The notes below the pieces were generated by a model. That model was not told where the DNA came from, ran no database searches, and saw only the letters and a program-made list of their open reading frames with translations. Source: Macrostomum lignano (taxonomy: Eukaryota). From it: 64,000 bases of DNA. The stretch's first letter is position 1. The number at the start of each line of letters is the position of its first letter. Both the position numbers and the translations under genes were made by a program. The stretch is taken from positions 502,303-566,302 of the forward strand of contig NIVC01000302.1 in the NCBI GenBank assembly GCA_002269645.1, written 5' to 3'. Positions 1 through 64,000 of the stretch are shown piece after piece.

Positions 1-75
1 GAGGATTAGGCTATAAGAATAAAAAGTACTTTCGCTGTAAGCTGCTTCTCTAATCTGGGCCACGCTCCGCCCCAG

Positions 76-309
76 GCGTGGTCCAGCCGTCTGGCCAGCC
101 TGGCGCAGGCCGCGGCAGACAAGTGCATCTTCGAGCACAACTACGGAGGCGACTACGCGGGCCTGGGCGAGAATCTGTACATGGGCGGCGCGGACATCAA
201 ATCGGCGATCATGCTTTGGTACACCGAGGGCGAGAATTACAATTTCGCTACTGGCTCGTGCAGTCCCGGACGATATCCATCGTATACAACCTGTGGCCAT
301 TGGAGCCAG
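76..309 (+). CDS. CAP/SCP (CRISP/GLIPR/PI16-like) protein, internal exon A
   Basis: cccag acceptor at 75; open frame AWSSRLASLAQAAADKCIFEH...GENLY...WYTEGENYNF...CGHWSQ with the CAP motifs HN, GENL and GH(Y/W)xQ; donor CAG|gtaggc at 310, phase 0. Confidence 0.9.
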
Positions 310-450
310 GTAGGCAGCTTTGTACTCTTGTTGCTGCTAGAGACCATTTTATGCTCATTGTAAGACATCAAACTCAGATCGAAATCCAACACACTACCGG
401 TAAACGTGAGTATCTCTGTACAGCAGATTATTCTTGCCCGTCCTTCGCAG

Positions 451-536
451 GTTGTCAAAGCCAGCGTTTCGAGCGTTGGCTGCGGTCTGAAGAACTGCGG
501 TGGCTCCAGCTTGATCGTCTGCGAGTACAATTCTGG
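451..536 (+). CDS. CAP protein exon B
   Basis: ttcgcag acceptor; VVKASVSSVGCGLKNCGGSSLIVCEYNSG matches the CAP VGCG...VCxY motif; donor GG|gtgagg, phase 2. Confidence 0.9.
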
Positions 537-542
537 GTGAGG

Positions 543-645
<103 letters not shown>

Positions 646-753
646 GTGTCATGTCTGTCGAGCTTAGTCTATGGTTTTACCATCTTAATTGTAAACGCCA
701 GATCTAGCCCGTAAGTGTCCCCAACATCAGGTAAATCTGCTCCTTTGTTTCAG

Positions 754-881
754 CGAGGCTCAGCCGCCCTACACGACAGGCAAGCCGTGCTCGCAGTGCC
801 CCTACTACGCAATGTACTGCCACAGAGGTCTCTGCCTGACCAGCGCACAACGCAGCGCCCTGACAAATCCGTCAAATGCAG
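754..881 (+). CDS. CAP protein exon C (CRISP-type hinge)
   Basis: tttcag acceptor, phase 2; EAQPPYTTGKPCSQCPYYAMYCHRGLC is the canonical PY-G-PCxxC...C..GLC hinge; donor G|gtgaga, phase 1. Confidence 0.88.
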
Positions 882-3514
882 GTGAGACAAAAAACCAAAG
901 TGGCTGTTTGTTGATTTCATAGCCACAGTAATGAGAGAAAAACAATTTAACCGTCAAAGTCGTTGCTTTTATATAGAAAGCCAATATGTCGTTGTCGTTG
1001 ACTACAGATTGATTGTAGTCACCATTAGAGGGGCCAACTGGCAAATACGAACGTGTTTTAATATGGCGCGATTTCTTATAAGCACGCTGAACTGCCTACT
1101 TTTAATCAGTAGACGTTTCAGCTCATCAATGGTATTAGTTTTGCTAACTTGCTAAGACGCCAAGTAAACGCCGCGTTTCGCCCCCATACTTCCCATTTTG
1201 AGTCCCGGTGGCCGGATCGGGTGTGGGGTGGGGGTTCGGGACAAAGCCGCGGACTCGGAAGTAAAGCTCAGCGGAGCAGAAAGAAGTGTGGCGGATGAGT
1301 CAGAGCTTCTGCAGCTACTCACTCTCTTGAAGGGGGGCAGGGGCTGAAAGAGCTTTGAAAATGGAAAGCTTTGTCTTCCGGCGTTATTGAACGGAAGCGA
1401 GGAAATACATACAGAGAATGAAGAAAACTTCTTTTAAAGAAAAAATCAGATTATCTGCCCTACTAGAACCAACGGAAGGTGTTATGCCTACCGATAGCGG
1501 AAGCACTTTCATTTACCAAGGGGTGTAGCTGGGGGCATCCAAAATAAGGGTGGATTTGCAGCAGCTGTGGCGCCCCTTAATGCTGGGTGCTCCCACGATG
1601 GCGCCCCAAGATGGCGCCTCCCTCTGACTATTGCCCGCTGCATTTACCATCATAAAACGCGATATAGTAAACACAAATGATAAACGTATTTTGTTTATAA
1701 ATCACCAACAAAAATATCAACAAATATCTGAATACGCAAAACTGATCTGTCCAACCAGCATGCATTGGAGAGACCTTGAAATTCACGCTAGCAAAATTGA
1801 AAAAATAACCTAATGCCTGCATAATCGGCGATCCCAGGGGACCCTCTGATGGGGCGGAGGCTGGGACGGGAACTCAGACAGGCTTAACCGAGACGAATGC
1901 CTCCATGGAATTTCCTCGGCCAGCTTCCACCATCAACCTATACTGCTTCCTGCCTTCTCAGGTGAAAATTTCTAACACTCCTCAGGCGACCGGGTTCTGC
2001 TACCTCAGAAAGGGAAAAGCAAATGTAGAATAATGGGGAGGCGGGTGAGCGGGCAGGGTGGGGGCAATTTTTCGATCCGGAATCCCCGCCGCCAACCACC
2101 TCACCACCGTGCGGATGAATTTCCCACTTTGTCCCGCCAAGGCCCTTTTTTCTCCTTCGAGGGGGGGGGGGGGCGGGGGCTCCCAAGGTCCGAGCGGCTA
2201 TTTCCACTTCCCGCTTGTCAGTCAGCCCATCTCCTACCTCCAAGTCCCAGTAAATGAGGAAGGAGATGGATTAGGTAGAGAGAATCTGGGAGGGGACCAG
2301 AGAGCTAAAGCAGCATATAATCCATCCCACTCTCAGCAGCTTCCAAAGCTCCCCATCTCGGTATGGGGGAGGGATTGCCTAACTCAGCTGCTTCCTTCTG
2401 CACACGCTCAGGTATCCGGAATGGGGGATTCGGAGGATGGGGTGGGGCTAGCCAAAAGCCTGGCTGTGGCCGGGAGAGGAAGTGGATCGGCCCTCCCGCC
2501 ACTACGTTTCCCTCCAGCTTCCTCCCAGTCGCATTTCCTCTTCTCTTCCTCTTAGTCCAGCACCGGCAGTTTCCTCCTCCGACCTCCGGCCCCGGGCCCC
2601 AAGGATCCCAAGGCTTTTTTGTGATCTCCTAAACCCACCCCATCGCCCAGTTTCCTTCCTTCCTCTTTCCCTCATCTTCCGCCCGTATAAGTCGTATACT
2701 ATATACTTACATACATAAAGGTCCTACCCCCAACCTCTTAGGCCCCATCTCTTTCCGCTCCCTTTCGGAGGTTGGTTTGGGGGGGATGCGGAAAAAGAAT
2801 GGGGGGGGGGCTGTGAGACTCGCCATTAAGACCCAGACCCAGATTCCGTCTCCTCAGCCTCTCCAATGCCCAACTCTCCGCAGCCTCCTCCTCTCGGTGT
2901 AACCCTTCGGAGTTCTGAACTGAACCCTCCCGTCGTGCATCTATCAGCCTATCTAACCCTCCGGGCTTGTCCTATTGGATTGCGGGTAGGCTGCGTGGAT
3001 CAGGGTTTGGGGGAGGGGGTGAAAAACCTTCGCTCACTCACGCTCACACACGTCAGCCACGCCACGCGACGCGACAGGCCACCTCAGCTTTTCTCTCGTT
3101 CTCTCTCTCTCTCTTCTCTCTCGCGCGCCCCCATCCACCCACACACCCACTGGCTGGCGCTATACATTTCATTAGATAGCACGGAGAGAGAGGAGGGCGC
3201 AGGGGTGTCAGAGAGGACGGGGCAGGAATAAAAACGGTCTTTCCTTGGCTTGGGTTGTAAAGGCCAAGGTGGGGGAGGGGGCGAAGGAGAGAGGCGACGG
3301 GGGGAGAGGGGTGTGTGTGGAGGAGTGGGGTGGGTGACTTTTTAGAAGCCCCCCGCCCCGCACGCATTGAAGGCAAGCGTCGCGTGGGGAGGTTGGGGTT
3401 GTTTGCAGCGGAGGTAGGGTTGGCTGGGGGTCTAGCAGAGAGAAAGGACAAGAGCATAGCGGAGGCTAAAAAGGAAAGGAAAGGGAGAGAGGAGGGGTAA
3501 ACGCGGACGCGTAC

Positions 3515-3820
3515 AGCAGGAAGCGTATGGCTCATGTGCTCCGGCGCTTCCTGCCTCAACTGCCCTAGCCAAAGCTCTCTTTCTTGCCTCCCTCACCCAG
3601 ACCAACCCTCCCCTCAGTTCGGGCCTGACTTCCTGCTTGCCTTGATTATGGGTGGGGTGTCCTCGCTAGAGCGGAAATGAATCCTACCGACTTCCGCTGT
3701 TTAATAAGGCTCGGCGGATTCGCTTGCTTCCGCTCCGAGCCGAGCTGCAGGAAATCGAAGCCCGACTGGATTGGCCTGTCCGCTCCAACTTCCTGCTCCT
3801 TAAAACCCTGCCACTTCCTG
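3515..3820. promoter_or_regulatory. Cluster of ETS-type GGAA motifs upstream of the ETS gene
   Basis: ACTTCCTG at 3628, 3788 and 3813; ACTTCCGC at 3690; GCGGAAAT at 3671; GCTTCCGC at 3726; CAGGAAAT at 3748; CAGGAAGC at 3517. Confidence 0.5.
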
Positions 3821-4016
3821 TTCCATTTTCGGGTCTTCATTTAACCGTAGTCCGTAGCCCTGTTTACCAGAGCTGAGCTGACGCCAGGACCCGCAGAGCA
3901 GAGCAGAAGTGAGCCCGCTGGAGGAAGGGAGAGTCCCCTATAGTGAGCAGGCAGGACTTTGAACAGCGAAACTTTTTAAGTCCGTTCTATCGCAAGCCGA
4001 AGCTAAAAACCAACTC

Positions 4017-4238
4017 ATGGAGACTGAATCGGCTGCTGCGGCTAGCGAAGATCTTCGCCGTCACCGCCACAACAATCACAGTCGGCACAGCAGCGACGGC
4101 GAAGACAACAATAATTTTAACAATAATAACAATAACCATAATAATAACAGTCATCCGGCAGAGCAGGCTTTGTCCTCAGATGAGGACGGCGACTTCGGTT
4201 CCGCCGACGAGATTGGGAGCGAGGAGGCCAGCGCATGG
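4017..4238 (+). CDS. elk: ETS factor exon 1 (74 aa, Asn/His/acidic low-complexity N-terminus)
   Basis: ATG at 4017; open frame to TGG|gtgagt, a consensus phase-0 donor that joins in frame to the acceptor at 7467. Confidence 0.75.
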
Positions 4239-4439
4239 GTGAGTTACTGGCCAATTGCCTGTCCTGTATAGTTAATATTTTAACATGATATTGAATTTTT
4301 CCGTTTAATTTTCACTAATAAATCGACACGACACTAACAGGTCGAATCGCTTGGTCCCTTTGATTTTTTTGGGTCTCCGCCTAGGTTTTTAAAGCACCAG
4401 ATTGCCTTTTGAGGCCGCTAGGTTTCTTTTAAGAAGCGC

Positions 4440-5340
4440 CATGTTGAATTTTTGAGGCGTCAGGTTGCTTTTAGAGGTTTCAGGTTGCTTTTAGAGGCGC
4501 TTAGATTGCTTTTAGAGGTTTCAGAATGCTTTTAGAGGCGCTTAGATTGCTTTTAGAGGTTTCAGGTTGCTTTTAGAGGCGCTTAGATTGCTTTTAGAGG
4601 TTTCAGGTTGCTTTTAGAGGCGCTTAGATTGCTTTTAGAGGTTTCAGGTTGCTTTTAGAGGCGCTTAGATTGCTTTTAGAGGTTTCAGGTTGCTTTTAGA
4701 GGCGCTTAGATTGCTTTCAGAGGCGCTTAGATTGCTTTCAGAGGCGCTTAGATTGCTTTTAGAGGCGCTTAGATTGCTTTTAGAGGCGCTTAGATTGCTT
4801 TTAGAGGCGCTTAGATTGCTTTTAGAGGTTTCTGATTGCTTTTAGAGGCGCTTAGATTGCTTTTAGAGGTTTCAGGTTGCTTTTAGAGGCGCTTAGATTG
4901 CTTTCAGAGGCGCTTAGATTACTTTTAGAGGCGCTTAGATTGCTTTCAGAGGCGCTTAGATTACTTTTAGAGGCGCTTAGATTGCTTTCAGAGGCGCTTA
5001 GATTACTTTTAGAGGCGCTTAGATTGCTTTCAGAGGCGCTTAGATTACTTTTAGAGGCGCTTAGATTGCTTTCAGAGGCGCTTAGATTACTTTTAGAGGC
5101 GCTTAGATTGCTTTTAGAGGTTTCAGGTTGCTTTTAGAGGCGCTTAGATTGCTTTCAGAGGCGCTTAGATTACTTTTAGAGGCGCTTAGATTGCTTTTAG
5201 AGGCGCTTAGATTGCTTTTAGAGGCGCTTAGATTGCTTTTAGAGGCGCTTAGATTGCTTTTAGAGGCGCTTTGATTGCTTTTTTAGGCACCAGGTTGCTT
5301 TAAGAGGTGCTTAGATTGCTTTTAGAGGTGCTTTAATAGC
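4440..5340. repeat. 21-bp minisatellite (GAGGCGCTTAGATTGCTTTTA)n
   Basis: About 40 tandem units with variant types; lies in the ETS intron. Confidence 0.95.
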
Positions 5341-5949
5341 TTTTTAATTGCTTTTTGAGGCGTCAGATTGCCCTCTTAGGTGCCAGATTTCTGTCCTAGG
5401 CGCCAGGTTTCTATCCGAGGCGCCACATTGCTTTTTCAGACGCCACATCGCTTCTTTAGGTGTCAAACTGCTTTTTGAGGTTTCTTGCTGAGACACCAGA
5501 CCGGTTTCTAGGGGTGCTAATATATATGGAGCAATTAGTGTGCACAAGTGTTTACGAGTTCAAATATTCCATAGTCAATTTTCGAACGAAGCTGAGCTGG
5601 TTGGTGTCATAAATTATCATAAAAAGCTCCAACATAGCATAACCCAAAGCACTCAAAATCGTCTTTACCACGGGCATAACCTTAAAAAATTCCTAATAAG
5701 GACTTGAAATCAAGAAACCCCGGCTGCGCAGTTCTGCTTGCCAGTACCAAGGCATAAACTTAAGGTGATCCTTTTTACTAAACCTAAATTTAGTGTGTGT
5801 GGATAGCAGTTATAAAAATTAGCATCGAATATATTAAAATTGCCACCAATCGTGTGTCGCGCAGGGTTGAACAGCTGTTAGTGAGGAAGTTGGTTTGGTT
5901 AATGGTTGGCATGATTTTCATCGAAGCAACTCTTATTTTACATTGCATG

Positions 5950-6135
5950 TGAAAATGGCACCTCTTAGATTCAAAGTGCCACAAAACTCAATGAAAATGG
6001 CACCTCTCAGATTCAAAGTGGCACAAACTCAATGAAAATGGCACCTCTCAGATTCAAAGTGGCACAAACTCAATGAAAATGGCACCTCTCAGATTCAAAG
6101 TGGCACAAACTCATAATTAAAATGGCACCTCTCTC
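5950..6135. repeat. 41-bp tandem repeat, about 4.5 copies
   Basis: GAAAATGG recurs at 5951, 5993, 6034 and 6075. Confidence 0.9.
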
Positions 6136-6644
6136 TGGCGCCGCTGCCAATGCTGCATCTTAAAGAACTTATCTTTTTGAATTTTCTTTTTTGAGACAAT
6201 CATTTCTATTCTTATGCATTACTATTACTATCACTATCACTATAATTACTATTACTATTACTATTACGAAACTATACTATAGTAAGTAAACAATCTGCAG
6301 TTATTGCCAGCCATGGACGCCTAGAATATAATGATCTGGAACATTTTGAAGTTTTGAAGTTTACAGAGAAAGCTTCTAGTCCAGATCACTACCATCAGGC
6401 GTCCATGGTTAGTTCGTTCGCCATGGATAACATAGATTGTTATCGAACAGCATTCCTGTGGTTTTTGTGCCTTGGAATCTGTTGTGTCATGTCGTGAATT
6501 CTTGATGCTATTTATAGAAGCACATAGTTGTAGTATTTAAGTCTGTTTGATGACTATATAAGTATTAGGCTTGTCAGATCAGATCACGCACAAGAAAAAC
6601 AAAGATTGTTCATAGGCTGTCATTTAGGGCGCCAAAATAAACAT

Positions 6645-7330
6645 GAGGTCGCCAAAATGATCACGAGGTAACCAAAACGATCACGAGGTCACTAAAATGA
6701 TAATGAAGTCACCAAAATGATCACGAGGTAACCAAAAAATCACGAGGTCACTAAAATGATCACGAGTTTACCAAAATGATCATCAGGTCACCAAAATAAT
6801 CATGAGGTCGCTAGAATGATTTCGAGGTCACCAAACTGAGCATGAGGTCGCCAAAATGATCACGAGGTAACCAAAATGATCACAAGGTCACTAAAATGAT
6901 AATGAGGTCACCAAAATGACCATGAGGTCAGCAAACTGATCATGAGGTCACCAAAATGACCGTGAGGTCAGAAAACTGATCATGAGGTCACCAAAATGAC
7001 CATGAGGTAACCAAAATGATCATAGGTCACTAAAATGACCATGAGGTAACCAAAATGATCATAGGTCACCAAAATGATCATGACGTCACCAAAATGATCA
7101 TGACGTCACCAAAATGATCATGAGGTCGTTAAAGTGATAATGAGGTCACCAAAATGATCATGAGGTCACCAAAATGACCATGAGGTCACCAAAATGATCA
7201 TGAGGTTATTAAAATGATCATGAGGTCACCAAAATGATCATGCGGTCACCAAACGATCATGAGGTCATCAAAGTGATAATGAGGTCACCGAAATGATCAT
7301 GACGTCGCTAGAATTATCACGAGGTAACCA
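6645..7330. repeat. 20-bp minisatellite (TGAGGTCACCAAAATGATCA)n
   Basis: Period 20 is clear at 7141-7200; about 34 degenerate units. Confidence 0.92.
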
Positions 7331-7467
7331 AAATTAACGCGAGAGAGTCTAACCTTAATAATAATTTCCCAGAGCTAATTACAATGGCTATATAATATAC
7401 ATACAAAAGTATAAATTATACTCGAATTCCTAATGATTATGATAATTTAAATGAATTCTATTCGCAG

Positions 7468-9147
7468 CTCGCCCGCGCCAGCCGCAGCCTATGCGAAGAT
7501 TCCCAAGCCGCTGCTGCAGGCATGGACCTCAGTGGCGCGATCGGCGTCGGAGGCGCCGGCAGTGTCACCAGCACTGGCGGCGGCGTCGGTGGCGTCGGGA
7601 TCGGCGTCGGCGCCGACGGTTCTTCGCCGCCGTTGCAAGGCGAGGTGAACGTCACGCTGTGGCAGTTCCTGCTGGAGCTGCTGATGAGCCGGCAGTACTC
7701 GCACGTGATCCAGTGGACCAACCGGGAGGGCGAGTTCCAGCTGCTGAGAGCCGAGGAGGTGGCCCGGCTGTGGGGCATGCGGAAGAACAAGAACCACCGG
7801 ATGAACTACGACAAGCTGTCCCGGGCGCTGAGGTACTATTACCAGAAGAACATCATCAAGAAGGTCCAGGGGCAGAAGTTTGTGTACAGATTTGTCGGTT
7901 TAAGCGACAGCGTACTGAGGGCGCCGAGGTCACTTGGCACCGCGGCGGCCGCGGCGGCAGCGGCGTCGAGCATCGCGACACCGTCTGACGGAGTCAGCCC
8001 GAAGCTCGAAGCGGTGGACGACGATTTGCCGGCCTCTCCGCAGCTCGAAGAGCCGCAGGCGGCGATTCCCGTCCCGTTGTTGCAGAAGCAGCCGCAGCCG
8101 CCTCAACAGCTTCAGCATCAGCCGACCGAGTCGCTGACTCCGCCCCCACAGCCAGCGGTGCTGAACCACCAGCCCAGGAGGCTGTGGCAGCATCATCATA
8201 TCCAGCAGCATCAGCAGCAGCAGCACCAAGGCCTCGATCTCAGTCTGCCGCACGCGGCTGCAGCAGCCGCAGCCTTGCTAGCGTCGTCAGCAGCGTCAAC
8301 ACCGCCGCAGCCGCAGCCTTTGGCGCTGTCTAAGCGGCTCCGTTCGCCCGAATCCGCCGCCGCCGCCGCCGCTGCCTCCGCCAGATCGCCGGAGTCTCCG
8401 CCGGCCAAGCGGCCCTGCTGCGCTTGCCGCTGCCACGAGTCGCCGGTGGACTCGGCAGCGTCCGGAGCGAATTCTACTGCCGGCTCGACTCCTCGCATCA
8501 AAACCGAGCCGACAGTCGGAGCAGCGACAGCGGCGTCGGCTGCCGACTCGCCAGATAGCGGCAGCAGCGGCGGCGGCGGCTTGCCCAGCAGCTACATCCA
8601 ATGGCTGACTCTCGAGCTCGCTGGCGGAGCGGCTGCAGCCGCAGGAGGAAGCGGCAGCGGCGGAGGCAGCGGCGGCGGCCCCCCGGCTTTCCTGCACTCC
8701 AGCCGGCACGCGGCCAACATGAAGAAGCTGGCAGAGCACATCCGCCTGCAGAAGCTGTTCAAGAGGCCGTCGCTGACACCGACGCAGCCGCACCAGCCGC
8801 CGCCGACGCATCAGTCCGCGGATCCTGTCGCTGCCGCGGCTGCCTCGCCGTCAGCGTCAAGCCACGGCCTGAGCCATCAGCAGCCGGCTCCGCCGCACGC
8901 CGCAGCCGCTGGCCTCACCGCCGCCTCGTCGTCGTATGCAAGCAACGGGTCGCCGTTCTCCCCGCCCGGCTGCGTGTGGATGCCGGTGCCCGTGGCCATG
9001 CTGTCCCAGCTCTGGGCCGGCCAGGAAGCCGCCGCCGCCGTGGCCGCCGCCTCCGCAGCCGCCGCCGCTGCAGCCGCGGCCGCGGCCGCTCCCTCTTCAA
9101 CCTCCGGTGGCGTCCCCGGCGGCGAGTCCGAAGGTCAAGGCGAATAA
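7468..9147 (+). CDS. elk: ETS-domain transcription factor of the ELK/TCF (LIN-1-like) subfamily, exon 2
   Basis: ttcgcag acceptor with 18 open codons before Met 7522; ETS domain [11 protein letters not shown]...[45 protein letters not shown] closely follows ELK1/3/4; the joined protein is 633 aa. Confidence 0.92.
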
Positions 9148-10519
9148 ACGGCGGGACTCCGCCAGTGAAGCGCTATAGCTTATGGGTTGTCGACATCGTA
9201 GTGAGCAGCACTCTTTACATACCAATATTCCTACATACTCGCATATTAAACTATCAATATTATAGTAAATCTTTGTTTAAACTGTACAGCTAGTACTGAA
9301 TGCACGTCAAAACACTCCCAAGTGTACTTTTGTTTGTACTTTAATTTTTAGACAATATCTCGCCTCGGCCCGCTTTATAAATGCCATCCTTTGCTGCTAC
9401 CCGATTTTCTTTTTGTCTCTCTTTCCTGTTTTCCTTTTCTTGTTGCAAACCTCTCTTCTGCGCGTTTTTTCCTACTCCGCTCTGTCACCTGGGAGGGACA
9501 ATGCGAGCAATTATCAGTTCAAAGCGAAACTCGCAGCAGAAGAATGGACGTTGCGCCTACTGTTAGTAGCATTGGATTTTCGGTCAGTTTTTTTTTATGA
9601 TTCCTTTTCTTTTTAATATATTTTTGTCCTTAACTCCGCCCTCCACCCTCTTTCTTCGCTTGGGTCCCCACGTCCTGCCAACCGATGCATTCCCAGTAGT
9701 GCAGATCCCCCCTGTACATAGCAGCACGATCCCCTCCCTCGGAAGATCGCAGTTGTTGTACGCCATCAAAATCCGACTGGCTAAATAAATTATTAGTTGG
9801 GCACCAATGCTGCATGAGAAGGGGCAGACTAAGCTTCTCTTCTTGTTTTCAAATCGTCTGCAATGACCTTTCTTTGTGAAATTATTTCTATTTACAAAGA
9901 AATTGCTTGTTCAGGGAAGCGCGCGCTGTTTTTTGGGGGGCGCGGTTGATGGGGCCAGTACCAGTGGCGCCAGTATCAATGGGCACCAGTGCCAGTGGCG
10001 CCACAACTGCTGTGAACGGGGCGCCACAATTGCTGTGAATGGGGCGCCACAATTGCTGTGAATAGGACATTGTGTGATGCTAGGAAATGAACTGTCAGAG
10101 TGCAACAAATCTTGACCACCACTTCGTATAGCCCCTGTCTGGCTGGCAGAAAAAGATTGAAAGAATAAAAATATAAATATTTTTTCATTAAACTGAAATT
10201 TAAATTGTGTCCGTGGAATTGACAGTTCCAAGGGGACAGCTGTAGCTATATTAATATCCGGCCAGCAGGGAAGTGACTGCAGCTTACTTTACAGCTGCCT
10301 CGGACAGGAAGTTCAATTTCCGGTTTGGAAAGACTGGCGCCACCGTTTTGGCATCCTTGCTTCCGGCCTCGATTCAGTAGCAAAACTTTTGCCAATCTCT
10401 CTTTGCAGGAAATTTCTATGTATACCTTACTAGTTCCTCCGGATAAAGTTGTCATTTTTGTATCTTTTCAAGACTGTAATTTATGCATGACAAAGCGCAT
10501 CTGTTGACATGTTTGAGAA

Positions 10520-11190
10520 TGAATAACTGCCATTTTGGGTTTGAAGTGGACTGCCATTTTGTGTTTGAATTGGATTGCCATTTTGGGTTTGAATTGGATT
10601 GCCATTTTGGTTTTGAATTGGACTGTCATTTTGTGTTTGAATTGGACTGCCATTTTGTGTTTGAAGTGGACTGCCATTTTGTGTTTGAATTGGATTGCCA
10701 TTTTGGGTTTGAATTGGATTGCCATTTTGGTTTTGAATTGGACTGTCATTTTGTGTTTGAAGTGGACTGCCATTTTGTGTTTGAATTGGATTGCCATTTT
10801 GTGTTTGAATTGGATTGCCATTTTGTGTTTGAATTGGACTGTCATTTTGTGTTTGAATTGGATTGTCATTTTGTGTTTGAATTGGATTGCCATTTTGTGT
10901 TTGAATTAGATTGCCATTTTGGGTTTGAATTGGATTGCCATTTTGGGTTTGAATTGGACTGTCATTTTGTGTTTGAATTGGACTGCCATTTTGTGTTTGA
11001 ATTGGATTGTCATTTTGTGTTTGAATTGGATTGCCATTTTGTGTTTGAATTAGATTGCCATTTTGGGTTTGAATTGGATTGCCATTTTGGGTTTGAATTG
11101 GACTGTCATTTTGTGTTTGAATTGGACTGCCATTTTGTGTTTGAATGGGACTGTCATTTTTTTATGTGGACTGCCATTTTGTGTTTGAAT
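10520..11190. repeat. 24-bp minisatellite (GCCATTTTGTGTTTGAATTGGATT)n
   Basis: About 28 units; explains the DCHFVFEL repeat ORFs. Confidence 0.95.
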
Positions 11191-11666
11191 GCGGCTAACC
11201 TTTCTGCTTTGTTACATGTACCTCACACACGAGTCTGGAGAGCGGGGTGGATGCAGTTTGGATCAGTCTCAGGGGTCACGACAGACTTAGACAGAGCAAA
11301 ACAGCGGTTGAAAGTGAATATGCTTGACTAATGTGTTTCTTTAGCAAATGATTTGGAAAGCTTTGAGCTGGCGTGCAAGCGGGAATCGCACATACACTGT
11401 ATAGGGGCGGGGGGGGGCACCAGGGCATGTTTCAGCCGGCAGGTGCGGGCAAATGCATGGCGCCGTTCCCCATCATTATTCCCCAGCTCCTCATCAATTC
11501 CACACGTGACCCCAGCTGCAGTCACCTCAGAGCCCGCGCTGTTTCAAAGAAGCCTTTAATAAAATAGTGCAGCTCAGATAATAAGCCCGCGCATCCGATG
11601 CTTCACTAATTACACGGCATTAGCATGAGCTTTTAATCACACGGTTTTATCCCTGCTAATCGACAG

Positions 11667-11744
11667 CCTGCAGACCCGATTGCAACGACTGTCAGCACGT
11701 GACCTACTTGGAGAATGTCATGTGCCAGTGCACCAACAACGCCT
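11667..11744 (+). CDS. Cys-rich exon D, probable continuation of the CAP gene
   Basis: gacag acceptor; phase 1 entry gives (A)CRPDCNDCQHVTYLENVMCQCTNNA; donor T|gtaagt, phase 1. Confidence 0.7.
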
Positions 11745-12420
11745 GTAAGTGTGCTCCATATTGGTGACTTTTTAGTTAGTCCTACTTTTAAAGACACTAC
11801 CAATCAAATTCAACCAGTATTTCTAATTTTGTCTATGGTCAAAAGGAATGGTCAGATTCAGACAAGTCATGAGGCTCCTGTTGTATAAATGAAGTTGGGG
11901 AGTCAGCCGGACCCATTCAATCGATAGGATTGGTGTTCCATCCATGGATGTCCTCACGGTTGCCATGCGAGTGAAGTCCAGTTTGCTCCCGCACTGCGCT
12001 TCAGGCCCCGAGCGTGAAGATATCTGATTTTGTACACATGTTGTCTGACAGTTTAGTCACAGTTGCTATGGTTTCACTTGTTCGCTGTGAGCATGTCGCA
12101 AATCAAACAATTCTCGGTCTAATGCCAATGGTTCTGAGTTTGAAGTCTGAATTACAGTACACGGTTTTGGCCACAGACGATCGATGAAGCATTGGTTGAA
12201 TATGGTACATTGCTGTGTGTGGAACCCCTTGACACACAGAGAGTATCGAACTAAGGCCCACGGCATTCGACAGCCAGTCTTTGTACCAAGCCCCCATGAA
12301 ACTTTTACTACAAGCTATACTCGTACAAAGTACTTCCTCTTGCTCCGCCAATATTCAATCCCTATATAAGTTCAACTATAAACCGTCACTGTAATTGAAA
12401 CTTCCTACCACTTGGTACAG

Positions 12421-12543
12421 CCTGCACTGCTTCGGTGTGCAGCGCTGCGGGCACGCCGTGCGTTCATGGCAGCGACACGTCCAGCAGCGGTGGGGCCTGC
12501 GTTTGCACCTGCGCAAGCGGCTACTCAGGGCCGCAGTGCCAGT
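12421..12543 (+). CDS. EGF-like exon E
   Basis: tacag acceptor; CTASVCSAAGTPCVHGSDTSSSGGACVCTCASGYSGPQCQ has the EGF CxC..GYSG..C signature; donor T|gtgagt. Confidence 0.85.
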
Positions 12544-12659
12544 GTGAGTTTTGCGTCTTTGTTGCGTCTGCTAGCTTAGCAAAACTTTTAATGAGGCAGC
12601 TGCGCTACATTGGAAAGATGAAAGGCTTGTAAACTACTTTTTTTGGTTTCTATTGCATT

Positions 12660-12810
12660 TTCTAAGAAATTGACTCCAATTGGTACAGTCATTAGTGTCG
12701 ATTCTTAGAAAATGACTCCACTTTTTACAGCCATTAGAAAGGATTCTTAGAAACTGACTCTTTGTTACAGTCATTAGAGTGGATTCTTAGAAACTGACTC
12801 TTTGCTCACA
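12660..12810. repeat. ~39-bp tandem repeat, about 4 copies
   Basis: ATTCTTAGAAA(C)TGACTC recurs four times in the intron between exons E and F. Confidence 0.75.
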
Positions 12811-12903
12811 GCTTTTTAATTAAACTGAAAGGTAGTCTATTAAGAGCCAGAGCGAATGGTGAATTTCTTAGACAGCAAGCTCTTTCGCGTGGATCTATTC
12901 TAG

Positions 12904-12992
12904 TCGATACAAGTCAGCTGGACAATGGCATTCAGCTGCGCTTTGCTGGCGGAGTGCGGTCCTGCAGTTACTATCCGACACCCACGTATTTG
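12904..12992 (+). CDS. Exon F of the CAP/EGF gene
   Basis: ttctag acceptor, phase 1; (F)DTSQLDNGIQLRFAGGVRSCSYYPTPTYL; donor TTG|gtgaga, phase 0. Confidence 0.7.
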
Positions 12993-13129
12993 GTGAGAGA
13001 TAAAAATATAAATTTTAGCTGCCTTATGGGCCTACTTAAAGTAGCATTGATTGAACACGCTGATTAACTAGTTAACCAGTTACTAATAGAGAAGGGATCA
13101 GTGACAAGTCAATGAATGGCCCTAGGGGA

Positions 13130-13447
13130 AGAGAGGGAGTGACAAGTGATAAGCCAAGTCAAGTGACAAGTCAGTGCCTCAGAGGAATGGGAGGGAGTGA
13201 CAAGTCAATATCTCAAAGGAATGGGAGGGAGTGACAAGTCAGTGCCTGAGAGGAATGGGAGGGAGTGACAAGTCAAAGCCTCAAAGGAATGGGAGAGAGT
13301 GACAAGTCAATGCCTCAAAGGAACGGGAGGGAGTGACAAGTCAATGCCTCAAAGGAATGGGAGGGAGTGACAAGTCAATGCCTCAAAGGAATGGGAGGGA
13401 GTGACAAGTCAATGCCTCAAAGGAACGGGAGGGGGTGACAAGTCAAT
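13130..13447. repeat. 34-bp minisatellite (GAGTGACAAGTCAATGCCTCAAAGGAATGGGAGG)n
   Basis: About 9 units; period 34 (13331 to 13365). Confidence 0.92.
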
Positions 13448-13507
13448 GCGTAGGGTAGGGTAAAGGCATGTCAGATATCCAACCACCAGCCTCTCCTCCG
13501 TCCACAG

Positions 13508-13805
13508 TGGCAGAGCTCCCTCCAGTTACCCGTGCTCGCCTCAATCGCGGATATTCTCAACAAATTCTGCTCCGGTGACGACCTGGGATCGAATCTGACG
13601 GCCGCGGCAATCGCGGCGCTGTGCTGCCCGGACACCGGCGCCACGGCAGGCAACAGCCAGCTGTTCATCAATGCCAGCGACTTTGGCGTGGTGGCAGCCG
13701 ACAGCGGCTATTATCCGCTGCAGGAGGTGACAGGCGAGACCAAGGTGGTGCTGTACGCAAGGCGGAGATCCACTGACGCGTTCTGCAAGCGGGTGACTGC
13801 TTCCG
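13508..13805 (+). CDS. Exon G of the CAP/EGF gene
   Basis: ccacag acceptor, phase 0; in frame with ORF 13532 (WQSSLQLPVLASIADILNKFC...KRVTAS); donor G|gtgagg, phase 1. Confidence 0.8.
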
Positions 13806-13835
13806 GTGAGGAATACTCTCAGTTCTCCATTATCC

Positions 13836-14126
13836 ATGTACTTTGAGTTCTCCGTGTACTTTGAGTTCTCCTTGTACTTTGAGTTCTCCGTGTACTTTGA
13901 GTTCTCTATGTACTTTGAGTTCTCCGTGTACTTTGAGTTCTCCGTGTACTTTGAATTCTCCGTGTACTTTGAGGTCTCCGTGTACTTTGAGATCTCTATG
14001 TACTTTGAGTTCTCCGTGTACTTTGAGTTCACCGTGTACTTTGAATTCTCCGTGTACTTTGAGTTCTGTATGTACTTTGAGTTCTCCGTGTATTTTGAGT
14101 TCTTTATGTACTTTGAGTTCTCCATG
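13836..14126. repeat. 18-bp minisatellite (TGTACTTTGAGTTCTCCG)n
   Basis: About 16 units in the intron between exons G and H. Confidence 0.95.
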
Positions 14127-14327
14127 AACTTAGAGTTCGCGTGTCTCCAAACGGATTTTGTACAGATTTTTTCTTTTCTCCGTAGTTTAAATAGGGAACA
14201 ATTACGATATAGACAGACAAACTCAGTTGGGAAAAATCGTCTGAAAAGGTACACAAAAAGATGAAATGAAATGACATTTCCTGTAGTTGTTGTTCATGTT
14301 TAGTAAAACCAAAACCTTGCACTGCAG

Positions 14328-14680
14328 GCTCCGGCCAGTACCTGAACCTGTCCTCATTCGAGTCAATTCTACGGCTAGGCAACGCCAGTTTAGCTGGGAA
14401 CGGATCCGACCCAATTGGCTGCTGCGGCTATTATGCCACCGTGATTACATCGGCAAGAAATGCCACGGTGCAGTGGCCAACCTACTGCCTGGGCGGCGGC
14501 GGCGGCGGCGGTGGGGGTGGTGGATCAAGCAGCGGCAGCTCAGGCTCCGAAAGCAGCAGCGGCACCGGAAGTGGCCAGCTAACCAAAGTTGTCCTGGAGG
14601 CCGCCATCGGTGGCGGGATAGTCAGCTCGGCAGCGCTTCTGACCGTTTTGGGACTGGTCGTTGCGCTGGTTATTGTGTAA
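14328..14680 (+). CDS. Terminal exon H: Gly/Ser linker plus C-terminal hydrophobic segment (GPI signal or tail anchor)
   Basis: ctgcag acceptor, phase 1; open frame to TAA at 14680; ends ...AALLTVLGLVVALVIV* with no cytoplasmic tail. Confidence 0.8.
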
Positions 14681-14906
14681 GAGAAACTGGAGCCTTTGGT
14701 CTTGTGTATGATGTGTGCATGGTTCATGTACATGTAGTGCACATGCGAACCACAGAATTTCTTTCCACTAAAAGACGCAGAATCTGTCCTGATCATCTTG
14801 TACGAGGCGTGTCCAAAAGTGAGATTCGAACTCGTTACTTGATCAGCTTCAAAGTTGCCTGCGCTGCCTGCAAGCATGTAGAAGGGCCTTCGGCTGTGTC
14901 TTGCCT

Positions 14907-15137
14907 TAGTCTATGACTTATGGGCCATAGATTGCAAAAAGCCAAGCGAATTGATAAGAAGCCACCTACACTGAGAATCAATCGGTTTATACGTTGGCGT
15001 ACATTGGAACTAAAATGGCCGTCCCTCAATGCACAGACCAAACAGTCAGCTGGAGAGAGCTGGAAAAGTACCAGCTGGTCGATTCTCAGTTTTTTATCAC
15101 TTTGCTTGGCTTTTGTAGTCTATGGCCCATAGACTAT
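14907..15137. mobile_element. MITE with ~40-bp imperfect terminal inverted repeats
   Basis: TATGGGCCATAGATTGCAAAAAGCCAAGCG at 14919 mirrors CTTGGCTTTTGTAGTCTATGGCCCATA ending at 15131. Confidence 0.65.
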
Positions 15138-15167
15138 AAGGCAATCCACAGCCAAGGACTTAAATTA

Positions 15168-15530
15168 GGGGGGCCGTAGCCCAGCGGTAGCGCAGCTGCT
15201 CTGGTGTGCCAGCGACCCAGGCTCGATTCCAAGTGCAGTCACATTAATTTGGGGCTGAATTGGAATCTCGGCTTGGCTCTGCTCGTGCAATTAACGGCCT
15301 TGAGAGCCAACCCCCAAGGCGCAGTGAAGTGTACATGCCTAACGATAAATAAAGTTAGGGCCGCTGTACACTCCTGTGTGAGTGTGTGCCTGCGTACGTA
15401 TCCGCGCGCTTGTATGCCTGCTCAGGGGAGTCGGCGGAATGGGCAGTAATGCCTCTCGCCGGTTGTGTGCCTACGTCGCTTAAAGTGCGCCAGGGTGCAC
15501 ACAACCCCCCTGCCTCTAATAATAAAGAAA
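15168..15530 (+). mobile_element. tRNA-derived SINE, family B, with a structured 3' region
   Basis: GGGCCGTAGCCCAGCGGTAG (A box) and GGCTCGATTCC (B-box-like) in tRNA spacing; hairpins at 15433-15506; ends near TAATAATAA. Confidence 0.6.
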
Positions 15531-15715
15531 CAAGGTCTTTAATTGTTATGCAGGTTTGCGTAAACCTAGGTAAGTGCGAGATATCTACATATGTATGATG
15601 TATTTATTAAATATCTTATTTCTAAATCTGAGTGGATCGATCGATCAACCGGCCGGGTTTAACGCGTATCTTAATCTATATACCGGTAGAACATTGTTTA
15701 CTCGTCACGAGTAGA

Positions 15716-15995
15716 GGGTTTGTAGCCTAGTAGTTATAAAGCGTCGCGGACTCACAATGAAAAGGTCGGGGGTTCGATTCTCAGAATAATTGGTCTTTGA
15801 GCAAGACACTTAACTCTGCATTGCTTCAGTTCACCCAAGCTGTGAAATAGCAATAGGTACCAGCTTAGCTGAGGTAATCGAGGGCGATGTGGCGAACCCC
15901 CGTCCTTGGACTAAACAGCCGTACGCGGATGCGCGCCGCGCAATAGCTGCGACTGTATATACACATCTACTCATTGGGGCAGGTGTACAGTGTAA
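15716..15995 (+). mobile_element. tRNA-derived SINE, family A (CORE/MIR-like central domain)
   Basis: TAGCCTAGTAG A box, GGTTCGATTC B box, then TTGAGCAAGACACTTAACTCTGC...CACCCAAGCTGTGAAAT; second copy at 28418-28750. Confidence 0.8.
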
Positions 15996-16579
15996 TAACA
16001 AACTCGAAGACAATTGGTGCTGCAACCGCCGTCGAATGAGGCCAATTACCTGCCATCGGTCGCTTCACAGTCGCGATCATCACAGTTTTCTAATTTTTTG
16101 AGTACGAACATTAGATGATCGCCCAATCCTCATTCTGCAGCCCGAAAATCCGAGCAGCCACTTCAGCATCGGTCGTCAGCCCGTCGATCAACAAGAAGCC
16201 GGGGGAGGCGGCGGACCCGGATCCGCAGAGACCGACGACTCCGCCGCCAGAATTTGCCAACGCTGGCGATCAAGGAGGCGAAGCCCCTGGGCAGCAGCAA
16301 GACCAGCCCGCCGTGTTCAATGCGCCCGGACCGCTAATGGGGATGCCATTCATACCGGACTCTGGCAACGACCCGCTGCCTTCGTTTCTATGGAGACCGC
16401 CGGTGTAGCTTAAAGTAGTACCCAATTGACTGATTAAGCTAATTGGAGCTTCTAGGAGAACAGCTTAAAGACCATGCAGTCGGTAATCTGTCCTGGACGT
16501 CAAAAGTCGACTAACAATAGCCCTTCGTAGATGCAAGAAAAATTTCTCACCCCCTGTAAAAATCCTGGCTAAAAATATC

Positions 16580-16780
16580 ACCAACTGAAAGATCGAATCC
16601 AAAAATCTCACCCTTTAAGAGATCGAAGCCACAAATCTCACCCCTTACAGATCCAAGCCACAAATCTCACCCCTTACAGATCCGAGCCACAAATCCCACC
16701 ACCTACAGATCCAAGCCACAAATCTCACCCCTTACAGATCCGAGCCACAAATCTCACCCCTTACAGACCAAAGCCGCAAA
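16580..16780. repeat. 29-bp variant of the AAGCCACAAATCTCAC satellite
   Basis: About 6 units GATCCAAGCCACAAATCTCACCCCTTACA; shares its core with the 28-bp array. Confidence 0.85.
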
Positions 16781-17426
16781 TCGAACTCGTCTGGAGAAAA
16801 ATGAAGTTATTGACAATGAGTTCCAAATAATTTCAACTACCAATGACTTCCACCTCAAATATTAGCAAGCAGTGAGTAGATAGCCTGTTGGTTCAAACCC
16901 TCCGTGATGTTGCTTGAATTAAAATGTTACTCTATTGGAATAAAATATTGCCTATAAATATATTATTACTCTTTGTTTTACGATTTGTTGATGCTGATAC
17001 CCCCAAACTTTACACTTAAGCTGGCCGAATAAAAAATATATGTATTTCAATATTCTGTGTCAGCAACAATCAGTTTTGACAAACAAAAAAGTCACTGCAG
17101 TTGTTTTAACTAACAAAAACAAGTTATAATATAATATCTGATTTTCCCGTGCACAGTATATCAACATTCCGGACAATTTATATTTATTAACTATTCGAAA
17201 TTGAACTCAAAACGTTTTCACCAGCACTGAATAAAGAGCAAATAAGACAAGGCTTCGAAATCGATGAGATGGAGTATTGGAGTAATATTTAAGACCGAAA
17301 CTGGATACAGTAACACCGCAGCAAAGGCTCACTAGCCGATTTAAAGGTACAATAACTGCCAGAGTGCCCGAAAATATTGTAAACTGCTAACTGCTTCTAA
17401 CCGACTCGCATCAACATCCAAAAAAC

Positions 17427-20116
17427 CTCACAGTTGAACATAAAAGCCACAAATCTCACAGCTGAGGATCGAAGCCACAAATCTCACAGCTGGAGATGAA
17501 AGCCACAAATCTCACAGCTGAGGATCGAAGCCACAAATCTCACAGCTGAGGATCGAAGCCACAAATCTCACAGTTAAACATAAAAGCCACAAATCTCACA
17601 GCTGAGGATCGAAGCCACAAATCTCACAGTTAAACATAAAAGCCACAAATCTCACAGCTGAGGATCGAAGCCACAAATCTCACAGCTGAGGATCGAAGCC
17701 ACAAATCTCACAGCTGAGGATCGAAGCCACAAATCTCACAGCTGAGGATCGAAGCCACAAATCTCACAGCTGAGGATCGAAGTCACAAATCTCACAGCTG
17801 AGGATCGAAGCCACAAATCTCACAGTTAAACATAAAAGCCACAAATCTCACAGCTGAGGATCGAAGCCACAAATCTCACAGCTGAGGATCGAAGCCACAA
17901 ATCTCACAGCTGAGGATCGAAGCCACAATCTCACAGCTGAGGATCGAAGCCACAAATCTCACAGCTGAGGATCGAAGCCACAATCTCACAGCTGAGGATC
18001 GAAGCCACAAATCTCACAGTTAAACATAAAAGCCACAAATCTCACAGCTGAGGATCGAAGCCACAAATCTCACAGTTAAACATAAAAGCCACAAATCTCA
18101 CAGCTGAGGATCGAAGCCACAAATCTCACAGCTGAGGATCGAAGCCACAATCTCACAGCTGAGGATCGAAGCCACAAATCTCACAGCTGAGGATCGAAGC
18201 CACAATCTCACAGCTGAGGATCGAAGTCACAAATCTCACAGTTAAACATAAAAGCCACAAATCTCACAGCTGAGGATCGAAGCCACAATCTCACAGCTGA
18301 GGATCGAAGCCACAAATCTCACAGCTGAGGATCGAAGTCACAAATCTCACAGCTGAGGATCGAAGCCACAAATCTCACAGTTAAACATAAAAGCCACAAA
18401 TCTCACAGCTGAGGATCGAAGCCACAAATCTCACAGCTGAGGATCGAAGCCACAAATCTCACAGCTGAGGATCGAAGCCACAATCTCACAGCTGAGGATC
18501 GAAGCCACAAATCTCACAGCTGAGGATCGAAGCCACAAATCTCACAGCTGAGGATCGAAGCCACAATCTCACAGCTGAGGATCGAAGCCACAAATCTCAC
18601 AGTTAAACATAAAAGCCACAAATCTCACAGCTGAGGATCGAAGCCACAAATCTCACAGTTAAACATAAAAGCCACAAATCTCACAGCTGAGGATCGAAGC
18701 CACAAATCTCACAGCTGAGGATCGAAGCCACAATCTCACAGCTGAGGATCGAAGCCACAAATCTCACAGCTGAGGATCGAAGCCACAATCTCACAGCTGA
18801 GGATCGAAGTCACAAATCTCACAGTTAAACATAAAAGCCACAAATCTCACAGCTGAGGATCGAAGCCACAAATCTCACAGCTGAGGATCGAAGCCACAAA
18901 TCTCACAGCTGAGGATCGAAGCCACAAATCTCACAGCTGAGGATCGAAGTCACAAATCTCACAGTTAAACATAAAAGCCACAAATCTCACAGCTGAGGAT
19001 CGAAGCCACAATCTCACAGCTGAGGATCGAAGCCACAAATCTCACAGCTGAGGATCGAAGCCACAATCTCACAGCTGAGGATCGAAGCCACAAATCTCAC
19101 AGCTGAGGATCGAAGTCACAAATCTCACAGCTGAGGATCGAAGCCACAATCTCACAGCTGAGGATCGAAGCCACAAATCTCACAGTTAAACATAAAAGCC
19201 ACAAATCTCACAGCTGAGGATCGAAGCCACAAATCTCACAGTTAAACATAAAAGCCACAAATCTCACAGCTGAGGATCGAAGCCACAATCTCACAGCTGA
19301 GGATCGAAGCCACAAATCTCACAGCTGAGGATCGAAGCCACAATCTCACAGCTGAGGATCGAAGCCACAAATCTCACAGCTGGAGATGAAAGTCACAAAT
19401 CTCACAGCTGAGGATCGAAGCCACAAATCTCACAGCTGAGGATCGAAGCCACAAATCTCACAGTTAAACATAAAAGCCACAAATCTCACAGCTGAGGATC
19501 GAAGCCACAAATCTCACAGTTAAACATAAAAGCCACAAATCTCACAGCTGGAGATGAAAGTCACAAATCTCACAGCTGAGGATCGAAGCCACAAATCTCA
19601 CAGTTGAGGATCGAAGCCACAAATCTCACAGTTAAACATAAAAGCCACAAATCTCACAGCTGGAGATGAAAGTCACAAATCTCACAGCTGAGGATCGAAG
19701 CCACAAATCTCACAGCTGAGGATCGAAGCCACAAATCTCACAGTTAAACATAAAAGCCACAAATCTCACAGCTGAGGATCGAAGCCACAAATCTCACAGT
19801 TAAACATAAAAGCCACAAATCTCACAGCTGAGGATCGAAGCCACAAATCTCACAGTTAAACATAAAAGCCACAAATCTCACAGCTGAGGATCGAAGCCAC
19901 AAATCTCACAGTTAAACATAAAAGCCACAAATCTCACAGCTGAGGATCGAAGCCACAAATCTCACAGTTAAACATAAAAGCCACAAATCTCACAGCTGAG
20001 GATCGAAGCCACAAATCTCACAGTTAAACATAAAAGCCACAAATCTCACAGCTGAGGATCGAAGCCACAAATCTCACAGTTAAACATAAAAGCCACAAAT
20101 CTCACAGCTGGAGATC
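17427..20116. repeat. 28-bp satellite, about 96 units, two interleaved unit types
   Basis: Type A GAAGCCACAAATCTCACAGCTGAGGATC; type B AAAGCCACAAATCTCACAGTTAAACATA. Confidence 0.97.
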
Positions 20117-20460
20117 GCACCCAGGTCTTAAGACTCCGAAGCCGGACAATTTAGATAAAAGCAACAACCAATTAAACAGCAAGTTTATTGCAGTTTGACA
20201 GCAAATATGCACTGAATAGATAACTTATACCCATCCACTTAACAGCTTCACTTCTGACAATGAATTCTCAGCTTATATTTGCCATTCAGACACTTAAGCA
20301 TTCAACTGGTGTACATATTTGAGCCCAACATTGCCACATAAAGTTCACCCGCCAGCAGTCAAGTTCATGCAGCACAAGACATGGACAATCAATCAGTCAG
20401 CAACCACCTTCATACACAGAGCAATGCCCTCATTATCCAGCTATTCTCCCTAACACAGTG

Positions 20461-21162
20461 TCACGTGGCCTTGGCCCTCTGCGCAGCTCTCCTGCCCACC
20501 TGGGCCTGAAATCCAGACTTGATGCTGGCAACTGAGCACCGACTGCCGCAGGTGCTGCACTGCAGGAAGAACAGCCGAGTCTCCTTAACGAGCTCAGTGT
20601 CGTGAGACCGGCACGTGTGGCACATCACGTACTCCTTGATGTACGAGCGCAGCACCGATTCAATGTTCTTAGTCTGGAATCTGCCCTTAATAATGAGCTG
20701 GTTGTTCCCATCAACCGACCCGGTGGTGCCCAGCTCAGTTAGAAGGTAAGCCAACAGGTGGTCCGGCTTCCTTCGAATCTGCTTGCTGATCTCCGTGAAG
20801 TTGGCAAAGGCGGTCTTCTTGGTTCCAACTCGCATCAGAGACGGAGGCTTCATCACCACCTTCTTCTTCTCCGACAGCATATCCGGGTTCCGCTCCATCA
20901 TGGCGCGGAAGGCCCGGCTGAGCAGCTCGCTGTAGCTGTAATCCTTGTCCTCGCTTCCATCTCCCTCCACAGCTGACGCCGCGCCTTGGCCTCCGTCCTC
21001 CTCAGGCTGCTCAGCCGTCGCCGCGGGTCGCTCCTTCGGCGGCTTCTTCTTCTTCTTTGTTTCGAGGTTAAAGTCTGCTTCAAGCTCCTCATCCACTGCT
21101 GGGGTCTCCTCGGCCAGCTCCTTCTTCTTATTCTTCTTCTTTTTTATGCTCGGGTCGAACAT
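20461..21162 (-). CDS. EIF2S2: Translation initiation factor eIF2 beta subunit, main exon (copy 1)
   Basis: Poly-Lys boxes, core [11 protein letters not shown]...[18 protein letters not shown]...[14 protein letters not shown], and C4 zinc finger CHTC...CSTC; ATG directly follows a cgcag acceptor. Confidence 0.93.
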
Positions 21163-22599
21163 CTGCGCGAGTCAAACAGGGGAGTGAAAGGCATTGCAAA
21201 CAAAGAGCAACGAACGAAGATTAGCGACGAAAAGCATAGATTGATAATCGACACTATTGACAGAGGCGATAACAATAGAAGCATTGCCAACTTAGCACAC
21301 AGGCAAGAATTCGCACAGGCTGTATCGCTGGGGAGGTGATTATGTAACTTAATGAAGTCTAAACATACAAAAAAATTTTTGTCATGTGCTTCTTTATATG
21401 CAGGTTTTGTTAAGTGAACTTTTTCTTGCTGAACCTTGTTCTATATTGTAACTTTTTCATATGGAGCTTCCTGGTTGGTTTGGTTGGAGGCATGCATGAA
21501 ATAAATGAAAAGGCCAAGCAAGATAGTGCTTAAATGATTTCTCCAAGGAATTAATTGCCTGCGGGTTTGACATACTCTTTACTATAGACAACTAGCAGTG
21601 AGGCTCAAAATGCATGTGTTTTTGCTATCTTTCTAATGTAAGACATACTATTTGTAATGTGAGCACTTAACAATAGCTTTGCAATATGATTATATTGCAA
21701 CTAGCAATAGAACCAAATAAATGGTTGAAGGGTAAGCTAAAAATAATATCATAATATTCTAGAAGATGAACTAAACTAGATTGGATTTGTTCATGCTATG
21801 TGTAAATTTGAAGAGTAAAAAATACTTAGAGTCTATGGCTTCTATCTATAGCTTTTTCTATGAATTTTATCTATGGCCCAAAAACAAGCATGCAACATTC
21901 TAGCAAGAAGCAGTATAAATATAGTAAATATTGATTCAATAATTGGTTCACTTATTAGCTAATTTAAATGCCAGTTCAAGATGTATCTATGATGCTTTTT
22001 GATACCAATGTCATTTTGCCTATATCTAAAAATGCAAACTTCAAAACTATTTTTGTAAATAAGCATAAAATGACATGGCTTAAAAGATGTCTTTGGTACA
22101 AAGTTAGACTATTAGACAAATGGGTAGACTTAGTGAGTGGTTAGTCAAAGAAGATAGATATGCCTACTATGCCTTCATTACTGCAGCTTATATATATATA
22201 TATAGGACTGTCTATTCATCAGTTTTACTAATTAGTAATTGATTGTCTATTGTTTTAAAATGTATCAATATTTTCATTGAATATGTTGCTGTTATTTAGT
22301 ATTTATCATTAAACCAAATACTAGAGACAATAATTTTTAATATCAAAATTAAAAGTAATTTTTAGTAAAAATTGGCTTTTGTAATTGAAAAATCATTAAT
22401 TTTGTAGGCATTCTTTTGTTTTACAATCCCTGATAAGGTCAAGTTTTGTCTTACGATCCCCATTAAAAAGAGTCAAAAAAGACACTTTAGTTTATCAAAA
22501 AGTATGTTTCACATTTATTTTCCAAGAACAAAATCATTGCAACTCACTTTCCAGTCAACCTAATTCATCACTGCAACTCACTTTTCAATCAACTTGAGG

Positions 22600-23330
22600 A
22601 TCGTGGGCATAGCATTAGTTATGAAAGCACATAGCTTATATTCACTTTCGTCATATGATCATTTAAATGGTGAACTTATATGTTCTTATATTATCTTAAC
22701 TTATATTATATTCACAAGACAAAACTGAAAGAGCTTGTAGGTTTTGAATTATGATCACCACATTGATAGAATTATATTAAAGGGATTGTATGACGAAAGT
22801 AAATGGATTACACATTACATCCCTGGTGAAGTTGCACTAGTTCACGGCAACTTAAGATACGAACTGCTACATTGATCTCCATCATTGATCTACAGGGTTC
22901 AAGAATAAAATTGTATTCATTATAAGATTCACAAGCGCCACCCCCCTCACTTTTGTCATAAAATCCCCCCAGTTCATTAGACCTATGTGTTATATTGAGG
23001 GGTGAACGTATGACGAAAATGAAGGGGGGCATAGGGCGGCGGCGGTGCCCAAAAAGGCATACAAAAAGAGCCATGTAAAAAGAGCCAGGGGGCTTTCAGT
23101 TTGTAGACATATTAGAGGCTGCAATTGATTGTTTGGTTGAAACGTCTATTATAGTGACAATTTCCTACCATTTTGTCATACAATCTTTGCAATACAATTT
23201 TACTATTGGTGTGATTGTAAGTCAAAATCTACAAGCTCTTTTGGTTTCGTCTTGCAATTATCTGCATATAAATTCACCATTTAAATGATCGCATAACAAA
23301 AGTAAATATAAGGATAGGCTTCTAACTTCT
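22600..23330. mobile_element. Old foldback/MITE-like element with long imperfect inverted arms
   Basis: ATCATTTAAATGGTGAACTTATATG...AAGAGCTTGTAG (22655-22745) mirrors CTACAAGCTCTT...CATATAAATTCACCATTTAAATGATC (23230-23290); repeated GTATGACGAA/TTGTCATA motifs. Confidence 0.6.
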
Positions 23331-24276
23331 ATAAGACACAATATTTTATATTAAAATGACACAGAAGTGGTCCCATTTTGAAGTTTGATTTTAAGAGCAA
23401 TTTTCTGTCCTCTGTGGGGGATTGTATAACGAAAGTCCCGACTCCCATAGGGACAGTGCTAAGTGATCATAAAATGAAAGAATGCCATTTTGTAAATTAA
23501 AGATATACATTTTTAGGCTAATCTAAAGGCACATTAACTTGCTTGAGCACATTGACATGTACAATGGGGTATGGTCAAAATTGTTATATTCTAAATTATC
23601 ATATAAAGATGAAAACTTGGTTGGGGCAATCCATAAGATGTTAACATTTGAATATCACGAATTCATTAAGTTTCTTGAAAATGAAACCAAATGAAACAAA
23701 AAATATAGGACCCTAGAATAAGTTGAAGCAAATTTTTATAATAGCTAAAAAATAATATAACTTGATTCAAGTTTAAAAAATACATCTGCTTCTAATTATA
23801 GAGTTAGGCCCTAGCCTATCAAACCATTTCAAGGCAATCTTTCTATCATTCTTAATTAAAACTTAAATATTCAGTTAGACTATTAGTATTAACTTTAATA
23901 TAGGAATTAGTACAAGGCTTTTATAGGCCTATCTTTTAAGTGAATGGTATGAATGTAATTTACAGTTGAAAATCATTTTGTTGGCAAATAAGAACATATT
24001 GCTGCTATGAGAGCCCATATCCTTGCGCAGCCAATGAAATATAATATAATGATTTAGTGAATGCAGTATTGCCTAATGCTAAGACAATCATGATTTATAT
24101 AATTTAGTTGTTTTTCTTGTAACCAAATATGACAATCTCAAATATGATGACTTCAGCCAGAGCCATGCACTGGGTTTTTTTTTTCGCCAGAGATAAGGTG
24201 CGAAATCGCACCTTGTGCCAAATTTCAAGGTGCGATTTTAAGGATCAGAGTGCAATTTCTCTTGAGTCTTGTTTAG

Positions 24277-26571
24277 AATGTGAGGGTTTCACGAGAGATA
24301 TTCAGACAGACATTTGAAACGATCGTCTGTAACTTTAAACAAAATTGACCCGCTTCAACCATCTTTTTGGCAAATACTTACGCAAGTGTTGGGCGTCAAA
24401 AAAGCTTTAATTTATTAACTGAAGTAAAAATCCTTCTGACATACATTGATTTAAAAATTGCTTAGCAACACTAGCTCTGATTAGAAATCGCTTTACTGTT
24501 GACTAAAATTGTTTTGATCGTAGCAGCCTAAAAGCAGATACTGGATTTAAAAATACTTCGATTTACTCTATACGCATGTCTCAGCTTTAAAATGACACCT
24601 CAGGCGTCGCAAAAGACAGCTTTGATGCTGAGATATTCGACTCTAAACATGCATTGCTTTGCGCAATCTCACATTCAGAAATTTCACTGATTTTTTGTCG
24701 ATATTTGTGCAGCTGCCGTGTCCTTGTTTTTCATCAGAAACTTGTCAAATTCTAGTCATGTCCAGTTTAAACCTGGACTTCTCTTAAACTGTCTTAAGTA
24801 TTCGATTTTTAATGATTCCTGCCTTTATATTGCATAGATTGTACCTGAGTCAGTGAGTCTGTGAGTGTACATTTGTACATTTGGCAACCAATCATGACTT
24901 TTTCACCGCTTTGCGGTTCAAATAAATATACGAGTGTACAAGAAACATGTTCCAACTGTTATTGAGAGAAATTGACGTCGCGTTTATTAACAGTCAGTGG
25001 CAATTAATATGAAGCAAATAGTTTATTGTTATGTTTTTACTTTTTTTGCGTGGCAATTCTGCTATCCAAATCGGAATGAGGTAAGCGGTGGGAATAAAAT
25101 AAAAAGGAAGAATTTTTTCTACTGTTGTTGCAACCCAATAGCTATATGTACTTCAAACTTTTTAGATTGAACAGGCGATTTCTAATGTACTGCTAAGCTT
25201 TCCAATCCCTACGGACTACAGTAGCAGTTCTTAACTTTTTTTCTGTCTTGACTTCTAGACTCGGAATTCGGAACAACCTAAGGAGCCACATGAAAATATT
25301 TAATTGGATAAAGATATTTTCTAAAAACAGCTCAAGTCGTGACACATCTTCTTCTCACCTCAGTCCATCAACTGCTGCTCCTTCTGAGACCAAAGCGATC
25401 GTGAAAGTAAAACAGATCAGTTTAGATCCCATGGCCATGAATACAACCATTTCAATTGTGAACCTGCTTTGCTTACAAGTACGAGCACTAGCCTTCCATT
25501 TGATGCCATTAGCTCACTTAACTCTGAAATAGTTCAAGGACGGTTCCAAATGTTGAGATCTGACGTAGAAGCAGTCCAATTTGTGGAAATTTATCAACTG
25601 GACTCCATGAATCACTCCAATGAAAGGCGGCGAATAGCTGTAGAATGCGTAAACAAGTTTAAGTGAGTCACAAAAACCCCATTTACTGTAACTACATACA
25701 CTTGTACGTTAGCAAGGCTCCATGCGATGGTTAATAAATGGAGAAGTAGACAAGCATCTGAACAAATATTGAATAAAAATCAGTGAAGTTTCCGAATGTG
25801 AGTTTGAGCAAAGCAATGTTTAGTGTCGAATATCTCAGCATCAAAGCTGTCTTTTGCAATTCCTGAGGTGTCATTTTAAAGCTGAGACATGCGTATAGAG
25901 TAAATCAAAGCATTTTTAAATCCAGTATCTGCTTTTAGGCTGCTACGATCAAAACAATTTTAGTCAACAGTAAAGCGATTTCTAATCAGAGCTAGTGTTG
26001 CTAAGCAATTTTTAAATCAATGTATGTCAGAAGGATTTTTACTTCAGTTAATAAATTAAAGCTTATTTGACGCCCAACACTTGCGTAAGTATTTGCCAAA
26101 AAGATGGTTGAAGCGGGTCAATTTTGTTTGAAGTTACAGACAATCATTTTGAATGTCTGTCTGAATGGGTCTCCCTAAAACACGCCCCGCACCGCCCTGC
26201 AGCGCTACACATTAAAACAAATTGGACTATAACTAAAGACACTTCAGAATGCGTTTTCTGTTAAGCTTCAAGTTTTTATTAAATTTAGTTTTTTTTACTT
26301 TGAAATATAAAATTCGGTGAACAAAAAGTGATATTAATAATAATATTAATAAAATAATAATATTATAATTTAATAATGAAAACGAGAATATAAAAAATAA
26401 TAATATTTAAAAAAATAAATAAAGATATTTATTCCATTACTATTTTAACTTTTCCTTGCAATCAAATACTGCATTGACAAAAAATGTTATAATGTGTAGC
26501 AGTTCGGGGCCCGGTGCGGGGCGTGTTTTAGGGAGCCTTTGTCTGAATATCTCTCGTGAAACCCTCACATT
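24277..26571. mobile_element. Foldback-type element with ~420-bp inverted arms
   Basis: 24277-24695 is the reverse complement of 25775-26166 plus 26549-26571 at high identity; no TSD found. Confidence 0.8.
26167..26539. mobile_element. Mutator-like MITE inserted in the foldback right arm
   Basis: TIR CTCCCTAAAACACGCCCCGCACCG / CGGTGCGGGGCGTGTTTTAGGGAG; 9-bp TSD TGTCTGAAT at 26158-26166 and 26540-26548; the left arm shows the empty site. Confidence 0.8.
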
Positions 26572-28417
26572 GCTCACATTTCAGACAACTGGGAATGTAT
26601 ATTTTAATATCTTACATAAGGCTATAGCTATAGGCTATATCGCCTATATGACTTAATAGGATTTAAAGAGTTATTTTGTTTTATATTTTAAGGCAGTGCA
26701 TAAAAAATAGCTTAAGCATGGTTAAGCCTTTAAAGAAAAATGGTTATAAGACCGCACCTAAACCGCACATACTTTTTTAATTTCAGGGTGCGATTTTAAA
26801 ATTTAGGGTGCATACGCACACTCTGCGCACAAAACCCTGGCCATGCAATGTGCCCTCACATCAATACAACAATGGCCCCTCCCAATTTGAAATATGCTCT
26901 AACCAATAGCAGATTTAGAGGGGGTGCACAAGGTGCGCCTACCCCATCGAGTTTTTTATATGTAAAATACACATTATCATGTATATAATACTTGTACATG
27001 ATATGCATATATATGTACCTGGCTTAGTAGTCTGTGCCCCCAATTCAAAATTTTCTGGATCCACTACTGGCTCCAACACCACTGCTTATACCTCAATAAA
27101 TGAATTGGTAGGCTGCTAGTATACACTTACTGGTTCAGATGATTCCTCCATGTCCATAGTTAATTCCAAAGCCTGTCTGTCTGTCACACGAAATCAAAAA
27201 AATCAAGCTTGCTTTTTTATCCAAAAAGTGATACTTTACTTGACTTATTTGAACTAAAACTTATTAGATATCACTAATTTGCTCAAATTAATTAATAAAT
27301 CGTTATATTACAATAGGTCGGTCGATTGGATTGAAGTTTATTAACAAGATACTTTATCTATGTATGTAATCTTAACGTATTTATTTGATGATCTAGAAGA
27401 GGCAGGCCAGGTCAAGAAAAATGACGAAATTTTATTTCATCGCAATCATAAATATGATTTGTTGAATAAATGCTTCAGTTTAATTTTCGTTTCGAAAATA
27501 AATCCAGCAACTGTTATACATTAGTTTTTATTTTTTAAATCTAAGATGTGTTTTACTAAATAAGTTTGTTATATACTTTAAGCCGTGGCTGTCCTTCAGC
27601 ACAATTTACAGTAGTAACAGATAACTTTAAGTCAGTGAACGCCAGAGGCTAGGGGAGTGGGAGGTCGATGGTCGTCTTTTTCTCGCTGCACTCTGCACCG
27701 CTGGCCTACTAGCTTAGGCGCGTGTCGAGCGGTTATTCGCGAAACTGCAGACATTGCTCCAATATTAATCTTCGAAAGCGAACGTAAAAAGCTTAAAATA
27801 GAAAGCTTCAACTCGGGGACTACTGAAGCAGGATGGAAAACTACGTTTCAAAATTTGTCGTTGCTTTTCACAGGAGACAGATCCTAGCGTACATCTTCTG
27901 ATATATGACTTGCCTTTCTTATAGCTAGCTCTAATTGATGTTCATAGAGTTTTTTTGTTTAAAAGATAAGGATTCGAAGTTAATTAAATTGACTAGACTT
28001 ACTAAAAAATTAAGCTTTTTCATAAATATGGCCTATACATGTAGGAGAGTACTTAGCCTAAAAATTGAAGCCTTTTATTCTCTGGTTTAATGAAGGCTAT
28101 TAATTATAGATTGCAGATTATAAAGTTATAACTTATATATAGCTGAGCATGCATAGATAGACGTATTTTTTCGGTAAAACCTGCCTTTCTAAACATTTCC
28201 AAAAATTAAACGTAGTAATTCTCAAATTCTGTCACTCGAACAATCCTTGTTCAAATTTTATGTAGATTTAACATTTAATTAGCTGAAATTAAGTAGACCT
28301 ACGGGCAGGGGTAGTTATTGATTAACGCCAATCTACTACATGTAAGTTAAAAAATTTTAAATGACAAAAGTCGCTTTAGATTCAGAGTATCCGAAATTTC
28401 AATTGGTTAGTCTAAAT

Positions 28418-28750
28418 AATATAATAATAATAATAATAATAATAATTGATTACACCTGTCTTAATGGGCCTTAATGAGCAGATGTGTGCAACCGACAGCT
28501 CAGCCGCAGCTATTGCCCGGCGCATCTGAAGGCTGCGTACGGCTGTTCAGTCCAAGGACTGGGGGGGGGGGGTCGCCACACACCCTCAATTACCCCAGCT
28601 AATGCTGGCACCCATTTTACAGCTGGGTGAACTGAAGCAATGCAGAGTTTAATTTCTTGCTCAAGGATACAAATTGTTTCAGTAGGATCGGGAATCGAAC
28701 CCCCGACCTTCAAGTCGTGAGTCCGACGCTCTGACCACTAGGCTACAACC
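28418..28750 (-). mobile_element. tRNA-derived SINE, family A (second, less decayed copy)
   Basis: Minus strand GTAGCCTAGTGGTCAGAGCG...GGTTCGATTCC; core TCCTTGAGCAAG...CACCCAGCTGTAAAATGGG; (TTA)n tail. Confidence 0.85.
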
Positions 28751-29073
28751 CACTTTTAGTCTAAAGCAGAGAATAAAGTAGTAAAAATACACCGTTTTGT
28801 AGCTTGCTTAATAAAATAGTAAGTAAGCATAAATTAGATAGGTAATTATCTTTATTGCAGTTGCATCGTTTCTGGCATTTGAAATATTGGAATTTGCTTT
28901 CTTGTGTACATACAAGTTAGTAACGCAGTATAAAATCTAGATAGAAGTGTCGTGATAACGCTTAGTTATACATTTAATTCTGACCTGATTGCACTGTACG
29001 AGACCTTTAAAACAGCGAAATATTGGCACAATAATAAACCGTCATTTATTTTGGTTTACACCAAAGGAAATAT

Positions 29074-29340
29074 TCATTTAGGCTTCAAAGCCGGCGCCGC
29101 AGTCACAACTAATTCGTCAAAAGCCGTCGCCGGGTCCGGCTCCCTGGTAAAGACCAGACCAGCGTGACAGCCAAGGACAACCTCGGCAGTTGTGTACACA
29201 ATATCGTCGCCAAGGAGGTGGCCACCAATCGCACGGCCGTGCTCGTCCGACAGGCAAATATGCAGATGGCACGATTGGCCGCCCTGGCTGATGGTGCCAA
29301 CCAGTGAAACAATTTCCATGTGGCGTTGCAGCAGTTCGGA
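29074..29340 (-). CDS. PPC/DUF296 domain protein, last exon
   Basis: ttattgcag acceptor, phase 0; EIVSLVGT...HLHICLSDEHGRAIGGHL...TTAEVVLG...FTREPDPATAFDEL is the DUF296 signature; ends at TGA. Confidence 0.88.
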   Translation of the reverse strand, partial: SELLQRHMEIVSLVGTISQGGQSCHLHICLSDEHGRAIGGHLLGDDIVYTTAEVVLGCHAGLVFTREPDPATAFDELVVTAAPALKPK

Positions 29341-29540
29341 CTGCAATAAAAGATTATCCCATCGGATATAATAGAACGGATGCCAACTGGCGTTAGTTGA
29401 AAATTAGAAATTTGAAAGAGCACTAATGAAATTTCAATAATCCCAATAATTATAAAATCAGTGATACTTTAAACCAAAGGTCGACAACCTCCGACCCGCG
29501 AAACTTCATAATAGCAATCTGCATGCCCGCTCAGGGTCTC

Positions 29541-29762
29541 CTCTTAGCTCTCGTATCTGATCTCGCCTCTCTCCTCTCTTCTATCTTCTTCTTTCTCCTC
29601 TCCTCTCGCCCCTCTTCTCTCCTTTGCTTTCGTCTTCTCTTCTGCCGTCTCTTATCCTTATCTTTTTCTTATCTTCTCTCTCTTCTCTTCTCTCATCCCA
29701 TATCTCATCTCCTCTCTCCGCTCTTCTCTTATCTATTCCCTCTTCTTCTTTATCTCTCCCCC
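29541..29762. repeat. CT-rich low-complexity tract
   Basis: Almost purely pyrimidine, with TCTC motifs; lies in the DUF296 intron. Confidence 0.85.
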
Positions 29763-30036
29763 GACTTGTGACCATTAGCTAGGTTATTTATCTCTTTATG
29801 CAGTAAATGAAATGTGACAAATATGGAGCTTCATTTAAATGGCATATAGATGGGAAAATGATGCCAATATGGCATCTAAGGTTCAAAATTCAGCGCGTCA
29901 AAATTAAAGTTGATCTCCTATATCACATTCTATGACACAAAGATAAAATCTAGACAACAATTCATTTTTATTTATTGCTCAGACAAATATAATATCACAA
30001 GTGCTTCAGTTTTTTTAGAAAAATCAGAATACTTAC

Positions 30037-30204
30037 TGGGTTGGTGCCAGAACCATCAGATGAGGTGGCATAGCGCAGTCTAGCTTGGGTGAGGCTACCA
30101 ACACAGCTGATAACAAAAGCAGAGCTCAGGCCCTGCTCTTTCACCAGTTGCATCAGGGACTCGCGCAGCAGCTCCCCAGGCTTAAGTCGAACAGCAACGC
30201 AGTC
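30037..30204 (-). CDS. PPC/DUF296 domain protein, first identifiable exon
   Basis: Strong ccattttcag acceptor; 56 codons DCVAVRLKPGELLRESLMQLVKEQGLSSAFVISCVGSLTQARLRYAT..., matching the RLxPG and CVGSL motifs; donor CCA|gtaagt, phase 0. Confidence 0.85.
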
Positions 30205-31010
30205 CTGAAAATGGATGCAAAAAGGGCTAAATGATATTTAAAGCTATATTAGGATTATAGTAGGCAAAAATTGGGAGACTAGACAAATACACATCATTGA
30301 TTTATCAATATACTAATATAAATATAGTCCTACACAATAGCCTCCAAAATATAGACTATGCATACAAATATTTTGGCCTGCAGACTGCATACCAGAGTTT
30401 AACTATTGCATATAGAAGTAAATTTTTGTATACCAATGCACATGGTACAACTACAAAGTTGCCCTAGACCCTATTGCATACAAATATTTATTTACAAAAA
30501 TGGCATTGTCAAGAAAATGGATCTTAGATAATCCAATAAATATTTATTTATTTTTAAAAAACGCCAACTCCTCTATTGGAGAAAGGCCATAGAACTCCCA
30601 TTGACAAAATTACATTCCTTAAAATCTATTAGCTGAATTCTATGACCCTAATCCAATCTTCTAAATCTTCTTTAAAACCTCCTAAATAACATATCTTGTT
30701 TTCCCTGTTTGCAAAAAATGATTGTGTTGTGTCGTGACTAAGAGCCCGTAAAAGGGCCGTTCGTCTAACTAACCTTTTCTTACTACTCTACTTTAAGTAG
30801 TGCAGTTAATAAATTATTCGTATATTGTATTGTAATGTATCGTATTCACGTGACATTTTGGCGGTTGAATTTATCGATCGTGTAACAATCCACTGTTAAA
30901 TATTAAATACAAGCGCGGGTTGCCCTAAGTGGAGCTCGTACCTTTTTTCCAGCAAAAAGTCTTACCTGCCACGTACTCGTTTCCTGTGTTAGTCTGTTGA
31001 GACACCACAT

Positions 31011-31024
31011 TGGCGACGAGGATG
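31011..31024 (+). other. Primer-binding site complementary to the tRNA-Ser(GCU) 3' end
   Basis: TGGCGACGAGGATG one base after the 5' LTR; the animal tRNA-Ser(GCU) ends ...CATCCTCGTCGCCA (recalled, not searched). Confidence 0.8.
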
Positions 31025-32185
31025 AGCGGACCCAGCCTTCCAGCACCAGCGCCTTTCCTTCCCGTGAGCGGCCAACCGGCAGTACCGTGGCCAAGATGGC
31101 TGGACGCGTTCGAATTCTTCTACACGGCATCCCAGTTTCGGGAGCCGGAGGGGCAATCCGAGGCAGAACCCACAAAGAGGAATCTGCTACTCCACCTGCT
31201 CGGATTCGAAGGCCAGCGCATTGCCAAGGCGAGGCAAGCACTCACGGAGGGAGATTCCTTCAAGGAGACGAAGGCAAAGCTGGACGGGATCTTCGGAGAG
31301 AAGCCCAACGTGATGGTGGCTCGCTTCCGATTCCGCCAACGACACCAGCTGCCCGGCGAAGACGCGGAGTCGTTCGTGGCCGCGCTCAGGGAGCTGGCCG
31401 AGCCCTGCGAGTACGGAAATCTCCGAGACCAGCTCATCAGAGACCAACTGGCAGAGAAGACTGGCAGCGCTCGCATCCGGGAGCGACTGCTGACGGAAGA
31501 CGCGGCTACTCTCACGCTGGAGAGGGCCCTCGCCATCGCCGTCACCATCGAGAAGGCGTCAAAGGGCTGTCAGGCTCTGATGGGCACAGCGGAGCCCGTG
31601 CACGCGGTCCGGCAGGCGCAGAAGCCAAAGGCGAAGTGGAGTGGCGCGGCGAAGCCAGCTAAGAAAGGCCAGCAAAGTCGACCCGCCGCCAAGGCCTGCT
31701 CTCGCTGCGGACGCAGTCACGGCGACGGCAACTGCCCAGCGAAGGGGCAGTCCTGCAACAACTGCGGCAAGATGAACCATTTCAGCCGTTGCTGCCGGAG
31801 CAAGGCGCTCCAAGTGACCGGCCAGGCTCAGGACGGCCCGGACGAGGCGGTCACTATATACGCCGTGCAGGGAGACGGTGAGATCCGTGCGCAGCTGCAT
31901 CTCGGACAAGCAGAGGTGCCGGTCAATACTCTGATCGACTGCGGCGCCAAGGTGTCACTGTTGAACGCCGACACGGCCGCGCTCCTGACCGACGTGCTAC
32001 CTCAGCCGACAACGATGAAGCTGCGCGCATACGGCGGCAAGCTGATCGATCTCGTGGGCCAAGCGGCGGTTCCCGTTAAGCACAACAACCGGTCTCTGCA
32101 ACACCTATTCTACATCGCGAAGCACGGCGACAACATCGCAGGTCGAGACCTCATGGATAAGCTCGGTTTCCATGTGAGCCTGTGA
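31022..32185 (+). CDS. Gypsy Gag-protease ORF
   Basis: Retrotransposon gag (RFRFRQRHQLPGE...LRDQL), zinc knuckles CSRCGRSH...C and CNNCGKMNHFSRCC, aspartic protease LIDCGAKVSLL. Confidence 0.9.
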   Translation: MSGPSLPAPAPFLPVSGQPAVPWPRWLDAFEFFYTASQFREPEGQSEAEPTKRNLLLHLLGFEGQRIAKARQALTEGDSFKETKAKLDGIFGEKPNVMVARFRFRQRHQLPGEDAESFVAALRELAEPCEYGNLRDQLIRDQLAEKTGSARIRERLLTEDAATLTLERALAIAVTIEKASKGCQALMGTAEPVHAVRQAQKPKAKWSGAAKPAKKGQQSRPAAKACSRCGRSHGDGNCPAKGQSCNNCGKMNHFSRCCRSKALQVTGQAQDGPDEAVTIYAVQGDGEIRAQLHLGQAEVPVNTLIDCGAKVSLLNADTAALLTDVLPQPTTMKLRAYGGKLIDLVGQAAVPVKHNNRSLQHLFYIAKHGDNIAGRDLMDKLGFHVSL

Positions 32186-32198
32186 GGACGTCAGCGAG

Positions 32199-33048
32199 GT
32201 GAACAGCGTCGCGGAGCAGCTGGAGGCGCGGTTCCCAGCGGCCTTTAGCGAGCAGATCGGCTGCTGCAGCGGAGCCGTGCACAAGCCCGTCATCGACCCC
32301 TCCATGCCGCCAGTGCGCCAGCCTCTGCGTCGTCTACCGCTGGCCAAGCAGCAGCTGGTGGAGGCTGAGCTCGACAAACTGGAGGCGGCTGGCATCATCG
32401 AGCGAGTCGACTCGAGTCGCTGGGTGTCAAACCTGGTGACCACCACCAAAAAGGACGGCAGCATCAGGGTCTGCGTCGATATCCGGGAGCCCAACAAGGC
32501 GGTGATATGCGACCAACACCCGATGCCCCAGCTGGACGACATCGCTGCCAAGATCAAGGGGGCCAAAGGACAGATCTTCAGCAAGGTGGACCTGAAGGCC
32601 GGCTACATGCAGATGGAGCTGCATGAGTCTTCGCGCGACCTGACAGCCTTCATCACGCACAAGGGCCTATACAGGTACTGCCGAGTGCCGTTCGGTTTGA
32701 CGTCAGCGCCTGCGGCGTTCCAGCGCATGCTCGACGATCTGGTGGCCGACCTGGACGGCGTGGAGCACATCCTCGACGATTTCATCATCTTCGGTGCCAC
32801 CACGACGGAGCACGACCGCTGTTTGGAGGCTCTACTGCGGCGACTCTGTGACAGGGGCTTGACAGTGAACAAGCAGAAATGTGAGTTCCGACAGCCGCAG
32901 ATCGAATTCTTCGGCTTCCTAGTTTCCGGCGACGGGTTCCGTGTTGGCGATTCGCGTACGCGTGCTTTCGAAGAGATCCGGGCTCCGACCTCCCAGAAGG
33001 AGCTGCAGTCGTTCCTGGGCGCCGCCAACTTCCTCAGGCGTTTCATCC
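32199..33048 (+). CDS. Gypsy pol, RT N-terminal part (cut by an insertion)
   Basis: KKDGSIRVCVD, FSKVDLKAGYMQ, PFGLTSAPAAFQ, HILDD, LQSFLGAANFLRRFI. Confidence 0.92.
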
Positions 33049-33366
33049 TATCCTCGTCGCCAATGTGGTGTCTCAACAGACTAACACAGGAAACGAGTAC
33101 GTGGCAGGTAAGACTTTTTGCCGGAAAAAAGGTACGAGCTCCACTTAGGGCAACCCGCGCTTATATTTGATATTTAACAGTAAATTGTTACACGATCGAT
33201 AAATTCAACCGCCAAAATGTCACGTGAATACGATACATTACAATACAATATACGAATAATTTATTAACTGCACTACTTAAAGTAGAGTAGTAAGAAAAAG
33301 TAAGAAAAGGTTAGTTAGACGAACGGCCCTTTTACGGGCTCCTAGTCACGACACAACATTTTCCCC
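33049..33366 (-). mobile_element. Inverted PPT-LTR-PBS fragment of the same retrotransposon
   Basis: Minus strand reads GGGGAAAA + complete 295-bp LTR (33064-33358) + T + TGGCGACGAGGAT; CATCC is present on both sides (33044-33048, 33367-33371). Confidence 0.93.
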
Positions 33367-35299
33367 CATCCCGCACTTCTCGGACATCACGGAGCCGCTG
33401 CGCAAGCTGCTTAAGGCCGACGCGGAGTTCAGCTGGTCCGAAGAGTGCCAGCAGTCTTTCGACGCGCTGAAGCAGGCGGTCAGCAGCCCGCCAGTTTTGG
33501 CTTTGTTCGACCCCGCAGCCGTTACGATTGTCACTACGGACGCCAGCTCAGTCGCCCTGGGCGCCCAGCTGTCCCAGCTGCAGGACGGCGTCGAGCGGCC
33601 GATTGCCTTCGCCGCCCGAGCGCTCACAGAGACCGAGCGGCGCTACGCAGCCAACGAACGAGAAGCCCTGGCGTGTCTCTGGGCCATGGAAAAGTGGCAT
33701 TTCTTCCTGTACGGGAGGCACTTTGAGCTCAGAACGGATCATCAGTCTCTGCGGCAGCTGCTGATGGGACCTAGCGGCACCGGGCACCGGCCGCTCCGCA
33801 TCCACAGGTGGTGCGACAGGTACCAACAGTATGACTTCCACGTCCGCTATCTACCCGGCGAGAGCAACTGCATGGCCGACCTCCTGTCCCGGTGGAGCAA
33901 CGGCTCCGACATGAACTTCGTCCAGCTGCCCGACACCGCGATGCCCAGGGTGCCCGCGTTGTCACTGTCCGAGCTGGCGGAGGCGACGACCAAGGACGAG
34001 ACGCTGCGACGGGTGCGGCAACACGTGTTGAACGGCGACTGGCCCAGGCGCACCGCGGACTCCGAACTCAAGCCGTACCTGCTGGCGCGACAACACCTAA
34101 GCGTCTGGCACGACGCTTCCTGCCTGGCGTTTCAGGAGCGAGCCGTCATTCCGGCGGAGCTGAGGCGCGGCGTCTTGGAACAGGCGCACACCGGACACCC
34201 AGGCGTGGTGCGCACAAAACAGATCCTGCGAGAGTCCGTCTGGTGGCCGCGACTCGACGCTGATGTCGAAACCTTCATCAGGGGCTGCGGCGCGTGTGAG
34301 ACGGCGGAGAAGAACTTCAAGCTGCACCCAGCGCCGCTGCAGCCGATCGAGTGGCCCGCGGGTCCGTGGGAGGAGATCGCCGTCGACATCGTCGGTGAAC
34401 TGCACGAAGCGCCGCAATCGTCCCGGTTCCTGCTGGTGGTTACGGACCTGCATAGCAAGTGGCCGGTGGTCTTCGCCACGGCTAGCATCACAACCGAAAC
34501 CGTCTGCAAGGTGATGCGGTCCCTGTTCGCTCGCTGGGGTCTCTGCAAGAAGGTCATCAGCGACAACGGCCCGCAGTTCGGCGCGGCCTTCACAGAGTTC
34601 CTGCGAGCTCGGGGTATCCAACACCGCAAGACCAGCCTCTACCACCCGAGCACGAACGGCCAGACTGAGCGGCTCAACCGGACGCTGCTTTCCAGCATTC
34701 GAGCGGCCAAGGCAGACTGCACGCCGCTGTCCGACGCCATCACCCAGTTCCTGGAGGTCTACAGGAGCACGCCGCACAGCCTGACGGGCAGGAGCCCCGC
34801 CGAGCTCATGCTAGGGCGATCGATGCGGACGATGCTGACTGCCCTGGCACCGCCCAAAGACATCAATGAGACGGACGAGGGACGGCGACTGAGCGAGACC
34901 ATCTACTACCGGCAACAGCGGACCAAGCGCTACACGGACCTATGCCGCCGGGCGCGAGTCAGCGACCTCCGACCAGGCGATTGGGTCCGAGTGCGGCGGC
35001 CCATCAAGAAGGGCAAGCTGGCCACGAGACTGTCCGGCCCGCTACAGATCATGACCAAGGCCGGCGCCGCGTACTGGCTGAGCGACGGCACAACCTGGAA
35101 TCAACAGGCGTTGGTCCCCACAAGCGCTAGGGCCTACGGCGACCAGGACGCCGAGCTCGACCCGCTGGTGCATGGCGAACTCGGCGGTGACAGCGATGCG
35201 GCGGCAATGGCGCAGCCGGCGGGGCTTCCCAGCGAAGTCCAACCAAGGCGCTCGGCCAGGGCCCGACGACCTTCGGAGCGGTACCAAGCGGGACTGTGA
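33367..35299 (+). CDS. Gypsy pol, RT C-terminus, RNase H and integrase
   Basis: Resumes IPHFSDITEPL in the frame of ORF 33497; TDASSVALGA, ANEREAL, HTGHPG...CGAC, VDIV...SDNGPQF...NGQTER (D,D35E). Confidence 0.92.
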
Positions 35300-35644
35300 T
35301 GTCCGTGCTCTCGGGAGGGGGGAAAATGTTGTGTCGTGACTAGGAGCCCGTAAAAGGGCCGTTCGTCTAACTAACCTTTTCTTACTTTTTCTTACTACTC
35401 TACTTTAAGTAGTGCAGTTAATAAATTATTCGTATATTGTATTGTGAAACGTATTTTTAATCACGTGACATTTTGGCGGTTGAATTTATCGATCATGTAA
35501 CAATTTACTGTTAAATATCAAATATAAGCGCAGGTTGCCCTAAGTGGAGCTCGTACCTTTTTTTCCAGCAAAAAGTCTTACCTGCCACGTACTCGTGTTT
35601 CCTGTGTTAGTCTGTTGAGACACCACAGATTGCCATTGTCCAGA

Positions 35645-36235
35645 CTGACTTTTTCCTATATATTCTCTTCTCTGCTCTTATCTCTCCTCTCTGATCTTAT
35701 CTCCCCTCTCTGCTTTTATCGCTCCTCTTGGTGCTCTCATTTCTACTTTTCTCTCTCCTTTCTACTCTTATCTCTCTCACTGTTCTCCCATCTCTATTGT
35801 TATCTATCTTCCTTTTCCTTTTACTTCTCTCTCTACTTTCTTTCTCCTCTTATCTATTGTCTCTCCTCTACTTGTTCTTTCTTTTCTCTTTTCCCTTACC
35901 TCTCTGCTCTCATCTCTACTTTTATTTCTCTTATCATTTTTTCCTCTCCTTTCTCCTCTCACTATTTTCTCTACTCTTTCCCCCCCCCTTTCTCATCCCT
36001 ATTTATTGTCTTTTTTCTATCTATCCTTTTTTCTTTTCTTTTTCTTTTCCTCTTTGCTCTCGTTTTTCATCTTTTCTCTTTACTTTTGTCTCTATTATCT
36101 TTTTTCTCTCTTATTTTCTCTTTTCTTGCAATTACCTTATGCCTATGCTTATTTACTATTCTTTTTTCTTTACTATATATTCTATCTTTCTTTTTTCTCT
36201 TTCTTTCTCTCTTTTATTGTGTTCTCACATCTAAA
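35645..36235. repeat. CT-rich low-complexity tract
   Basis: About 600 bp nearly free of G; explains the F/L/S ORFs 35615-36254. Confidence 0.9.
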
Positions 36236-37146
36236 CTTTTGTAAATTATTTTAAGCTTTATTTAAGAAAAAATATAAATAAAGAATTTCTAACCATATAC
36301 TGATATAGCTTATAACCATGATCAATTTTATAATATTTCCTTTGATCTTTCTTCCTTACATCTTTTCCAAGAAACAGATATAAGTTAATTAAATCTAATT
36401 TGATTTAATCAATATTATCTCTAGGCCCTATCTAATTGCAGTTAATTAGGACTTTATTAAATTAAAAGTATACTCTGTTAAGCATATTAAAACTGTTTTT
36501 AATGCTATGCTTTTTCATATTTGAATCAAACAACTTGTATCCCCAAACTTAGCATTGCAAAATCTATCTAGAAATATAAGCTTCTCCTCTGAAGTTTAAA
36601 ACTTAAGGAACAATTAGTATTTTAAACTTCTTGATTTAAATCATTGGAGTATAAGTATACATTCACTGTCTACTATAGTAATAAAGGCTCACAAATCTAT
36701 TCAATTGAATTTCACTGCCTAGCTTTTTATATTATATTTCATAATATATCATTATAATATCAATATCATATTAGATTTCTAAAAGGGGGAACACACACTA
36801 GGCCTACTTAGAGTAAGGAGCTAAAAATATAAAAAATATCACATTGCATATATTTTTTTGCAGCGAAGGAAGTGAAGTGATTTTAAACTAAAGCTCATGA
36901 CCTTTGACAAAACAATGTTTGATCTAAATACAACATCGTATTGTGCCTCTTTAAGAATGAAAAAACAAGTAGTAGGCCTAAGTAAGTAAGTAGTAGTAAG
37001 TAATAAGTTGGCTCAGGCAAGAAGCCTGTTTGGCCAGTATATGTTAATGTATTTAATAATAATTCAAGATTAGAAGGAGATATTTATGCATAAGTACAAG
37101 TTTTGCAATAATATAGTATTTGAAAGAATGCCTAATTTTTTTGGCA

Positions 37147-37434
37147 ATGGCTAGAGTTCCGGCACCGGAACCCATTTTCCAATGGCTACAGATCCGGCAG
37201 AGCCATTATAATATAGATGGAACATTATATTCTTCTTTCTACAGGTGGCTGATATTGAGATTTTGTTCTAGATTAAAATTTAAGACAAAGACAATATGAT
37301 AAGATTTGGGACAAGATGCTTCTAATATTCAGACTTCTTAAGATATGTTCTTAGCAGTCTTTATATGCTTCTATACAGCACTGCTGGATCCCTAGCTGTT
37401 AGAAAACAGGCTCCGGTGCCGAAACTCTAGCCAT
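37147..37434. mobile_element. MITE with ~60-bp imperfect TIRs
   Basis: ATGGCTAGAGTTCCGGCACCGGA... mirrors ...TCCGGTGCCGAAACTCTAGCCAT. Confidence 0.7.
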
Positions 37435-38403
37435 GCCCATTACCAATTTTTTCTCTACGAAACTTCAAACAATCTTTAACGACTAATGAAGCAAAAAGTA
37501 TTTAAGTAAGGAATTAAAAAGCAAGTATTGTATGAACTCGATGTATAGCAATTCAATTGATCCCGTAGGTGACAAAAATAGTATATAGGTATTATTCAGA
37601 CAATTAAAAAAAATCAAATGTAAGGATTGCAGGCAATTATAAGGTATTAAAGATGAGGGATATTTTTATGGAGAAGAAGTAAATAACCAAAAATAGAGCG
37701 CTTAAAACAAAGTTTTAGATCGGCATTAAGTGTTTGCGATTAGAAAAATAATGATATCCAGATATACGCGTAGCGCACAGGTATTTTTGAACGAAGAGAA
37801 GCGAAACTAGAAGTAGTAGTAAATTTGGCCCAGGCAAGGAGCCTGTTTTGCCAATATTATACGATGTATTTAGTATTTGTTCACAAAGTTAAATATTTTT
37901 ACACGATCGCTGAAAACGAGTTACGATATTTGTATAAGTAAGGTATTTGAAAGAGCGTCTAGAATTTTTTACGGTTTTTTACGGTTTTTTTTCAAACGTT
38001 TCTTCGAAAGCTCATTTTAAAATTTTTGAGGACAAACAATGGAGAAAACAAACTTAATAAAAAAGTAAACTGTAATGTACATTGACTAATACCATTGTAC
38101 CGGAAAAATTAATAATAATAAAAATAATTTTTCCCTTTTTTCGTTAATTTTGACTAGATTGTCGTCGAATTTGTCCACGGTGACTCTTATCGACAACTTT
38201 AGTCAGGTAAGCACCCGATCGGCGATCACATATGGTGACATACATCGAGTAACTGACTATGTCTTACGTCTGTTTGATATAAGATTATAATAATAGGCTT
38301 ATATAGACTTTGAAGCCTACCATAACCATATTTGAACCAAACTGCGAGATTTTAGACACAGCACTGCCATCATAATTCAACATTGACAACAATTCAAGAC
38401 ATT

Positions 38404-38424
38404 ATGGATGAGCCTGCCGAGCCT
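38404..38424 (+). CDS. EIF2S2: Candidate eIF2-beta exon 1 (MDEPAEP) for copy 2
   Basis: ATG GAT GAG CCT GCC GAG CCT|gtaagc is a phase-0 donor compatible with the acceptor at 41470; vertebrate eIF2-beta likewise has a few residues before MIFDP. Confidence 0.5.
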
Positions 38425-38787
38425 GTAAGCATTGTTATTTTTTAAACCAAGCCTAGCTTGCTTGAGCGTTGAGCTTAAGATAAATAGGGTAAAAAGAAAT
38501 TATGTTAAATAATTTCTAGTTATTTGATGTTTGGCAATGGCAATAGGCCTATCTAGGCCTATTCCACATTTAGAAAATTATAGCCATAGGCTAGGCAGCC
38601 TAGGCCTAGGTCTAATTATACCATGTATGCTAGATAGGCCTATTTCTAACATCTTATTTGTAATTTCTACCTTGCCCTAGCTAGGCCTATATTTATGATA
38701 TTGATAGCTAACATATATGCCTGAATTTTGGTATATTAATATAGCATGCACTTTGTGATACACATATTTATTAAGGACCATAGTCTA

Positions 38788-39642
38788 GATGGGATGGAAG
38801 GCCCATCACAAGCTCAAGAAATCATATTGTCAAAAAGCATCCACTATCACAAGCTTGAAAAGTCATAAGCTTGAAAAATCATATCATCAAAAAAATTAGA
38901 GCCAATACTATCACAAGCTCAAAAACTCATAAGCTCGAAAAATAACATCGTCAAAAACTGATTTAGCAACCCACAAGCTCGACTTTAAGCTCAAAAAATC
39001 ATATTGTCAAAAAGTTTAGCAACCACTATCACAAGCTTGAAAAGTCATAAGCTCAAAAAATCACATTGTCAAAAACTGATTTAGCAGTCACTATCACAAG
39101 CTCAAAAAGTCATAAGTTTGAAAAATCACATTGTCAAAAAGTTTTAGCAACCATCATAACAAGCTCAAAAAGTTATAAGCTCAAAAAATCATAAGCTCAA
39201 AAATTCACAAGCTCGAAAAGTCACATCGTCGAAAAGGTTAGTAACTACCATCACAAGCTTGAATAGGGTTAGGGTTAGAGCTTATGCCTTAGGGTTAGGG
39301 CTTAGGGTTAAGTTTAAGGTTGGGGTTAGAACTTGTGCCCTAAGGTTAGGGTTTAGGGTTAGGGTCAAGGTAAGAACTAGTGCCTTTAAGTTAGGGTTTA
39401 GGTTTAGGTTAGGGTTGGGATTAGGGTTAAGGTAATAGTTCAGGGTTAGGCAGGGTACTAGTGCCTTAGAGTTAGGGTTAGTGCCTTTGGGTTAGGGTTA
39501 GAGCTTGTGCCTTTTTGAGCTTGTGATGATGTTTGCTAAACTTTTTGACAATGTGATTTTTTTAAGCTTGTGACTTTTCAAGCTTGTGATAGAGCCTTGT
39601 TTTTGACAATGTGATTTTTCGAGTTTATAATGGCAACCCATC
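38788..39642. mobile_element. Non-autonomous DNA element with TA flanks, inverted subterminal repeats and an internal TTAGGG-like tract
   Basis: TCTA|GATGGG ... CCCATC|TAGA; ACAAGCTC/TTGTCAAAAA repeats on the left mirror GAGCTTGT/TTTTTGACAA on the right; degenerate GGGTTA at 39263-39500. Confidence 0.65.
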
Positions 39643-41470
39643 TAGATCATGGCAAGTAGATATAGCCTAGGGCCTAGGGGCCTACTTAGTAGGCCTAATG
39701 AAAATTATTGTTTTTTGATATTATTCCAATATAAAAAATAACCCAGAGGTCAAAAATAAAGTTGCTGTATGCAAAATTAGTATTGCATACAGCAATACTA
39801 ATTTTTAGTATAAAATTTAAAAATTAGTATAAAAAATTTGAAACAAAATATCTTTTTTTTATAAAATATTTTTTGTCTTTGAGGGTTTTCTAATTTCCAA
39901 TAAATATTTTGATAAACATTCAAAACAATTGTCTGTAACTTTTAACAAAAGTTGACTTGCTTCAACTATTTTTAGCAAATATTTGTGCAATTGTTTGATA
40001 TCAAATGAGCTTTGATTTATTTTTATTAAATAAAATGAAAAATCTTTTTAAGATACATTGATTCAATATTGCTTAGCAACATATATGCGCAACCCCCCTG
40101 ATTTACACTGGCCATGCGACTTACTTTTTTGACCAAAAATGCAACTTACCTGTAAATGCAATTATGGGTAAACGGCAGGAGTAACTATGACTGTCTTATA
40201 AGGCTAAATGCCTCGTCATCTAATTAGTACTATGTCTATTTTTAAGCTTGGCATTATTGCAACTTACCCCTGGTCCACCACAATTTATGGTGGCCAAATC
40301 GGCCAGGTCGGCCAGCAGTTGTGCATGTTATGCTTAGCAACACTCTGATTGGTAATATGGTAATATCACTTTACCATTAGGGCCTAACTGAAATTGTTTG
40401 AAGCATAGTAGCCTAAACATAAATGCTAGTTTATCCAAGTGATTTAAAATTTATTGAGTAACAAATAAAAAAAGCAAGCTTATATATAAAAGACTACGAA
40501 AAGCAGAAAAAGTAAGAAGTTTCTTCTTCCAAGAAATTTGAAAATTGAAAGCTAATTAATTATTAAAATATAAAAAAGAAGGTTGTTTCAATTGCACTGT
40601 CAGGCACAATAGAAAGTTATAAAAGATTGCTAATATACATTATATATATAGTATAGAAATAAATCAAGTATAAATGCTTATATGTAGATATAGGCAAGAA
40701 TTACTTTATATTTTAATAATGAAAGCAATAAGTAAGAAGATTTGTTAATATTGCATGGTCATCCTCATAAACAAAAAATTATTTAGGCATATAGGTAGAT
40801 TTAATTATAATATAACTTCTTGTCAAATATATAAAGTACAATAAAACATTAGCAAACTCTAACTTTTATTAATGTGAAAAAGTTAGCAGTAGTACTTTCA
40901 GTAGTGATTAAGTATTGTTAGTCTTTGTAAAAGATTAAATATAATCCTACAAAGGCAATCGAGTGTTTGTTTTATTTTCTACCTTAATTTGCAGTTTTTT
41001 AAGCACCAGGATATCTTCCAGGTTCAAAATATTTGGTTTCCTAGATTTTTTGTTAAAACTACAGCTATGGCTCTATGGGAATATGAGAATCTTGGGGTCC
41101 CCATGGCTATGGAATACAGAGAATTGGAATAAGCCATAGTTTTTGTTTATGGCTATGGCACATGGACCCTCCTTATGGCAGAACACTACCTTTGTATCTC
41201 AAAATATGTTATAAAGTTGCAGAAAAATACTCTGTGAAAATACATTGTTGGTACAAGTATATATTTTAAATACTATACCCAAGCTTTTATGGATACAAAA
41301 ATGTGAAGTTGTATTCTTATCAAATTTTGTCAATTAGTTAATTAGAATGTAGCTGAGTGGTCTTAGCACTGTAATACTCAAAAGCATTGCCCGTGTCACT
41401 TTTAAGCGACTAATAATTATGATTTATGATTGTTTGCCATGCCTTTCGCTCCCCTGTTTGACTCGCGCAG

Positions 41471-42172
41471 ATGTTCGACCCGAGCATAAAAAAGAAGAAG
41501 AATAAGAAGAAGGAGCTGGCCGAGGAGACCCCAGCAGTGGATGAGGAGCTTGAAGCAGACTTTAACCTCGAAACAAAGAAGAAGAAGAAGCCGCCGAAGG
41601 AGCGACCCGCGGCGACGGCTGAGCAGCCTGAGGAGGACGGAGGCCAAGGCGCGGCGTCAGCTGTGGAGGGAGATGGAAGCGAGGACAAGGATTACAGCTA
41701 CAGCGAGCTGCTCAGCCGGGCCTTCCGCGCCATGATGGAGCGGAACCCGGATATGCTGTCGGAGAAGAAGAAGGTGGTGATGAAGCCTCCGTCTCTGATG
41801 CGAGTTGGAACCAAGAAGACCGCCTTTGCCAACTTCACGGAGATCAGCAAGCAGATTCGAAGGAAGCCGGACCACCTGTTGGCTTACCTTCTAACTGAGC
41901 TGGGCACCACCGGGTCGGTTGATGGGAACAACCAGCTCATTATTAAGGGCAGATTCCAGACTAAGAACATTGAATCGGTGCTGCGCTCGTACATCAAGGA
42001 GTACGTGATGTGCCACACGTGCCGGTCTCACGACACTGAGCTCGTTAAGGAGACTCGGCTGTTCTTCCTGCAGTGCAGCACCTGCGGCAGTCGGTGCTCA
42101 GTTGCCAGCATCAAGTCTGGATTTCAGGCCCAGGTGGGCAGGAGAGCTGCGCAGAGGGCCAAGGCCACGTGA
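41471..42172 (+). CDS. EIF2S2: Translation initiation factor eIF2 beta subunit, main exon (copy 2)
   Basis: The 233-aa translation is identical to copy 1; same cgcag|ATG acceptor. Confidence 0.95.
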
Positions 42173-42528
42173 CACTGTGTTAGGGAGAATAGCTGGATAA
42201 TGAGGGCATTGCTCTGTGTATGAAGATGGTTGCTGACTGATTGATTGTCCATGTCTTGTGCTGCATGAACTTGACTGCTGGCGGGTGAACTTTATGTGGC
42301 AATGTTGGGCTCAAATATGTACATCGTCATCAGTTGAATGATTAAGTGTCTGGATGGCAAATATAAGCTGAGAAGTCATTGTCAGAAGTGAAGCTGTTAA
42401 GTGGATGGGTATAAGTTATCTATTCAGTGCATATTTGCTGTCAAACTGCAATAAACTTGCTGTTTAATTGGTTGTTGCTTTTATCAAATTTGACCGGCTT
42501 CGGAGTCTTAAGACCTGGGTGCGATCTC

Positions 42529-42803
42529 CAGCTGTGAGATTTGTGACTTCGATCCTCAGCTGTGAGATTTGTGGCTTTGATCCTCAGTTGTGAGATTTGT
42601 GGCTTCGATCCTCAGCTGTGAGATTTGTGGCTTTGATCCTCAGTTGTGAGATTTGCGTCTTCGATCATCAGCTGTGAGATTTGTGGCTTCGATCCTCAGT
42701 TGTAAGATTTGTGGCTTCGATAATCAGCTGTGAGATTTGTGGCTTCGATCCTCAGTTGTAAGATTTGTGGCTTCGATCATCAGCTGTGAGATTTGTGGCT
42801 TCG
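42529..42803. repeat. 28-bp satellite (reverse complement of 17427-20116), about 10 units
   Basis: GCTGTGAGATTTGTGGCTTCGATCCTCA units directly after the eIF2-beta 3' region. Confidence 0.95.
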
Positions 42804-43434
42804 TGTGTTGGTGTTATTGGTTGGCTTTCTAGCTTGCTGTTGCTATTTTTCATCTGATATACAAGACCGTACCAGTCCGATTCAGTTGAAGGAAGTTTAA
42901 TTTGTCCATTTAATTTATGCGTCGTGCATGTTGGATCAAATTAGCTATTTTGTTTGCTTTACTTACTGGGCTGCGCTGTCTCAAATTAACTACTCTCGAA
43001 TGCATCTTTTCATTCTATGTGTTATAAATTCTGCTTGGTCCAACCTATTTCGATTATCTTCGTAGCCCTAACAGAACTTTGAAAGCGTTATGACATTATG
43101 AAAGTTGAAAGTGTGTTATAACATCGGTGTCATTTTAATTAATAATAATGCGAATTTGAATGTATTCCGATTAACAAAATATAGTGTTTGCACATGCGGA
43201 TTTATTTTCGTGCTGCCCTGTGTAGTCTTGTGGATCTGAGTTGGACATTTGTTAGGCGTTGTTCGCTGCTTTAGTTACTCTTAGTAGCATAAGTTAAGTT
43301 ACGCCCCATTTCATTCCATACTTATATTTTTAAGTATATCTACGAGATATTGTAATATGTTTTTGGTTCCACGACAAACCAATGCTTTAGAAGTACGAGT
43401 ATAGCTGAAGGCAAAGTTGACTGTGTAATCAACC

Positions 43435-44215
43435 CTAGATCAACTGAGTGATTCCCATGGACCTTGCAACAACTGAGTGATTCCCATGGACCTTGCAACA
43501 ACTGAGTGATTCCCATGGACCCTGCAACAACTGAGTGATTCCCATGGACCTTGCAACAACTGAGTGATTCCCATGGACCTTGCAACAACTGAGTGATTCC
43601 CATGGACCTTGCAACAACTTATTGATTTCCCATAGACCCTGCCACAACTAAGTGATTCCCATGGACCCTGTAACAACTAAGTGATTCCCATGGACCCTGT
43701 AACAACTGAGTGATTCCCATGGACCCTGCCACAACTAAGTGATTCCCATGGACCCTGCCACAACTAAGTGATTCCCATGGACCCTGTAACAACTGAGTGA
43801 TTCCCATGGACCCTGTAACAACTAAGTGATTCCCATGGACCCTGTAACAACTGAGTGATTCCCATGGACCCTGCCACAACTAAGTGATTCCCATGGACCC
43901 TGCCACAACTAAGTGATTCCCATGGACCCTGTAACAACTGAGTGATTCCCATGGACCCTGCCACAACTAAGTGATTCCCAAGGACCCTGCAACAACTGGG
44001 TGATTCCCATGGACCCTGCCACAACTAAGTGATTCCCATGGACCCTGCCACAACTAAGTGATTCCCAAGGACCCTGCAACAACTGGGTGATTCCCATGGA
44101 CCCTGCAACAACTGGGTGATTCCAATGGAAATTGCAACAACTGAGTGATTCCAATTGAAATTGCAACAACTGAGTGATTCCAATGGAAATTGCAACAACT
44201 GAGTAGTTTTCCTAC
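43435..44215. repeat. 29-bp minisatellite (CAACTGAGTGATTCCCATGGACCTTGCAA)n
   Basis: About 27 units; variants change gradually along the array. Confidence 0.95.
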
Positions 44216-45476
44216 CAACGGAGTTATTTCCAATTAAAAAATTGCAGTTTGCCAATGAGAAAGTTAAAACAATGACCAAATTCAAACCTGGAATACAAAT
44301 TCACTGTGCATGGTTACAAAACCAAAACTTCACAAAGCCTACATGTAAATCTTTTTCTTAATGATTTAGGATATTGAGGTACGGTTTATGAAGATAAGGT
44401 TGGTGAAAGTGAATGCTAATTGGATTTAGACAAAAAAATCAGCACCCCGTTCTATACGTGTATTCACTTTTATAATGCCACTACACTAGCTTTCTGTTGG
44501 CCTTTGAGAGAAATGCATGGACCACTGAGTTATCTGGAATGGAATCGAGTCGAAAAGGTTTAGTGTTTAGTATTTAAATTTGAAGTTTAGTGTGTTTAGC
44601 AGCTAATAAAGAAAAAAACTTGCAATCTAATGACTTATATTATTCGGTCTTTTAGATTAGGATGTCTCTAAATAAAATAAATTTTATTTATTGGATCAGA
44701 AGGTAAGAACTCTTTTATTATTACAAAACAGCAGATTCAGTACCTGTCTAGTGTTTATTCTGTGCTCTCTCCCGGCTCGCTTTCAGTCTAGAAGCGGTTA
44801 AGACTAAAGGGATCCCTGGAAAATACTTATCGAATCCTTAAATAGCCTATCGGACAAAAATCTACATCTGCATGACGCATTGATGTGCCAACTGGCCTTT
44901 TATTTATAGAATGAAAAGAACCTATAACATTTTTGACAATGCCCTTAATTAGTAGCGCGCTCTCTTGCATAGCTTGAAACACCTGGTGCCGGGCATCGTT
45001 GTTAGCCATGTTCTCAGATCGTAACTCGGAAGCAGGGCCAAACGACACCAACTGTATAATTATAGAACTTCTTCTGTACTTGAGAACATTGCAAATTAAC
45101 CTTTACACGCCTGCATTGCTTCTAAGGACGGGAAACTATAAGTTTCTAGGAAAGTTTTCCAAGAACGTCTACGTAAGATATAAAATTAACATAAAATCCT
45201 TATTTTTCTAAACGGGAAGCTCTACTAATATCAGAGTATAAGAAACAATTAATGTCAAAACATTAACATCGGGTCTGCAGCTGCTATCAAAAGAAATGCT
45301 TTGTGAGGAAAAAATGAAAATCTCCATTCTGTAACATGCACAGTTCTTAATCAGTAACGAGTATGAGTGTACAAGTGTGTATACGTTGAAGTGTCCGTTT
45401 TGTGGTTGGTTTGTCTATCAGATTTTATCGCGATCATCAGAATTTGGATTTATCGGTGGTCAAAAAGTGCGTAGTG

Positions 45477-45730
45477 CGAGGGGTGTTTCAAAAGTAACGA
45501 GAATTTTGTTATAACTTTTGATTGGATAAACGTCTGTTGCGTTCAGCTATATAAGGCTTAAAATAAAGCTATTAGTTGTTCATATGTGTGAAATCGTTGG
45601 GTGAAAATTTCAGGTGCATGCGTTCATCCAATCAAAAGTTATAACCACAGATACTATATAACTATATAACCACAGTTATATAATATCTGTGGTTATAACA
45701 AAATTCTCGTTACTTTTGAAATACCCCTCG
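45477..45730. mobile_element. Mariner-type MITE
   Basis: 39-bp TIR CGAGGGGT(G/A)TTTCAAAAGTAACGAGAATTTTGTTATAAC with one mismatch; TA on the right flank, TG on the left. Confidence 0.85.
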
Positions 45731-45898
45731 TATAAAGACGCTCATTTTGTATCAATCCTGCAGAAAGCTATGATTTCATATAATAGTTAAATGTATTTTT
45801 GTAAGAAAATTATTTATTCTGCTGCTGCTGACGGCTCTGACAATTGACTGCCGAACCCAACCCTAATTCCTAATCCTAAACCATAACCCCAACTAAAA

Positions 45899-46640
45899 CA
45901 ACAACAACAAGGTTCCCGCCGGCCATGCAGTAGCCAGAAAGGGGGGAGCAGTCAGAAAGCGCGTCTCTGGGCCATTGCCCTCAGGAAGTCGCATCCCCCT
46001 GCTTGGTCCGGGGCGCCAGCGTCACTCAGAAGTCGGTCAGGGTATCGCACCGATGGCCTCGCCTCCGCGGTCCCTGCAGCTTGAGCAGCAGCACGTCGTG
46101 TAGCGGCTCAGGACAGCGGGCCTCCGACCGGATGACATGGCCAGCCAGTCGAAGTCGCCGCCCGCGCAGCAGGTCAGAAGGCCGCGTCAGGCTCGCCCTA
46201 GTGTAGAGCGCGGCATTGGTCTCGCTGCCTGGGCCGCTGCGCACTCCGAAAGCCGCACGCAGCATTGCCGCATGCGCAGCGTCCAGCTGCCTCTCCAAGG
46301 CGTCCGTCAGGGTCCAAGTCTCGGCGTTGTACAACAGGGGCGCGACCTCCCGGCGCCTGGCGAGCGAACTGCACAACGTCGTTGCTGGTCACTGGCTGGG
46401 TGTCGAAATCTTCCTGCGACGGCAGCGCCGTCTCAAGCGGCAGTAGCATCACTTCTGGCAGAGGCGGTGGCGGTGCGTTGACGATATCGGCGAAGAAGTC
46501 GCGTAGCTCATTTCTGCGCGCTTCTGGCGTGTCGCCGGTCAAGTTTAGCACCGTTTTCTTCTTGCGACCAGTCAAGGCGTTGATTGTCGGCCATACTAGC
46601 CGATTCCGTTGGTCGAGCCCTGCGGAGGTGACGCTTTGAA
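45899..46640 (-). mobile_element. 5'-truncated, internally deleted RTE-clade non-LTR retrotransposon
   Basis: 11-bp TSD CCCAACTAAAA at 45888-45898 and 46641-46651; (TTG)n tail; pre-RT segment (...FADIVNAP...GGRAP) abuts the RTE C-terminal LLYNAETWTL...RRLRLAGHVIR. Confidence 0.85.
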
Positions 46641-46970
46641 CCCAACTAAAAACTAACCCCTAATCCCAAAACTAACTTGAACCCTAAGCCTAAACAAAAT
46701 CGATGGCAGACAAGTATTACTTCTCAGTACGAAGGTAACAGCCTGTCCTGTTGTAAAATTGTCAGTGCCAGTCAGCATTCAAAAGTGACGTCACTCTAGG
46801 CATCCTTGATCACCAGCCGGTTGATGAACGCTTTTGGAGCAGCCGTTGCCTGTTTTAACTGTTCAGCATTCTGCGGGGCAACCCTGCTGAACACTTCGCT
46901 TTACGAGTCCCAGACATGCCCGATGGGGTACTGTACATGTTTGGAGAGACTTTGACGGCTGTGAACTTAA

Positions 46971-47495
46971 GAGGATGTGAACTTAAGAGGATGTGAACTT
47001 AAGAGGATGTGAACTTAAGAGTCAAAATTCGGTCCCGATTTCTCTACGCCAATCCTTTCATTCGGAGCCAACTAGCTCCTGCTATGGCTAAAACCGACCA
47101 CTTTAGAATTTGGGGATCTCTATGGGGAAAAATGGGGATTTCATGTGATCGGAAAACTTTCTGTGTTATTTTGAGTTTAATATGTTTTCATTGTATTTTT
47201 TTTCAGGACCCTCTAGTATACAAAAATTTATGAAAGATTGTACTAAAACTTGACGTTAGTTACATGAGAATGATTCAGGGTATGCACGTTTAGGATAGCA
47301 TAAACATTATTAATTAAGAGATAACATAATGGTGGCATAACATAACATTACTATCGCTCCTATTCTTCCTTACAAACATATAAAAAGAGCGTTATCATGG
47401 TCATCTCGTCATTTAAGCATTTGAAACTCCAAATGAAGGGATTGGCGTAGAGAAATTTTTCGGGCTCTATTTTAACTCAAAAGTTCACATCCTCT
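46971..47495. mobile_element. TIR element (~65-bp imperfect TIRs) with a triplicated left terminus
   Basis: GAGGATGTGAACTTAA x3 then ...ATTTCTCTACGCCAATCC; mirrored by GGATTGGCGTAGAGAAAT...AGTTCACATCCTC. Confidence 0.7.
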
Positions 47496-48494
47496 GTGAA
47501 TTGCACAACAACCCCGACCAGTTCCCTGATGAGCGCGCATTGACATTCTAATAATTAGCATGCTGATAAAGGTGATCGTGCCAATTGTCCCACGCTGCTT
47601 GTGCGTCACTGTACTCGGCTATAGTCTCTCGGACGTACTGCGACATTGCCATTGTGAACAGTTTCTTAATCACTGCACGCAATCTGCATTTGGATTTTTG
47701 CGTGTTAGCATTTTGTCTGGCAAAAAAACCTCTTTCCAGTCTGTAGCTTTTAGTCAGTTGAGTAAAATCGTATAAAATTCCATATTAATTTTACGTTCCT
47801 ATTAAGTACGCATCGGTGCATGGCCTTTATTCTCCGAAGAAAATATGTTTGTGTCAATTAGCCGCCCATCCGTGAAACACATTTAGCAATAGTGCTTAGT
47901 AAACAGCTGGAAGAAGAGCCCAACTATAATACATAGCTATATAGGCCCCCAGCTTTTTTAACATCCTCTTCCAGAGTAGCCACACCTAGCTGCTGCGTGA
48001 CTGAGCACCGATTGCTCATTAGCTGGGTTGGCGAGGCGTATTGGCCAGCAGTTATGGTGTTCGCCCTTTCATGACATGAAGCTTATATAATGCTATGTTA
48101 TAAACCGCCGCGGTGAGACTAAACCTGACAGTCTGACAACGATGTGCTGTCTCCGAATCGAAGTGCGAATACTTCATACTGGCCTCTCCGATTTCAATAC
48201 GAGCTAGATAAGGCAGACTGTTGAGTCACGTGGCTGAGCGAGGAATATTTTCTTGCGATCGATTGGGAGACATGCAGAGAAGATATTGGAGAGAAATGGA
48301 GACACGAGAGTTGTGCAGCCGGTACAGGGAATGAGGGCAGCTTCGTGGCAAGAAGTCTCGCGGGCACACCTTGGATAGTTAGAGCGACTACTACTGTCGG
48401 GGTCGTTTGGGTGTTGGCTTTGGGTTTTTTAATTTTGGTTGGTATTTTTCTGACTGGAAGCCCCCTTACCCATCCCCATGGGACTTTGTATCAT

Positions 48495-48912
48495 TAGGGA
48501 TTGCAAAATCCCGTTTTTGCGATCTCGGGATCAGAAAAATACATATTTTTAAGCTTCCGTGTTGAAATTTTAAGGCTAAAAATGCGCTAAACGTTTTTTG
48601 CTCTTATTTTTGATTGTATAGAGTTAATGATCTATTTAAGTAGTATAAAATTACTACTATATTAGTAGTTACGAAACAAATCAATTATCAAAATTTACAT
48701 TGCAATAAATTTCAGATTTAAATCTGCTATGCCACAAATAACAAATGCGAAATACAAAAAGAAAGGGTTTAATAAGACGCCACGCGACGTGAGGCAATTA
48801 ACGGAAATTAGCGCAGTATAATAAACTGGTTTTGGGCCCAATTATGTTCATATTACAACACTTTTTGTAAAAAAAATTGTCTCGGGATTCGGGACCCGGG
48901 ATGCAATCCCTA
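48495..48912. mobile_element. hAT-type MITE
   Basis: TIR TAGGGATTGCA / TGCAATCCCTA; 8-bp TSD TGTATCAT at 48487-48494 and 48913-48920; subterminal CGGGA repeats. Confidence 0.88.
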
Positions 48913-49424
48913 TGTATCATCTAAGTTCAAGATTAAAAATGTGCTGCGATTTTGTGCCAAGGCGCTTCCTTCCGAATCGCGGAAGCGAACTTCCGCGATG
49001 TCACCAGTTCGTCTACCTCAACGGTCAGGTTGCCGACGTCCGCTAGAATCTCTGCGGGGTCGCTGCGGTCTTGTCTGGACTGCTTTTCATTATTTGAGGG
49101 CTGGTCGTGCCGTCCTCTGCCCTGTACCTGACCGCCAGAGGGGCGGTGGTGATCGAGACCGTCGTTGCTGTACGACACTGAGACTTTGAAGGCTCACAGA
49201 CTCGCCTGAACAGCAAGTTTTTTTAATAAATAGGCATATTAAACATACTATGTAGTGAAAGTTGTGTAGTGAAAGTTTCATTTTTGTAATTGTTTTCTAT
49301 TGTTTTCAAAAAACCAAGACAAAGTTGTAAATAATCACAAGGGAAATACCTGTTTTGCTCCTTTTTGAATCCAGTATATTTGTAATGAAAAAGTTGCATG
49401 TCTGAGGCACTCAGCTTAGCATCA

Positions 49425-51664
49425 CCCCCTTTGCCGACGGCTGTCCCGAAGTCGGGACATAGACTATTTGGCAGTCGCTACAGTTGCTGCTGCAGCACCC
49501 CCTTTCCCGCCGGTTTCTCTCTGTCGCAACTTTCTTAGTCATTTCTTCAGTTCATCTGCACTTGTCTCTGTTTCGTACTCTGTTTTCTCCCTCTTGGTCT
49601 AGTTCAGTCTTGTTATTTTTCTCTTTCCCTCGCTGCCTTCTGATTGGCTTTTCAACCTCGCCTCTTTTTTTCAACCTGAGTTTCACCCCCTTCACTCCCC
49701 TTGTTTACGAGTAATGTCTTGTTTAGCCCAATAGCCCAGCCCTAGTTTTTAGCCAAAATATTCTTTTTAGGGCCCTGTGCCACACTTGCTGTTCTAATAG
49801 CCTCTCTTTTTCTCTGCACTTTCACTCTAACTATATATCTACTCTATCTATACATATAGCTGCTGCCCTTTCTTGCGTGGTTTTTTTCCCATGGAATCTG
49901 AGAACGAAAACGCAGACATTTTGACTGATGACTACTCGCTGAGGTCGCTAGATGGAATCGAGAACGACTTTATGGGGGAAGAAGGCAGGGAGACAGAGGT
50001 AGTTAGTGATGTACCAGAGTGCCAGTTGGTTCAGGCTGGAATGGATGCTGTGCCGAATGAAGCCGATCAAGCTTCTGGGAACACCAGGGGTTCGCCCGGA
50101 TTAGAGGCCTCCAGCTTCAGCTGATGGAAACGAAGAGGAGATTCTGAGTCTGGTGAAGAGCTGGTGAAGAACTGGAGAGATTGCACGGATTATGAGGTGA
50201 GGAAGCTGTTCGGGATTTTTCTGTTGATGGGCCTGGACAAAAAGCCGGAGATCAGCAGCTACTGGAGCCAGGACCCTCTTTCCCATTGCTGCTTTCTGTC
50301 CATGCCCAACGCCCTCTCGAGAGATAGATTCAAGCAGCTGCTTTCCTGTCTTCGTTTCTACGACTGCACAGATGTCGAGGAGGTGTCCTTGGCCAAATCC
50401 AGCCGTTTCTGCACCAGCTGCAGCAGGTGTAAAGAAACAACTGCATGCTGGAGCCTGCTGTTAAAGCAGTACATCCCCACTAAGAGGAGCAGGTACGGTG
50501 TCAAGCTGTACCGTCCGTGCGAGTCGGAGACTGGCTACTTGCGGAATTTCGCAGTCCACTCCACGGAGCACGCGAATGCACAATTCGGACTGGGACTCGA
50601 GTGCGGCGGCCTCTATTAGTGAGCGAATTGTGGCCGAGCTGTGCCGTGAACTCCTTCACATGAATTACGTGTTCATGGACAGCTGGTTCACGTCGCATCG
50701 GCTGTCCTTTTGGCTGCTGGCAAATGGAGCTCGGCTCACCGGCACCGTGCGCAGCAATCGAGGCTTCCTGCAGCTGCTGCAGCAGCTGCAACTGCGACCG
50801 ACTGCGGCAGCTTTCACGAGGAACGGCGAGGTGCTCGCTTGTAATGTAAGTTCGTGGACAGGAAGAGCAGCGGGACAAAGACCGTGTATCTCCTTGACAC
50901 TGTTGGGCAGGCTGCCTGTGTGAACGAAGCCAGTGACAGTGATCACCCACTCGAAGAGCATGGGCGGCGTGGGCCGTATGGACTCGGCAGAGAACCCCTC
51001 CCTGGCCAGTCGGAAGACGCTGCGCTGGTTTCAGAAACTCGCGTTTTACCTGCTGCTGCTTCTGGTTTGGAACTCGTGGATCGTCTACCGCCAGCACGGA
51101 GTACCAAGATCTTTGAGGCGTTTCTGCGCAAAGCGGTCAGCATCCAGGTGGAGGAGACTGGCAGAGACAGGCGCCATTTAGGTGTCAGGGCAGGCTGTCC
51201 TGCAGCAGTCGGACCGTCAGGTGATGGCCCTGCAGTACAGCATTCGCCGACCAAAGCTCCATTGAACGCTGCCAATGTTCGGCCGCGAGAACCGAATGGC
51301 GAAGAAGACAGTGTACATATGCCCTGATTGTCCGGGAATGCCAGCACTTTGCATAGGCCAGTGCTTCAGAAACTGGCACAGGTAACCACACTGACTGTTA
51401 CTGCAGGCCTTCTGGTGTTTTTGTTTTTTTCTCTCACACCCCTGCGTGACTTTGTTCTCTCCACTCCTAACCTGCTCCCCCTTTTTCCCCACCCCTAGGC
51501 TTCCATCCCCTCTAATAAAATTTAAATAAATATTTATGGAGTACCCAAACACAGGGGTTTCGGTTTCTATGGTGTGCTTACCATAGAACTCGGTTTTAAG
51601 TTTTCGGCTGCAGCAGAAGTGGCTGCTTGCCCCGTATTCGGGACATCCGTCGGCTTACCGACCG
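49425..51664 (+). mobile_element. Decayed piggyBac DNA transposon
   Basis: Ends CCCCTTTGCCGACGGCTGTCCCGAAGTCGGGAC and CCCGTATTCGGGACATCCGTCGGC...TTAA; transposase remnants inside. Confidence 0.8.
49890..51400 (+). pseudogene. Frameshifted piggyBac (PGBD4-like, DDE_Tnp_1_7) transposase
   Basis: Motifs split across frames: YWS...LSRDRFKQLLSCLRF; YIPTKRSRYGVKLY; VFMDSWFTS...TGTVRSNR; SMGGV..MD...RWFQKLAFY; C-terminal Cys cluster. Confidence 0.88.
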
Positions 51665-52852
51665 TTAAGCCAGGCCTTGGCTTAAAAATTGATTGCATTT
51701 TAAAGATAAAGTCAACAACAATATGAAAAATGATAATCGCAAACATTTCTACATTTAATTATTTAGACGGGTCTGGGAATAGCTTACTACGAGCGTAATA
51801 TGCAATTTAAATTTAACTATACCTACCGGTACAATAATGGCTTAAGAGAACTTGTATGCAACGTTTCTACAAATATACTTGCACTTGATTCAAGAAGGAA
51901 CAAAAAATAAACTTCACTCGCGAGCATCTACAACTTTGGCTTCGGCTTATGAAACAAAAAGAAAACAAAAAGAAAATGAAGCTTTAACTACACAAATATA
52001 TAATATGTAATAGAGTAAGACGTTGTGAATGCTAAGTTAAGATAATTTGGTAATCTTTACTGCCCCAGATCAAATGCATTGATCATTGATAAATGATTTT
52101 TTCCAATCTCTGCGGTGTATTTTTTTCCAAGAGATTCTCTCTCCAGGAGCGTCAACAGGGGTCGATCATAGGGGGCGCCGATCATTTAGATGTGGCAGTC
52201 GATACCTCAAAACTGCAAAGCATTTTCTGCATTTCCTGTTACAAGTGAGCAAGAAGTTTGGCAGTGGCCTCCGAACTCGAAATCCGAGACAGACACCGAT
52301 CATATACTCCCGAATGAGTTCCTGACTTCGATCTTGTCTCTCCCTCTCTGCTTTTGAGACGAGTCCATGCAGAGAGCGCATGCAAATGAGAGCAGTGCAG
52401 GTTCGGTTCTCCGCGGTCTCCCCGTTTGATTTATTGCGAATCCGAAGTCTCAGAAACTGCGCGAAGCATGGCAGATTCCCTTCGGCTGAAAAATGAGCAG
52501 TCCGGGATGGAAAAGAAAGCCAAAGGCATTAAGAAATCAATCACGTCAGCGGCTATGAATAATACTAACTGCTTAATACACTGCGGCTCATATATATTTA
52601 TTCACATGTGGTCTCACAATCCACACACTCACTTCAGCTTGCATGCAATCGAAGTGCGCGACTTCAGTCTTAAGAAAAATATTTTTTTATCCTTTGATGA
52701 CGTGCCGTGACAGATCAGTGAGGCCCCGGATATTGGCATTTTTCCTCGAAATCAGACCCCGGAGATTTATTTTCCAAGATTATTATGAACGAGTTTAAAA
52801 GTTACAGTGAAGCCTAAAATTCACTGCCTTAGTCTAAGCCCGACCGCTTGAC

Positions 52853-55800
52853 CTAGTTTGTGTCCTGGTCTGCTGGCTTCGGCTAGGTTTGTGTCCTTGG
52901 TCTGCTGGCTTCGGCTAGGTTTGTGTCCTGGTCTGCTCGCTCCTGCTAGGTTTGTGTCCTGGTCTGCTCGCTTCTGCTGGGTTTATGTCCTTGGTCTGCT
53001 CGCTCCTGCTAGGTTCGTGTCCTGGTCTGCTCGCTTCTGCTGGGTTTGTGTCCTTGGTCTGCTCGCTCCTGCTAGGTTTGTGTTCTGGTCTGCTCGCTTC
53101 TGCTGGGTCTGTGTCCTGGTCTGCTGGCTTCTGCTGAGTTTGTGTCCTGGTCTGCTGGCTTCGGCTAGGTTTGTGTCCTGGTCTGCTGGCTTCGGCTAGG
53201 TTTGTGTCCTGGTCTGCTCGCTTCGGCTAGGTTGTGTCCTGGTCTGCTGGCTTCGGCTAGGTTTGTGTCCTGGTCTGCTCGCTTCGGCTAGGTTTGTGTC
53301 CTGGTCGGCTGGCTTCGGCTAGGTTTGTGTCCTGGTCTGCTCGCTTCGGCTAGGTTTGTGTCCTGGTCTGCTGGCTTCGGCTAGGTTTGTGTTCTGGTCT
53401 GCTGGCTTCGGCTAGGTTTGTGTTCTGGTCAGCTCGCTTCTGCTGGGTTTGTGTCCTGGTCTGCTGGCTTCTGCTGGGTTCGTGTCCTGGTCTGCTGGCT
53501 TCGGCTAGGTTCGTGTCCTGGTCTGCTGGCTTCGGCTAGGTTTGTGTCCTGGTCTGCTGGCTTCGGCTAGGTTTGTGTCCTGGTCTGCTCGCTCCTGCTA
53601 GGTTTGTGTCCTGGTCTGCTCGCTTCTGCTGGGTTTGTGTCCTTGGTCTGCTCGCTTCTGCTGGGTTTGTGTCCTTGGTCTGCTGGCTTCGGCTAGGTTT
53701 GTGTCCTGGTCTGCTCGCTTCGGCTGGGTTTGTGTCCTTGGTCTGCTGGCTTCGGCTAGGTTTGTGTCCTGGTCTGCTGGCTTCGGCTAGGTCTGTGTCC
53801 TGGTCTGCTGGCTTCGGCTAGGTTTGTGTCCTGGTCTGCTCGCTTCGGCTAGGTTTGTGTCCTGGTCTGCTGGCTTCGGCTAGGTTTGTGTCCTGGTCTG
53901 CTGGCTTCGGCTAGGTTCGTGTCCTGGTCTGCTGGCTTCGGCTAGGTTTGTGTCCTGGTCTGCTGGCTTCGGCTAGGTTTGTGTCCTGGTCTGCTGGCTT
54001 CGGCTAGGTTTGTGTTCTGGTCTGCTGGCTTCGGCTAGGTTTGTGTTCTAGTCTGCTCGCTTCTGCTGGGTCTGTGTCCTGGTCTGCTGGCTTCTGCTAG
54101 GTTCGTGTCCTGGTCTGCTGGCTTCGGCAAGGTTTGTGTCCTGGTCTGCTGGCTTCGGCTAGGTTTGTGTCCTGGTCTGCTGGCTTCGGCTAGGTTTGTG
54201 TCCTGGTCTGCTCGCTTCGGCTAGGTTTGTGTCCTGGTCTGCTGGCTTCGGCTAGGTTTGTGTCCTTGGTCTGCTGGCTTCGGCTAGGTTTGTGTCCTGG
54301 TCTGCTGGCTTCGGCTAGGTTTGTGTCCTGGTCTGCTCGCTTCTGCTGGGTTTGTGTCCTTGGTCTGCTCGCTTCTGCTGGGTTTGTGTCCTTGGTCTGC
54401 TCGCTCCTGCTAGGTTTGTGTCCTGGTCTGCTCGCTTCGGCTAGGTTTGTGTCCTGGTCTGCTGGCTTCGGCTAGGTCTGTGTCCTGGTCTGCTGGCTTC
54501 GGCTAGGTTTGTGTCCTGGTCTGCTCGCTTCGGCTAGGTTTGTGTCCTGGTCTGCTGGCTTCGGTTAGGTTTGTGTCCTGGTCTGCTGGCTTCGGCTAGG
54601 TTTGTGTCCTGGTCTGCTGGCTTCGGCTAGGTTTGTGTCCTGGTCTGCTGGCTTCGGCTAGGTTTGTGTCCTGGTCTGCTGGCTTCGGCTAGGTTTGTGT
54701 TCTGGTCTGCTGGCTTCGGCTAGGTTTGTGTTCTGGTCTGCTCGCTTCTGCTGGGTCTGTGTCCTGGTCTGCTGGCTTCTGCTAGGTTTGTGTCCTGGTC
54801 TGCTGGCTTCGGCAAGGTTTGTGTCCTGGTCTGCTGGCTTCGGCTAGGTTTGTGTCCTTGGTCTGCTGGCTTCGGCTAGGTTTGTGTCCTGGTCTGCTCG
54901 CTCCTGCTAGGTTTGTGTCCTGGTCTGCTCGCTTCTGCTGGGTTTGTGTCCTTGGTCTGCTCGCTTCTGCTAGGTTTGTGTCCTGGTCTGCTCGCTCCTG
55001 CTGGGTTTGTGTCCTTGGTCTGCTCGCTCCTGCTAGGTTTGTGTCCTGGTCTGCTGGCTTCGGCTAGGTTTGTGTCCTTGTCTGCTGGCTTCGGCTAGGT
55101 TTGTGTCCTGGTCTGCTGGCTTCGGCTAGGTTTGTGTCCTGGTCTGCTCGCTTCGGCTAGGTTTGTGTTCTGGTCTGCTGGCTTCGGCTAGGTTTGTGTT
55201 CTGGTCTGCTCGCTTCTGCTGGGTTTGTGTCCTGGTCTGCTGGCTTCGGCTAGGTTCGTGTCCTGGTCTGCTGGCTTCGGCTAGGTTTGTGTCCTGGTCT
55301 GCTGGCTTCGGCTAGGTTTGTGTCCTGGTCTGCTGGCTTCGGCTAGGTTTGTGTCCTTGGTCTGCTGGCTTCGGCTAGGTTTGTGTCCTGGTCTGCTCGC
55401 TCCTGCTAGGTTTGTGTCCTGGTCTGCTCGCTTCTGCTGGGTTTGTGTCCTTGGTCTGCTCGCTTCTGCTAGGTTTGTGTCCTGGTCTGCTCGCTCCTGC
55501 TGGGTTTGTGTCCTTGGTCTGCTCGCTCCTGCTAGGTTTGTGTCCTGGTCTGCTGGCTTCGGCTAGGTTTGTGTCCTTGTCTGCTGGCTTCGGCTAGGTT
55601 TGTGTCCTGGTCTGCTGGCTTCGGCTAGGTTTGTGTCCTGGTCTGCTCGCTTCGGCTAGGTTTGTGTCCTGGTCTGCTGGCTTCGGCTAGGTTTGTGTCC
55701 TGGTCTGCTGGCTTCGGCTAGGTTTGTGTCCTGGTCTGCTGGCTTCGGCTAGGTTTGTGTCCTGGTCTGCTGGCTTCGGCTAGGTTTGTGTTCTGGTCTG

Positions 55801-57715
55801 CTGGCTTCGGCTAGGTTTGTGTTCTGGTCTGCTCGCTTCTGCTGGGTCTGTGTCCTGGTCTGCTGGCTTCTGCTAGGTTTGTGTCCTGGTCTGCTGGCTT
55901 CGGCAAGGTTTGTGTCCTGGTCTGCTGGCTTCGGCTAGGTTTGTGTCCTTGGTCTGCTGGCTTCGGCTAGGTTTGTGTCCTGGTCTGCTCGCTCCTGCTA
56001 GGTTTGTGTCCTGGTCTGCTCGCTTCTGCTGGTTTGTGTCCTTGGTCTGCTCGCTTCTGCTAGGTTTGTGTCCTGGTCTGCTCGCTCCTGCTGGGTTTGT
56101 GTCCTTGGTCTGCTCGCTCCTGCTAGGTTTGTGTCCTGGTCTGCTGGCTTCGGCTAGGTTTGTGTCCTTGTCTGCTGGCTTCGGCTAGGTTTGTGTCCTG
56201 GTCTGCTGGCTTCGGCTAGGTTTGTGTCCTGGTCTGCTCGCTTCGGCTAGGTTTGTGTCCTGGTCTGCTCGCTTCGGCTAGGTTTGTGTCCTTGGTCTGC
56301 TGGCTTCGGTTAGGTTTGTGTCCTGGTCTGCTCGCTCCTGCTAGGTTTGTGTCCTGGTCTGCTCGCTTCTGCTGGGTTTGTGTCCTTGGTCTGCTCGCTT
56401 CTGCTGGGTTTGTGTCCTTGGTCTGCTCGCTTCTGCTGGGTTTGTGTCCTGGTCTGCTCGCTCCTGCTGGGTTTGTGTCCTTGGTCTGCTCGCTCCTGCT
56501 AGGTTTGTGTCCTTGGTCTGCTCGCTCCTGCTAGGTTTGTGTCCTTGGTCTGCTGGCTTCGGCTAGGTTTGTGTCGTGGTCTGCTGGCTTCGGCTAGGTT
56601 TGTGTCCTGGTCTGCTCGCTTCGGCTAGGTTTGTGTCGTGGTCTGCTGGCTTCGGCTAGGTTTGTGTCCTGGTTTGCTGGTTTCGGCTAGGTTTGTGTCC
56701 TGGTCTGCTGGCTTCGGCTAGGTTTGTGTTCTGGTCTGCTGGCTTCGGCTAGGTTTGTGTTCTGGTCTGCTCGCTTCTGCTGGGTTTGTGTCCTGGTCTG
56801 CTGGCTTCGGCTAGGTTCGTGTCCTGGTCTGCTGGCTTCGGCTAGGTTTGTGTCCTGGTCTGCTGGCTTCGGCTAGGTTTGTGTCCTGGTCTGCTGGCTT
56901 CGGCTAGGTTTGTGTCCTTGGTCTGCTGGCTTCGGCTAGGTTTGTGTCCTGGTCTGCTCGCTCCTGCTAGGTTTGTGTCCTGGTCTGCTCGCTTCTGCTG
57001 GGTTTGTGTCCTTGGTCTGCTCGCTTCTGCTAGGTTTGTGTCCTGGTCTGCTCGCTCCTGCTGGGTTTGTGTCCTTGGTCTGCTCGCTCCTGCTAGGTTT
57101 GTGTCCTGGTCTGCTGGCTTCGGCTAGGTTTGTGTCCTTGTCTGCTGGCTTCGGCTAGGTTTGTGTCCTGGTCTGCTGGCTTCGGCTAGGTTTGTGTCCT
57201 GGTCTGCTCGCTTCGGCTAGGTTTGTGTCCTGGTCTGCTCGCTTCGGCTAGGTTTGTGTCCTTGGTCTGCTGGCTTCGGTTAGGTTTGTGTCCTGGTCTG
57301 CTCGCTCCTGCTAGGTTTGTGTCCTGGTCTGCTCGCTTCTGCTGGGTTTGTGTCCTTGGTCTGCTCGCTTCTGCTGGGTTTGTGTCCTTGGTCTGCTCGC
57401 TTCTGCTGGGTTTGTGTCCTGGTCTGCTCGCTCCTGCTGGGTTTGTGTCCTTGGTCTGCTCGCTCCTGCTAGGTTTGTGTCCTTGGTCTGCTGGCTTCGG
57501 CTAGGTTTGTGTCCTGGTCTGCTGGCTTCGGCTAGGTTTGTGTCCTGGTCTGCTGGCTTTGGCTAGGTTTGTGTTCTGGTCTGCTGGCTTCGGCTAGGTT
57601 TGTGTCCTGATCTGTTCGCTCCTGCTAGGTTTGTGTCCTTGGTCTGATCCTGCTAGGTTTGTGTCCTGATCTGTTCGCTTCGGCTGGGTTTGTGTCCTGG
57701 TCGGCTCGCTTCGGA
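52853..57715. repeat. 31/32-bp satellite (GGTCTGCTGGCTTCGGCTAGGTTTGTGTCCT)n, about 155 units
   Basis: Continuous ~4.9-kb array with higher-order repeats. Confidence 0.97.
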
Positions 57716-58089
57716 TGAGCTCACTACAGTATTTCGAGAAACCAGCTGTCTTACTTTTGCTTAGAAGTTTCAATTTTTTAAAGCAAAGTGTACTTTAGCA
57801 CAACTCTGTCATGGTTGTCAAGGCGTAACCAGAGTCTGGGACCTCAACTTCTCTGACGGCAGCTAGAAACAGCCTGAGAAAGCATTGAGCGCAGAGGGGA
57901 AATGGAAGAGATTTTAGGACTCTGATTTATACAGGAAATTGACTGATTTAATCCCTCTGTGTGCCTGAGAGGGATAATTGGGAAAAATAACGATAATGAA
58001 ATTGGCACTGAAGTTTGATGAAGTGACGCGATTGGGTATTCAGGTATCAGTTTATCATTCCATTAAGCTGGGGTCTTAAGCTTGAATTC

Positions 58090-58300
58090 TAAGCCCCCCC
58101 CCCTCAGGGGTCACACGGCGCCTTCAAGTCTCGCATCCCGCCCTGTCGACTATCGCTGCCCACTGACGCCATGATGCTTCAGTCGCTCTCATCTTGTCCT
58201 ATTGTCGTCTGCAGTGAGTGAGCTGAAGAGTCAATTCAAAGCCTCCACCAGCGTCACTGGTCTCCGTTAATCAGGCATTTGATGGCGCCGATAAATCTTA
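58090..58300 (-). mobile_element. Possible degenerate 3' end of an RTE-like LINE
   Basis: Minus translation ...GQDESD*SIMASV resembles the RTE terminal AQDRxxWR motif; stop codons present. Confidence 0.35.
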
Positions 58301-58449
58301 GCAACTTCTGTTTAGCACAGCTTTCATTCAGTTCAGGCTTACTTTGTGCACTTTTAAACAATAACAATAGTGGCATTTGATCATTAGGAGCATTTTTATT
58401 GATCCTAGATCTAGCAATCAAACTATTCGCTGCTCAGCCACCAAACCAC

Positions 58450-58900
58450 TCGCTGCCTAGCAACCAAGCTACTCTCTGCCTAGCAACCAAGCTACTGGCT
58501 GTCTAGCAACCAAGCTACTGGCTGTCTAGCAACCAAGCTACATGTACTGCCTGCCTAGCAACCAAGCTACTGGCTGTCTAGCAACCAAGCTACATGTACT
58601 GCCCTCCTAGCAACCAAGCTACTGGCTGTCTAGCAACCAAGCTACATGTACTGCCTGCCTAGCAACCAAGCTACTGGCTGTCTAGCAACCAAGCTACATG
58701 TACTGCCTGCCTAGCAACCAAGCTACTGGCTGTCTAGCAACCAAGCTACATGTACTGCCTGCCTAGCAACCAAGCTATTCGATCTCTGCCTAGCAACCAA
58801 GCTACTCGCTGCCTAGCAACCACGCTACTCGATCTCTTCCTAGCAACCAAGCTACTGGCTGTCTAGCAACCAAGCTACTGGCTGTCTAGCAACCAATTTA
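58450..58900. repeat. 23/29-bp composite minisatellite (CTAGCAACCAAGCTAC core)
   Basis: Alternating CTAGCAACCAAGCTACTGGCTGT and CTAGCAACCAAGCTACATGTACTGCCTGC. Confidence 0.92.
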
Positions 58901-59411
58901 CCCACTGCTTGGCAACTATCCAAAAGTTATTTAATATGCTCAAGCTACCCCGACTTCTATTGAATTTAGCAGGATAAAATTTCAGCTCGAGCTAGACAGT
59001 CTAGTCACACACAGAAAAATCCTGCCAACGCAGAAATTTTCATCTATCGGCACACATCTCTGGCAGCCTCCTGTTGCCATGCAGGCTCAGCATCAGTTTC
59101 AGCGCTGATGCAGCCGCTCCAGCCGCACTGATGTTTGCCCTGGAAAAACTATGAGAGACATCCACAGAGCGATGCGGGCTACCGGTGAATCTTGGAAAAG
59201 GTTCTATGCGTCAGAATTTCAGAAGTCTGCTCACCGCTGAGCTCCGGACAAACAGGATGCCTCGGGGGGATGGGGCGAATCTGGGACCACCGCCAATCAA
59301 TCAAAACCGGAGCCTGTAGAGTCATTTCTCCTCAGCTTCCCTTCCTGTTGGGAGCGCTTCATCTTCTTGGAAAGCCGAGCGACTGCTCTGGGCGACTTCC
59401 CTGGTCTTGGA

Positions 59412-60107
59412 GTTGAAGCTCAAGGCTGACTTGAGTTGGAGTCGTCAGTTTGTGTGTTGGAATTGAAGCTCAAGGCTGACTTGAGTTGGAGTCGTCAGTT
59501 TGTGTGTTGGAATTGAAGCTCAAGGCTGACTTGAGTTGGAGTCGTCAGTTTGTGTGTTGGAATTGAAGCTCAAGGCTGACTTGAGTTGGAGTCGTCAGTT
59601 TGTGTGTTGGAATTGAAGCTCAAGGCTCACTTGAGTTGGAGTCGTCAGTTTGTGTGTTGGAATTGAAGCTCAAGGCTGACTTGAGTTGGAGTCGTCAGTT
59701 TGTGTGTTGGAATTGAAGCTCAAGGCTGACTTGAGTTGGAGTCGTCAGTTTGTGTGTTGGAATTGAAGCTCAAGGCTGACTTGAGTTGGAGTCGTCAGTT
59801 TGTGTGTTGGAATTGAAGCTCAAGGCTGACTTGAGTTGGAGTCGTCAGTTTGTGTGTTGGAATTGAAGCTCAAGGCTGACTTGAGTTGGAGTCGTCAGTT
59901 TGTGTGTTGGAATTGAAGCTCAAGGCTGACTTGAGTTGGAGTCGTCAGTTTGTGTGTTGGAATTGAAGCTCAAGGCTGACTTGAGTTGGAGTCGTCAGTT
60001 TGTGTGTTGGAATTGAAGCTCAAGGCTGACTTGAGTTGGAGTCGTCAGTTTGTGTGTTGGAATTGAAGCTCAAGGCTGACTTGAGTTGGAGTCGTCAGTT
60101 TGTGTGT
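59412..60107. repeat. 50-bp near-perfect tandem array, about 14 copies
   Basis: AATTGAAGCTCAAGGCTGACTTGAGTTGGAGTCGTCAGTTTGTGTGTTGG with period 50; one internal variant near 59625. Confidence 0.97.
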
Positions 60108-61160
60108 GTCGCGAATTCTTGGAAGACCCTCCAAAAGATCGCGACAATGATCTCTCCTTCAAAAAGGGTACTTTAATATCTATTTGGATCATCATTTACA
60201 CAATTCCACTCTCTCATGGAACCAGCTGCTTTAACTCTGTACTGGCTCGAACCTTTGTCTACCCGACTCGATTCTCTGTTGCCATCCGATGCAGAACGTC
60301 GGAACTTCAGACGGATTTCTGGCGGCGATCAGTGCTTTGATTGCTTTATTTTTATGTTCCTTTCATTCTCAATTTTTTCAAAAACTGGCTGAGCAAATTT
60401 CAGACTAATTATACACATGTATTGTCTGAAATTTGCACAAGGGCATATTGTCTGAAAAATCGTCTGACATTCGCTCTGCCAACCTATGAGGATTTTCCCC
60501 TGCATCCCTCCATCTGCTGCCTCCCCTCCATCCACTACAACTTTATGATACTTCAATTTCAGTATCCGCCTAAATGGGAGTCTTGGAAAAAGCCGAGTCT
60601 CACTGAGCTTCATTGGCTGAGCTAAGCGATGCATCCCAGCCTCTCTGATGCAGAAAAGGATTTACGATTGTCACTGAGCAAATAGCTAGAGTTTTTTAAC
60701 TTTTACATACAACGCACGATTGTATTTTTTCGTTTTTTAGACAATCATTGATTTATACGACGAAACTACATCGAAAGTTGACGGTTGGACAAAATTAGCT
60801 TTTTTGATTACAGCGGCTCTAAAACTGATGTATGATTTTTTATTCAGAGATTCTGTACGGACAATAAAAAATGAGTTCAGAAATCCATTTGTTCCTCAAT
60901 AAAAGCGAGCACAAAACAGACTATAAACAGTGATCCACTAGCATGACAAAACCTTCGTTCGAGTCAATAACATTTCATAAAAAATAGCTATCTAGAGAAC
61001 AATAAAATCTTGCATGTTTACGACTTAAAAAATAGCTTGTACAATCCAGTTTTGACTTTTTTCACTTTTCAACTTGGAACAACAGTCAGTTACTTTAGGG
61101 AGGGAAATTAAATGAATAATTTACGGTGATTTCTGGCGTGGCTAATGACAAGGGAGCTGA

Positions 61161-63087
61161 TGGCACAGATAAAACCGATTGACAAGAGATAAGGGGGCAC
61201 AGATAAAAGTGGGTGACCAGAGATAAGGGGGCACAGATAAAAGTGGGTGAACAGAGATAAGGGGGCACAGATAAAAGTGGGTGACCAGAGATAAGGGGGC
61301 ACAGATAAAACCGATTGACAAGAGATAAGGGGGCACAGATAAAAGTGGGTGACCAGAGATAAGGGGGCACAGATAAAAGTGGGTGAACAGAGATAAGGGG
61401 GCACAGATAAAAGTGGGTGACCAGAGATAAGGGGGCACAGATAAAACCGATTGACAAGAGATAAGGGGGCACAGATAAAACCGATTGACAAGAGATAAGG
61501 GGGCACAGATAAAACCGATTGACAAGAGATAAGGGGCACAGATAAAAGCGGCTGACAAGAGATAAGGGGGCACAGATAAAAGTGGCTGACCAGAGATAAG
61601 GGGGCACAGATAAAAGTGGGTGAACAGAGATAAGGGGGCACAGATAAAAGTGGGTGACCAGAGATAAGGGGGCACAGATAAAACCGATTGACAAGAGATA
61701 AGGGGGCACAGATAAAAGTGGGTGACCAGAGATAAGGGGGCACAGATAAAAGTGGGTGACCAGAGATAAGGGGGCACAGATAAAAGTGGGTGACCAGAGA
61801 TAAGGGGGCACAGATAAAAGCGAGTGACCAGAGATAAGGGGGCACAGATAAAAGTGGCTGACCAGAGATAAGGGGGCACAGATAAAACCGATTGACAAGA
61901 GATAAGGGGGCACAGATAAAAGCGGCTGACCAGAGATAAAGGGGCACAGATAAAAGCGGCTGACCAGAGATAAGGGGGCACAGATAAAAGCGGCTGACCA
62001 GAGATAAGGGGGCACAGATAAAACCGATTGACAAGAGATAAGGGGACACAGATAAAAGCGGCTGACCAGAGATAAGGGGGCACAGATAAAAGTGGCTGAC
62101 CAGAGATAAGGGGGCACAGATAAAACCGATTGACAAGAGATAAGGGGGCACAGATAAAAGTGGCTGACCAGAGATAAGGGGGCACAGATAAAACCGATTG
62201 ACAAGAGATAAGGGGGCACAGATAAAAGCGGCTGACCAGAGATAAGGGGGGCACAGATAAAACCGATTGACAAGAGATAAGGGGGCACAGATAAAACCGA
62301 TTGACAAGAGATAAGGGGGCACAGATAAAAGTGGCTGACCAGAGATAAGGGGGCACAGATAAAACCGATTGACAAGAGATAAGGGGGCACAGATAAAAGC
62401 GGCTGACCAGAGATAAGGGGGCACAGATAAAAGCGGCTGACCAGAGATAAGGGGGCACAGATAAAAGCGGCTGACCAGAGATAAGGGGGCACAGATAAAA
62501 CCGATTGACAAGAGATAAGGGGACACAGATAAAAGCGGCTGACCAGAGATAAGGGGGCACAGATAAAAGCGGCTGACCAGAGATAAGGGGGGCACAGATA
62601 AAACCGATTGACAAGAGATAAGGGGGCACAGATAAAAGCGGCTGACCAGAGATAAAGGGGCACAGATAAAAGCGGCTGACCAGAGATAAGGGGGCACAGA
62701 TAAAAGCGATTGACAAGAGATAAGGGGGGCACAGATAAAACCGATTGACAAGAGATAAGGGGCACAGATAAAAGCGGCTGACCAGAGATAAGGGGGCACA
62801 GATAAAAGTGGGTGACCAGAGATAAGGGGGCACAGATAAAAGCGATTGACAAGAGATAAGGGGCACAGATAAAAGCGATTGACAAGAGATAAGGGGCACA
62901 GATAAAAGCGATTGACAAGAGATAAGGGGGCACAGATAAAAGCGATTGACAAGAGATAAGGGGGCACAGATAAAAGCGATTGACAAGAGATAAGGGGGCA
63001 CAGATAAAAGCGATTGACAAGAGATAAGGGGGCACAGATAAAAGCGAGTGACCAGAGATAAGGGGGCACAGATAAAAGCGAGTGACA
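61161..63087. repeat. 34-bp satellite (CAGAGATAAGGGGGCACAGATAAAAGCGGCTGAC)n, about 56 units
   Basis: Period 34; explains the three ~650-700 aa minus-strand ORFs. Confidence 0.97.
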
Positions 63088-63308
63088 AGGGAGCTGAGGG
63101 CATTAGAGCTATTTGAATTTGGAGGGCTACAGGTAGATGTGACGCGAATACTTTGAGTGGGGACAGAAATCCAATAATTAACCATCGCTGGCTAGCAGAA
63201 AAAATATCAATTATCATACCTGGGTTCCCCATACTCAGACTGGGAATCTTTCCTCACAAATATTTTTCAAATTGCCTTCCAGAAGCGGCCACCTGGAACC
63301 GCCCGGAG

Positions 63309-63848
63309 TCACAGCGCGGTGATCTGGCAGGCCGGGCCCTGTCCGCTGATGTCACAGTTGTCCAACAGCAGACGCTGCGCCGCCCGTCCGGACACGTCCG
63401 AGTCCGAGTCCGAGTTCCGCTTGCGACTGGCGCCGCCGCCCACGGCTGACACGGCCGTAGCGGCTCGCTCCATCTCGGCCTCATCGGAGCGTCCGGGCTG
63501 CTGCTGCGGCTGCTGCTGCCTGCGGCCGCCAGCTTTGGCTCCGCGCTGCTGGCAGAAAGTCGGGAACTGCTTGGCTATGGCGGCCCTGAACGAGCCGCTC
63601 AGCATGGAGTACACGATGGGGTTCACGCAGCAGGAGGCATAGTGCAGAGCGGTGGCGCAGATCTTCACCACCAGCATGGCGTTGCTGAATGGGAAAGTGT
63701 GCCGGAGCACGTGGTACCAGAAATTGATCAGCTCGGTGGGGAACCAGCAGATGCCGTATAGTGACGTCACCACCATCACCATCTTCGTCACTTTGGTGCG
63801 CTGACGGCGCTTGTTCTCGCGGCGCTTGTCCGAGCTGGCCTTGGAGTC
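63309..63848 (-). CDS. Class A (rhodopsin-like) neuropeptide-type GPCR, last exon (ICL3, TM6, TM7, C-tail)
   Basis: cccag acceptor, phase 0; KRRQRTKVTKMVMVV...CWFP (TM6), CCVNPIVYS (NPxxY), helix 8 SGSFR; resembles galanin/allatostatin/somatostatin receptor types. Confidence 0.9.
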   Translation of the reverse strand, partial: DSKASSDKRRENKRRQRTKVTKMVMVVTSLYGICWFPTELINFWYHVLRHTFPFSNAMLVVKICATALHYASCCVNPIVYSMLSGSFRAAIAKQFPTFCQQRGAKAGGRRQQQPQQQPGRSDEAEMERAATAVSAVGGGASRKRNSDSDSDVSGRAAQRLLLDNCDISGQGPACQITAL

Positions 63849-64000
63849 CTGGGATTGGGGAAAAGTGGATTGCTAGTCTATGCTCTGGGATTGGGGAAAA
63901 GTGGATTGCTAGTCTGTGCTCTGGGATTGGGGAAAAGTGGATTGCTAGTCTGTGCTCTGGGATTGGAGAAAAGTGGATTGCTAGTCTGTGCTCTGGGATT
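63849..64000. repeat. 36-bp tandem repeat that contains the GPCR splice acceptor
   Basis: GGGATTGGGGAAAAGTGGATTGCTAGTCTGTGCTCT x4 or more, running off the window end. Confidence 0.92.

Follow-up and report, generated by a model that had tools for sequence, protein, structure and literature searches.

A complete ELK-type ETS gene in a predicted same-strand intron of a putative CAP-EGF membrane-protein gene of Macrostomum lignano

Introduction

Does an ETS gene of Macrostomum lignano sit inside an intron of a single host gene, or do the coding exons on either side of it belong to separate genes? The question arises in a 64-kb stretch of genomic DNA (the window), in which CAP exon C and exon D flank a complete ETS gene, all on the + strand. 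The positions that had been given for exon C, the ETS gene, and exon D in the original prediction were all recovered from the window. The host intron proposed here would run from 882 to 11666 on the + strand (10,785 nt), with a phase 1 donor and a phase 1 acceptor, and would enclose the whole ETS gene. Same-strand nesting of the ETS gene within this intron is our best model and is probably correct, because exon C needs an acceptor, exon D needs a phase-1 donor, and no convincing other partner was found on either side. Every junction described below, in the host and in the ETS gene, is a prediction from sequence.

Results

The ETS gene is intact and of the ELK type

The gene inside the interval is intact, with conserved motifs, and the ATG (4017), intron (4239–7467), and stop (9147) of the original prediction were all recovered within an open frame of 633 codons. 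A public M. lignano protein model (UniRef A0A1I8JN23), aligned to the window by tblastn, spans 3955–4215, 7462–9200, and further. It begins at 3955, right behind an AG (gcaggcag/GAC), which would give a 5′ untranslated leader at 3955–4016 (+ strand). The ATG at 4017–4019 is the first after 3677, as a sequence scan found none in 3678–4016. The coding part of exon 1 (4017–4238, +; 74 codons) ends in phase 0 at the donor gcatgg/GTGAGT (4239) and encodes an Asn-rich, acidic low-complexity N terminus in frame with exon 2. The public model covers this region, whose GC3 is only 0.59 and whose product had no detectable homology. The intron (4239–7467, +; 3,229 nt, GTGAGT...CAG, acceptor ttcgcag/ at 7467) has a GC content of 0.39 and is composed mostly of satellite arrays. 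Exon 2 (7468–9147, +) contributes 559 codons and a TAA (9145–9147), and carries the ETS domain and motifs typed here as flatworm ELK-like; joined to exon 1, it gives the 633-codon frame with no internal stop. A hexamer scan of the 3′ region (9143–10192, +) gave five candidates for a poly(A) signal (9143, 9245, 9784, 10164, and 10187). Together with the public-model start at 3955 and the first ATG at 4017, the hexamers between 9143 and 10187 are indirect indications that the gene may have its own start and 3′ end.

That the gene has just two exons, as originally described, is not certain. The only public model of the gene adds a 41-nt candidate cassette exon (6367–6407, +), where its residues 95–108 map between tttacag/ and /GTTAGT flanks. 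If included in the present sequence, this exon would frameshift the ORF that starts at ATG 4017.

Judged by its domain matches, this is a real, ELK-type ETS gene. The full Pfam PF00178 profile (positions 1–81) matched residues 137–217 of the 633-aa product (7654–7896, +) at 113.7 bits, compared with a cut-off of 26.9. The best structural relatives of the domain in the PDB were ELK-4 (129.3 bits) and ELK-1 (127.4 bits), about 30 bits ahead of the other ETS subfamilies, all at 99.6 bits or less (ETV4, 99.6; ETS1, about 95), and this bears out the ELK assignment of the original prediction. The named top database matches were Elk-1/3/4 and LIN-1, and the ETS domain is 73–80% identical to proteins annotated as Elk-1/3/4. 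Human ELK1, ELK3, and ELK4 and C. elegans LIN-1 are the closest known relatives, beside the ELK-like proteins of parasitic flatworms. The product has three C-terminal motifs in common with the latter (RSPCCxCSCH, LHxxRHxINMK, and an 11-residue motif). A MAFFT alignment that included seven neodermatan proteins (Schistosoma, Taenia, Echinococcus, and Spirometra) indicated that CCxCxCH, LHxxRHxxNMK, and the 11-residue motif are common to the flatworm ELK-like orthogroup.

In contrast to ELK/TCF proteins generally, the ETS domain begins at residue 137, away from the N terminus (median start 33 among 119 matches). The parasitic-flatworm proteins likewise have long N-terminal extensions, mostly of 120–200 aa, and their ETS domains mostly start at 124–208. 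The LWQFL sequence of the domain starts at residue 138 if translation begins at ATG 4017 and at residue 46 if it begins at ATG 7522. The product is mostly low-complexity Ala/Gln/Pro/Gly sequence. For the B-box (SRF interaction) and the C-terminal MAPK docking and phosphoacceptor region, a search with simple patterns rather than profiles gave no FxFP docking motif and no B-box-like motif; it did give 16 S/T-P sites and a single D-like motif of the basic-hydrophobic kind.

Upstream exons encode a CAP domain and hinge

Exon A (42–309, +; start at 42 tentative) is a frame-0 ORF that encodes the middle part of a CAP/PR-1 domain and ends at the donor agccag/GTAGGC (GC3 0.76). Exon B (451–536, +; phase 0 in, phase 2 out; acceptor ccttcgcag/, donor ttctgg/GTGAGG) encodes the end of the domain (VVKASVSSVGCGLKNCGG..CEYNSG) and aligns with SmVAL4, Pry1, and Na-ASP-1. 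Exon C (754–881, +; acceptor tttgtttcag/) encodes a hinge (PYTTGKPCSQCPYYAMYCHRGLC) followed by a 15-aa linker, and ends in phase 1 at the donor atgcag/GTGAGA (882); unspliced, its ORF reaches a stop 15 codons on. The CAP profile (Pfam PF00188) matched at 54.5 bits, compared with a cut-off of 21.1, over positions 14–117 of 117, the N-terminal part of the domain being cut off by the window edge. PDB matches to the CAP part reached E = 6e-13. The hinge aligns to that of Na-ASP-1, and the GLIPR1 match runs through it. The CAP domain and Cys-rich hinge are features in common with the CAP superfamily (flatworm venom-allergen-like proteins, hookworm ASPs, GLIPR1, PI16, and CLEC18), of which Na-ASP-1, SmVAL4, GLIPR1, and Pry1 were aligned. 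No Pfam match to the CRISP-type ion-channel-regulator (Crisp) domain was found in the A–D or D–E composites.

Downstream exons encode EGF-like modules, a stalk, and a membrane anchor

The downstream part consists of six phase-compatible exons, D, E, E′, F, G, and H (11667–16408), of which E′ and H were newly recognized in this analysis. Exon D (11667–11744, +; phase 1 to 1; GC3 0.84) encodes a Cys-rich module (ACRPDCNDCQHVTYLENVMCQCTNNA) that is EGF-like only by cysteine spacing, between the acceptor aatcgacag/ and the donor acgcct/GTAAGT (11745). It has no usable ATG, and an in-frame stop 8 nt upstream makes it an internal exon. A better-looking alternative acceptor (cctgcag/) lies 7 nt into the exon, and its use would cause a frameshift. 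The second EGF-like module, exon E (12421–12543, +; phase 1 to 1; GC3 0.78), weakly matches EGF repeats of Notch and factor XII. The join from E to F requires exon E′ (12904–12992, +), an 89-nt linker between ctattctag/ and tatttg/GTGAGA that was the only good phase-1-to-0 candidate. Exon F (13508–13805, +; phase 0 to 1; GC3 0.79) encodes a 99-aa Cys-containing stalk, an orphan sequence with no homologs among 1.84 billion representative proteins. Exon G (14328–14676, +) encodes a stalk rich in N-glycosylation sites, a Gly/Ser run, and a predicted transmembrane helix (IVSSAALLTVLGLVVALVIV; hydropathy peak 2.7 over 19 residues); without splicing at its GTAAGA donor, the frame reads into a TAA at 14678–14680. 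The phase of that donor agrees with the phase 2 acceptor (cctcattctgcag/) of exon H (16141–16408, +; GC3 0.67), which encodes an 89-codon basic, proline-rich cytoplasmic tail and a TAG (16406–16408). All five donors in the block conform to GT[AG]AG, which is the motif described for M. lignano donors (PMC8629364).

Neither a start codon nor a signal peptide was found within exons D–H. GC3 is 0.71–0.84 for CAP exons A–C and exons D–F and 0.66–0.67 for exons G and H; overall GC in the flanking introns is 0.38–0.47. Together with the Pfam matches, the rarity of the exon C donor motif, and the scans for intervening phase-1 exons, these values indicate that the arrangement is not a chance pattern.

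Exon C probably joins exon D

The most parsimonious join for exon C is to exon D. Its phase-1 donor had been predicted to lack a compatible partner before 11667, and our scans of 882–11666 agree, as they gave no convincing phase-1 coding exon. The donor is a strong, rare motif that sits exactly where coding-like sequence ends: the + strand of the whole 64-kb window has only nine copies of AGGT[AG]AG, this one included. A hexamer scan found neither AATAAA nor ATTAAA between 882 and 3226, and the joined A–H ORF is open (555 aa). Agreement in phase between C and D would be expected by chance in 1 of 3 cases.

A different arrangement, which we consider unlikely, would have three separate + strand genes: a short secreted CAP-hinge gene, the ETS gene, and an independent EGF-stalk-transmembrane gene. 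The CAP gene would then end, by a last exon or a poly(A) site, somewhere from 882 to about 3900, and the third gene would have an unrecognized signal-peptide exon in 9148–11666. Among ASP and VAL proteins, a CAP domain with its hinge makes up a whole architecture, and Na-ASP-1 terminates 3 residues past its aligned hinge. Many families have full proteins of CAP and hinge alone, which makes a short secreted CAP gene ending before 4000 architecturally possible. Variant poly(A)-like hexamers occur near 1163 and at 1650–1700; however, a canonical hexamer is absent for 2.3 kb past exon C, 882–4016 contains no coding-like phase-1 exon, and exon C has its rare, strong donor at the exact end of coding-like sequence. 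On the downstream side, a weak candidate first exon (11457–11505, MAPFPIIIPQLLINST, phase 1) is followed by a 161-nt intron to D, but candidate first exons had poor donors (cac/GTGACC, act/GTTAGT) and poor signal-peptide character, and the scan of 9148–11666 gave no credible signal-peptide first exon for D. In favor of separate genes, an intron of 10.8 kb is long for this genome, about 10 times the M. lignano mean of 1,114 nt (PMC10468722).

The front (A–C) and back (D–H) halves are most likely one membrane-protein gene. Exact-protein look-ups gave no match, searches for a transcript or an exact-match contig that would show the 881^11667 junction came back empty, and no proteins resembling the CAP+D+E or D–G composites were found in 5.8 billion clusters; the CAP-EGF-transmembrane architecture is therefore without ortholog support and apparently unannotated. 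CLEC18, GLIPR1, and PI16 are examples of CAP proteins with EGF modules or a membrane anchor. If C joins D, the host would presumably resemble CLEC18, with a CAP domain followed by EGF modules, and the membrane-anchored GLIPR1 and PI16. The stalk and tail (exons E′–H), in contrast, had no relatives anywhere searched.

The lack of a homolog or annotation for either half would also fit a host that is not functional as one unit, whether because the CAP-EGF-transmembrane gene was split by an ETS-bearing insertion or rearrangement or because the region is mis-assembled, with one or both halves being relics. The interval is satellite-rich, the genome is repeat-rich and recently duplicated, and M. lignano has an unstable karyotype and hidden polyploidy (PMC10468722). 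We nevertheless regard this as very unlikely: all nine host exons remain open, are bounded by canonical splice sites, and have a high GC3, and the ETS gene between them has kept its frame and conserved motifs.

Discussion

In the model that we favor, the host would be a lineage-specific gene for a type I membrane protein (exons A–C, 42–881; exons D–H, 11667–16408) in which a CAP domain and hinge are followed by two EGF-like modules, the orphan stalk, a transmembrane helix, and the proline-rich tail. The 10.8-kb host intron (882–11666) would carry the ELK-subfamily ETS gene in the same orientation, with exon C spliced onto exon D. The ETS gene may have its own promoter within the GC-rich 2–4 kb region. 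In host transcripts, the entire ETS gene would be spliced out as intron, which would require its splice sites and poly(A) signals to be disregarded. Transcriptional interference would make strong co-expression of host and ETS gene within one cell unlikely. That the two genes may be mutually exclusive or coupled in expression is a hypothesis of the original prediction.

The best model for the nested gene is an ordinary gene-within-gene arrangement. The original prediction had held that nested genes are usually antisense to their hosts, which overstates a modest bias: in human, about 63% are on the opposite strand and about 37% on the same strand (PMC3192792), so the arrangement proposed here is not unusual. 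It would also have a known counterpart. In the cholinergic locus of C. elegans (unc-17/cha-1), the choline acetyltransferase gene carries the vesicular acetylcholine transporter gene within its first intron. There, as proposed here, a complete protein-coding gene occupies an intron of another gene in the same orientation, and the host transcript has to skip the processing signals of the inner gene. The two cholinergic genes, however, have a common 5′ exon and a functional link, neither of which was seen for the ELK factor and the CAP membrane protein, and the host junction differs in being predicted here from sequence alone.

Spliced-leader (SL) trans-splicing and operons occur in M. lignano (PMC8629364) and provide an additional route for expressing a same-strand internal gene. 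Addition of the 35-nt SL at an internal acceptor (3955 or 7468) could release the ETS mRNA, or an isoform, from the host pre-mRNA, so that the nested gene uses the host promoter as a downstream operon gene would. This is highly improbable. The public model A0A1I8JN23 does begin at 3955, right after an AG, and the M. lignano SL ends in ATG (PMC8629364), which would continue in the ETS reading frame if attached at 7468 (M-LARASRSL...). At 3955, however, the ATG of the leader would begin a 154-codon ORF in the wrong frame, and the acceptors at 3955 and 7468 both differ from the YTNCAG motif enriched at trans-splice sites. Spacing within operons, adjusted for repeats, has its peak near 100 bp, with an operon cut-off of 1 kb (PMC8629364), whereas the raw distance here is 3 kb or more. 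There is only a very slight chance that the locus represents an "internal operon slot," in which a same-strand intronic gene is expressed from the host pre-mRNA via the SL at 3955 or 7468. If it did, cis-splicing of C to D on the one hand, and SL trans-splicing and polyadenylation of the ELK mRNA on the other, would be mutually exclusive fates of one transcript.

Identity and structure of the ELK-like gene

Boundaries of all features were re-derived by reading positions 1–16500 of the window. The ETS gene was recovered exactly as originally predicted, with a start codon at 4017, a GTGAGT donor at 4239, an acceptor (ttcgcag/) ending at 7467, and a TAA stop at 9145–9147. The spliced product is a stop-free protein of 633 aa with an Ets domain at residues 137–217 (Pfam, 113.7 bits). 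The closest solved structures to this domain were ELK-4 (129 bits) and ELK-1 (127), compared with 99.6 for ETV4 and approximately 95 for ETS1, and the named top matches of the product in a 5.8-billion-cluster database were Elk-1/3/4 and LIN-1. Alignment with ELK-like proteins of Schistosoma, Trichobilharzia, Taenia, Echinococcus, Schistocephalus, and Spirometra revealed three motifs outside the ETS domain that are shared with exon 2. The locus is thus a genuine, conserved ELK-subfamily gene, where "ELK-type" is based on the DNA-binding domain; in simple pattern searches of the product, neither an FxFP nor a B-box-like motif was detected.

The top match by a wide margin (E = 7e-222) was UniRef A0A1I8JN23, an "ETS domain-containing protein" from Macrostomum lignano, which maps onto the window at 3955–4215, 6366–6407, 7462–9200, and 9913–10022. 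Long identical stretches, with frame changes at several homopolymers, indicate that this entry describes the same locus as predicted from an earlier assembly prone to indels. The match therefore assigns the window to M. lignano, a free-living flatworm, an assignment new to this analysis. At 633 aa, the corrected ELK-like model is likewise new here and improves on the frameshifted public entry.

Support for exon 1 (coding 4017–4238) is mixed. No ATG occurs from 3678 until 4017, from which 74 open codons run up to a strong donor in frame with exon 2, and the region is also part of A0A1I8JN23. An N-terminal extension is atypical compared with ELK proteins in general, but flatworm ELK-like relatives mostly carry 120–200 residues N-terminal to the ETS domain, so the extension is normal for flatworms. 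Against exon 1, its GC3 is just 0.59 versus 0.79 for exon 2, and the sequence is of low complexity, without significant similarity to relatives. Similarity between the exon 1 peptide and the acidic region that precedes the ETS domain in schistosomes was not significant, and homology was rejected. A second reading frame is likewise open over all of exon 1 (3955–4238).

In the proposed two-exon structure the joined exons are open, but A0A1I8JN23 also uses a candidate 41-nt cassette exon at 6367–6407 (+; tttacag/ acceptor, /GTTAGT donor). If included in the window sequence, this exon would shift the frame of the ORF from ATG 4017, which would then end at a premature stop. The exon is either an artefact, introduced by the gene predictor to mend frameshifts in the assembly, or genuine, as an alternative or "poison" exon; in the latter case, the start would be ATG 7522 (541-aa ORF). 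Exact-protein look-ups for this 541-aa ORF and for an eIF2-beta-like ORF elsewhere in the window returned no record. Upstream of the gene, 2000–4000 is GC rich (0.58, compared with 0.39–0.44 for nearby introns) with alternating G-rich and C-rich low-complexity runs, and this tract may be the ETS promoter region.

CAP exons and the downstream exon block

The start of the window falls within a + strand CAP-domain gene. Exon A ends at 309 (donor agccag/GTAGGC), exon B spans 451–536 (+), and exon C spans 754–881 (+; acceptor tttgtttcag/, donor atgcag/GTGAGA). Exon C has one base over, which agrees with the phase 1 donor predicted at 882. CAP family PF00188 was detected in exons A–C at 54.5 bits (Pfam), the domain being truncated by the window edge. 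Together with the Cys-rich hinge PYTTGKPCSQCPYYAMYCHRGLC, these exons align to hookworm Na-ASP-1, Schistosoma VAL4, GLIPR1, and yeast Pry1 in a search of PDB sequences.

On the other side of the ETS gene, the phase 1 exon proposed at 11667 was confirmed: exon D (11667–11744, +, phase 1 to 1) encodes ACRPDCNDCQHVTYLENVMCQCTNNA, an EGF-like module, and opens a series of six exons with matching phases. Exon E (12421–12543, +, phase 1 to 1) is also EGF-like, with weak matches to Notch and factor XII EGF modules. Exon E′ (12904–12992, +, phase 1 to 0) encodes a linker; exon F (13508–13805, +, phase 0 to 1), a Cys-containing stalk; exon G (14328–14676, +, phase 1 to 2), further stalk, a Gly/Ser run, and a transmembrane helix; and exon H (16141–16408, +, phase 2 to stop), a basic, proline-rich tail. 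A direct join of E to F was rejected because exon F lacks a phase 1 acceptor, which the 89-nt exon E′ resolves. Exons E, E′, F, G, and H are newly predicted here as five more exons of the putative host gene. All five donors in the block fit GT[AG]AG, the reported M. lignano donor motif (PMC8629364), and GC3 of the exons is 0.66–0.84. Without use of the GTAAGA donor at the end of exon G, the protein would terminate just past the hydrophobic segment (TAA, 14678–14680). No Pfam family was detected in D–E or F–G, and no CAP or D–H paralog was found elsewhere in the window.

Proposed joining of exon C to exon D

The D–H block clearly encodes an ectodomain, yet no start codon or signal peptide was found in it, and exon D is closed by an in-frame stop 8 nt 5′ of its acceptor. 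The block therefore requires an upstream phase 1 donor and a signal peptide. Between 9148 and 11666, signal-peptide first exons were limited to weak candidates, the best at 11457–11505 (+; MAPFPIIIPQLLINST, donor cac/GTGACC). A start codon supplied to exon D by the spliced leader (SL) was rejected, since early stops follow from both possible acceptors. Exon C, in turn, has a donor placed exactly at the end of coding-like sequence and matching AGGT[AG]AG, a motif with just nine copies on the + strand of the 64 kb. It is unlikely to be a terminal exon because no AATAAA or ATTAAA occurs within 882–3226. The original prediction had also found no compatible partner for exon C before 11667, and our scans likewise detected no coding-like phase 1 exon in 882–4016 or 9148–11666.

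The joined A–H ORF is open for 555 aa. Its predicted product would run from the CAP domain and hinge through two EGF-like modules and a Cys-containing stalk that carries N-glycosylation sites; a Gly/Ser run and a transmembrane helix would follow, and then a basic proline-rich tail. Such an architecture is biologically sensible: CLEC18 is a CAP protein with EGF modules, and GLIPR1 and PI16 are membrane-anchored CAP proteins. Searches for the CAP+D+E and D–G composites returned no homologue at E ≤ 1e-3 / 1e-2 in the 5.8-billion-cluster database, and a full HMMER search found no relative of exon F among 1.84 billion representatives. No ortholog therefore backs the host architecture, and the gene seems to be unannotated. 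Exon D DNA in a metagenome scan and ETS exon 2 in a related-locus scan also gave no matches.

Against the join, the implied host intron (882–11666) is 10.8 kb, compared with a mean M. lignano intron of 1.1 kb (PMC10468722); ASPs and VALs are complete with CAP and hinge alone; and a C/D phase match is expected one time in three by chance. The region could instead hold three separate tandem genes, an arrangement we consider possible but the less probable one given the needs of the D–H block and the exon C donor. Same-strand nesting of the ETS gene within a CAP-EGF-transmembrane host gene is the best-supported model and, judged from the sequence, somewhat favored overall. The ELK gene does lie between C and D on the same strand as predicted, but the C-to-D splice itself (881 to 11667) is a prediction only. 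If A–H form one gene, its product would be a membrane-anchored CAP protein specific to this lineage, a point recognized here for the first time.

Expression of the putative nested pair

Under the nested model, transcription of the host would cross the ETS promoter, and the host pre-mRNA would contain two or three splice acceptors and donors of the ETS gene as well as its poly(A) hexamers, of which at least five lie at 9143–10187; host splicing would still pair 881 with 11667, and the ETS gene would leave as an intron. Because transcriptional interference between nested genes is documented (PMC3192792), different expression domains for the host and ETS genes are a reasonable, predicted expectation. 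The original prediction held that nested genes are usually antisense to their hosts; this is true of the majority in human, but the bias is merely 63:37 (PMC3192792).

In M. lignano, 30% of genes receive a trans-spliced 35-nt leader that ends in ATG, and 15% lie in operons (PMC8629364). SL-coupled expression of the ETS gene would be the more interesting reading. A0A1I8JN23 starts at 3955, directly 3′ of an AG (gcaggcag/GAC), as expected if the SL were trans-spliced there and the leader trimmed, and SL addition at 7468 would give an in-frame M-LARAS.... However, the enriched YTNCAG motif is absent at both 3955 and 7468, an SL ATG at 3955 would start an out-of-frame ORF, and the distances here exceed typical operon spacing (PMC8629364), which makes this reading improbable.

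Should exon C indeed be spliced to exon D, the locus would be a clean same-strand nested pair in a regenerating flatworm model with SL trans-splicing. It could then serve to test how host transcripts bypass the splice and poly(A) signals within them, and the host product would be a CAP-EGF membrane protein, specific to this lineage, that had so far gone unannotated. The nested arrangement is a member of a well-known class; ELK factors and CAP proteins are likewise familiar, and current understanding is unchanged.

Other features of the window

No Rfam family, tRNA, or SL RNA gene was found in the window. Two identical intronless eIF2-beta-like ORFs of 233 aa (PF01873, 136 bits) are inverted relative to each other at 20461–21162 (−) and 41471–42172 (+), inside an inverted duplication of 1.37 kb with 96% identity (19836–21203 and 41430–42803). 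They look like duplicated retrocopies, separated by an AT-rich stretch of approximately 20 kb and a retrotransposon. This LTR element (30725–35618, +) has LTRs of approximately 280 bp (30725–31000 and 35327–35618) that are 91% identical, and its ORFs are long but split: gag-like (31010–32185), reverse transcriptase (32199–33170), and RNase H-integrase (33497–35299). A piggyBac-type transposase fragment is located at 50164–50619 (+; PF13843 DDE_Tnp_1_7, 68.8 bits), with overlapping ORFs around it on both strands. The final exon of a GPCR of the rhodopsin family, covering TM6–TM7 and the C-terminal tail, lies at 63309–63791 (−); its PF00001 score of 29.7 bits is slightly below the 30.5 cut-off, and the rest of the gene would be past the window end. 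Tandem satellite arrays with 20- to 60-bp units occupy 4440–5280, 6620–7330, 10500–11170, 13080–13450, 13830–14130, 16560–20100, 52853–57714, and 61095–63232. Several lie within introns of the ETS and host genes, and several give rise to long spurious ORFs. The array at 52.85–57.7 kb has a unit of approximately 31 bp and a strong strand bias of T over A.

What the first reader, a model, noticed from the sequence alone, without database searches (positions are those of the whole stretch)
20100..42803. Inverted, divergent duplication of the eIF2-beta main exon with identical protein
Seen: 20461-21162 (minus) and 41471-42172 (plus) encode the same 233 aa, and their off-frame ORFs are also identical. 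The 3' flanks differ by several substitutions and a small indel. Upstream homology stops ~40 bp before the ATG (about 21203 / 41430), so only the splice acceptor was copied. A candidate exon 1 (38404-38424) exists for copy 2; I saw none for copy 1. Inference: a partial duplicate kept intact by selection or gene conversion, and able to start at its own ATG.
Basis: partly seen in the sequence, partly recalled or inferred. Interest (0 to 1): 0.7.

Follow-up and report, generated by a model that had tools for sequence, protein, structure and literature searches.

The report
Partial inverted duplicate of flatworm eIF2-beta
The flatworm Macrostomum lignano carries a second, head-to-head copy of the main exon of its translation factor eIF2-beta that lacks the first exon and promoter; it is a real but fairly ordinary partial gene duplicate, and whether it is expressed is untested.

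Summary
The window is Macrostomum lignano, assembly Mlig_3_7, contig NIVC01000302.1. Window 20310-21203 (-) and 41430-42323 (+) differ at 3 of 894 bases. The 702-nt reading frames are identical. Homology then runs at about 90% into a shared 28-bp minisatellite.

The + copy ("E") has the proposed exon 1 at 38404-38424 (MDEPAEP, GTAAGC donor). The - copy ("N") keeps only 41 nt of intron with the acceptor, plus the ORF, 3'UTR and AATAAA.

Two other contigs carry the same E+N pair with the same breakpoint and the same copy-specific differences. This argues against a mis-assembly, and the duplication predates the split of the three loci. It is a DNA-level duplicate, not a retrocopy.

Site patterns need at least four exchanges among the copies, which points to gene conversion. 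The evidence that the coding sequence is homogenised beyond what selection explains is modest (P about 0.02-0.2).

M. lignano trans-splices about 30% of its genes to a 35-nt leader ending in AUG. The orphan acceptor of N could therefore accept the leader, with its AUG in frame. This is inference; no transcript data could be reached. An unexpressed relic is the main rival.

It is a new member of a known kind, of modest interest.

The parts
41471..42172 (+). E copy: main coding exon of eIF2-beta (233 codons plus stop).
   Evidence: Translation. Pfam PF01873 at 136 bits against a cutoff of 27. Human eIF2S2 match at E=5.8e-72. Best database hits are M. lignano proteins.
38404..38424 (+). E copy exon 1: ATG GAT GAG CCT GCC GAG CCT (MDEPAEP), followed by donor GTAAGC. 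The start context is acattATGG.
   Evidence: It matches the N-terminus of PAA76725.1/P0122.
38425..41470 (+). E copy intron: 3046 nt, phase 0, ending ...ctcgcgcag. Only its last 41 nt (41430-41470) are shared with the N copy.
42173..42521 (+). E copy 3'UTR, with AATAAA at 42450-42455.
   Evidence: Site table.
42522..42803 (+). 28-bp minisatellite, 10 copies. It marks the distal end of the duplicated segment on the E side.
   Evidence: No homology beyond it.
20461..21162 (-). N copy: an identical 233-codon ORF plus stop, with no exon 1.
   Evidence: There are 0 differences in 702 nt.
21163..21203 (-). N copy: 41 nt of retained intron 3' end (pyrimidine tract plus CAG acceptor). It carries two fixed differences from E, at 21195 and 21185. 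This is the orphan acceptor.
20118..20460 (-). N copy 3'UTR, with AATAAA at 20184-20189. It holds the copy-diagnostic sites, for example 20407 and the missing 6 bp.
17423..20117 (-). The same 28-bp minisatellite, expanded to about 97 copies. It marks the distal end of the duplicated segment on the N side.
21204..29073 (-). Sequence upstream of the N copy, with no homology to the E intron or promoter. It would be the outron if N is transcribed. It contains a 2.67-kb transposon at 24172-26839.
29074..30153 (-). PCC (PF03479) domain gene in the spacer, on the same strand as the N copy and upstream of it.
   Evidence: Called genes. Pfam result.
30723..35627 (+). Ty3/Gypsy LTR retrotransposon in the spacer, lying between the PCC gene and exon 1.

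Best explanation
This is a genuine DNA-level, 5'-truncated, head-to-head segmental duplicate of the eIF2-beta (EIF2S2) gene of Macrostomum lignano.

The copied unit is a promoter-less cassette. It holds the last 41 nt of the intron with the 3' splice site, the whole main exon, the 3'UTR with AATAAA, and part of a 28-bp minisatellite. The main exon begins with an ATG and encodes everything except 7 non-conserved N-terminal residues.

Shown: the duplication is older than the split of the three versions of this locus in the assembly. Also shown: the copies have exchanged sequence since then. That exchange, most likely gene conversion between the inverted repeats, is why the coding regions are identical.

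Inferred: if the N copy is transcribed from anywhere upstream, its acceptor has no cis donor. It would then be joined to the 35-nt spliced leader. The leader's terminal AUG is in frame, giving MMFDPS... (234 aa), or 233 aa from the exon's own AUG. The product would be an eIF2-beta with both lysine boxes, the core domain and the zinc ribbon.

Confidence in the structural part is about 0.9. Confidence in sequence exchange is about 0.75. Confidence that N is expressed via the spliced leader is about 0.4-0.45. The overall figure given for this explanation (0.5) is for the statement as a whole, including the inferred expression step.
For: The window is an exact match to NIVC01000302.1 loci L004 and L005.

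The same pair occurs in NIVC01000799.1 (L001 and L003) and NIVC01003981.1 (L002 and L006). Upstream of -42, all E copies are alike and all N copies are alike, while E and N cannot be aligned with each other. The fixed E/N differences at -33 and -23 are present in all three loci.

It is not a retrocopy. Intron sequence is retained, and homology runs past AATAAA into the minisatellite.

Evidence for exchange: 799_E and 799_N share a derived A>G at +145 and a complex multi-base change at +981 to +995, both absent from the other four copies. Among 17 informative sites there are 49 four-gamete-incompatible pairs, giving Rm=4.

There are 0 synonymous differences over 155 synonymous sites, against about 2.5% divergence in shared non-coding sequence. 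This gives P(0) of about 0.02.

Trans-splicing background comes from PMC8629364. The leader is CGGTCTCTTACTGCGAAGACTCAATTTATTGCATG. About 30% of genes are trans-spliced. An acceptor without an upstream cis donor is sufficient, citing Conrad 1993.

The domain content of the 233-aa product is.
Against: No transcript evidence could be obtained. The 233-aa protein is not on record in the assembly or transcript collection. The gene IDs are absent from the searchable papers and supplements.

The acceptor GCGCAG matches only the CAG of the enriched trans-splice motif YTNCAG.

The nearest same-strand upstream gene (PCC) is 5.9-9.1 kb away, well over the 1-kb operon threshold. No promoter is evident upstream of N.

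The GenBank models on the N copies are 5'-partial. They could come from multi-mapping of E transcripts.

The mosaic patterns are concentrated in contig 799. Its E side is unusually divergent from the window (96.5% and 93% against 99.4-99.9% in the flanks). Haplotype switching or short-read polishing artefacts could therefore contribute.

If only the oldest E/N differences are counted, P(0 synonymous differences) rises to 0.06-0.2.
Confidence: 0.5

Rival explanations
1. The N copy is a transcriptionally silent relic. It is a promoter-less fragment whose intact ORF reflects only its low divergence and repeated gene conversion from the expressed E copy, not selection or function.
For: N has no exon 1, no homologous promoter and no nearby upstream gene. 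Exchange between the copies is documented. Overall divergence among copies and loci is only 0.5-2.5%, so an intact 702-nt ORF is not strong evidence of constraint. The public models on N are 5'-partial and identical in sequence to E, so they do not show that N is expressed.
Against: The cassette has stayed complete in all three loci, with acceptor, ATG, ORF and AATAAA and no disabling change. The 600 nt upstream of N differs less between loci (0-6 differences) than the E intron does (10-15 differences). In a species that trans-splices about 30% of its genes, an orphan acceptor in any transcribed region is usable.
Confidence: 0.33
2. The N copy is expressed by cis-splicing from an unrecognised upstream exon. 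This could be a novel first exon in 21204-29000, or a donor of the upstream PCC gene through read-through, giving an alternative or chimeric N-terminus.
For: The PCC gene lies upstream on the same strand in all three loci. The acceptor and pyrimidine tract are intact.
Against: No MDEPAEP-like exon exists upstream of N. No gene model is annotated in the 6-9 kb between PCC and N. Nothing in the sequence singles out a donor.
Confidence: 0.1
3. The pair is an assembly artefact: a mis-joined haplotype, or a copy homogenised by polishing.
For: Mlig_3_7 is a redundant assembly of a line with extra chromosomes and more than half repeats. Short-read polishing could erase true differences between near-identical copies.
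Against: Three separate contigs show the same head-to-head arrangement and the same breakpoint at -41/-42. They share the same copy-specific bases at -33 and -23 and the same distinct unique flanks on each side. The arms are about 1.4 kb and separated by 20 kb of unique sequence with its own genes. That layout is not the pattern of a palindromic read artefact.
Confidence: 0.03

Closest known systems
Partial (5'-truncated) segmental gene duplicates, as catalogued in Caenorhabditis elegans (Katju and Lynch 2003; from my own knowledge, not checked here)
   Same: It is a DNA-level copy whose boundary falls inside the gene, so it lacks the promoter and first exon. It is young and lies close to its parent.
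   Different: The breakpoint here leaves a complete splice acceptor immediately followed by an ATG and the full functional ORF. The truncation therefore removes only 7 non-conserved residues.
Inverted-repeat gene pairs homogenised by gene conversion, for example the arms of human Y-chromosome palindromes or the Drosophila Hsp70 inverted pairs (own knowledge)
   Same: The copies are head-to-head with a unique spacer. They are near-identical while the repeat edges diverge. Site patterns require exchange.
   Different: The arms are short (about 1.1 kb plus minisatellite) and only one arm is a complete gene. The statistical support for conversion of the coding part is modest.
Outron-type spliced-leader trans-spliced genes of M. 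lignano and other flatworms and nematodes (PMC8629364; Conrad et al. 1993 as cited there)
   Same: An acceptor with no known cis donor sits directly before the coding sequence. The leader ends in AUG, and that AUG is in frame.
   Different: Leader-containing reads at this acceptor could not be examined. The acceptor lacks the YT of the enriched YTNCAG motif. The acceptor was born as a cis-splice site.
Processed EIF2S2 pseudogenes (retrocopies) of mammals (own knowledge)
   Same: It is an extra copy of eIF2-beta coding sequence that lacks the parental promoter.
   Different: It retains 41 nt of intron, lacks the exon 1 sequence and has no poly(A) tail. Homology also continues past the polyadenylation signal.

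Membership tests
eIF2-beta (EIF2S2/SUI3) | An eIF-5_eIF-2B domain (PF01873) scoring above the curated threshold. | tested here: met
   136 bits against a cutoff of 27, residues 97-208. Human eIF2S2 match at E=5.8e-72 over residues 28-232.
eIF2-beta (EIF2S2/SUI3) | N-terminal lysine blocks (K-boxes). | tested here: met
   There are two runs, KKKKNKKK and KKKKK, both in the main exon. [10 protein letters not shown] aligns with human IFDPTMSKKKK and yeast FDPALKKKK. Human and yeast have three blocks.
eIF2-beta (EIF2S2/SUI3) | A C-terminal C2-C2 zinc ribbon. | tested here: met
   CHTC...CSTC aligns with human CHTC...CETC.
Processed retrocopy | No intron sequence, with exon 1 fused directly to exon 2. 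| tested here: not met
   41 nt of intron with the acceptor is retained, and there is no exon 1 sequence.
Processed retrocopy | Homology ends at the poly(A) site with an A-tract. | tested here: not met
   Homology continues past AATAAA (42450-42455 / 20184-20189) into the minisatellite.
Spliced-leader trans-spliced gene of M. lignano | [quoted passage not shown] | tested here: inconclusive
   The acceptor is present and intact. No homologue of exon 1 lies upstream. However, the absence of any usable donor cannot be shown from sequence alone.
Spliced-leader trans-spliced gene of M. lignano | The enriched acceptor motif [T/C]TNCAG. | tested here: not met
   The site reads GCGCAG, so only the CAG matches. 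The motif was found at 9551 of 21754 trans-splice sites, so it is not obligatory.
Spliced-leader trans-spliced gene of M. lignano | RNA reads that join the leader to the acceptor and can be assigned to this copy. | not testable with these tools
   No RNA data could be reached. E and N are identical from -22 to +755, so short junction reads could not tell them apart in any case.
Downstream gene of an M. lignano operon | A same-strand upstream gene within 1 kb after repeats are subtracted. | tested here: not met
   The PCC gene is 7.9 kb upstream in the window, of which 2.67 kb is a transposon. The distance is 5.9 kb in contig 3981 and 9.1 kb in contig 799.
Inverted duplicates under concerted evolution | Paralogues within one locus share derived variants that are absent from the orthologous copies. 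| tested here: met
   The change at +145 and the complex change at +981 to +995 are shared by 799_E and 799_N only. Rm=4. Caveat: assembly or polishing artefacts cannot be excluded.

The most novel reading that the evidence does not exclude
In a trans-splicing animal whose leader supplies an AUG, a duplication breakpoint anywhere in the first intron yields a ready-to-use gene cassette. Under this reading, the N copy is a functional second eIF2-beta gene. It would be expressed under regulation different from its parent, trans-spliced at a former cis-acceptor, and kept identical to its parent by gene conversion. This would be a concrete case of spliced-leader trans-splicing rescuing promoter-less partial duplicates.
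Probability: 0.3. Interest if true: 0.5.

Novelty: new member of a known kind. Interest (0 to 1): 0.3.

Why it matters
If the N copy is expressed, it is a clean natural example of how spliced-leader trans-splicing lowers the barrier for 5'-truncated duplicates to become working genes. It would also add a second source of an essential translation factor in a stem-cell and regeneration model.

There are practical consequences as well. The assembly holds six near-identical eIF2-beta exons (three loci, two each). This complicates RNAi, knockout design and expression quantification for this gene.

The GenBank models in this contig also need correction. Both are 5'-partial 226-aa models, and they ignore exon 1 at 38404.

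If the N copy is silent, it is simply one more young partial duplicate in a repeat-rich, hidden-polyploid genome.

Tried and rejected
Retrocopy: rejected. Intron sequence is retained and homology runs past the poly(A) signal.

Capture by a transposon: no terminal inverted repeats or other element signature bracket the N copy.

Hidden exon 1 for N: a degenerate pattern for M[D/E]EPAEP finds only 38404. blastn of the 5.4 kb upstream of E against the 9.5 kb upstream of N finds only a shared transposon fragment, 39904-40081 against 24298-24470 / 25996-26156.

Homology beyond the minisatellite: none.

Spliced-leader RNA gene in the window: none.

Known RNA families and tRNAs in the window: none.

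Transcript evidence was sought in several ways, without result:
- An exact look-up of the 233-aa protein found nothing.
- The gene IDs Mlig014777, Mlig004290 and Mlig022373 and the name EIF2S2 were not found in the main texts, or in the supplements of four M. lignano papers.

A related Macrostomum transcript (L007) shows MEEP|MFDPS joined and a 152-nt 5'UTR with no leader. It says nothing about the N copy.

Operon with the PCC gene: the distance is too large.

Between-locus identity of the coding sequence is not remarkable, because loci differ by only 0.5-2%.
Full report
**1. What and where**

The 233-aa ORF is eIF2-beta. Pfam PF01873 scores 136 bits against a cutoff of 27. Human eIF2S2 matches at E=5.8e-72, and [10 protein letters not shown] aligns with the human and yeast first lysine box.

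The best database hits are Macrostomum lignano proteins of assembly GCA_002269645.1, also called Mlig_3_7. Two 20.7-kb loci of contig NIVC01000302.1 are exact substrings of the window. The window therefore comes from that contig.

**2.

The two ORFs, 20461-21162 (-) and 41471-42172 (+), are identical. The arms 20310-21203 and 41430-42323 differ at 3 of 894 positions. Homology then continues at about 90% to 19836/42803.

Over that extension there are 8 substitutions in the 3'UTR and a 6-bp indel at 42322-42327. It ends in a shared 28-bp minisatellite, with 10 copies after the + copy and about 97 after the - copy.

Homology stops 41 nt upstream of the ATG. Nothing else in the flanks is homologous except a transposon fragment.

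I call the + copy E and the - copy N.

**3. Gene structure**

E has a 21-nt first coding exon at 38404-38424. It encodes MDEPAEP, is followed by GTAAGC, and has a good start context. This matches the N-terminus of the annotated sister-locus protein PAA76725.1.

A 3046-nt phase-0 intron ends in ...ctcgcgcag directly before the ATG of the main exon.

N has no such exon. It keeps the pyrimidine tract and acceptor, the full ORF, the 3'UTR and AATAAA.

Intron sequence is retained and homology runs past the poly(A) signal. This is therefore a DNA-level duplication, not a retrocopy.

The 7 missing residues are not conserved. They read MEEPAEP in another locus and MEEP in a related species.

**4. Not a mis-assembly, and older than the locus split**

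Two further contigs hold the same head-to-head pair with a PCC-domain gene in the spacer. They are NIVC01000799.1 (L001=E, L003=N) and NIVC01003981.1 (L002=E, L006=N).

- In the 600 nt upstream, all E copies agree (0-15 differences) and all N copies agree (0-6 differences). E against N cannot be aligned beyond -42.
- The differences at -33 and -23 are fixed between E and N in all three loci.
- Outer flanks are also conserved copy by copy.

The assembly is known to be redundant, because the sequenced DV1 line has duplicated large chromosomes. That explains why there are three versions of the locus. Contig 302 and contig 799 are 99.4-99.9% identical in most flanks. Contig 302 and contig 3981 differ by 0.5-2% in substitutions, plus transposon presence or absence.

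**5. Why the copies are identical**

Among six aligned copies there are 17 informative sites and 49 four-gamete-incompatible pairs. This requires at least four exchanges or recurrent hits.

The clearest case is in contig 799. Its E and N copies share a derived A>G at +145 and a complex multi-base change at +981 to +995. Both changes are absent from the other four copies. That pattern requires transfer between the paralogues.

In the window, E and N show 0 differences over 155 synonymous sites, against 10 substitutions in about 393 shared non-coding bases. This gives P(0) of about 0.02. Counting only differences seen in two or more loci raises P to 0.06-0.2.

Exchange is therefore well supported. 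Extra homogenisation of the coding part is only suggested.

Two caveats apply:
- The E side of contig 799 is oddly divergent from the window: 96.5% over 40831-42803 and 93% over 42804-43542.
- Short-read polishing could blur near-identical copies.

Selection on N cannot be measured, because there are no coding differences.

**6. How N could work (inference)**

M. lignano trans-splices about 30% of its genes to the 35-nt leader CGGTCTCTTACTGCGAAGACTCAATTTATTGCATG. An acceptor that lacks an upstream cis donor is sufficient for this (PMC8629364).

Joining the leader to the N acceptor puts the leader's AUG in frame. The product would be MMFDPS..., 234 aa.

The weak points are these:
- The acceptor is GCGCAG, not YTNCAG.
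- No promoter is evident upstream of N.
- The same-strand PCC gene is 5.9-9.1 kb upstream, beyond the operon threshold.
- No RNA data could be reached.

The GenBank models on the N copies are 5'-partial: 232 aa starting at codon 2 in contig 799, and 226 aa in the window. They cannot prove copy-specific expression, because the sequences are identical to E.

**7. Verdict**

This is a real, conserved, partial inverted duplicate that exchanges sequence with its parent. Whether it is expressed is open. I put about 0.4-0.45 on leader-dependent expression, about 0.33 on a silent relic, about 0.1 on another cis exon and about 0.03 on an artefact.

It is a new member of a known kind (partial segmental duplicates, concerted evolution of inverted repeats) and of modest interest. 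The trans-splicing angle is the part worth testing.

Noticed in passing
window 24172-26839: A 2.67-kb insertion with imperfect terminal inverted repeats (C[A/T]GGGTTTT...) and an 8-bp target-site duplication, GCCATGCA. It has long internal inverted repeats at 24293-24650 and 25816-26173. The site is empty in both sister contigs (799 and 3981). It looks like a recent, hAT-like non-autonomous transposon insertion. A related fragment lies in the E intron at 39904-40081.
   Followed up: partly
window 30723-35627: A Ty3/Gypsy LTR retrotransposon with gag-like, RT, RNase H and integrase regions. It has TG...CA ends and a 5-bp target-site duplication, GATTG. It is present in contigs 302 and 799, but the site is empty in contig 3981. 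An inverted LTR-like copy (33050-33358) sits between the RT and RNase H reading frames. The two direct LTRs are only about 91% identical.
   Followed up: partly
window 29074-30153 (-): A spliced gene with a PCC domain (PF03479, 'Plants and Prokaryotes Conserved'). This is an unusual domain for an animal. It is present with introns in all three loci, so it is not contamination.
   Followed up: no
window 40831-43542 against L001 12606-16228: Contig 799 is 99.4-99.9% identical to the window in most of the region. Identity drops to 96.5% and then 93% from the end of the E intron, through E exon 2 and beyond, after which alignment stops. 799_E also has 5 private coding changes, 2 of them non-synonymous. 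Possible causes are a haplotype switch in the assembly, conversion from an unsampled copy, or a real recombinant.
   Followed up: partly
window 39264-39450 (E intron): A degenerate telomere-like TTAGGG/TAGGGT repeat tract lies inside the intron of the E copy.
   Followed up: no
whole window, e.g. 52856-57714, 61162-63080, 4449-5344, 10526-11190, 43441-44204: The density of minisatellites (periods 18-50 bp) is very high. One 31-bp unit is repeated about 156 times. Some of these arrays create long spurious ORFs.
   Followed up: no
L002 near 15127 (contig 3981 E copy), matching window 41492-41494: A 3-bp AAG deletion removes one lysine from the first lysine box (KKKKNKKK becomes KKKNKKK) in the 3981 E copy only. 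This indel coincides with the point where the 226-aa 5'-partial GenBank models on the other copies begin. The coincidence suggests an annotation artefact from mapping that transcript.
   Followed up: partly
window 38404-42172: The GenBank model for the E copy of this contig is a 5'-partial 226-aa protein. It omits the intact exon 1 at 38404-38424 and the first 7 codons of exon 2. The complete product should be 240 aa.
   Followed up: yes

What the first reader, a model, noticed from the sequence alone, without database searches (positions are those of the whole stretch)
33044..33371. Inverted PPT-LTR-PBS cassette written into the element's own reverse transcriptase gene
Seen: a 318-bp insert reads, on the minus strand, partial PPT + whole LTR + 13 nt of PBS. 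A linear provirus never has PPT and PBS around one LTR. Removing the insert plus one CATCC restores ...RRFIPHFSD... in frame. Its ends are not TG..CA. Both junctions show microhomology: the antisense PBS CATCCTCG versus target CATCC, and the antisense PPT CCCCCCTCCCG versus CCCCCATCCCG. Known: PPT-U3-R-U5-PBS is the layout of plus-strand strong-stop DNA and of a 1-LTR circle junction. Inference: a captured reverse-transcription intermediate inserted by template switching rather than by integrase. It kills pol, adds an antisense LTR promoter, and lets read-through RNA fold into LTR dsRNA, so the locus could be a self-made silencing source for its family.
Basis: partly seen in the sequence, partly recalled or inferred. 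Interest (0 to 1): 0.8.

Follow-up and report, generated by a model that had tools for sequence, protein, structure and literature searches.

The report
Backward LTR copy inside own polymerase
A jumping gene in this animal genome carries a backward copy of its own end repeat inside its polymerase gene, likely made when its reverse transcriptase folded back, copied to the end of its tRNA primer and returned, and a sister copy is broken at the very same spot.

Summary
The insert is real. It is a 318-bp inverted PPT tail + whole LTR + PBS inside the RT gene of a Ty3/gypsy element, with a 5-bp target repeat. A second haplotig carries it unchanged, and public contigs cover both junctions. The PBS end is better read as the 18-nt tRNA-Ser(GCT) copy that ends plus-strand strong-stop DNA (17/18 here). 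A sister element of another sub-lineage (C112) has the same junction with 18/18 and was integrated with two U3 ends and a 5-bp TSD. The PPT-side junction lies at the element's best fold-back site for a 30-35-nt nascent strand. Best model (0.55): the nascent minus strand folded back onto PPT-LTR-tRNA and returned, and the inverted arms later converted each other. Conversion is needed because the insert and the 5' LTR share two lesions found nowhere else. A purely chromosomal switch (0.2) or a cDNA patch into the parent locus (0.15) remain open. It is not a captured free strong-stop DNA, since it keeps PPT. Silencing is untested. Verdict: a new variant of known reverse-transcription accidents, here recurring at a hotspot.

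The parts
30720..30724 (+). 5-bp target-site duplication GATTG, left copy (right copy 35628-35632)
   Evidence: the empty-site allele C3981 has one GATTG
30725..31009 (+). 5' LTR (285 bp). Lacks one 10-bp repeat unit; carries a private U3 block (about 30830-30849) and a private 2-nt U5 deletion (about 30968-30988); reads TACAAG where the other two LTRs read TATAA
31011..31024 (+). native PBS, 14 nt complementary to the 3' end of host tRNA-Ser(GCT)
31022..32185 (+). gag-protease region; frame break near 32180 in both haplotigs, absent from the siblings
   Evidence: no Pfam hit; protease motif read by eye
32178..33048 (+). reverse transcriptase, 5' part (RVT_1)
   Evidence: E 2e-29
33044..33048 (+). 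duplicated target CATCC, left copy (right copy 33367-33371); the site is one of only two sense ATCCC 5-mers in a 4,599-bp sibling
33045..33062 (-). 18-nt tRNA-length tail: 17 of 18 nt match the 3' end of tRNA-Ser(GCT), with one mismatch at 33049; its last bases are shared with the target
   Evidence: 18 of 18 at the same junction in C112
33064..33358 (-). inverted whole LTR (295 bp). Keeps the 10-bp repeat like the 3' LTR; shares the private U3 block (about 33224-33243) and U5 deletion (about 33085-33105) with the 5' LTR; keeps TATAA
33359..33367 (-). inverted PPT tail (8-9 nt)
33369..33399 (+). RT stretch with imperfect inverted likeness to the pre-PPT region (about 35287-35316): the proposed fold-back stem
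33367..35299 (+). RT 3' part, RNase H, integrase
   Evidence: RT_RNaseH_2, RT_RNaseH, Integrase_H2C2, rve
35313..35326 (+). native polypurine tract
35327..35627 (+). 3' LTR (301 bp); lacks the two lesions shared by the other two LTRs

Best explanation
The insert is an inverted PPT-LTR-PBS copy inside the element's own RT gene, likely written by a double template switch during minus-strand reverse transcription and likely homogenised later with the 5' LTR by conversion between the inverted arms. Step 1 (inferred): on reaching this RT site, the nascent minus strand left the RNA and paired, through about 30 nt of imperfect homology, with the pre-PPT part of minus-strand DNA. Step 2 (inferred): it copied the PPT tail, U3-R-U5 and 18 nt of the attached tRNA-Ser primer, stopping where plus-strand strong-stop DNA stops. 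Step 3 (inferred): its 3' end re-annealed to ATCCC at the abandoned RNA, and synthesis went on with a 5-6-nt repeat and no loss. Step 4 (shown): the whole three-LTR element sits in one GATTG target duplication. Step 5 (inferred): lesions that arose later in one arm were copied to the other; a 5-nt slipped pairing with the 5' PBS could also give the T at 33049. C112 would be the one-switch product of the same hotspot: an ordinary strong-stop DNA took over the abandoned RNA, giving an element with two U3 ends.
For: (1) Shown: C112 has the same left junction with 18 of 18 tRNA letters. It ends at the inverted LTR's U3 terminus with ATAAT on both flanks (the left LTR is internally deleted and I read its start by eye), so that junction existed in a cDNA before integration. 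(2) Shown: over gag-RT the window differs from uninterrupted C1909 and C3341 by 12/2039 and 14/2027 but from C112 by 29/2039. LTR run-length types weakly agree. This favours two origins at one site; 2 of 6 loci with a close RT copy are cut there. (3) Shown: fold-back pairing ranks 1 of 3,884 positions at the junction for a 35-nt nascent end (-22.1 against a mean of -10.8, sd 2.8) and rank 1 of about 3,870 for 30 nt in two siblings. (4) Shown: only two sense ATCCC exist in the element and the junction is one of them. (5) Shown: 47 genomic sites in 23 contexts carry the 18-nt tRNA end. Several join it to mid-pol sequence or run on into the tRNA with misreads at A58, so such tails are common products here. 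(6) Shown: a locus of another family (C396/C428/C2957) has an inverted LTR plus an 18/18 tail in RT without target loss, although its native PBS matches only 10 nt. Its haplotigs are flip isomers and its inner arm copies 220 bp of its own 5' flank, consistent with later exchange between arms. (7) Known: plus-strand synthesis stops 18 nt into the tRNA, before m1A58 (PMC8599865, passages).
Against: In the window the tail has T, not C, at 33049 in both haplotigs, and none of 16 tRNA-type ends has T. Private non-CpG C>T changes run at only 3 in about 1,400 sites (counted by hand), while a slipped ATCCT duplication explains the T without any tRNA. All five terminal tail letters can also come from the target, so tRNA origin rests on register, not on unique letters. 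The insert and 5' LTR share two lesions found at no other locus, whereas one reverse-transcription event should give three equal LTRs; the conversion step is added to fit this. The homology is not unusually strong: 101 of 300 shuffled queries score as well somewhere in the element. Its rank drops to 27-31 (20 nt), about 100 (45 nt) and about 520 (12 nt) of about 3,900, and I chose the 35-nt length after seeing the match. For the tail alone, the site ranks 11 of 71 end-paired windows. In family 3 the junction was not among the 56 end-paired windows.
Confidence: 0.55

Rival explanations
1. Purely chromosomal templated inversion after integration. A broken or stalled strand in RT folded back onto the PPT and 3' LTR and switched to the 5' LTR (or copied an excised 1-LTR circle or a sister tandem with a 3'/5' hybrid LTR). 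It then ran into the PBS and rejoined at TCATCC with a 5-nt slip.
For: Explains both shared private lesions and the T at 33049 without extra steps. The insert is 3'-like on the left and 5'-like from the block onward. Repair-type scars are common here: the C799 deletion with a 24-nt filler, and the C112 left LTR. Fold-back templated inversions at breaks are known in yeast (bioRxiv 10.1101/2024.03.07.583931, passages).
Against: Needs three switches or a circle donor. The match in place and length to the pre-integration C112 junction becomes a coincidence. It cannot explain the family-3 analogue, whose tail has tRNA letters beyond a 10-nt PBS. The yeast inversions were 2 to about 150 bp and next to the break.
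Confidence: 0.2
2. tRNA-tagged cDNA from this locus's own transcript was put back into the parent locus. A transcript starting upstream in U3 gave a minus strand with a hybrid LTR and attached tRNA. This was copied into RT by fold-back or used as a break patch, through PBS and PPT homology, without integrase.
For: Gives the hybrid LTR, the PPT start and the tRNA-length tail at once. It would also explain why the family-3 inner arm carries its own locus's 5' flank. Integrase-independent insertion at PBS- and PPT-like sites, often at existing family copies, is shown for Tf1 (PMC11042837, passages).
Against: Needs read-in transcription and return to the parent rather than to a sibling. Still needs the C>T change. 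The Tf1 products at existing copies were direct tandems, not inverted single LTRs.
Confidence: 0.15
3. Single origin: the junction arose once, and the window and C112 inherited it through recombination with co-packaged helper RNA or conversion between loci.
For: The junction position is identical, and defective elements need helpers (general knowledge).
Against: The nearest informative RT site, 165 bp upstream, sides with C1909/C3341 in the window and with C1300 in C112. The LTR run-length type about 80 bp on the other side also differs (weak marker). Two crossovers within about 250 bp would be needed.
Confidence: 0.07
4. Assembly chimera, or an ordinary integrase-made nested solo LTR.
For: There is a 5-bp repeat at the insert ends, the same length as the family TSD.
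Against: The insert ends in PPT and PBS, not TG..CA. It is identical in a second haplotig. Public contigs cover both joins with 0-1 differences.
Confidence: 0.03

Closest known systems
Intramolecular RT template-switch rearrangements of retroviruses (deletions with insertions, insertions, duplications; review PMC3187697, passages seen). Aberrant plus-strand transfer (Pulsinelli and Temin 1991) is recalled; the paper was not held.
   Same: RT leaves its template and resumes on short homology; the product integrates once with a normal TSD.
   Different: Here the inserted piece is a whole inverted LTR with a PPT tail and a tRNA-length tail, with no loss of target, and the same join recurs in a germ-line family.
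Plus-strand strong-stop DNA (18 nt into the tRNA, stop before m1A58; PMC8599865, passages)
   Same: U3-R-U5 plus an 18-nt tRNA end: 17/18 here, 18/18 in C112.
   Different: The insert keeps 8-9 nt of PPT as DNA and continues from the RT strand, so it looks primed by the minus strand's own 3' end, not by PPT RNA.
Integrase-independent Tf1 insertion at PBS/PPT homology (Li et al. 2022, PMC11042837, passages)
   Same: Junctions sit at short likeness to PBS and PPT, existing family copies are favoured targets, and there are no integrase ends.
   Different: Tf1 products are long cDNAs and, at existing copies, direct tandems sharing one LTR. Here a single LTR is inverted inside pol. Rad52 dependence is not testable.
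Complex three-LTR insertions by template switching (Sabot and Schulman 2007, PMC1950507; abstract and first part of the main section read)
   Same: Three LTRs inside one TSD, with template switching proposed.
   Different: There two whole elements share an internal LTR and the outer LTRs are near-identical. Here the middle LTR is inverted inside one element's RT, and the outer LTRs differ by 11 substitutions and 5 gaps.
Autointegration inversion circles (PMC7197481, passages)
   Same: Inverted LTR-linked sequence inside the element's own cDNA.
   Different: Autointegration joins processed LTR ends (general knowledge) and inverts part of the element; neither holds here.
Mu killer of maize (PMC3440606, search listing and start of abstract only)
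   Same: An inverted duplication of element sequence that read-through RNA could fold into a hairpin.
   Different: Muk is a DNA-transposon derivative reported to silence its family. Here neither a transcript nor small RNA is shown, and the stem would cover LTR sequence only.
Mag-lineage Ty3/gypsy elements (PMC3286476, passages)
   Same: tRNA-Ser PBS, 5-bp TSD, short LTRs, about 4.6 kb; homologues named K02A2.6-like.
   Different: No tree with named Mag references was built.

Membership tests
Ty3/gypsy LTR retrotransposon (host element) | pol order RT - RNase H - integrase | tested here: met
Ty3/gypsy LTR retrotransposon (host element) | direct LTRs TG..CA, PBS, PPT, TSD | tested here: met
Mag lineage | tRNA-Ser or -Leu PBS, 5-bp TSD, short LTRs | tested here: met
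   compared with Table 1 passages of PMC3286476
Mag lineage | RT clusters with named Mag elements | not tested
   no named reference sequences at hand; only K02A2.6-like labels
Captured plus-strand strong-stop DNA | 3' end 18 nt into the primer tRNA | tested here: inconclusive
   17/18 in the window, with terminal letters shared with the target; 18/18 in C112
Captured plus-strand strong-stop DNA | 5' end at the U3 terminus, PPT primer removed | tested here: not met
   8-9 nt of PPT kept; met in C112
Integrase-made nested solo LTR | joins at the LTR termini TG..CA | tested here: not met
   joins lie in PPT and PBS
Autointegration inversion | processed LTR end joined to internal DNA, internal segment inverted | tested here: not met
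   both internal halves are colinear and sense
Conversion from a tandem element sharing an LTR | a PPT-LTR-PBS donor elsewhere in the genome | tested here: not met
   17 PBS junctions and 14 PPT-pattern matches. Only the C302 and C799 inserts have both around one LTR among the copies whose ends were read; the C3456 match was not read; the assembly may be incomplete
Integrase-independent PBS/PPT-homology insertion (Tf1 type) | target likeness to PBS and PPT at the joins | tested here: met
Integrase-independent PBS/PPT-homology insertion (Tf1 type) | insertion into the chromosome by Rad52-type annealing | not testable with these tools
   timing before or after integration is unresolved
Mu killer-type silencer locus | inverted duplication able to pair in one transcript | tested here: met
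   insert pairs over 289 nt with the 3' LTR, with perfect runs of 119, 36, 34, 31, 27 and 25 nt; 93 nt with R-U5-PBS
Mu killer-type silencer locus | hairpin RNA made, small RNAs produced, family silenced in carriers | not testable with these tools
   no stranded or small-RNA reads could be laid

The most novel reading that the evidence does not exclude
Elements whose PBS is shorter than the 18 nt that RT copies from the tRNA carry a built-in misfit. The unpaired tail seeks ATCC-like sites in pol, so these families repeatedly turn copies of themselves into inverted-LTR loci. These loci flip, convert and make LTR double-stranded RNA: a self-generated, Mu killer-like brake on LTR retrotransposons in animals. 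The same accidents leave a dated genomic record of host tRNA modifications (A58, C32, G26).
Probability: 0.12. Interest if true: 0.8.

Novelty: new variant of a known kind. Interest (0 to 1): 0.45.

Why it matters
It shows, in germ-line DNA, a reverse-transcription error that is mostly studied in retroviral vectors. It also shows the error recurring at one predictable site, giving two different products (a three-LTR element and a two-U3-end element). The locus is polymorphic, with an empty allele in the same assembly, so whether an inverted LTR inside an element silences its family can be tested directly by comparing carriers with non-carriers. It also warns that LTR-pair dating fails at such loci, since the inverted arms appear to exchange sequence. 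Without evidence of RNA it remains a dead copy with an instructive scar.

Tried and rejected
Host tRNA with T at position 63, which would have made the tail 18/18: rejected, 0 of 16. Window as parent of C112: rejected by site patterns and by C112 lacking the private lesions. A sibling sub-lineage carrying the private lesions: none; 4 matches each, all at this locus. Tandem shared-LTR donor: none seen. Unusual strength of the PPT-side homology: not supported (101 of 300 shuffles); only its position is notable. Special local RNA fold of the insert region: z -1.49. Expression: no RNA holder listed; the run guessed to be RNA is contigs only. No listed public contig showed the private U3 block, but contigs drop variants, so this says nothing. 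Literature searches (open-access library only) found no paper describing an inverted PPT-LTR-tRNA insert in an element's own pol. Four older papers most likely to bear on this were not held: Pulsinelli and Temin 1991, Parthasarathi 1995, Pathak and Temin 1990, Konstantinova 2006 (five failed look-ups). Absence from print is therefore not established. No supplements were read. Scan look-ups by place and by sequence were empty.

Full report
OBSERVATION. The window holds a 4.9-kb Ty3/gypsy element. Its LTRs are at 30725-31009 and 35327-35627, inside a GATTG duplication; an empty-site allele on C3981 has one GATTG. Pfam places RT left of the insert and RNase H and integrase right of it. The PBS matches 14 nt of host tRNA-Ser(GCT). 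The tRNA-Ser PBS, 5-bp TSD and short LTRs fit the Mag lineage as tabulated in PMC3286476 (passages), but I built no tree. Three uninterrupted siblings align up to 33048 and from 33367 with a 5-nt overlap, so 318 new bases plus one CATCC were gained. On the minus strand the insert is 8-9 nt of PPT, a whole LTR, a spacer base and PBS. It ends the RT frame at 33170. A separate frame break lies near 32180 in both haplotigs.

REALITY. The C799 haplotig carries the same insert with no difference over 318 bp. I laid contigs of 4 runs from 4 studies, out of 24 listed runs. The left join is covered by 59-61-nt contigs of X1 and X3 (0 differences) and X12 (1 difference); these fall one or two letters short of the rule. 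All 4 runs also show the uninterrupted join. One study may be the assembly's source, and 149 pieces were not shown.

THE PBS END. The join reads TTCATCC-T-ATCCTCG. The element's own PBS region does not continue this way, but the 18 bases 33045-33062 match the tRNA's last 18 at 17 positions. Plus-strand synthesis stops 18 nt into the primer, before m1A58 (PMC8599865, passages). A different locus, C112, has the same join with 18 of 18. There the inverted LTR runs straight into flank DNA, with ATAAT on both sides of the element (left start read by eye through a deletion). It was thus integrated with two U3 ends, and its join predates integration. The window is closer to uninterrupted C1909 and C3341 (12/2039, 14/2027) than to C112 (29/2039), so the join most likely arose twice. 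ATCCC occurs twice on the sense strand of a 4,599-bp sibling, and the join is at one of these. Caveat: the target itself supplies the last tail letters, and the window's T is not in any of 16 tRNA-type ends.

THE PPT END. The RT bases right of the insert resemble the antisense of the pre-PPT region over about 31 nt. For a 30-35-nt nascent minus-strand end this is the best fold-back site in the element: rank 1 of 3,884 and rank 1 in two siblings. The rank is 27-31 for 20 nt, about 100 for 45 nt and about 520 for 12 nt. The match is no stronger than the best match of shuffled queries in 101 of 300 trials. What stands out is that the junction lies on the best site, not the site's strength.

THE PROBLEM. 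One round of reverse transcription should give three equal LTRs. Instead the insert and the 5' LTR share a rearranged 15-nt U3 block and a 2-nt U5 deletion that the 3' LTR and the other aligned LTRs lack. Genome-wide, each lesion has 4 matches, all at this locus. Either the inverted arms converted each other after integration, or the insert was copied from this locus's 5' LTR later. A locus of another family helps (C396, C428, C2957; one site with TSD ATGAG). It has an inverted LTR in RT with no target loss and an 18/18 tail although its native PBS matches 10 nt. Its inner arm carries 220 bp of its own 5' flank, and its haplotigs are flipped between the arms (the flip is not read-checked). A tRNA-made junction and later copying from the outer arm therefore coexist there. 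I take the same two-stage history as most likely for the window (0.55), ahead of a purely chromosomal switch (0.2), a cDNA patch into the parent locus (0.15) and a single shared origin with C112 (0.07).

FAMILY CONTEXT. Seventeen LTR-PBS junctions of this family reduce to 8 loci by flanks. Three of the 8 carry tRNA sequence beyond the 14-nt PBS: the window, C112, and C712/C5093 (LTR, about 58 nt of tRNA, PPT, part of an LTR). Across all tRNA-Ser-primed families, 47 sites in 23 contexts hold the 18-nt end. By tblastn many lead into gag, some jump forward to mid-pol, and the contexts C112/C302/C799 and C396/C428/C2957 join antisense RT. I infer that a PBS shorter than the copied tail leaves a mismatched 3' end at the normal acceptor and so favours wrong landings; this was not tested across families.

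FUNCTION. A read-through RNA could pair the insert with the 3' LTR over 289 nt, with perfect runs up to 119 nt. The inverted LTR keeps TATAA where the window's 5' LTR reads TACAAG. No RNA evidence could be laid. A close sibling has identical LTRs (C3341, 0 differences), so the family transposed recently. This speaks only weakly against silencing, because empty alleles exist and the window's LTR divergence is not a clean clock.

KNOWN AND NEW. Template-switch insertions in retroviruses (PMC3187697, passages), three-LTR complexes (PMC1950507), PBS/PPT-guided integrase-free insertion (PMC11042837, passages), tRNA copies beside proviruses (PMC12220202, passages), asymmetric LTRs through intermolecular transfer (PMC9278108, passages) and fold-back inversions at breaks (bioRxiv 2024.03.07.583931, passages) are all described. 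My six searches of the open library found no report of this exact architecture or of a hotspot giving both products, but key older papers were not held. An unchecked note from this scan reports two-U3-end Gypsy by-products in a fish genome, so the C112 type is probably not rare. Verdict: real, a new variant of a known kind, interest 0.45.

Noticed in passing
G000:C114 about 891,525 (L100, L189); also C3142 (L136), C2171 (L131), C712 (L115), C362 (L109), C1022 (L121), C1774 (L127): Copies of tRNA-Ser(GCT) fused to LTRs look like a record of RT blocks at modified bases. The 81-nt copy in C114 (LTR pair 100% identical over 221 bp) differs from the gene only at G26, C32 and A58. Two copies stop at U33, one base before C32. 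A58 is read as T in four contexts, C in one, and unchanged in two. m3C32 in tRNA-Ser and m2,2G26 are known (PMC10275265, passages).
   Followed up: partly
G000:C112:200,761-203,220 (L043): Element with inverted LTRs (two U3 ends), gag plus 5' RT only, and a 5-bp TSD; its left LTR is internally deleted with a short filler.
   Followed up: yes
G000:C428, C396, C2957 (L180-L182): Second family with an inverted LTR plus 18-nt tail in RT. The inner arm includes 220 bp of the locus's own minisatellite flank; the haplotigs are flip isomers; two have lost most of the 5' LTR and gag.
   Followed up: partly
G000:C799 (L046), equivalent to window 30994-31680: The other haplotype has lost the end of the 5' LTR, the PBS and most of gag, with a 24-nt filler that looks partly templated.
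   Followed up: partly
G000:C712 about 228,750-229,260 and C5093 (L044, L045): Mini-element: LTR, about 58 nt of tRNA read-through, PPT, partial LTR; no coding sequence between them.
   Followed up: partly
G000:C298:143,500-151,500 (L142): LTR plus 18-nt tail joined to antisense gag-like sequence inside a chimera with direct LTRs and a second PBS.
   Followed up: no
G000:C862, C1600, C3569, C4040, C4932: One internally deleted family copy appears on five contigs with the same 5' flank, so the assembly holds several haplotypes per site and copy counts must be collapsed.
   Followed up: yes
window 20310-21203 and 41430-42323: An 894-nt perfect inverted pair 20 kb apart, continuing into 28-nt minisatellite on both sides, with a 236-codon open frame in each arm.
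   Followed up: no
window 24293-24650 and 25816-26173: 358-nt inverted repeats, 96% complementary and 1.2 kb apart, possibly a non-autonomous DNA transposon.
   Followed up: no
window 4365-20300, 42300-44400, 52850-63250: Many minisatellite arrays with units of 18-52 nt.
   Followed up: no
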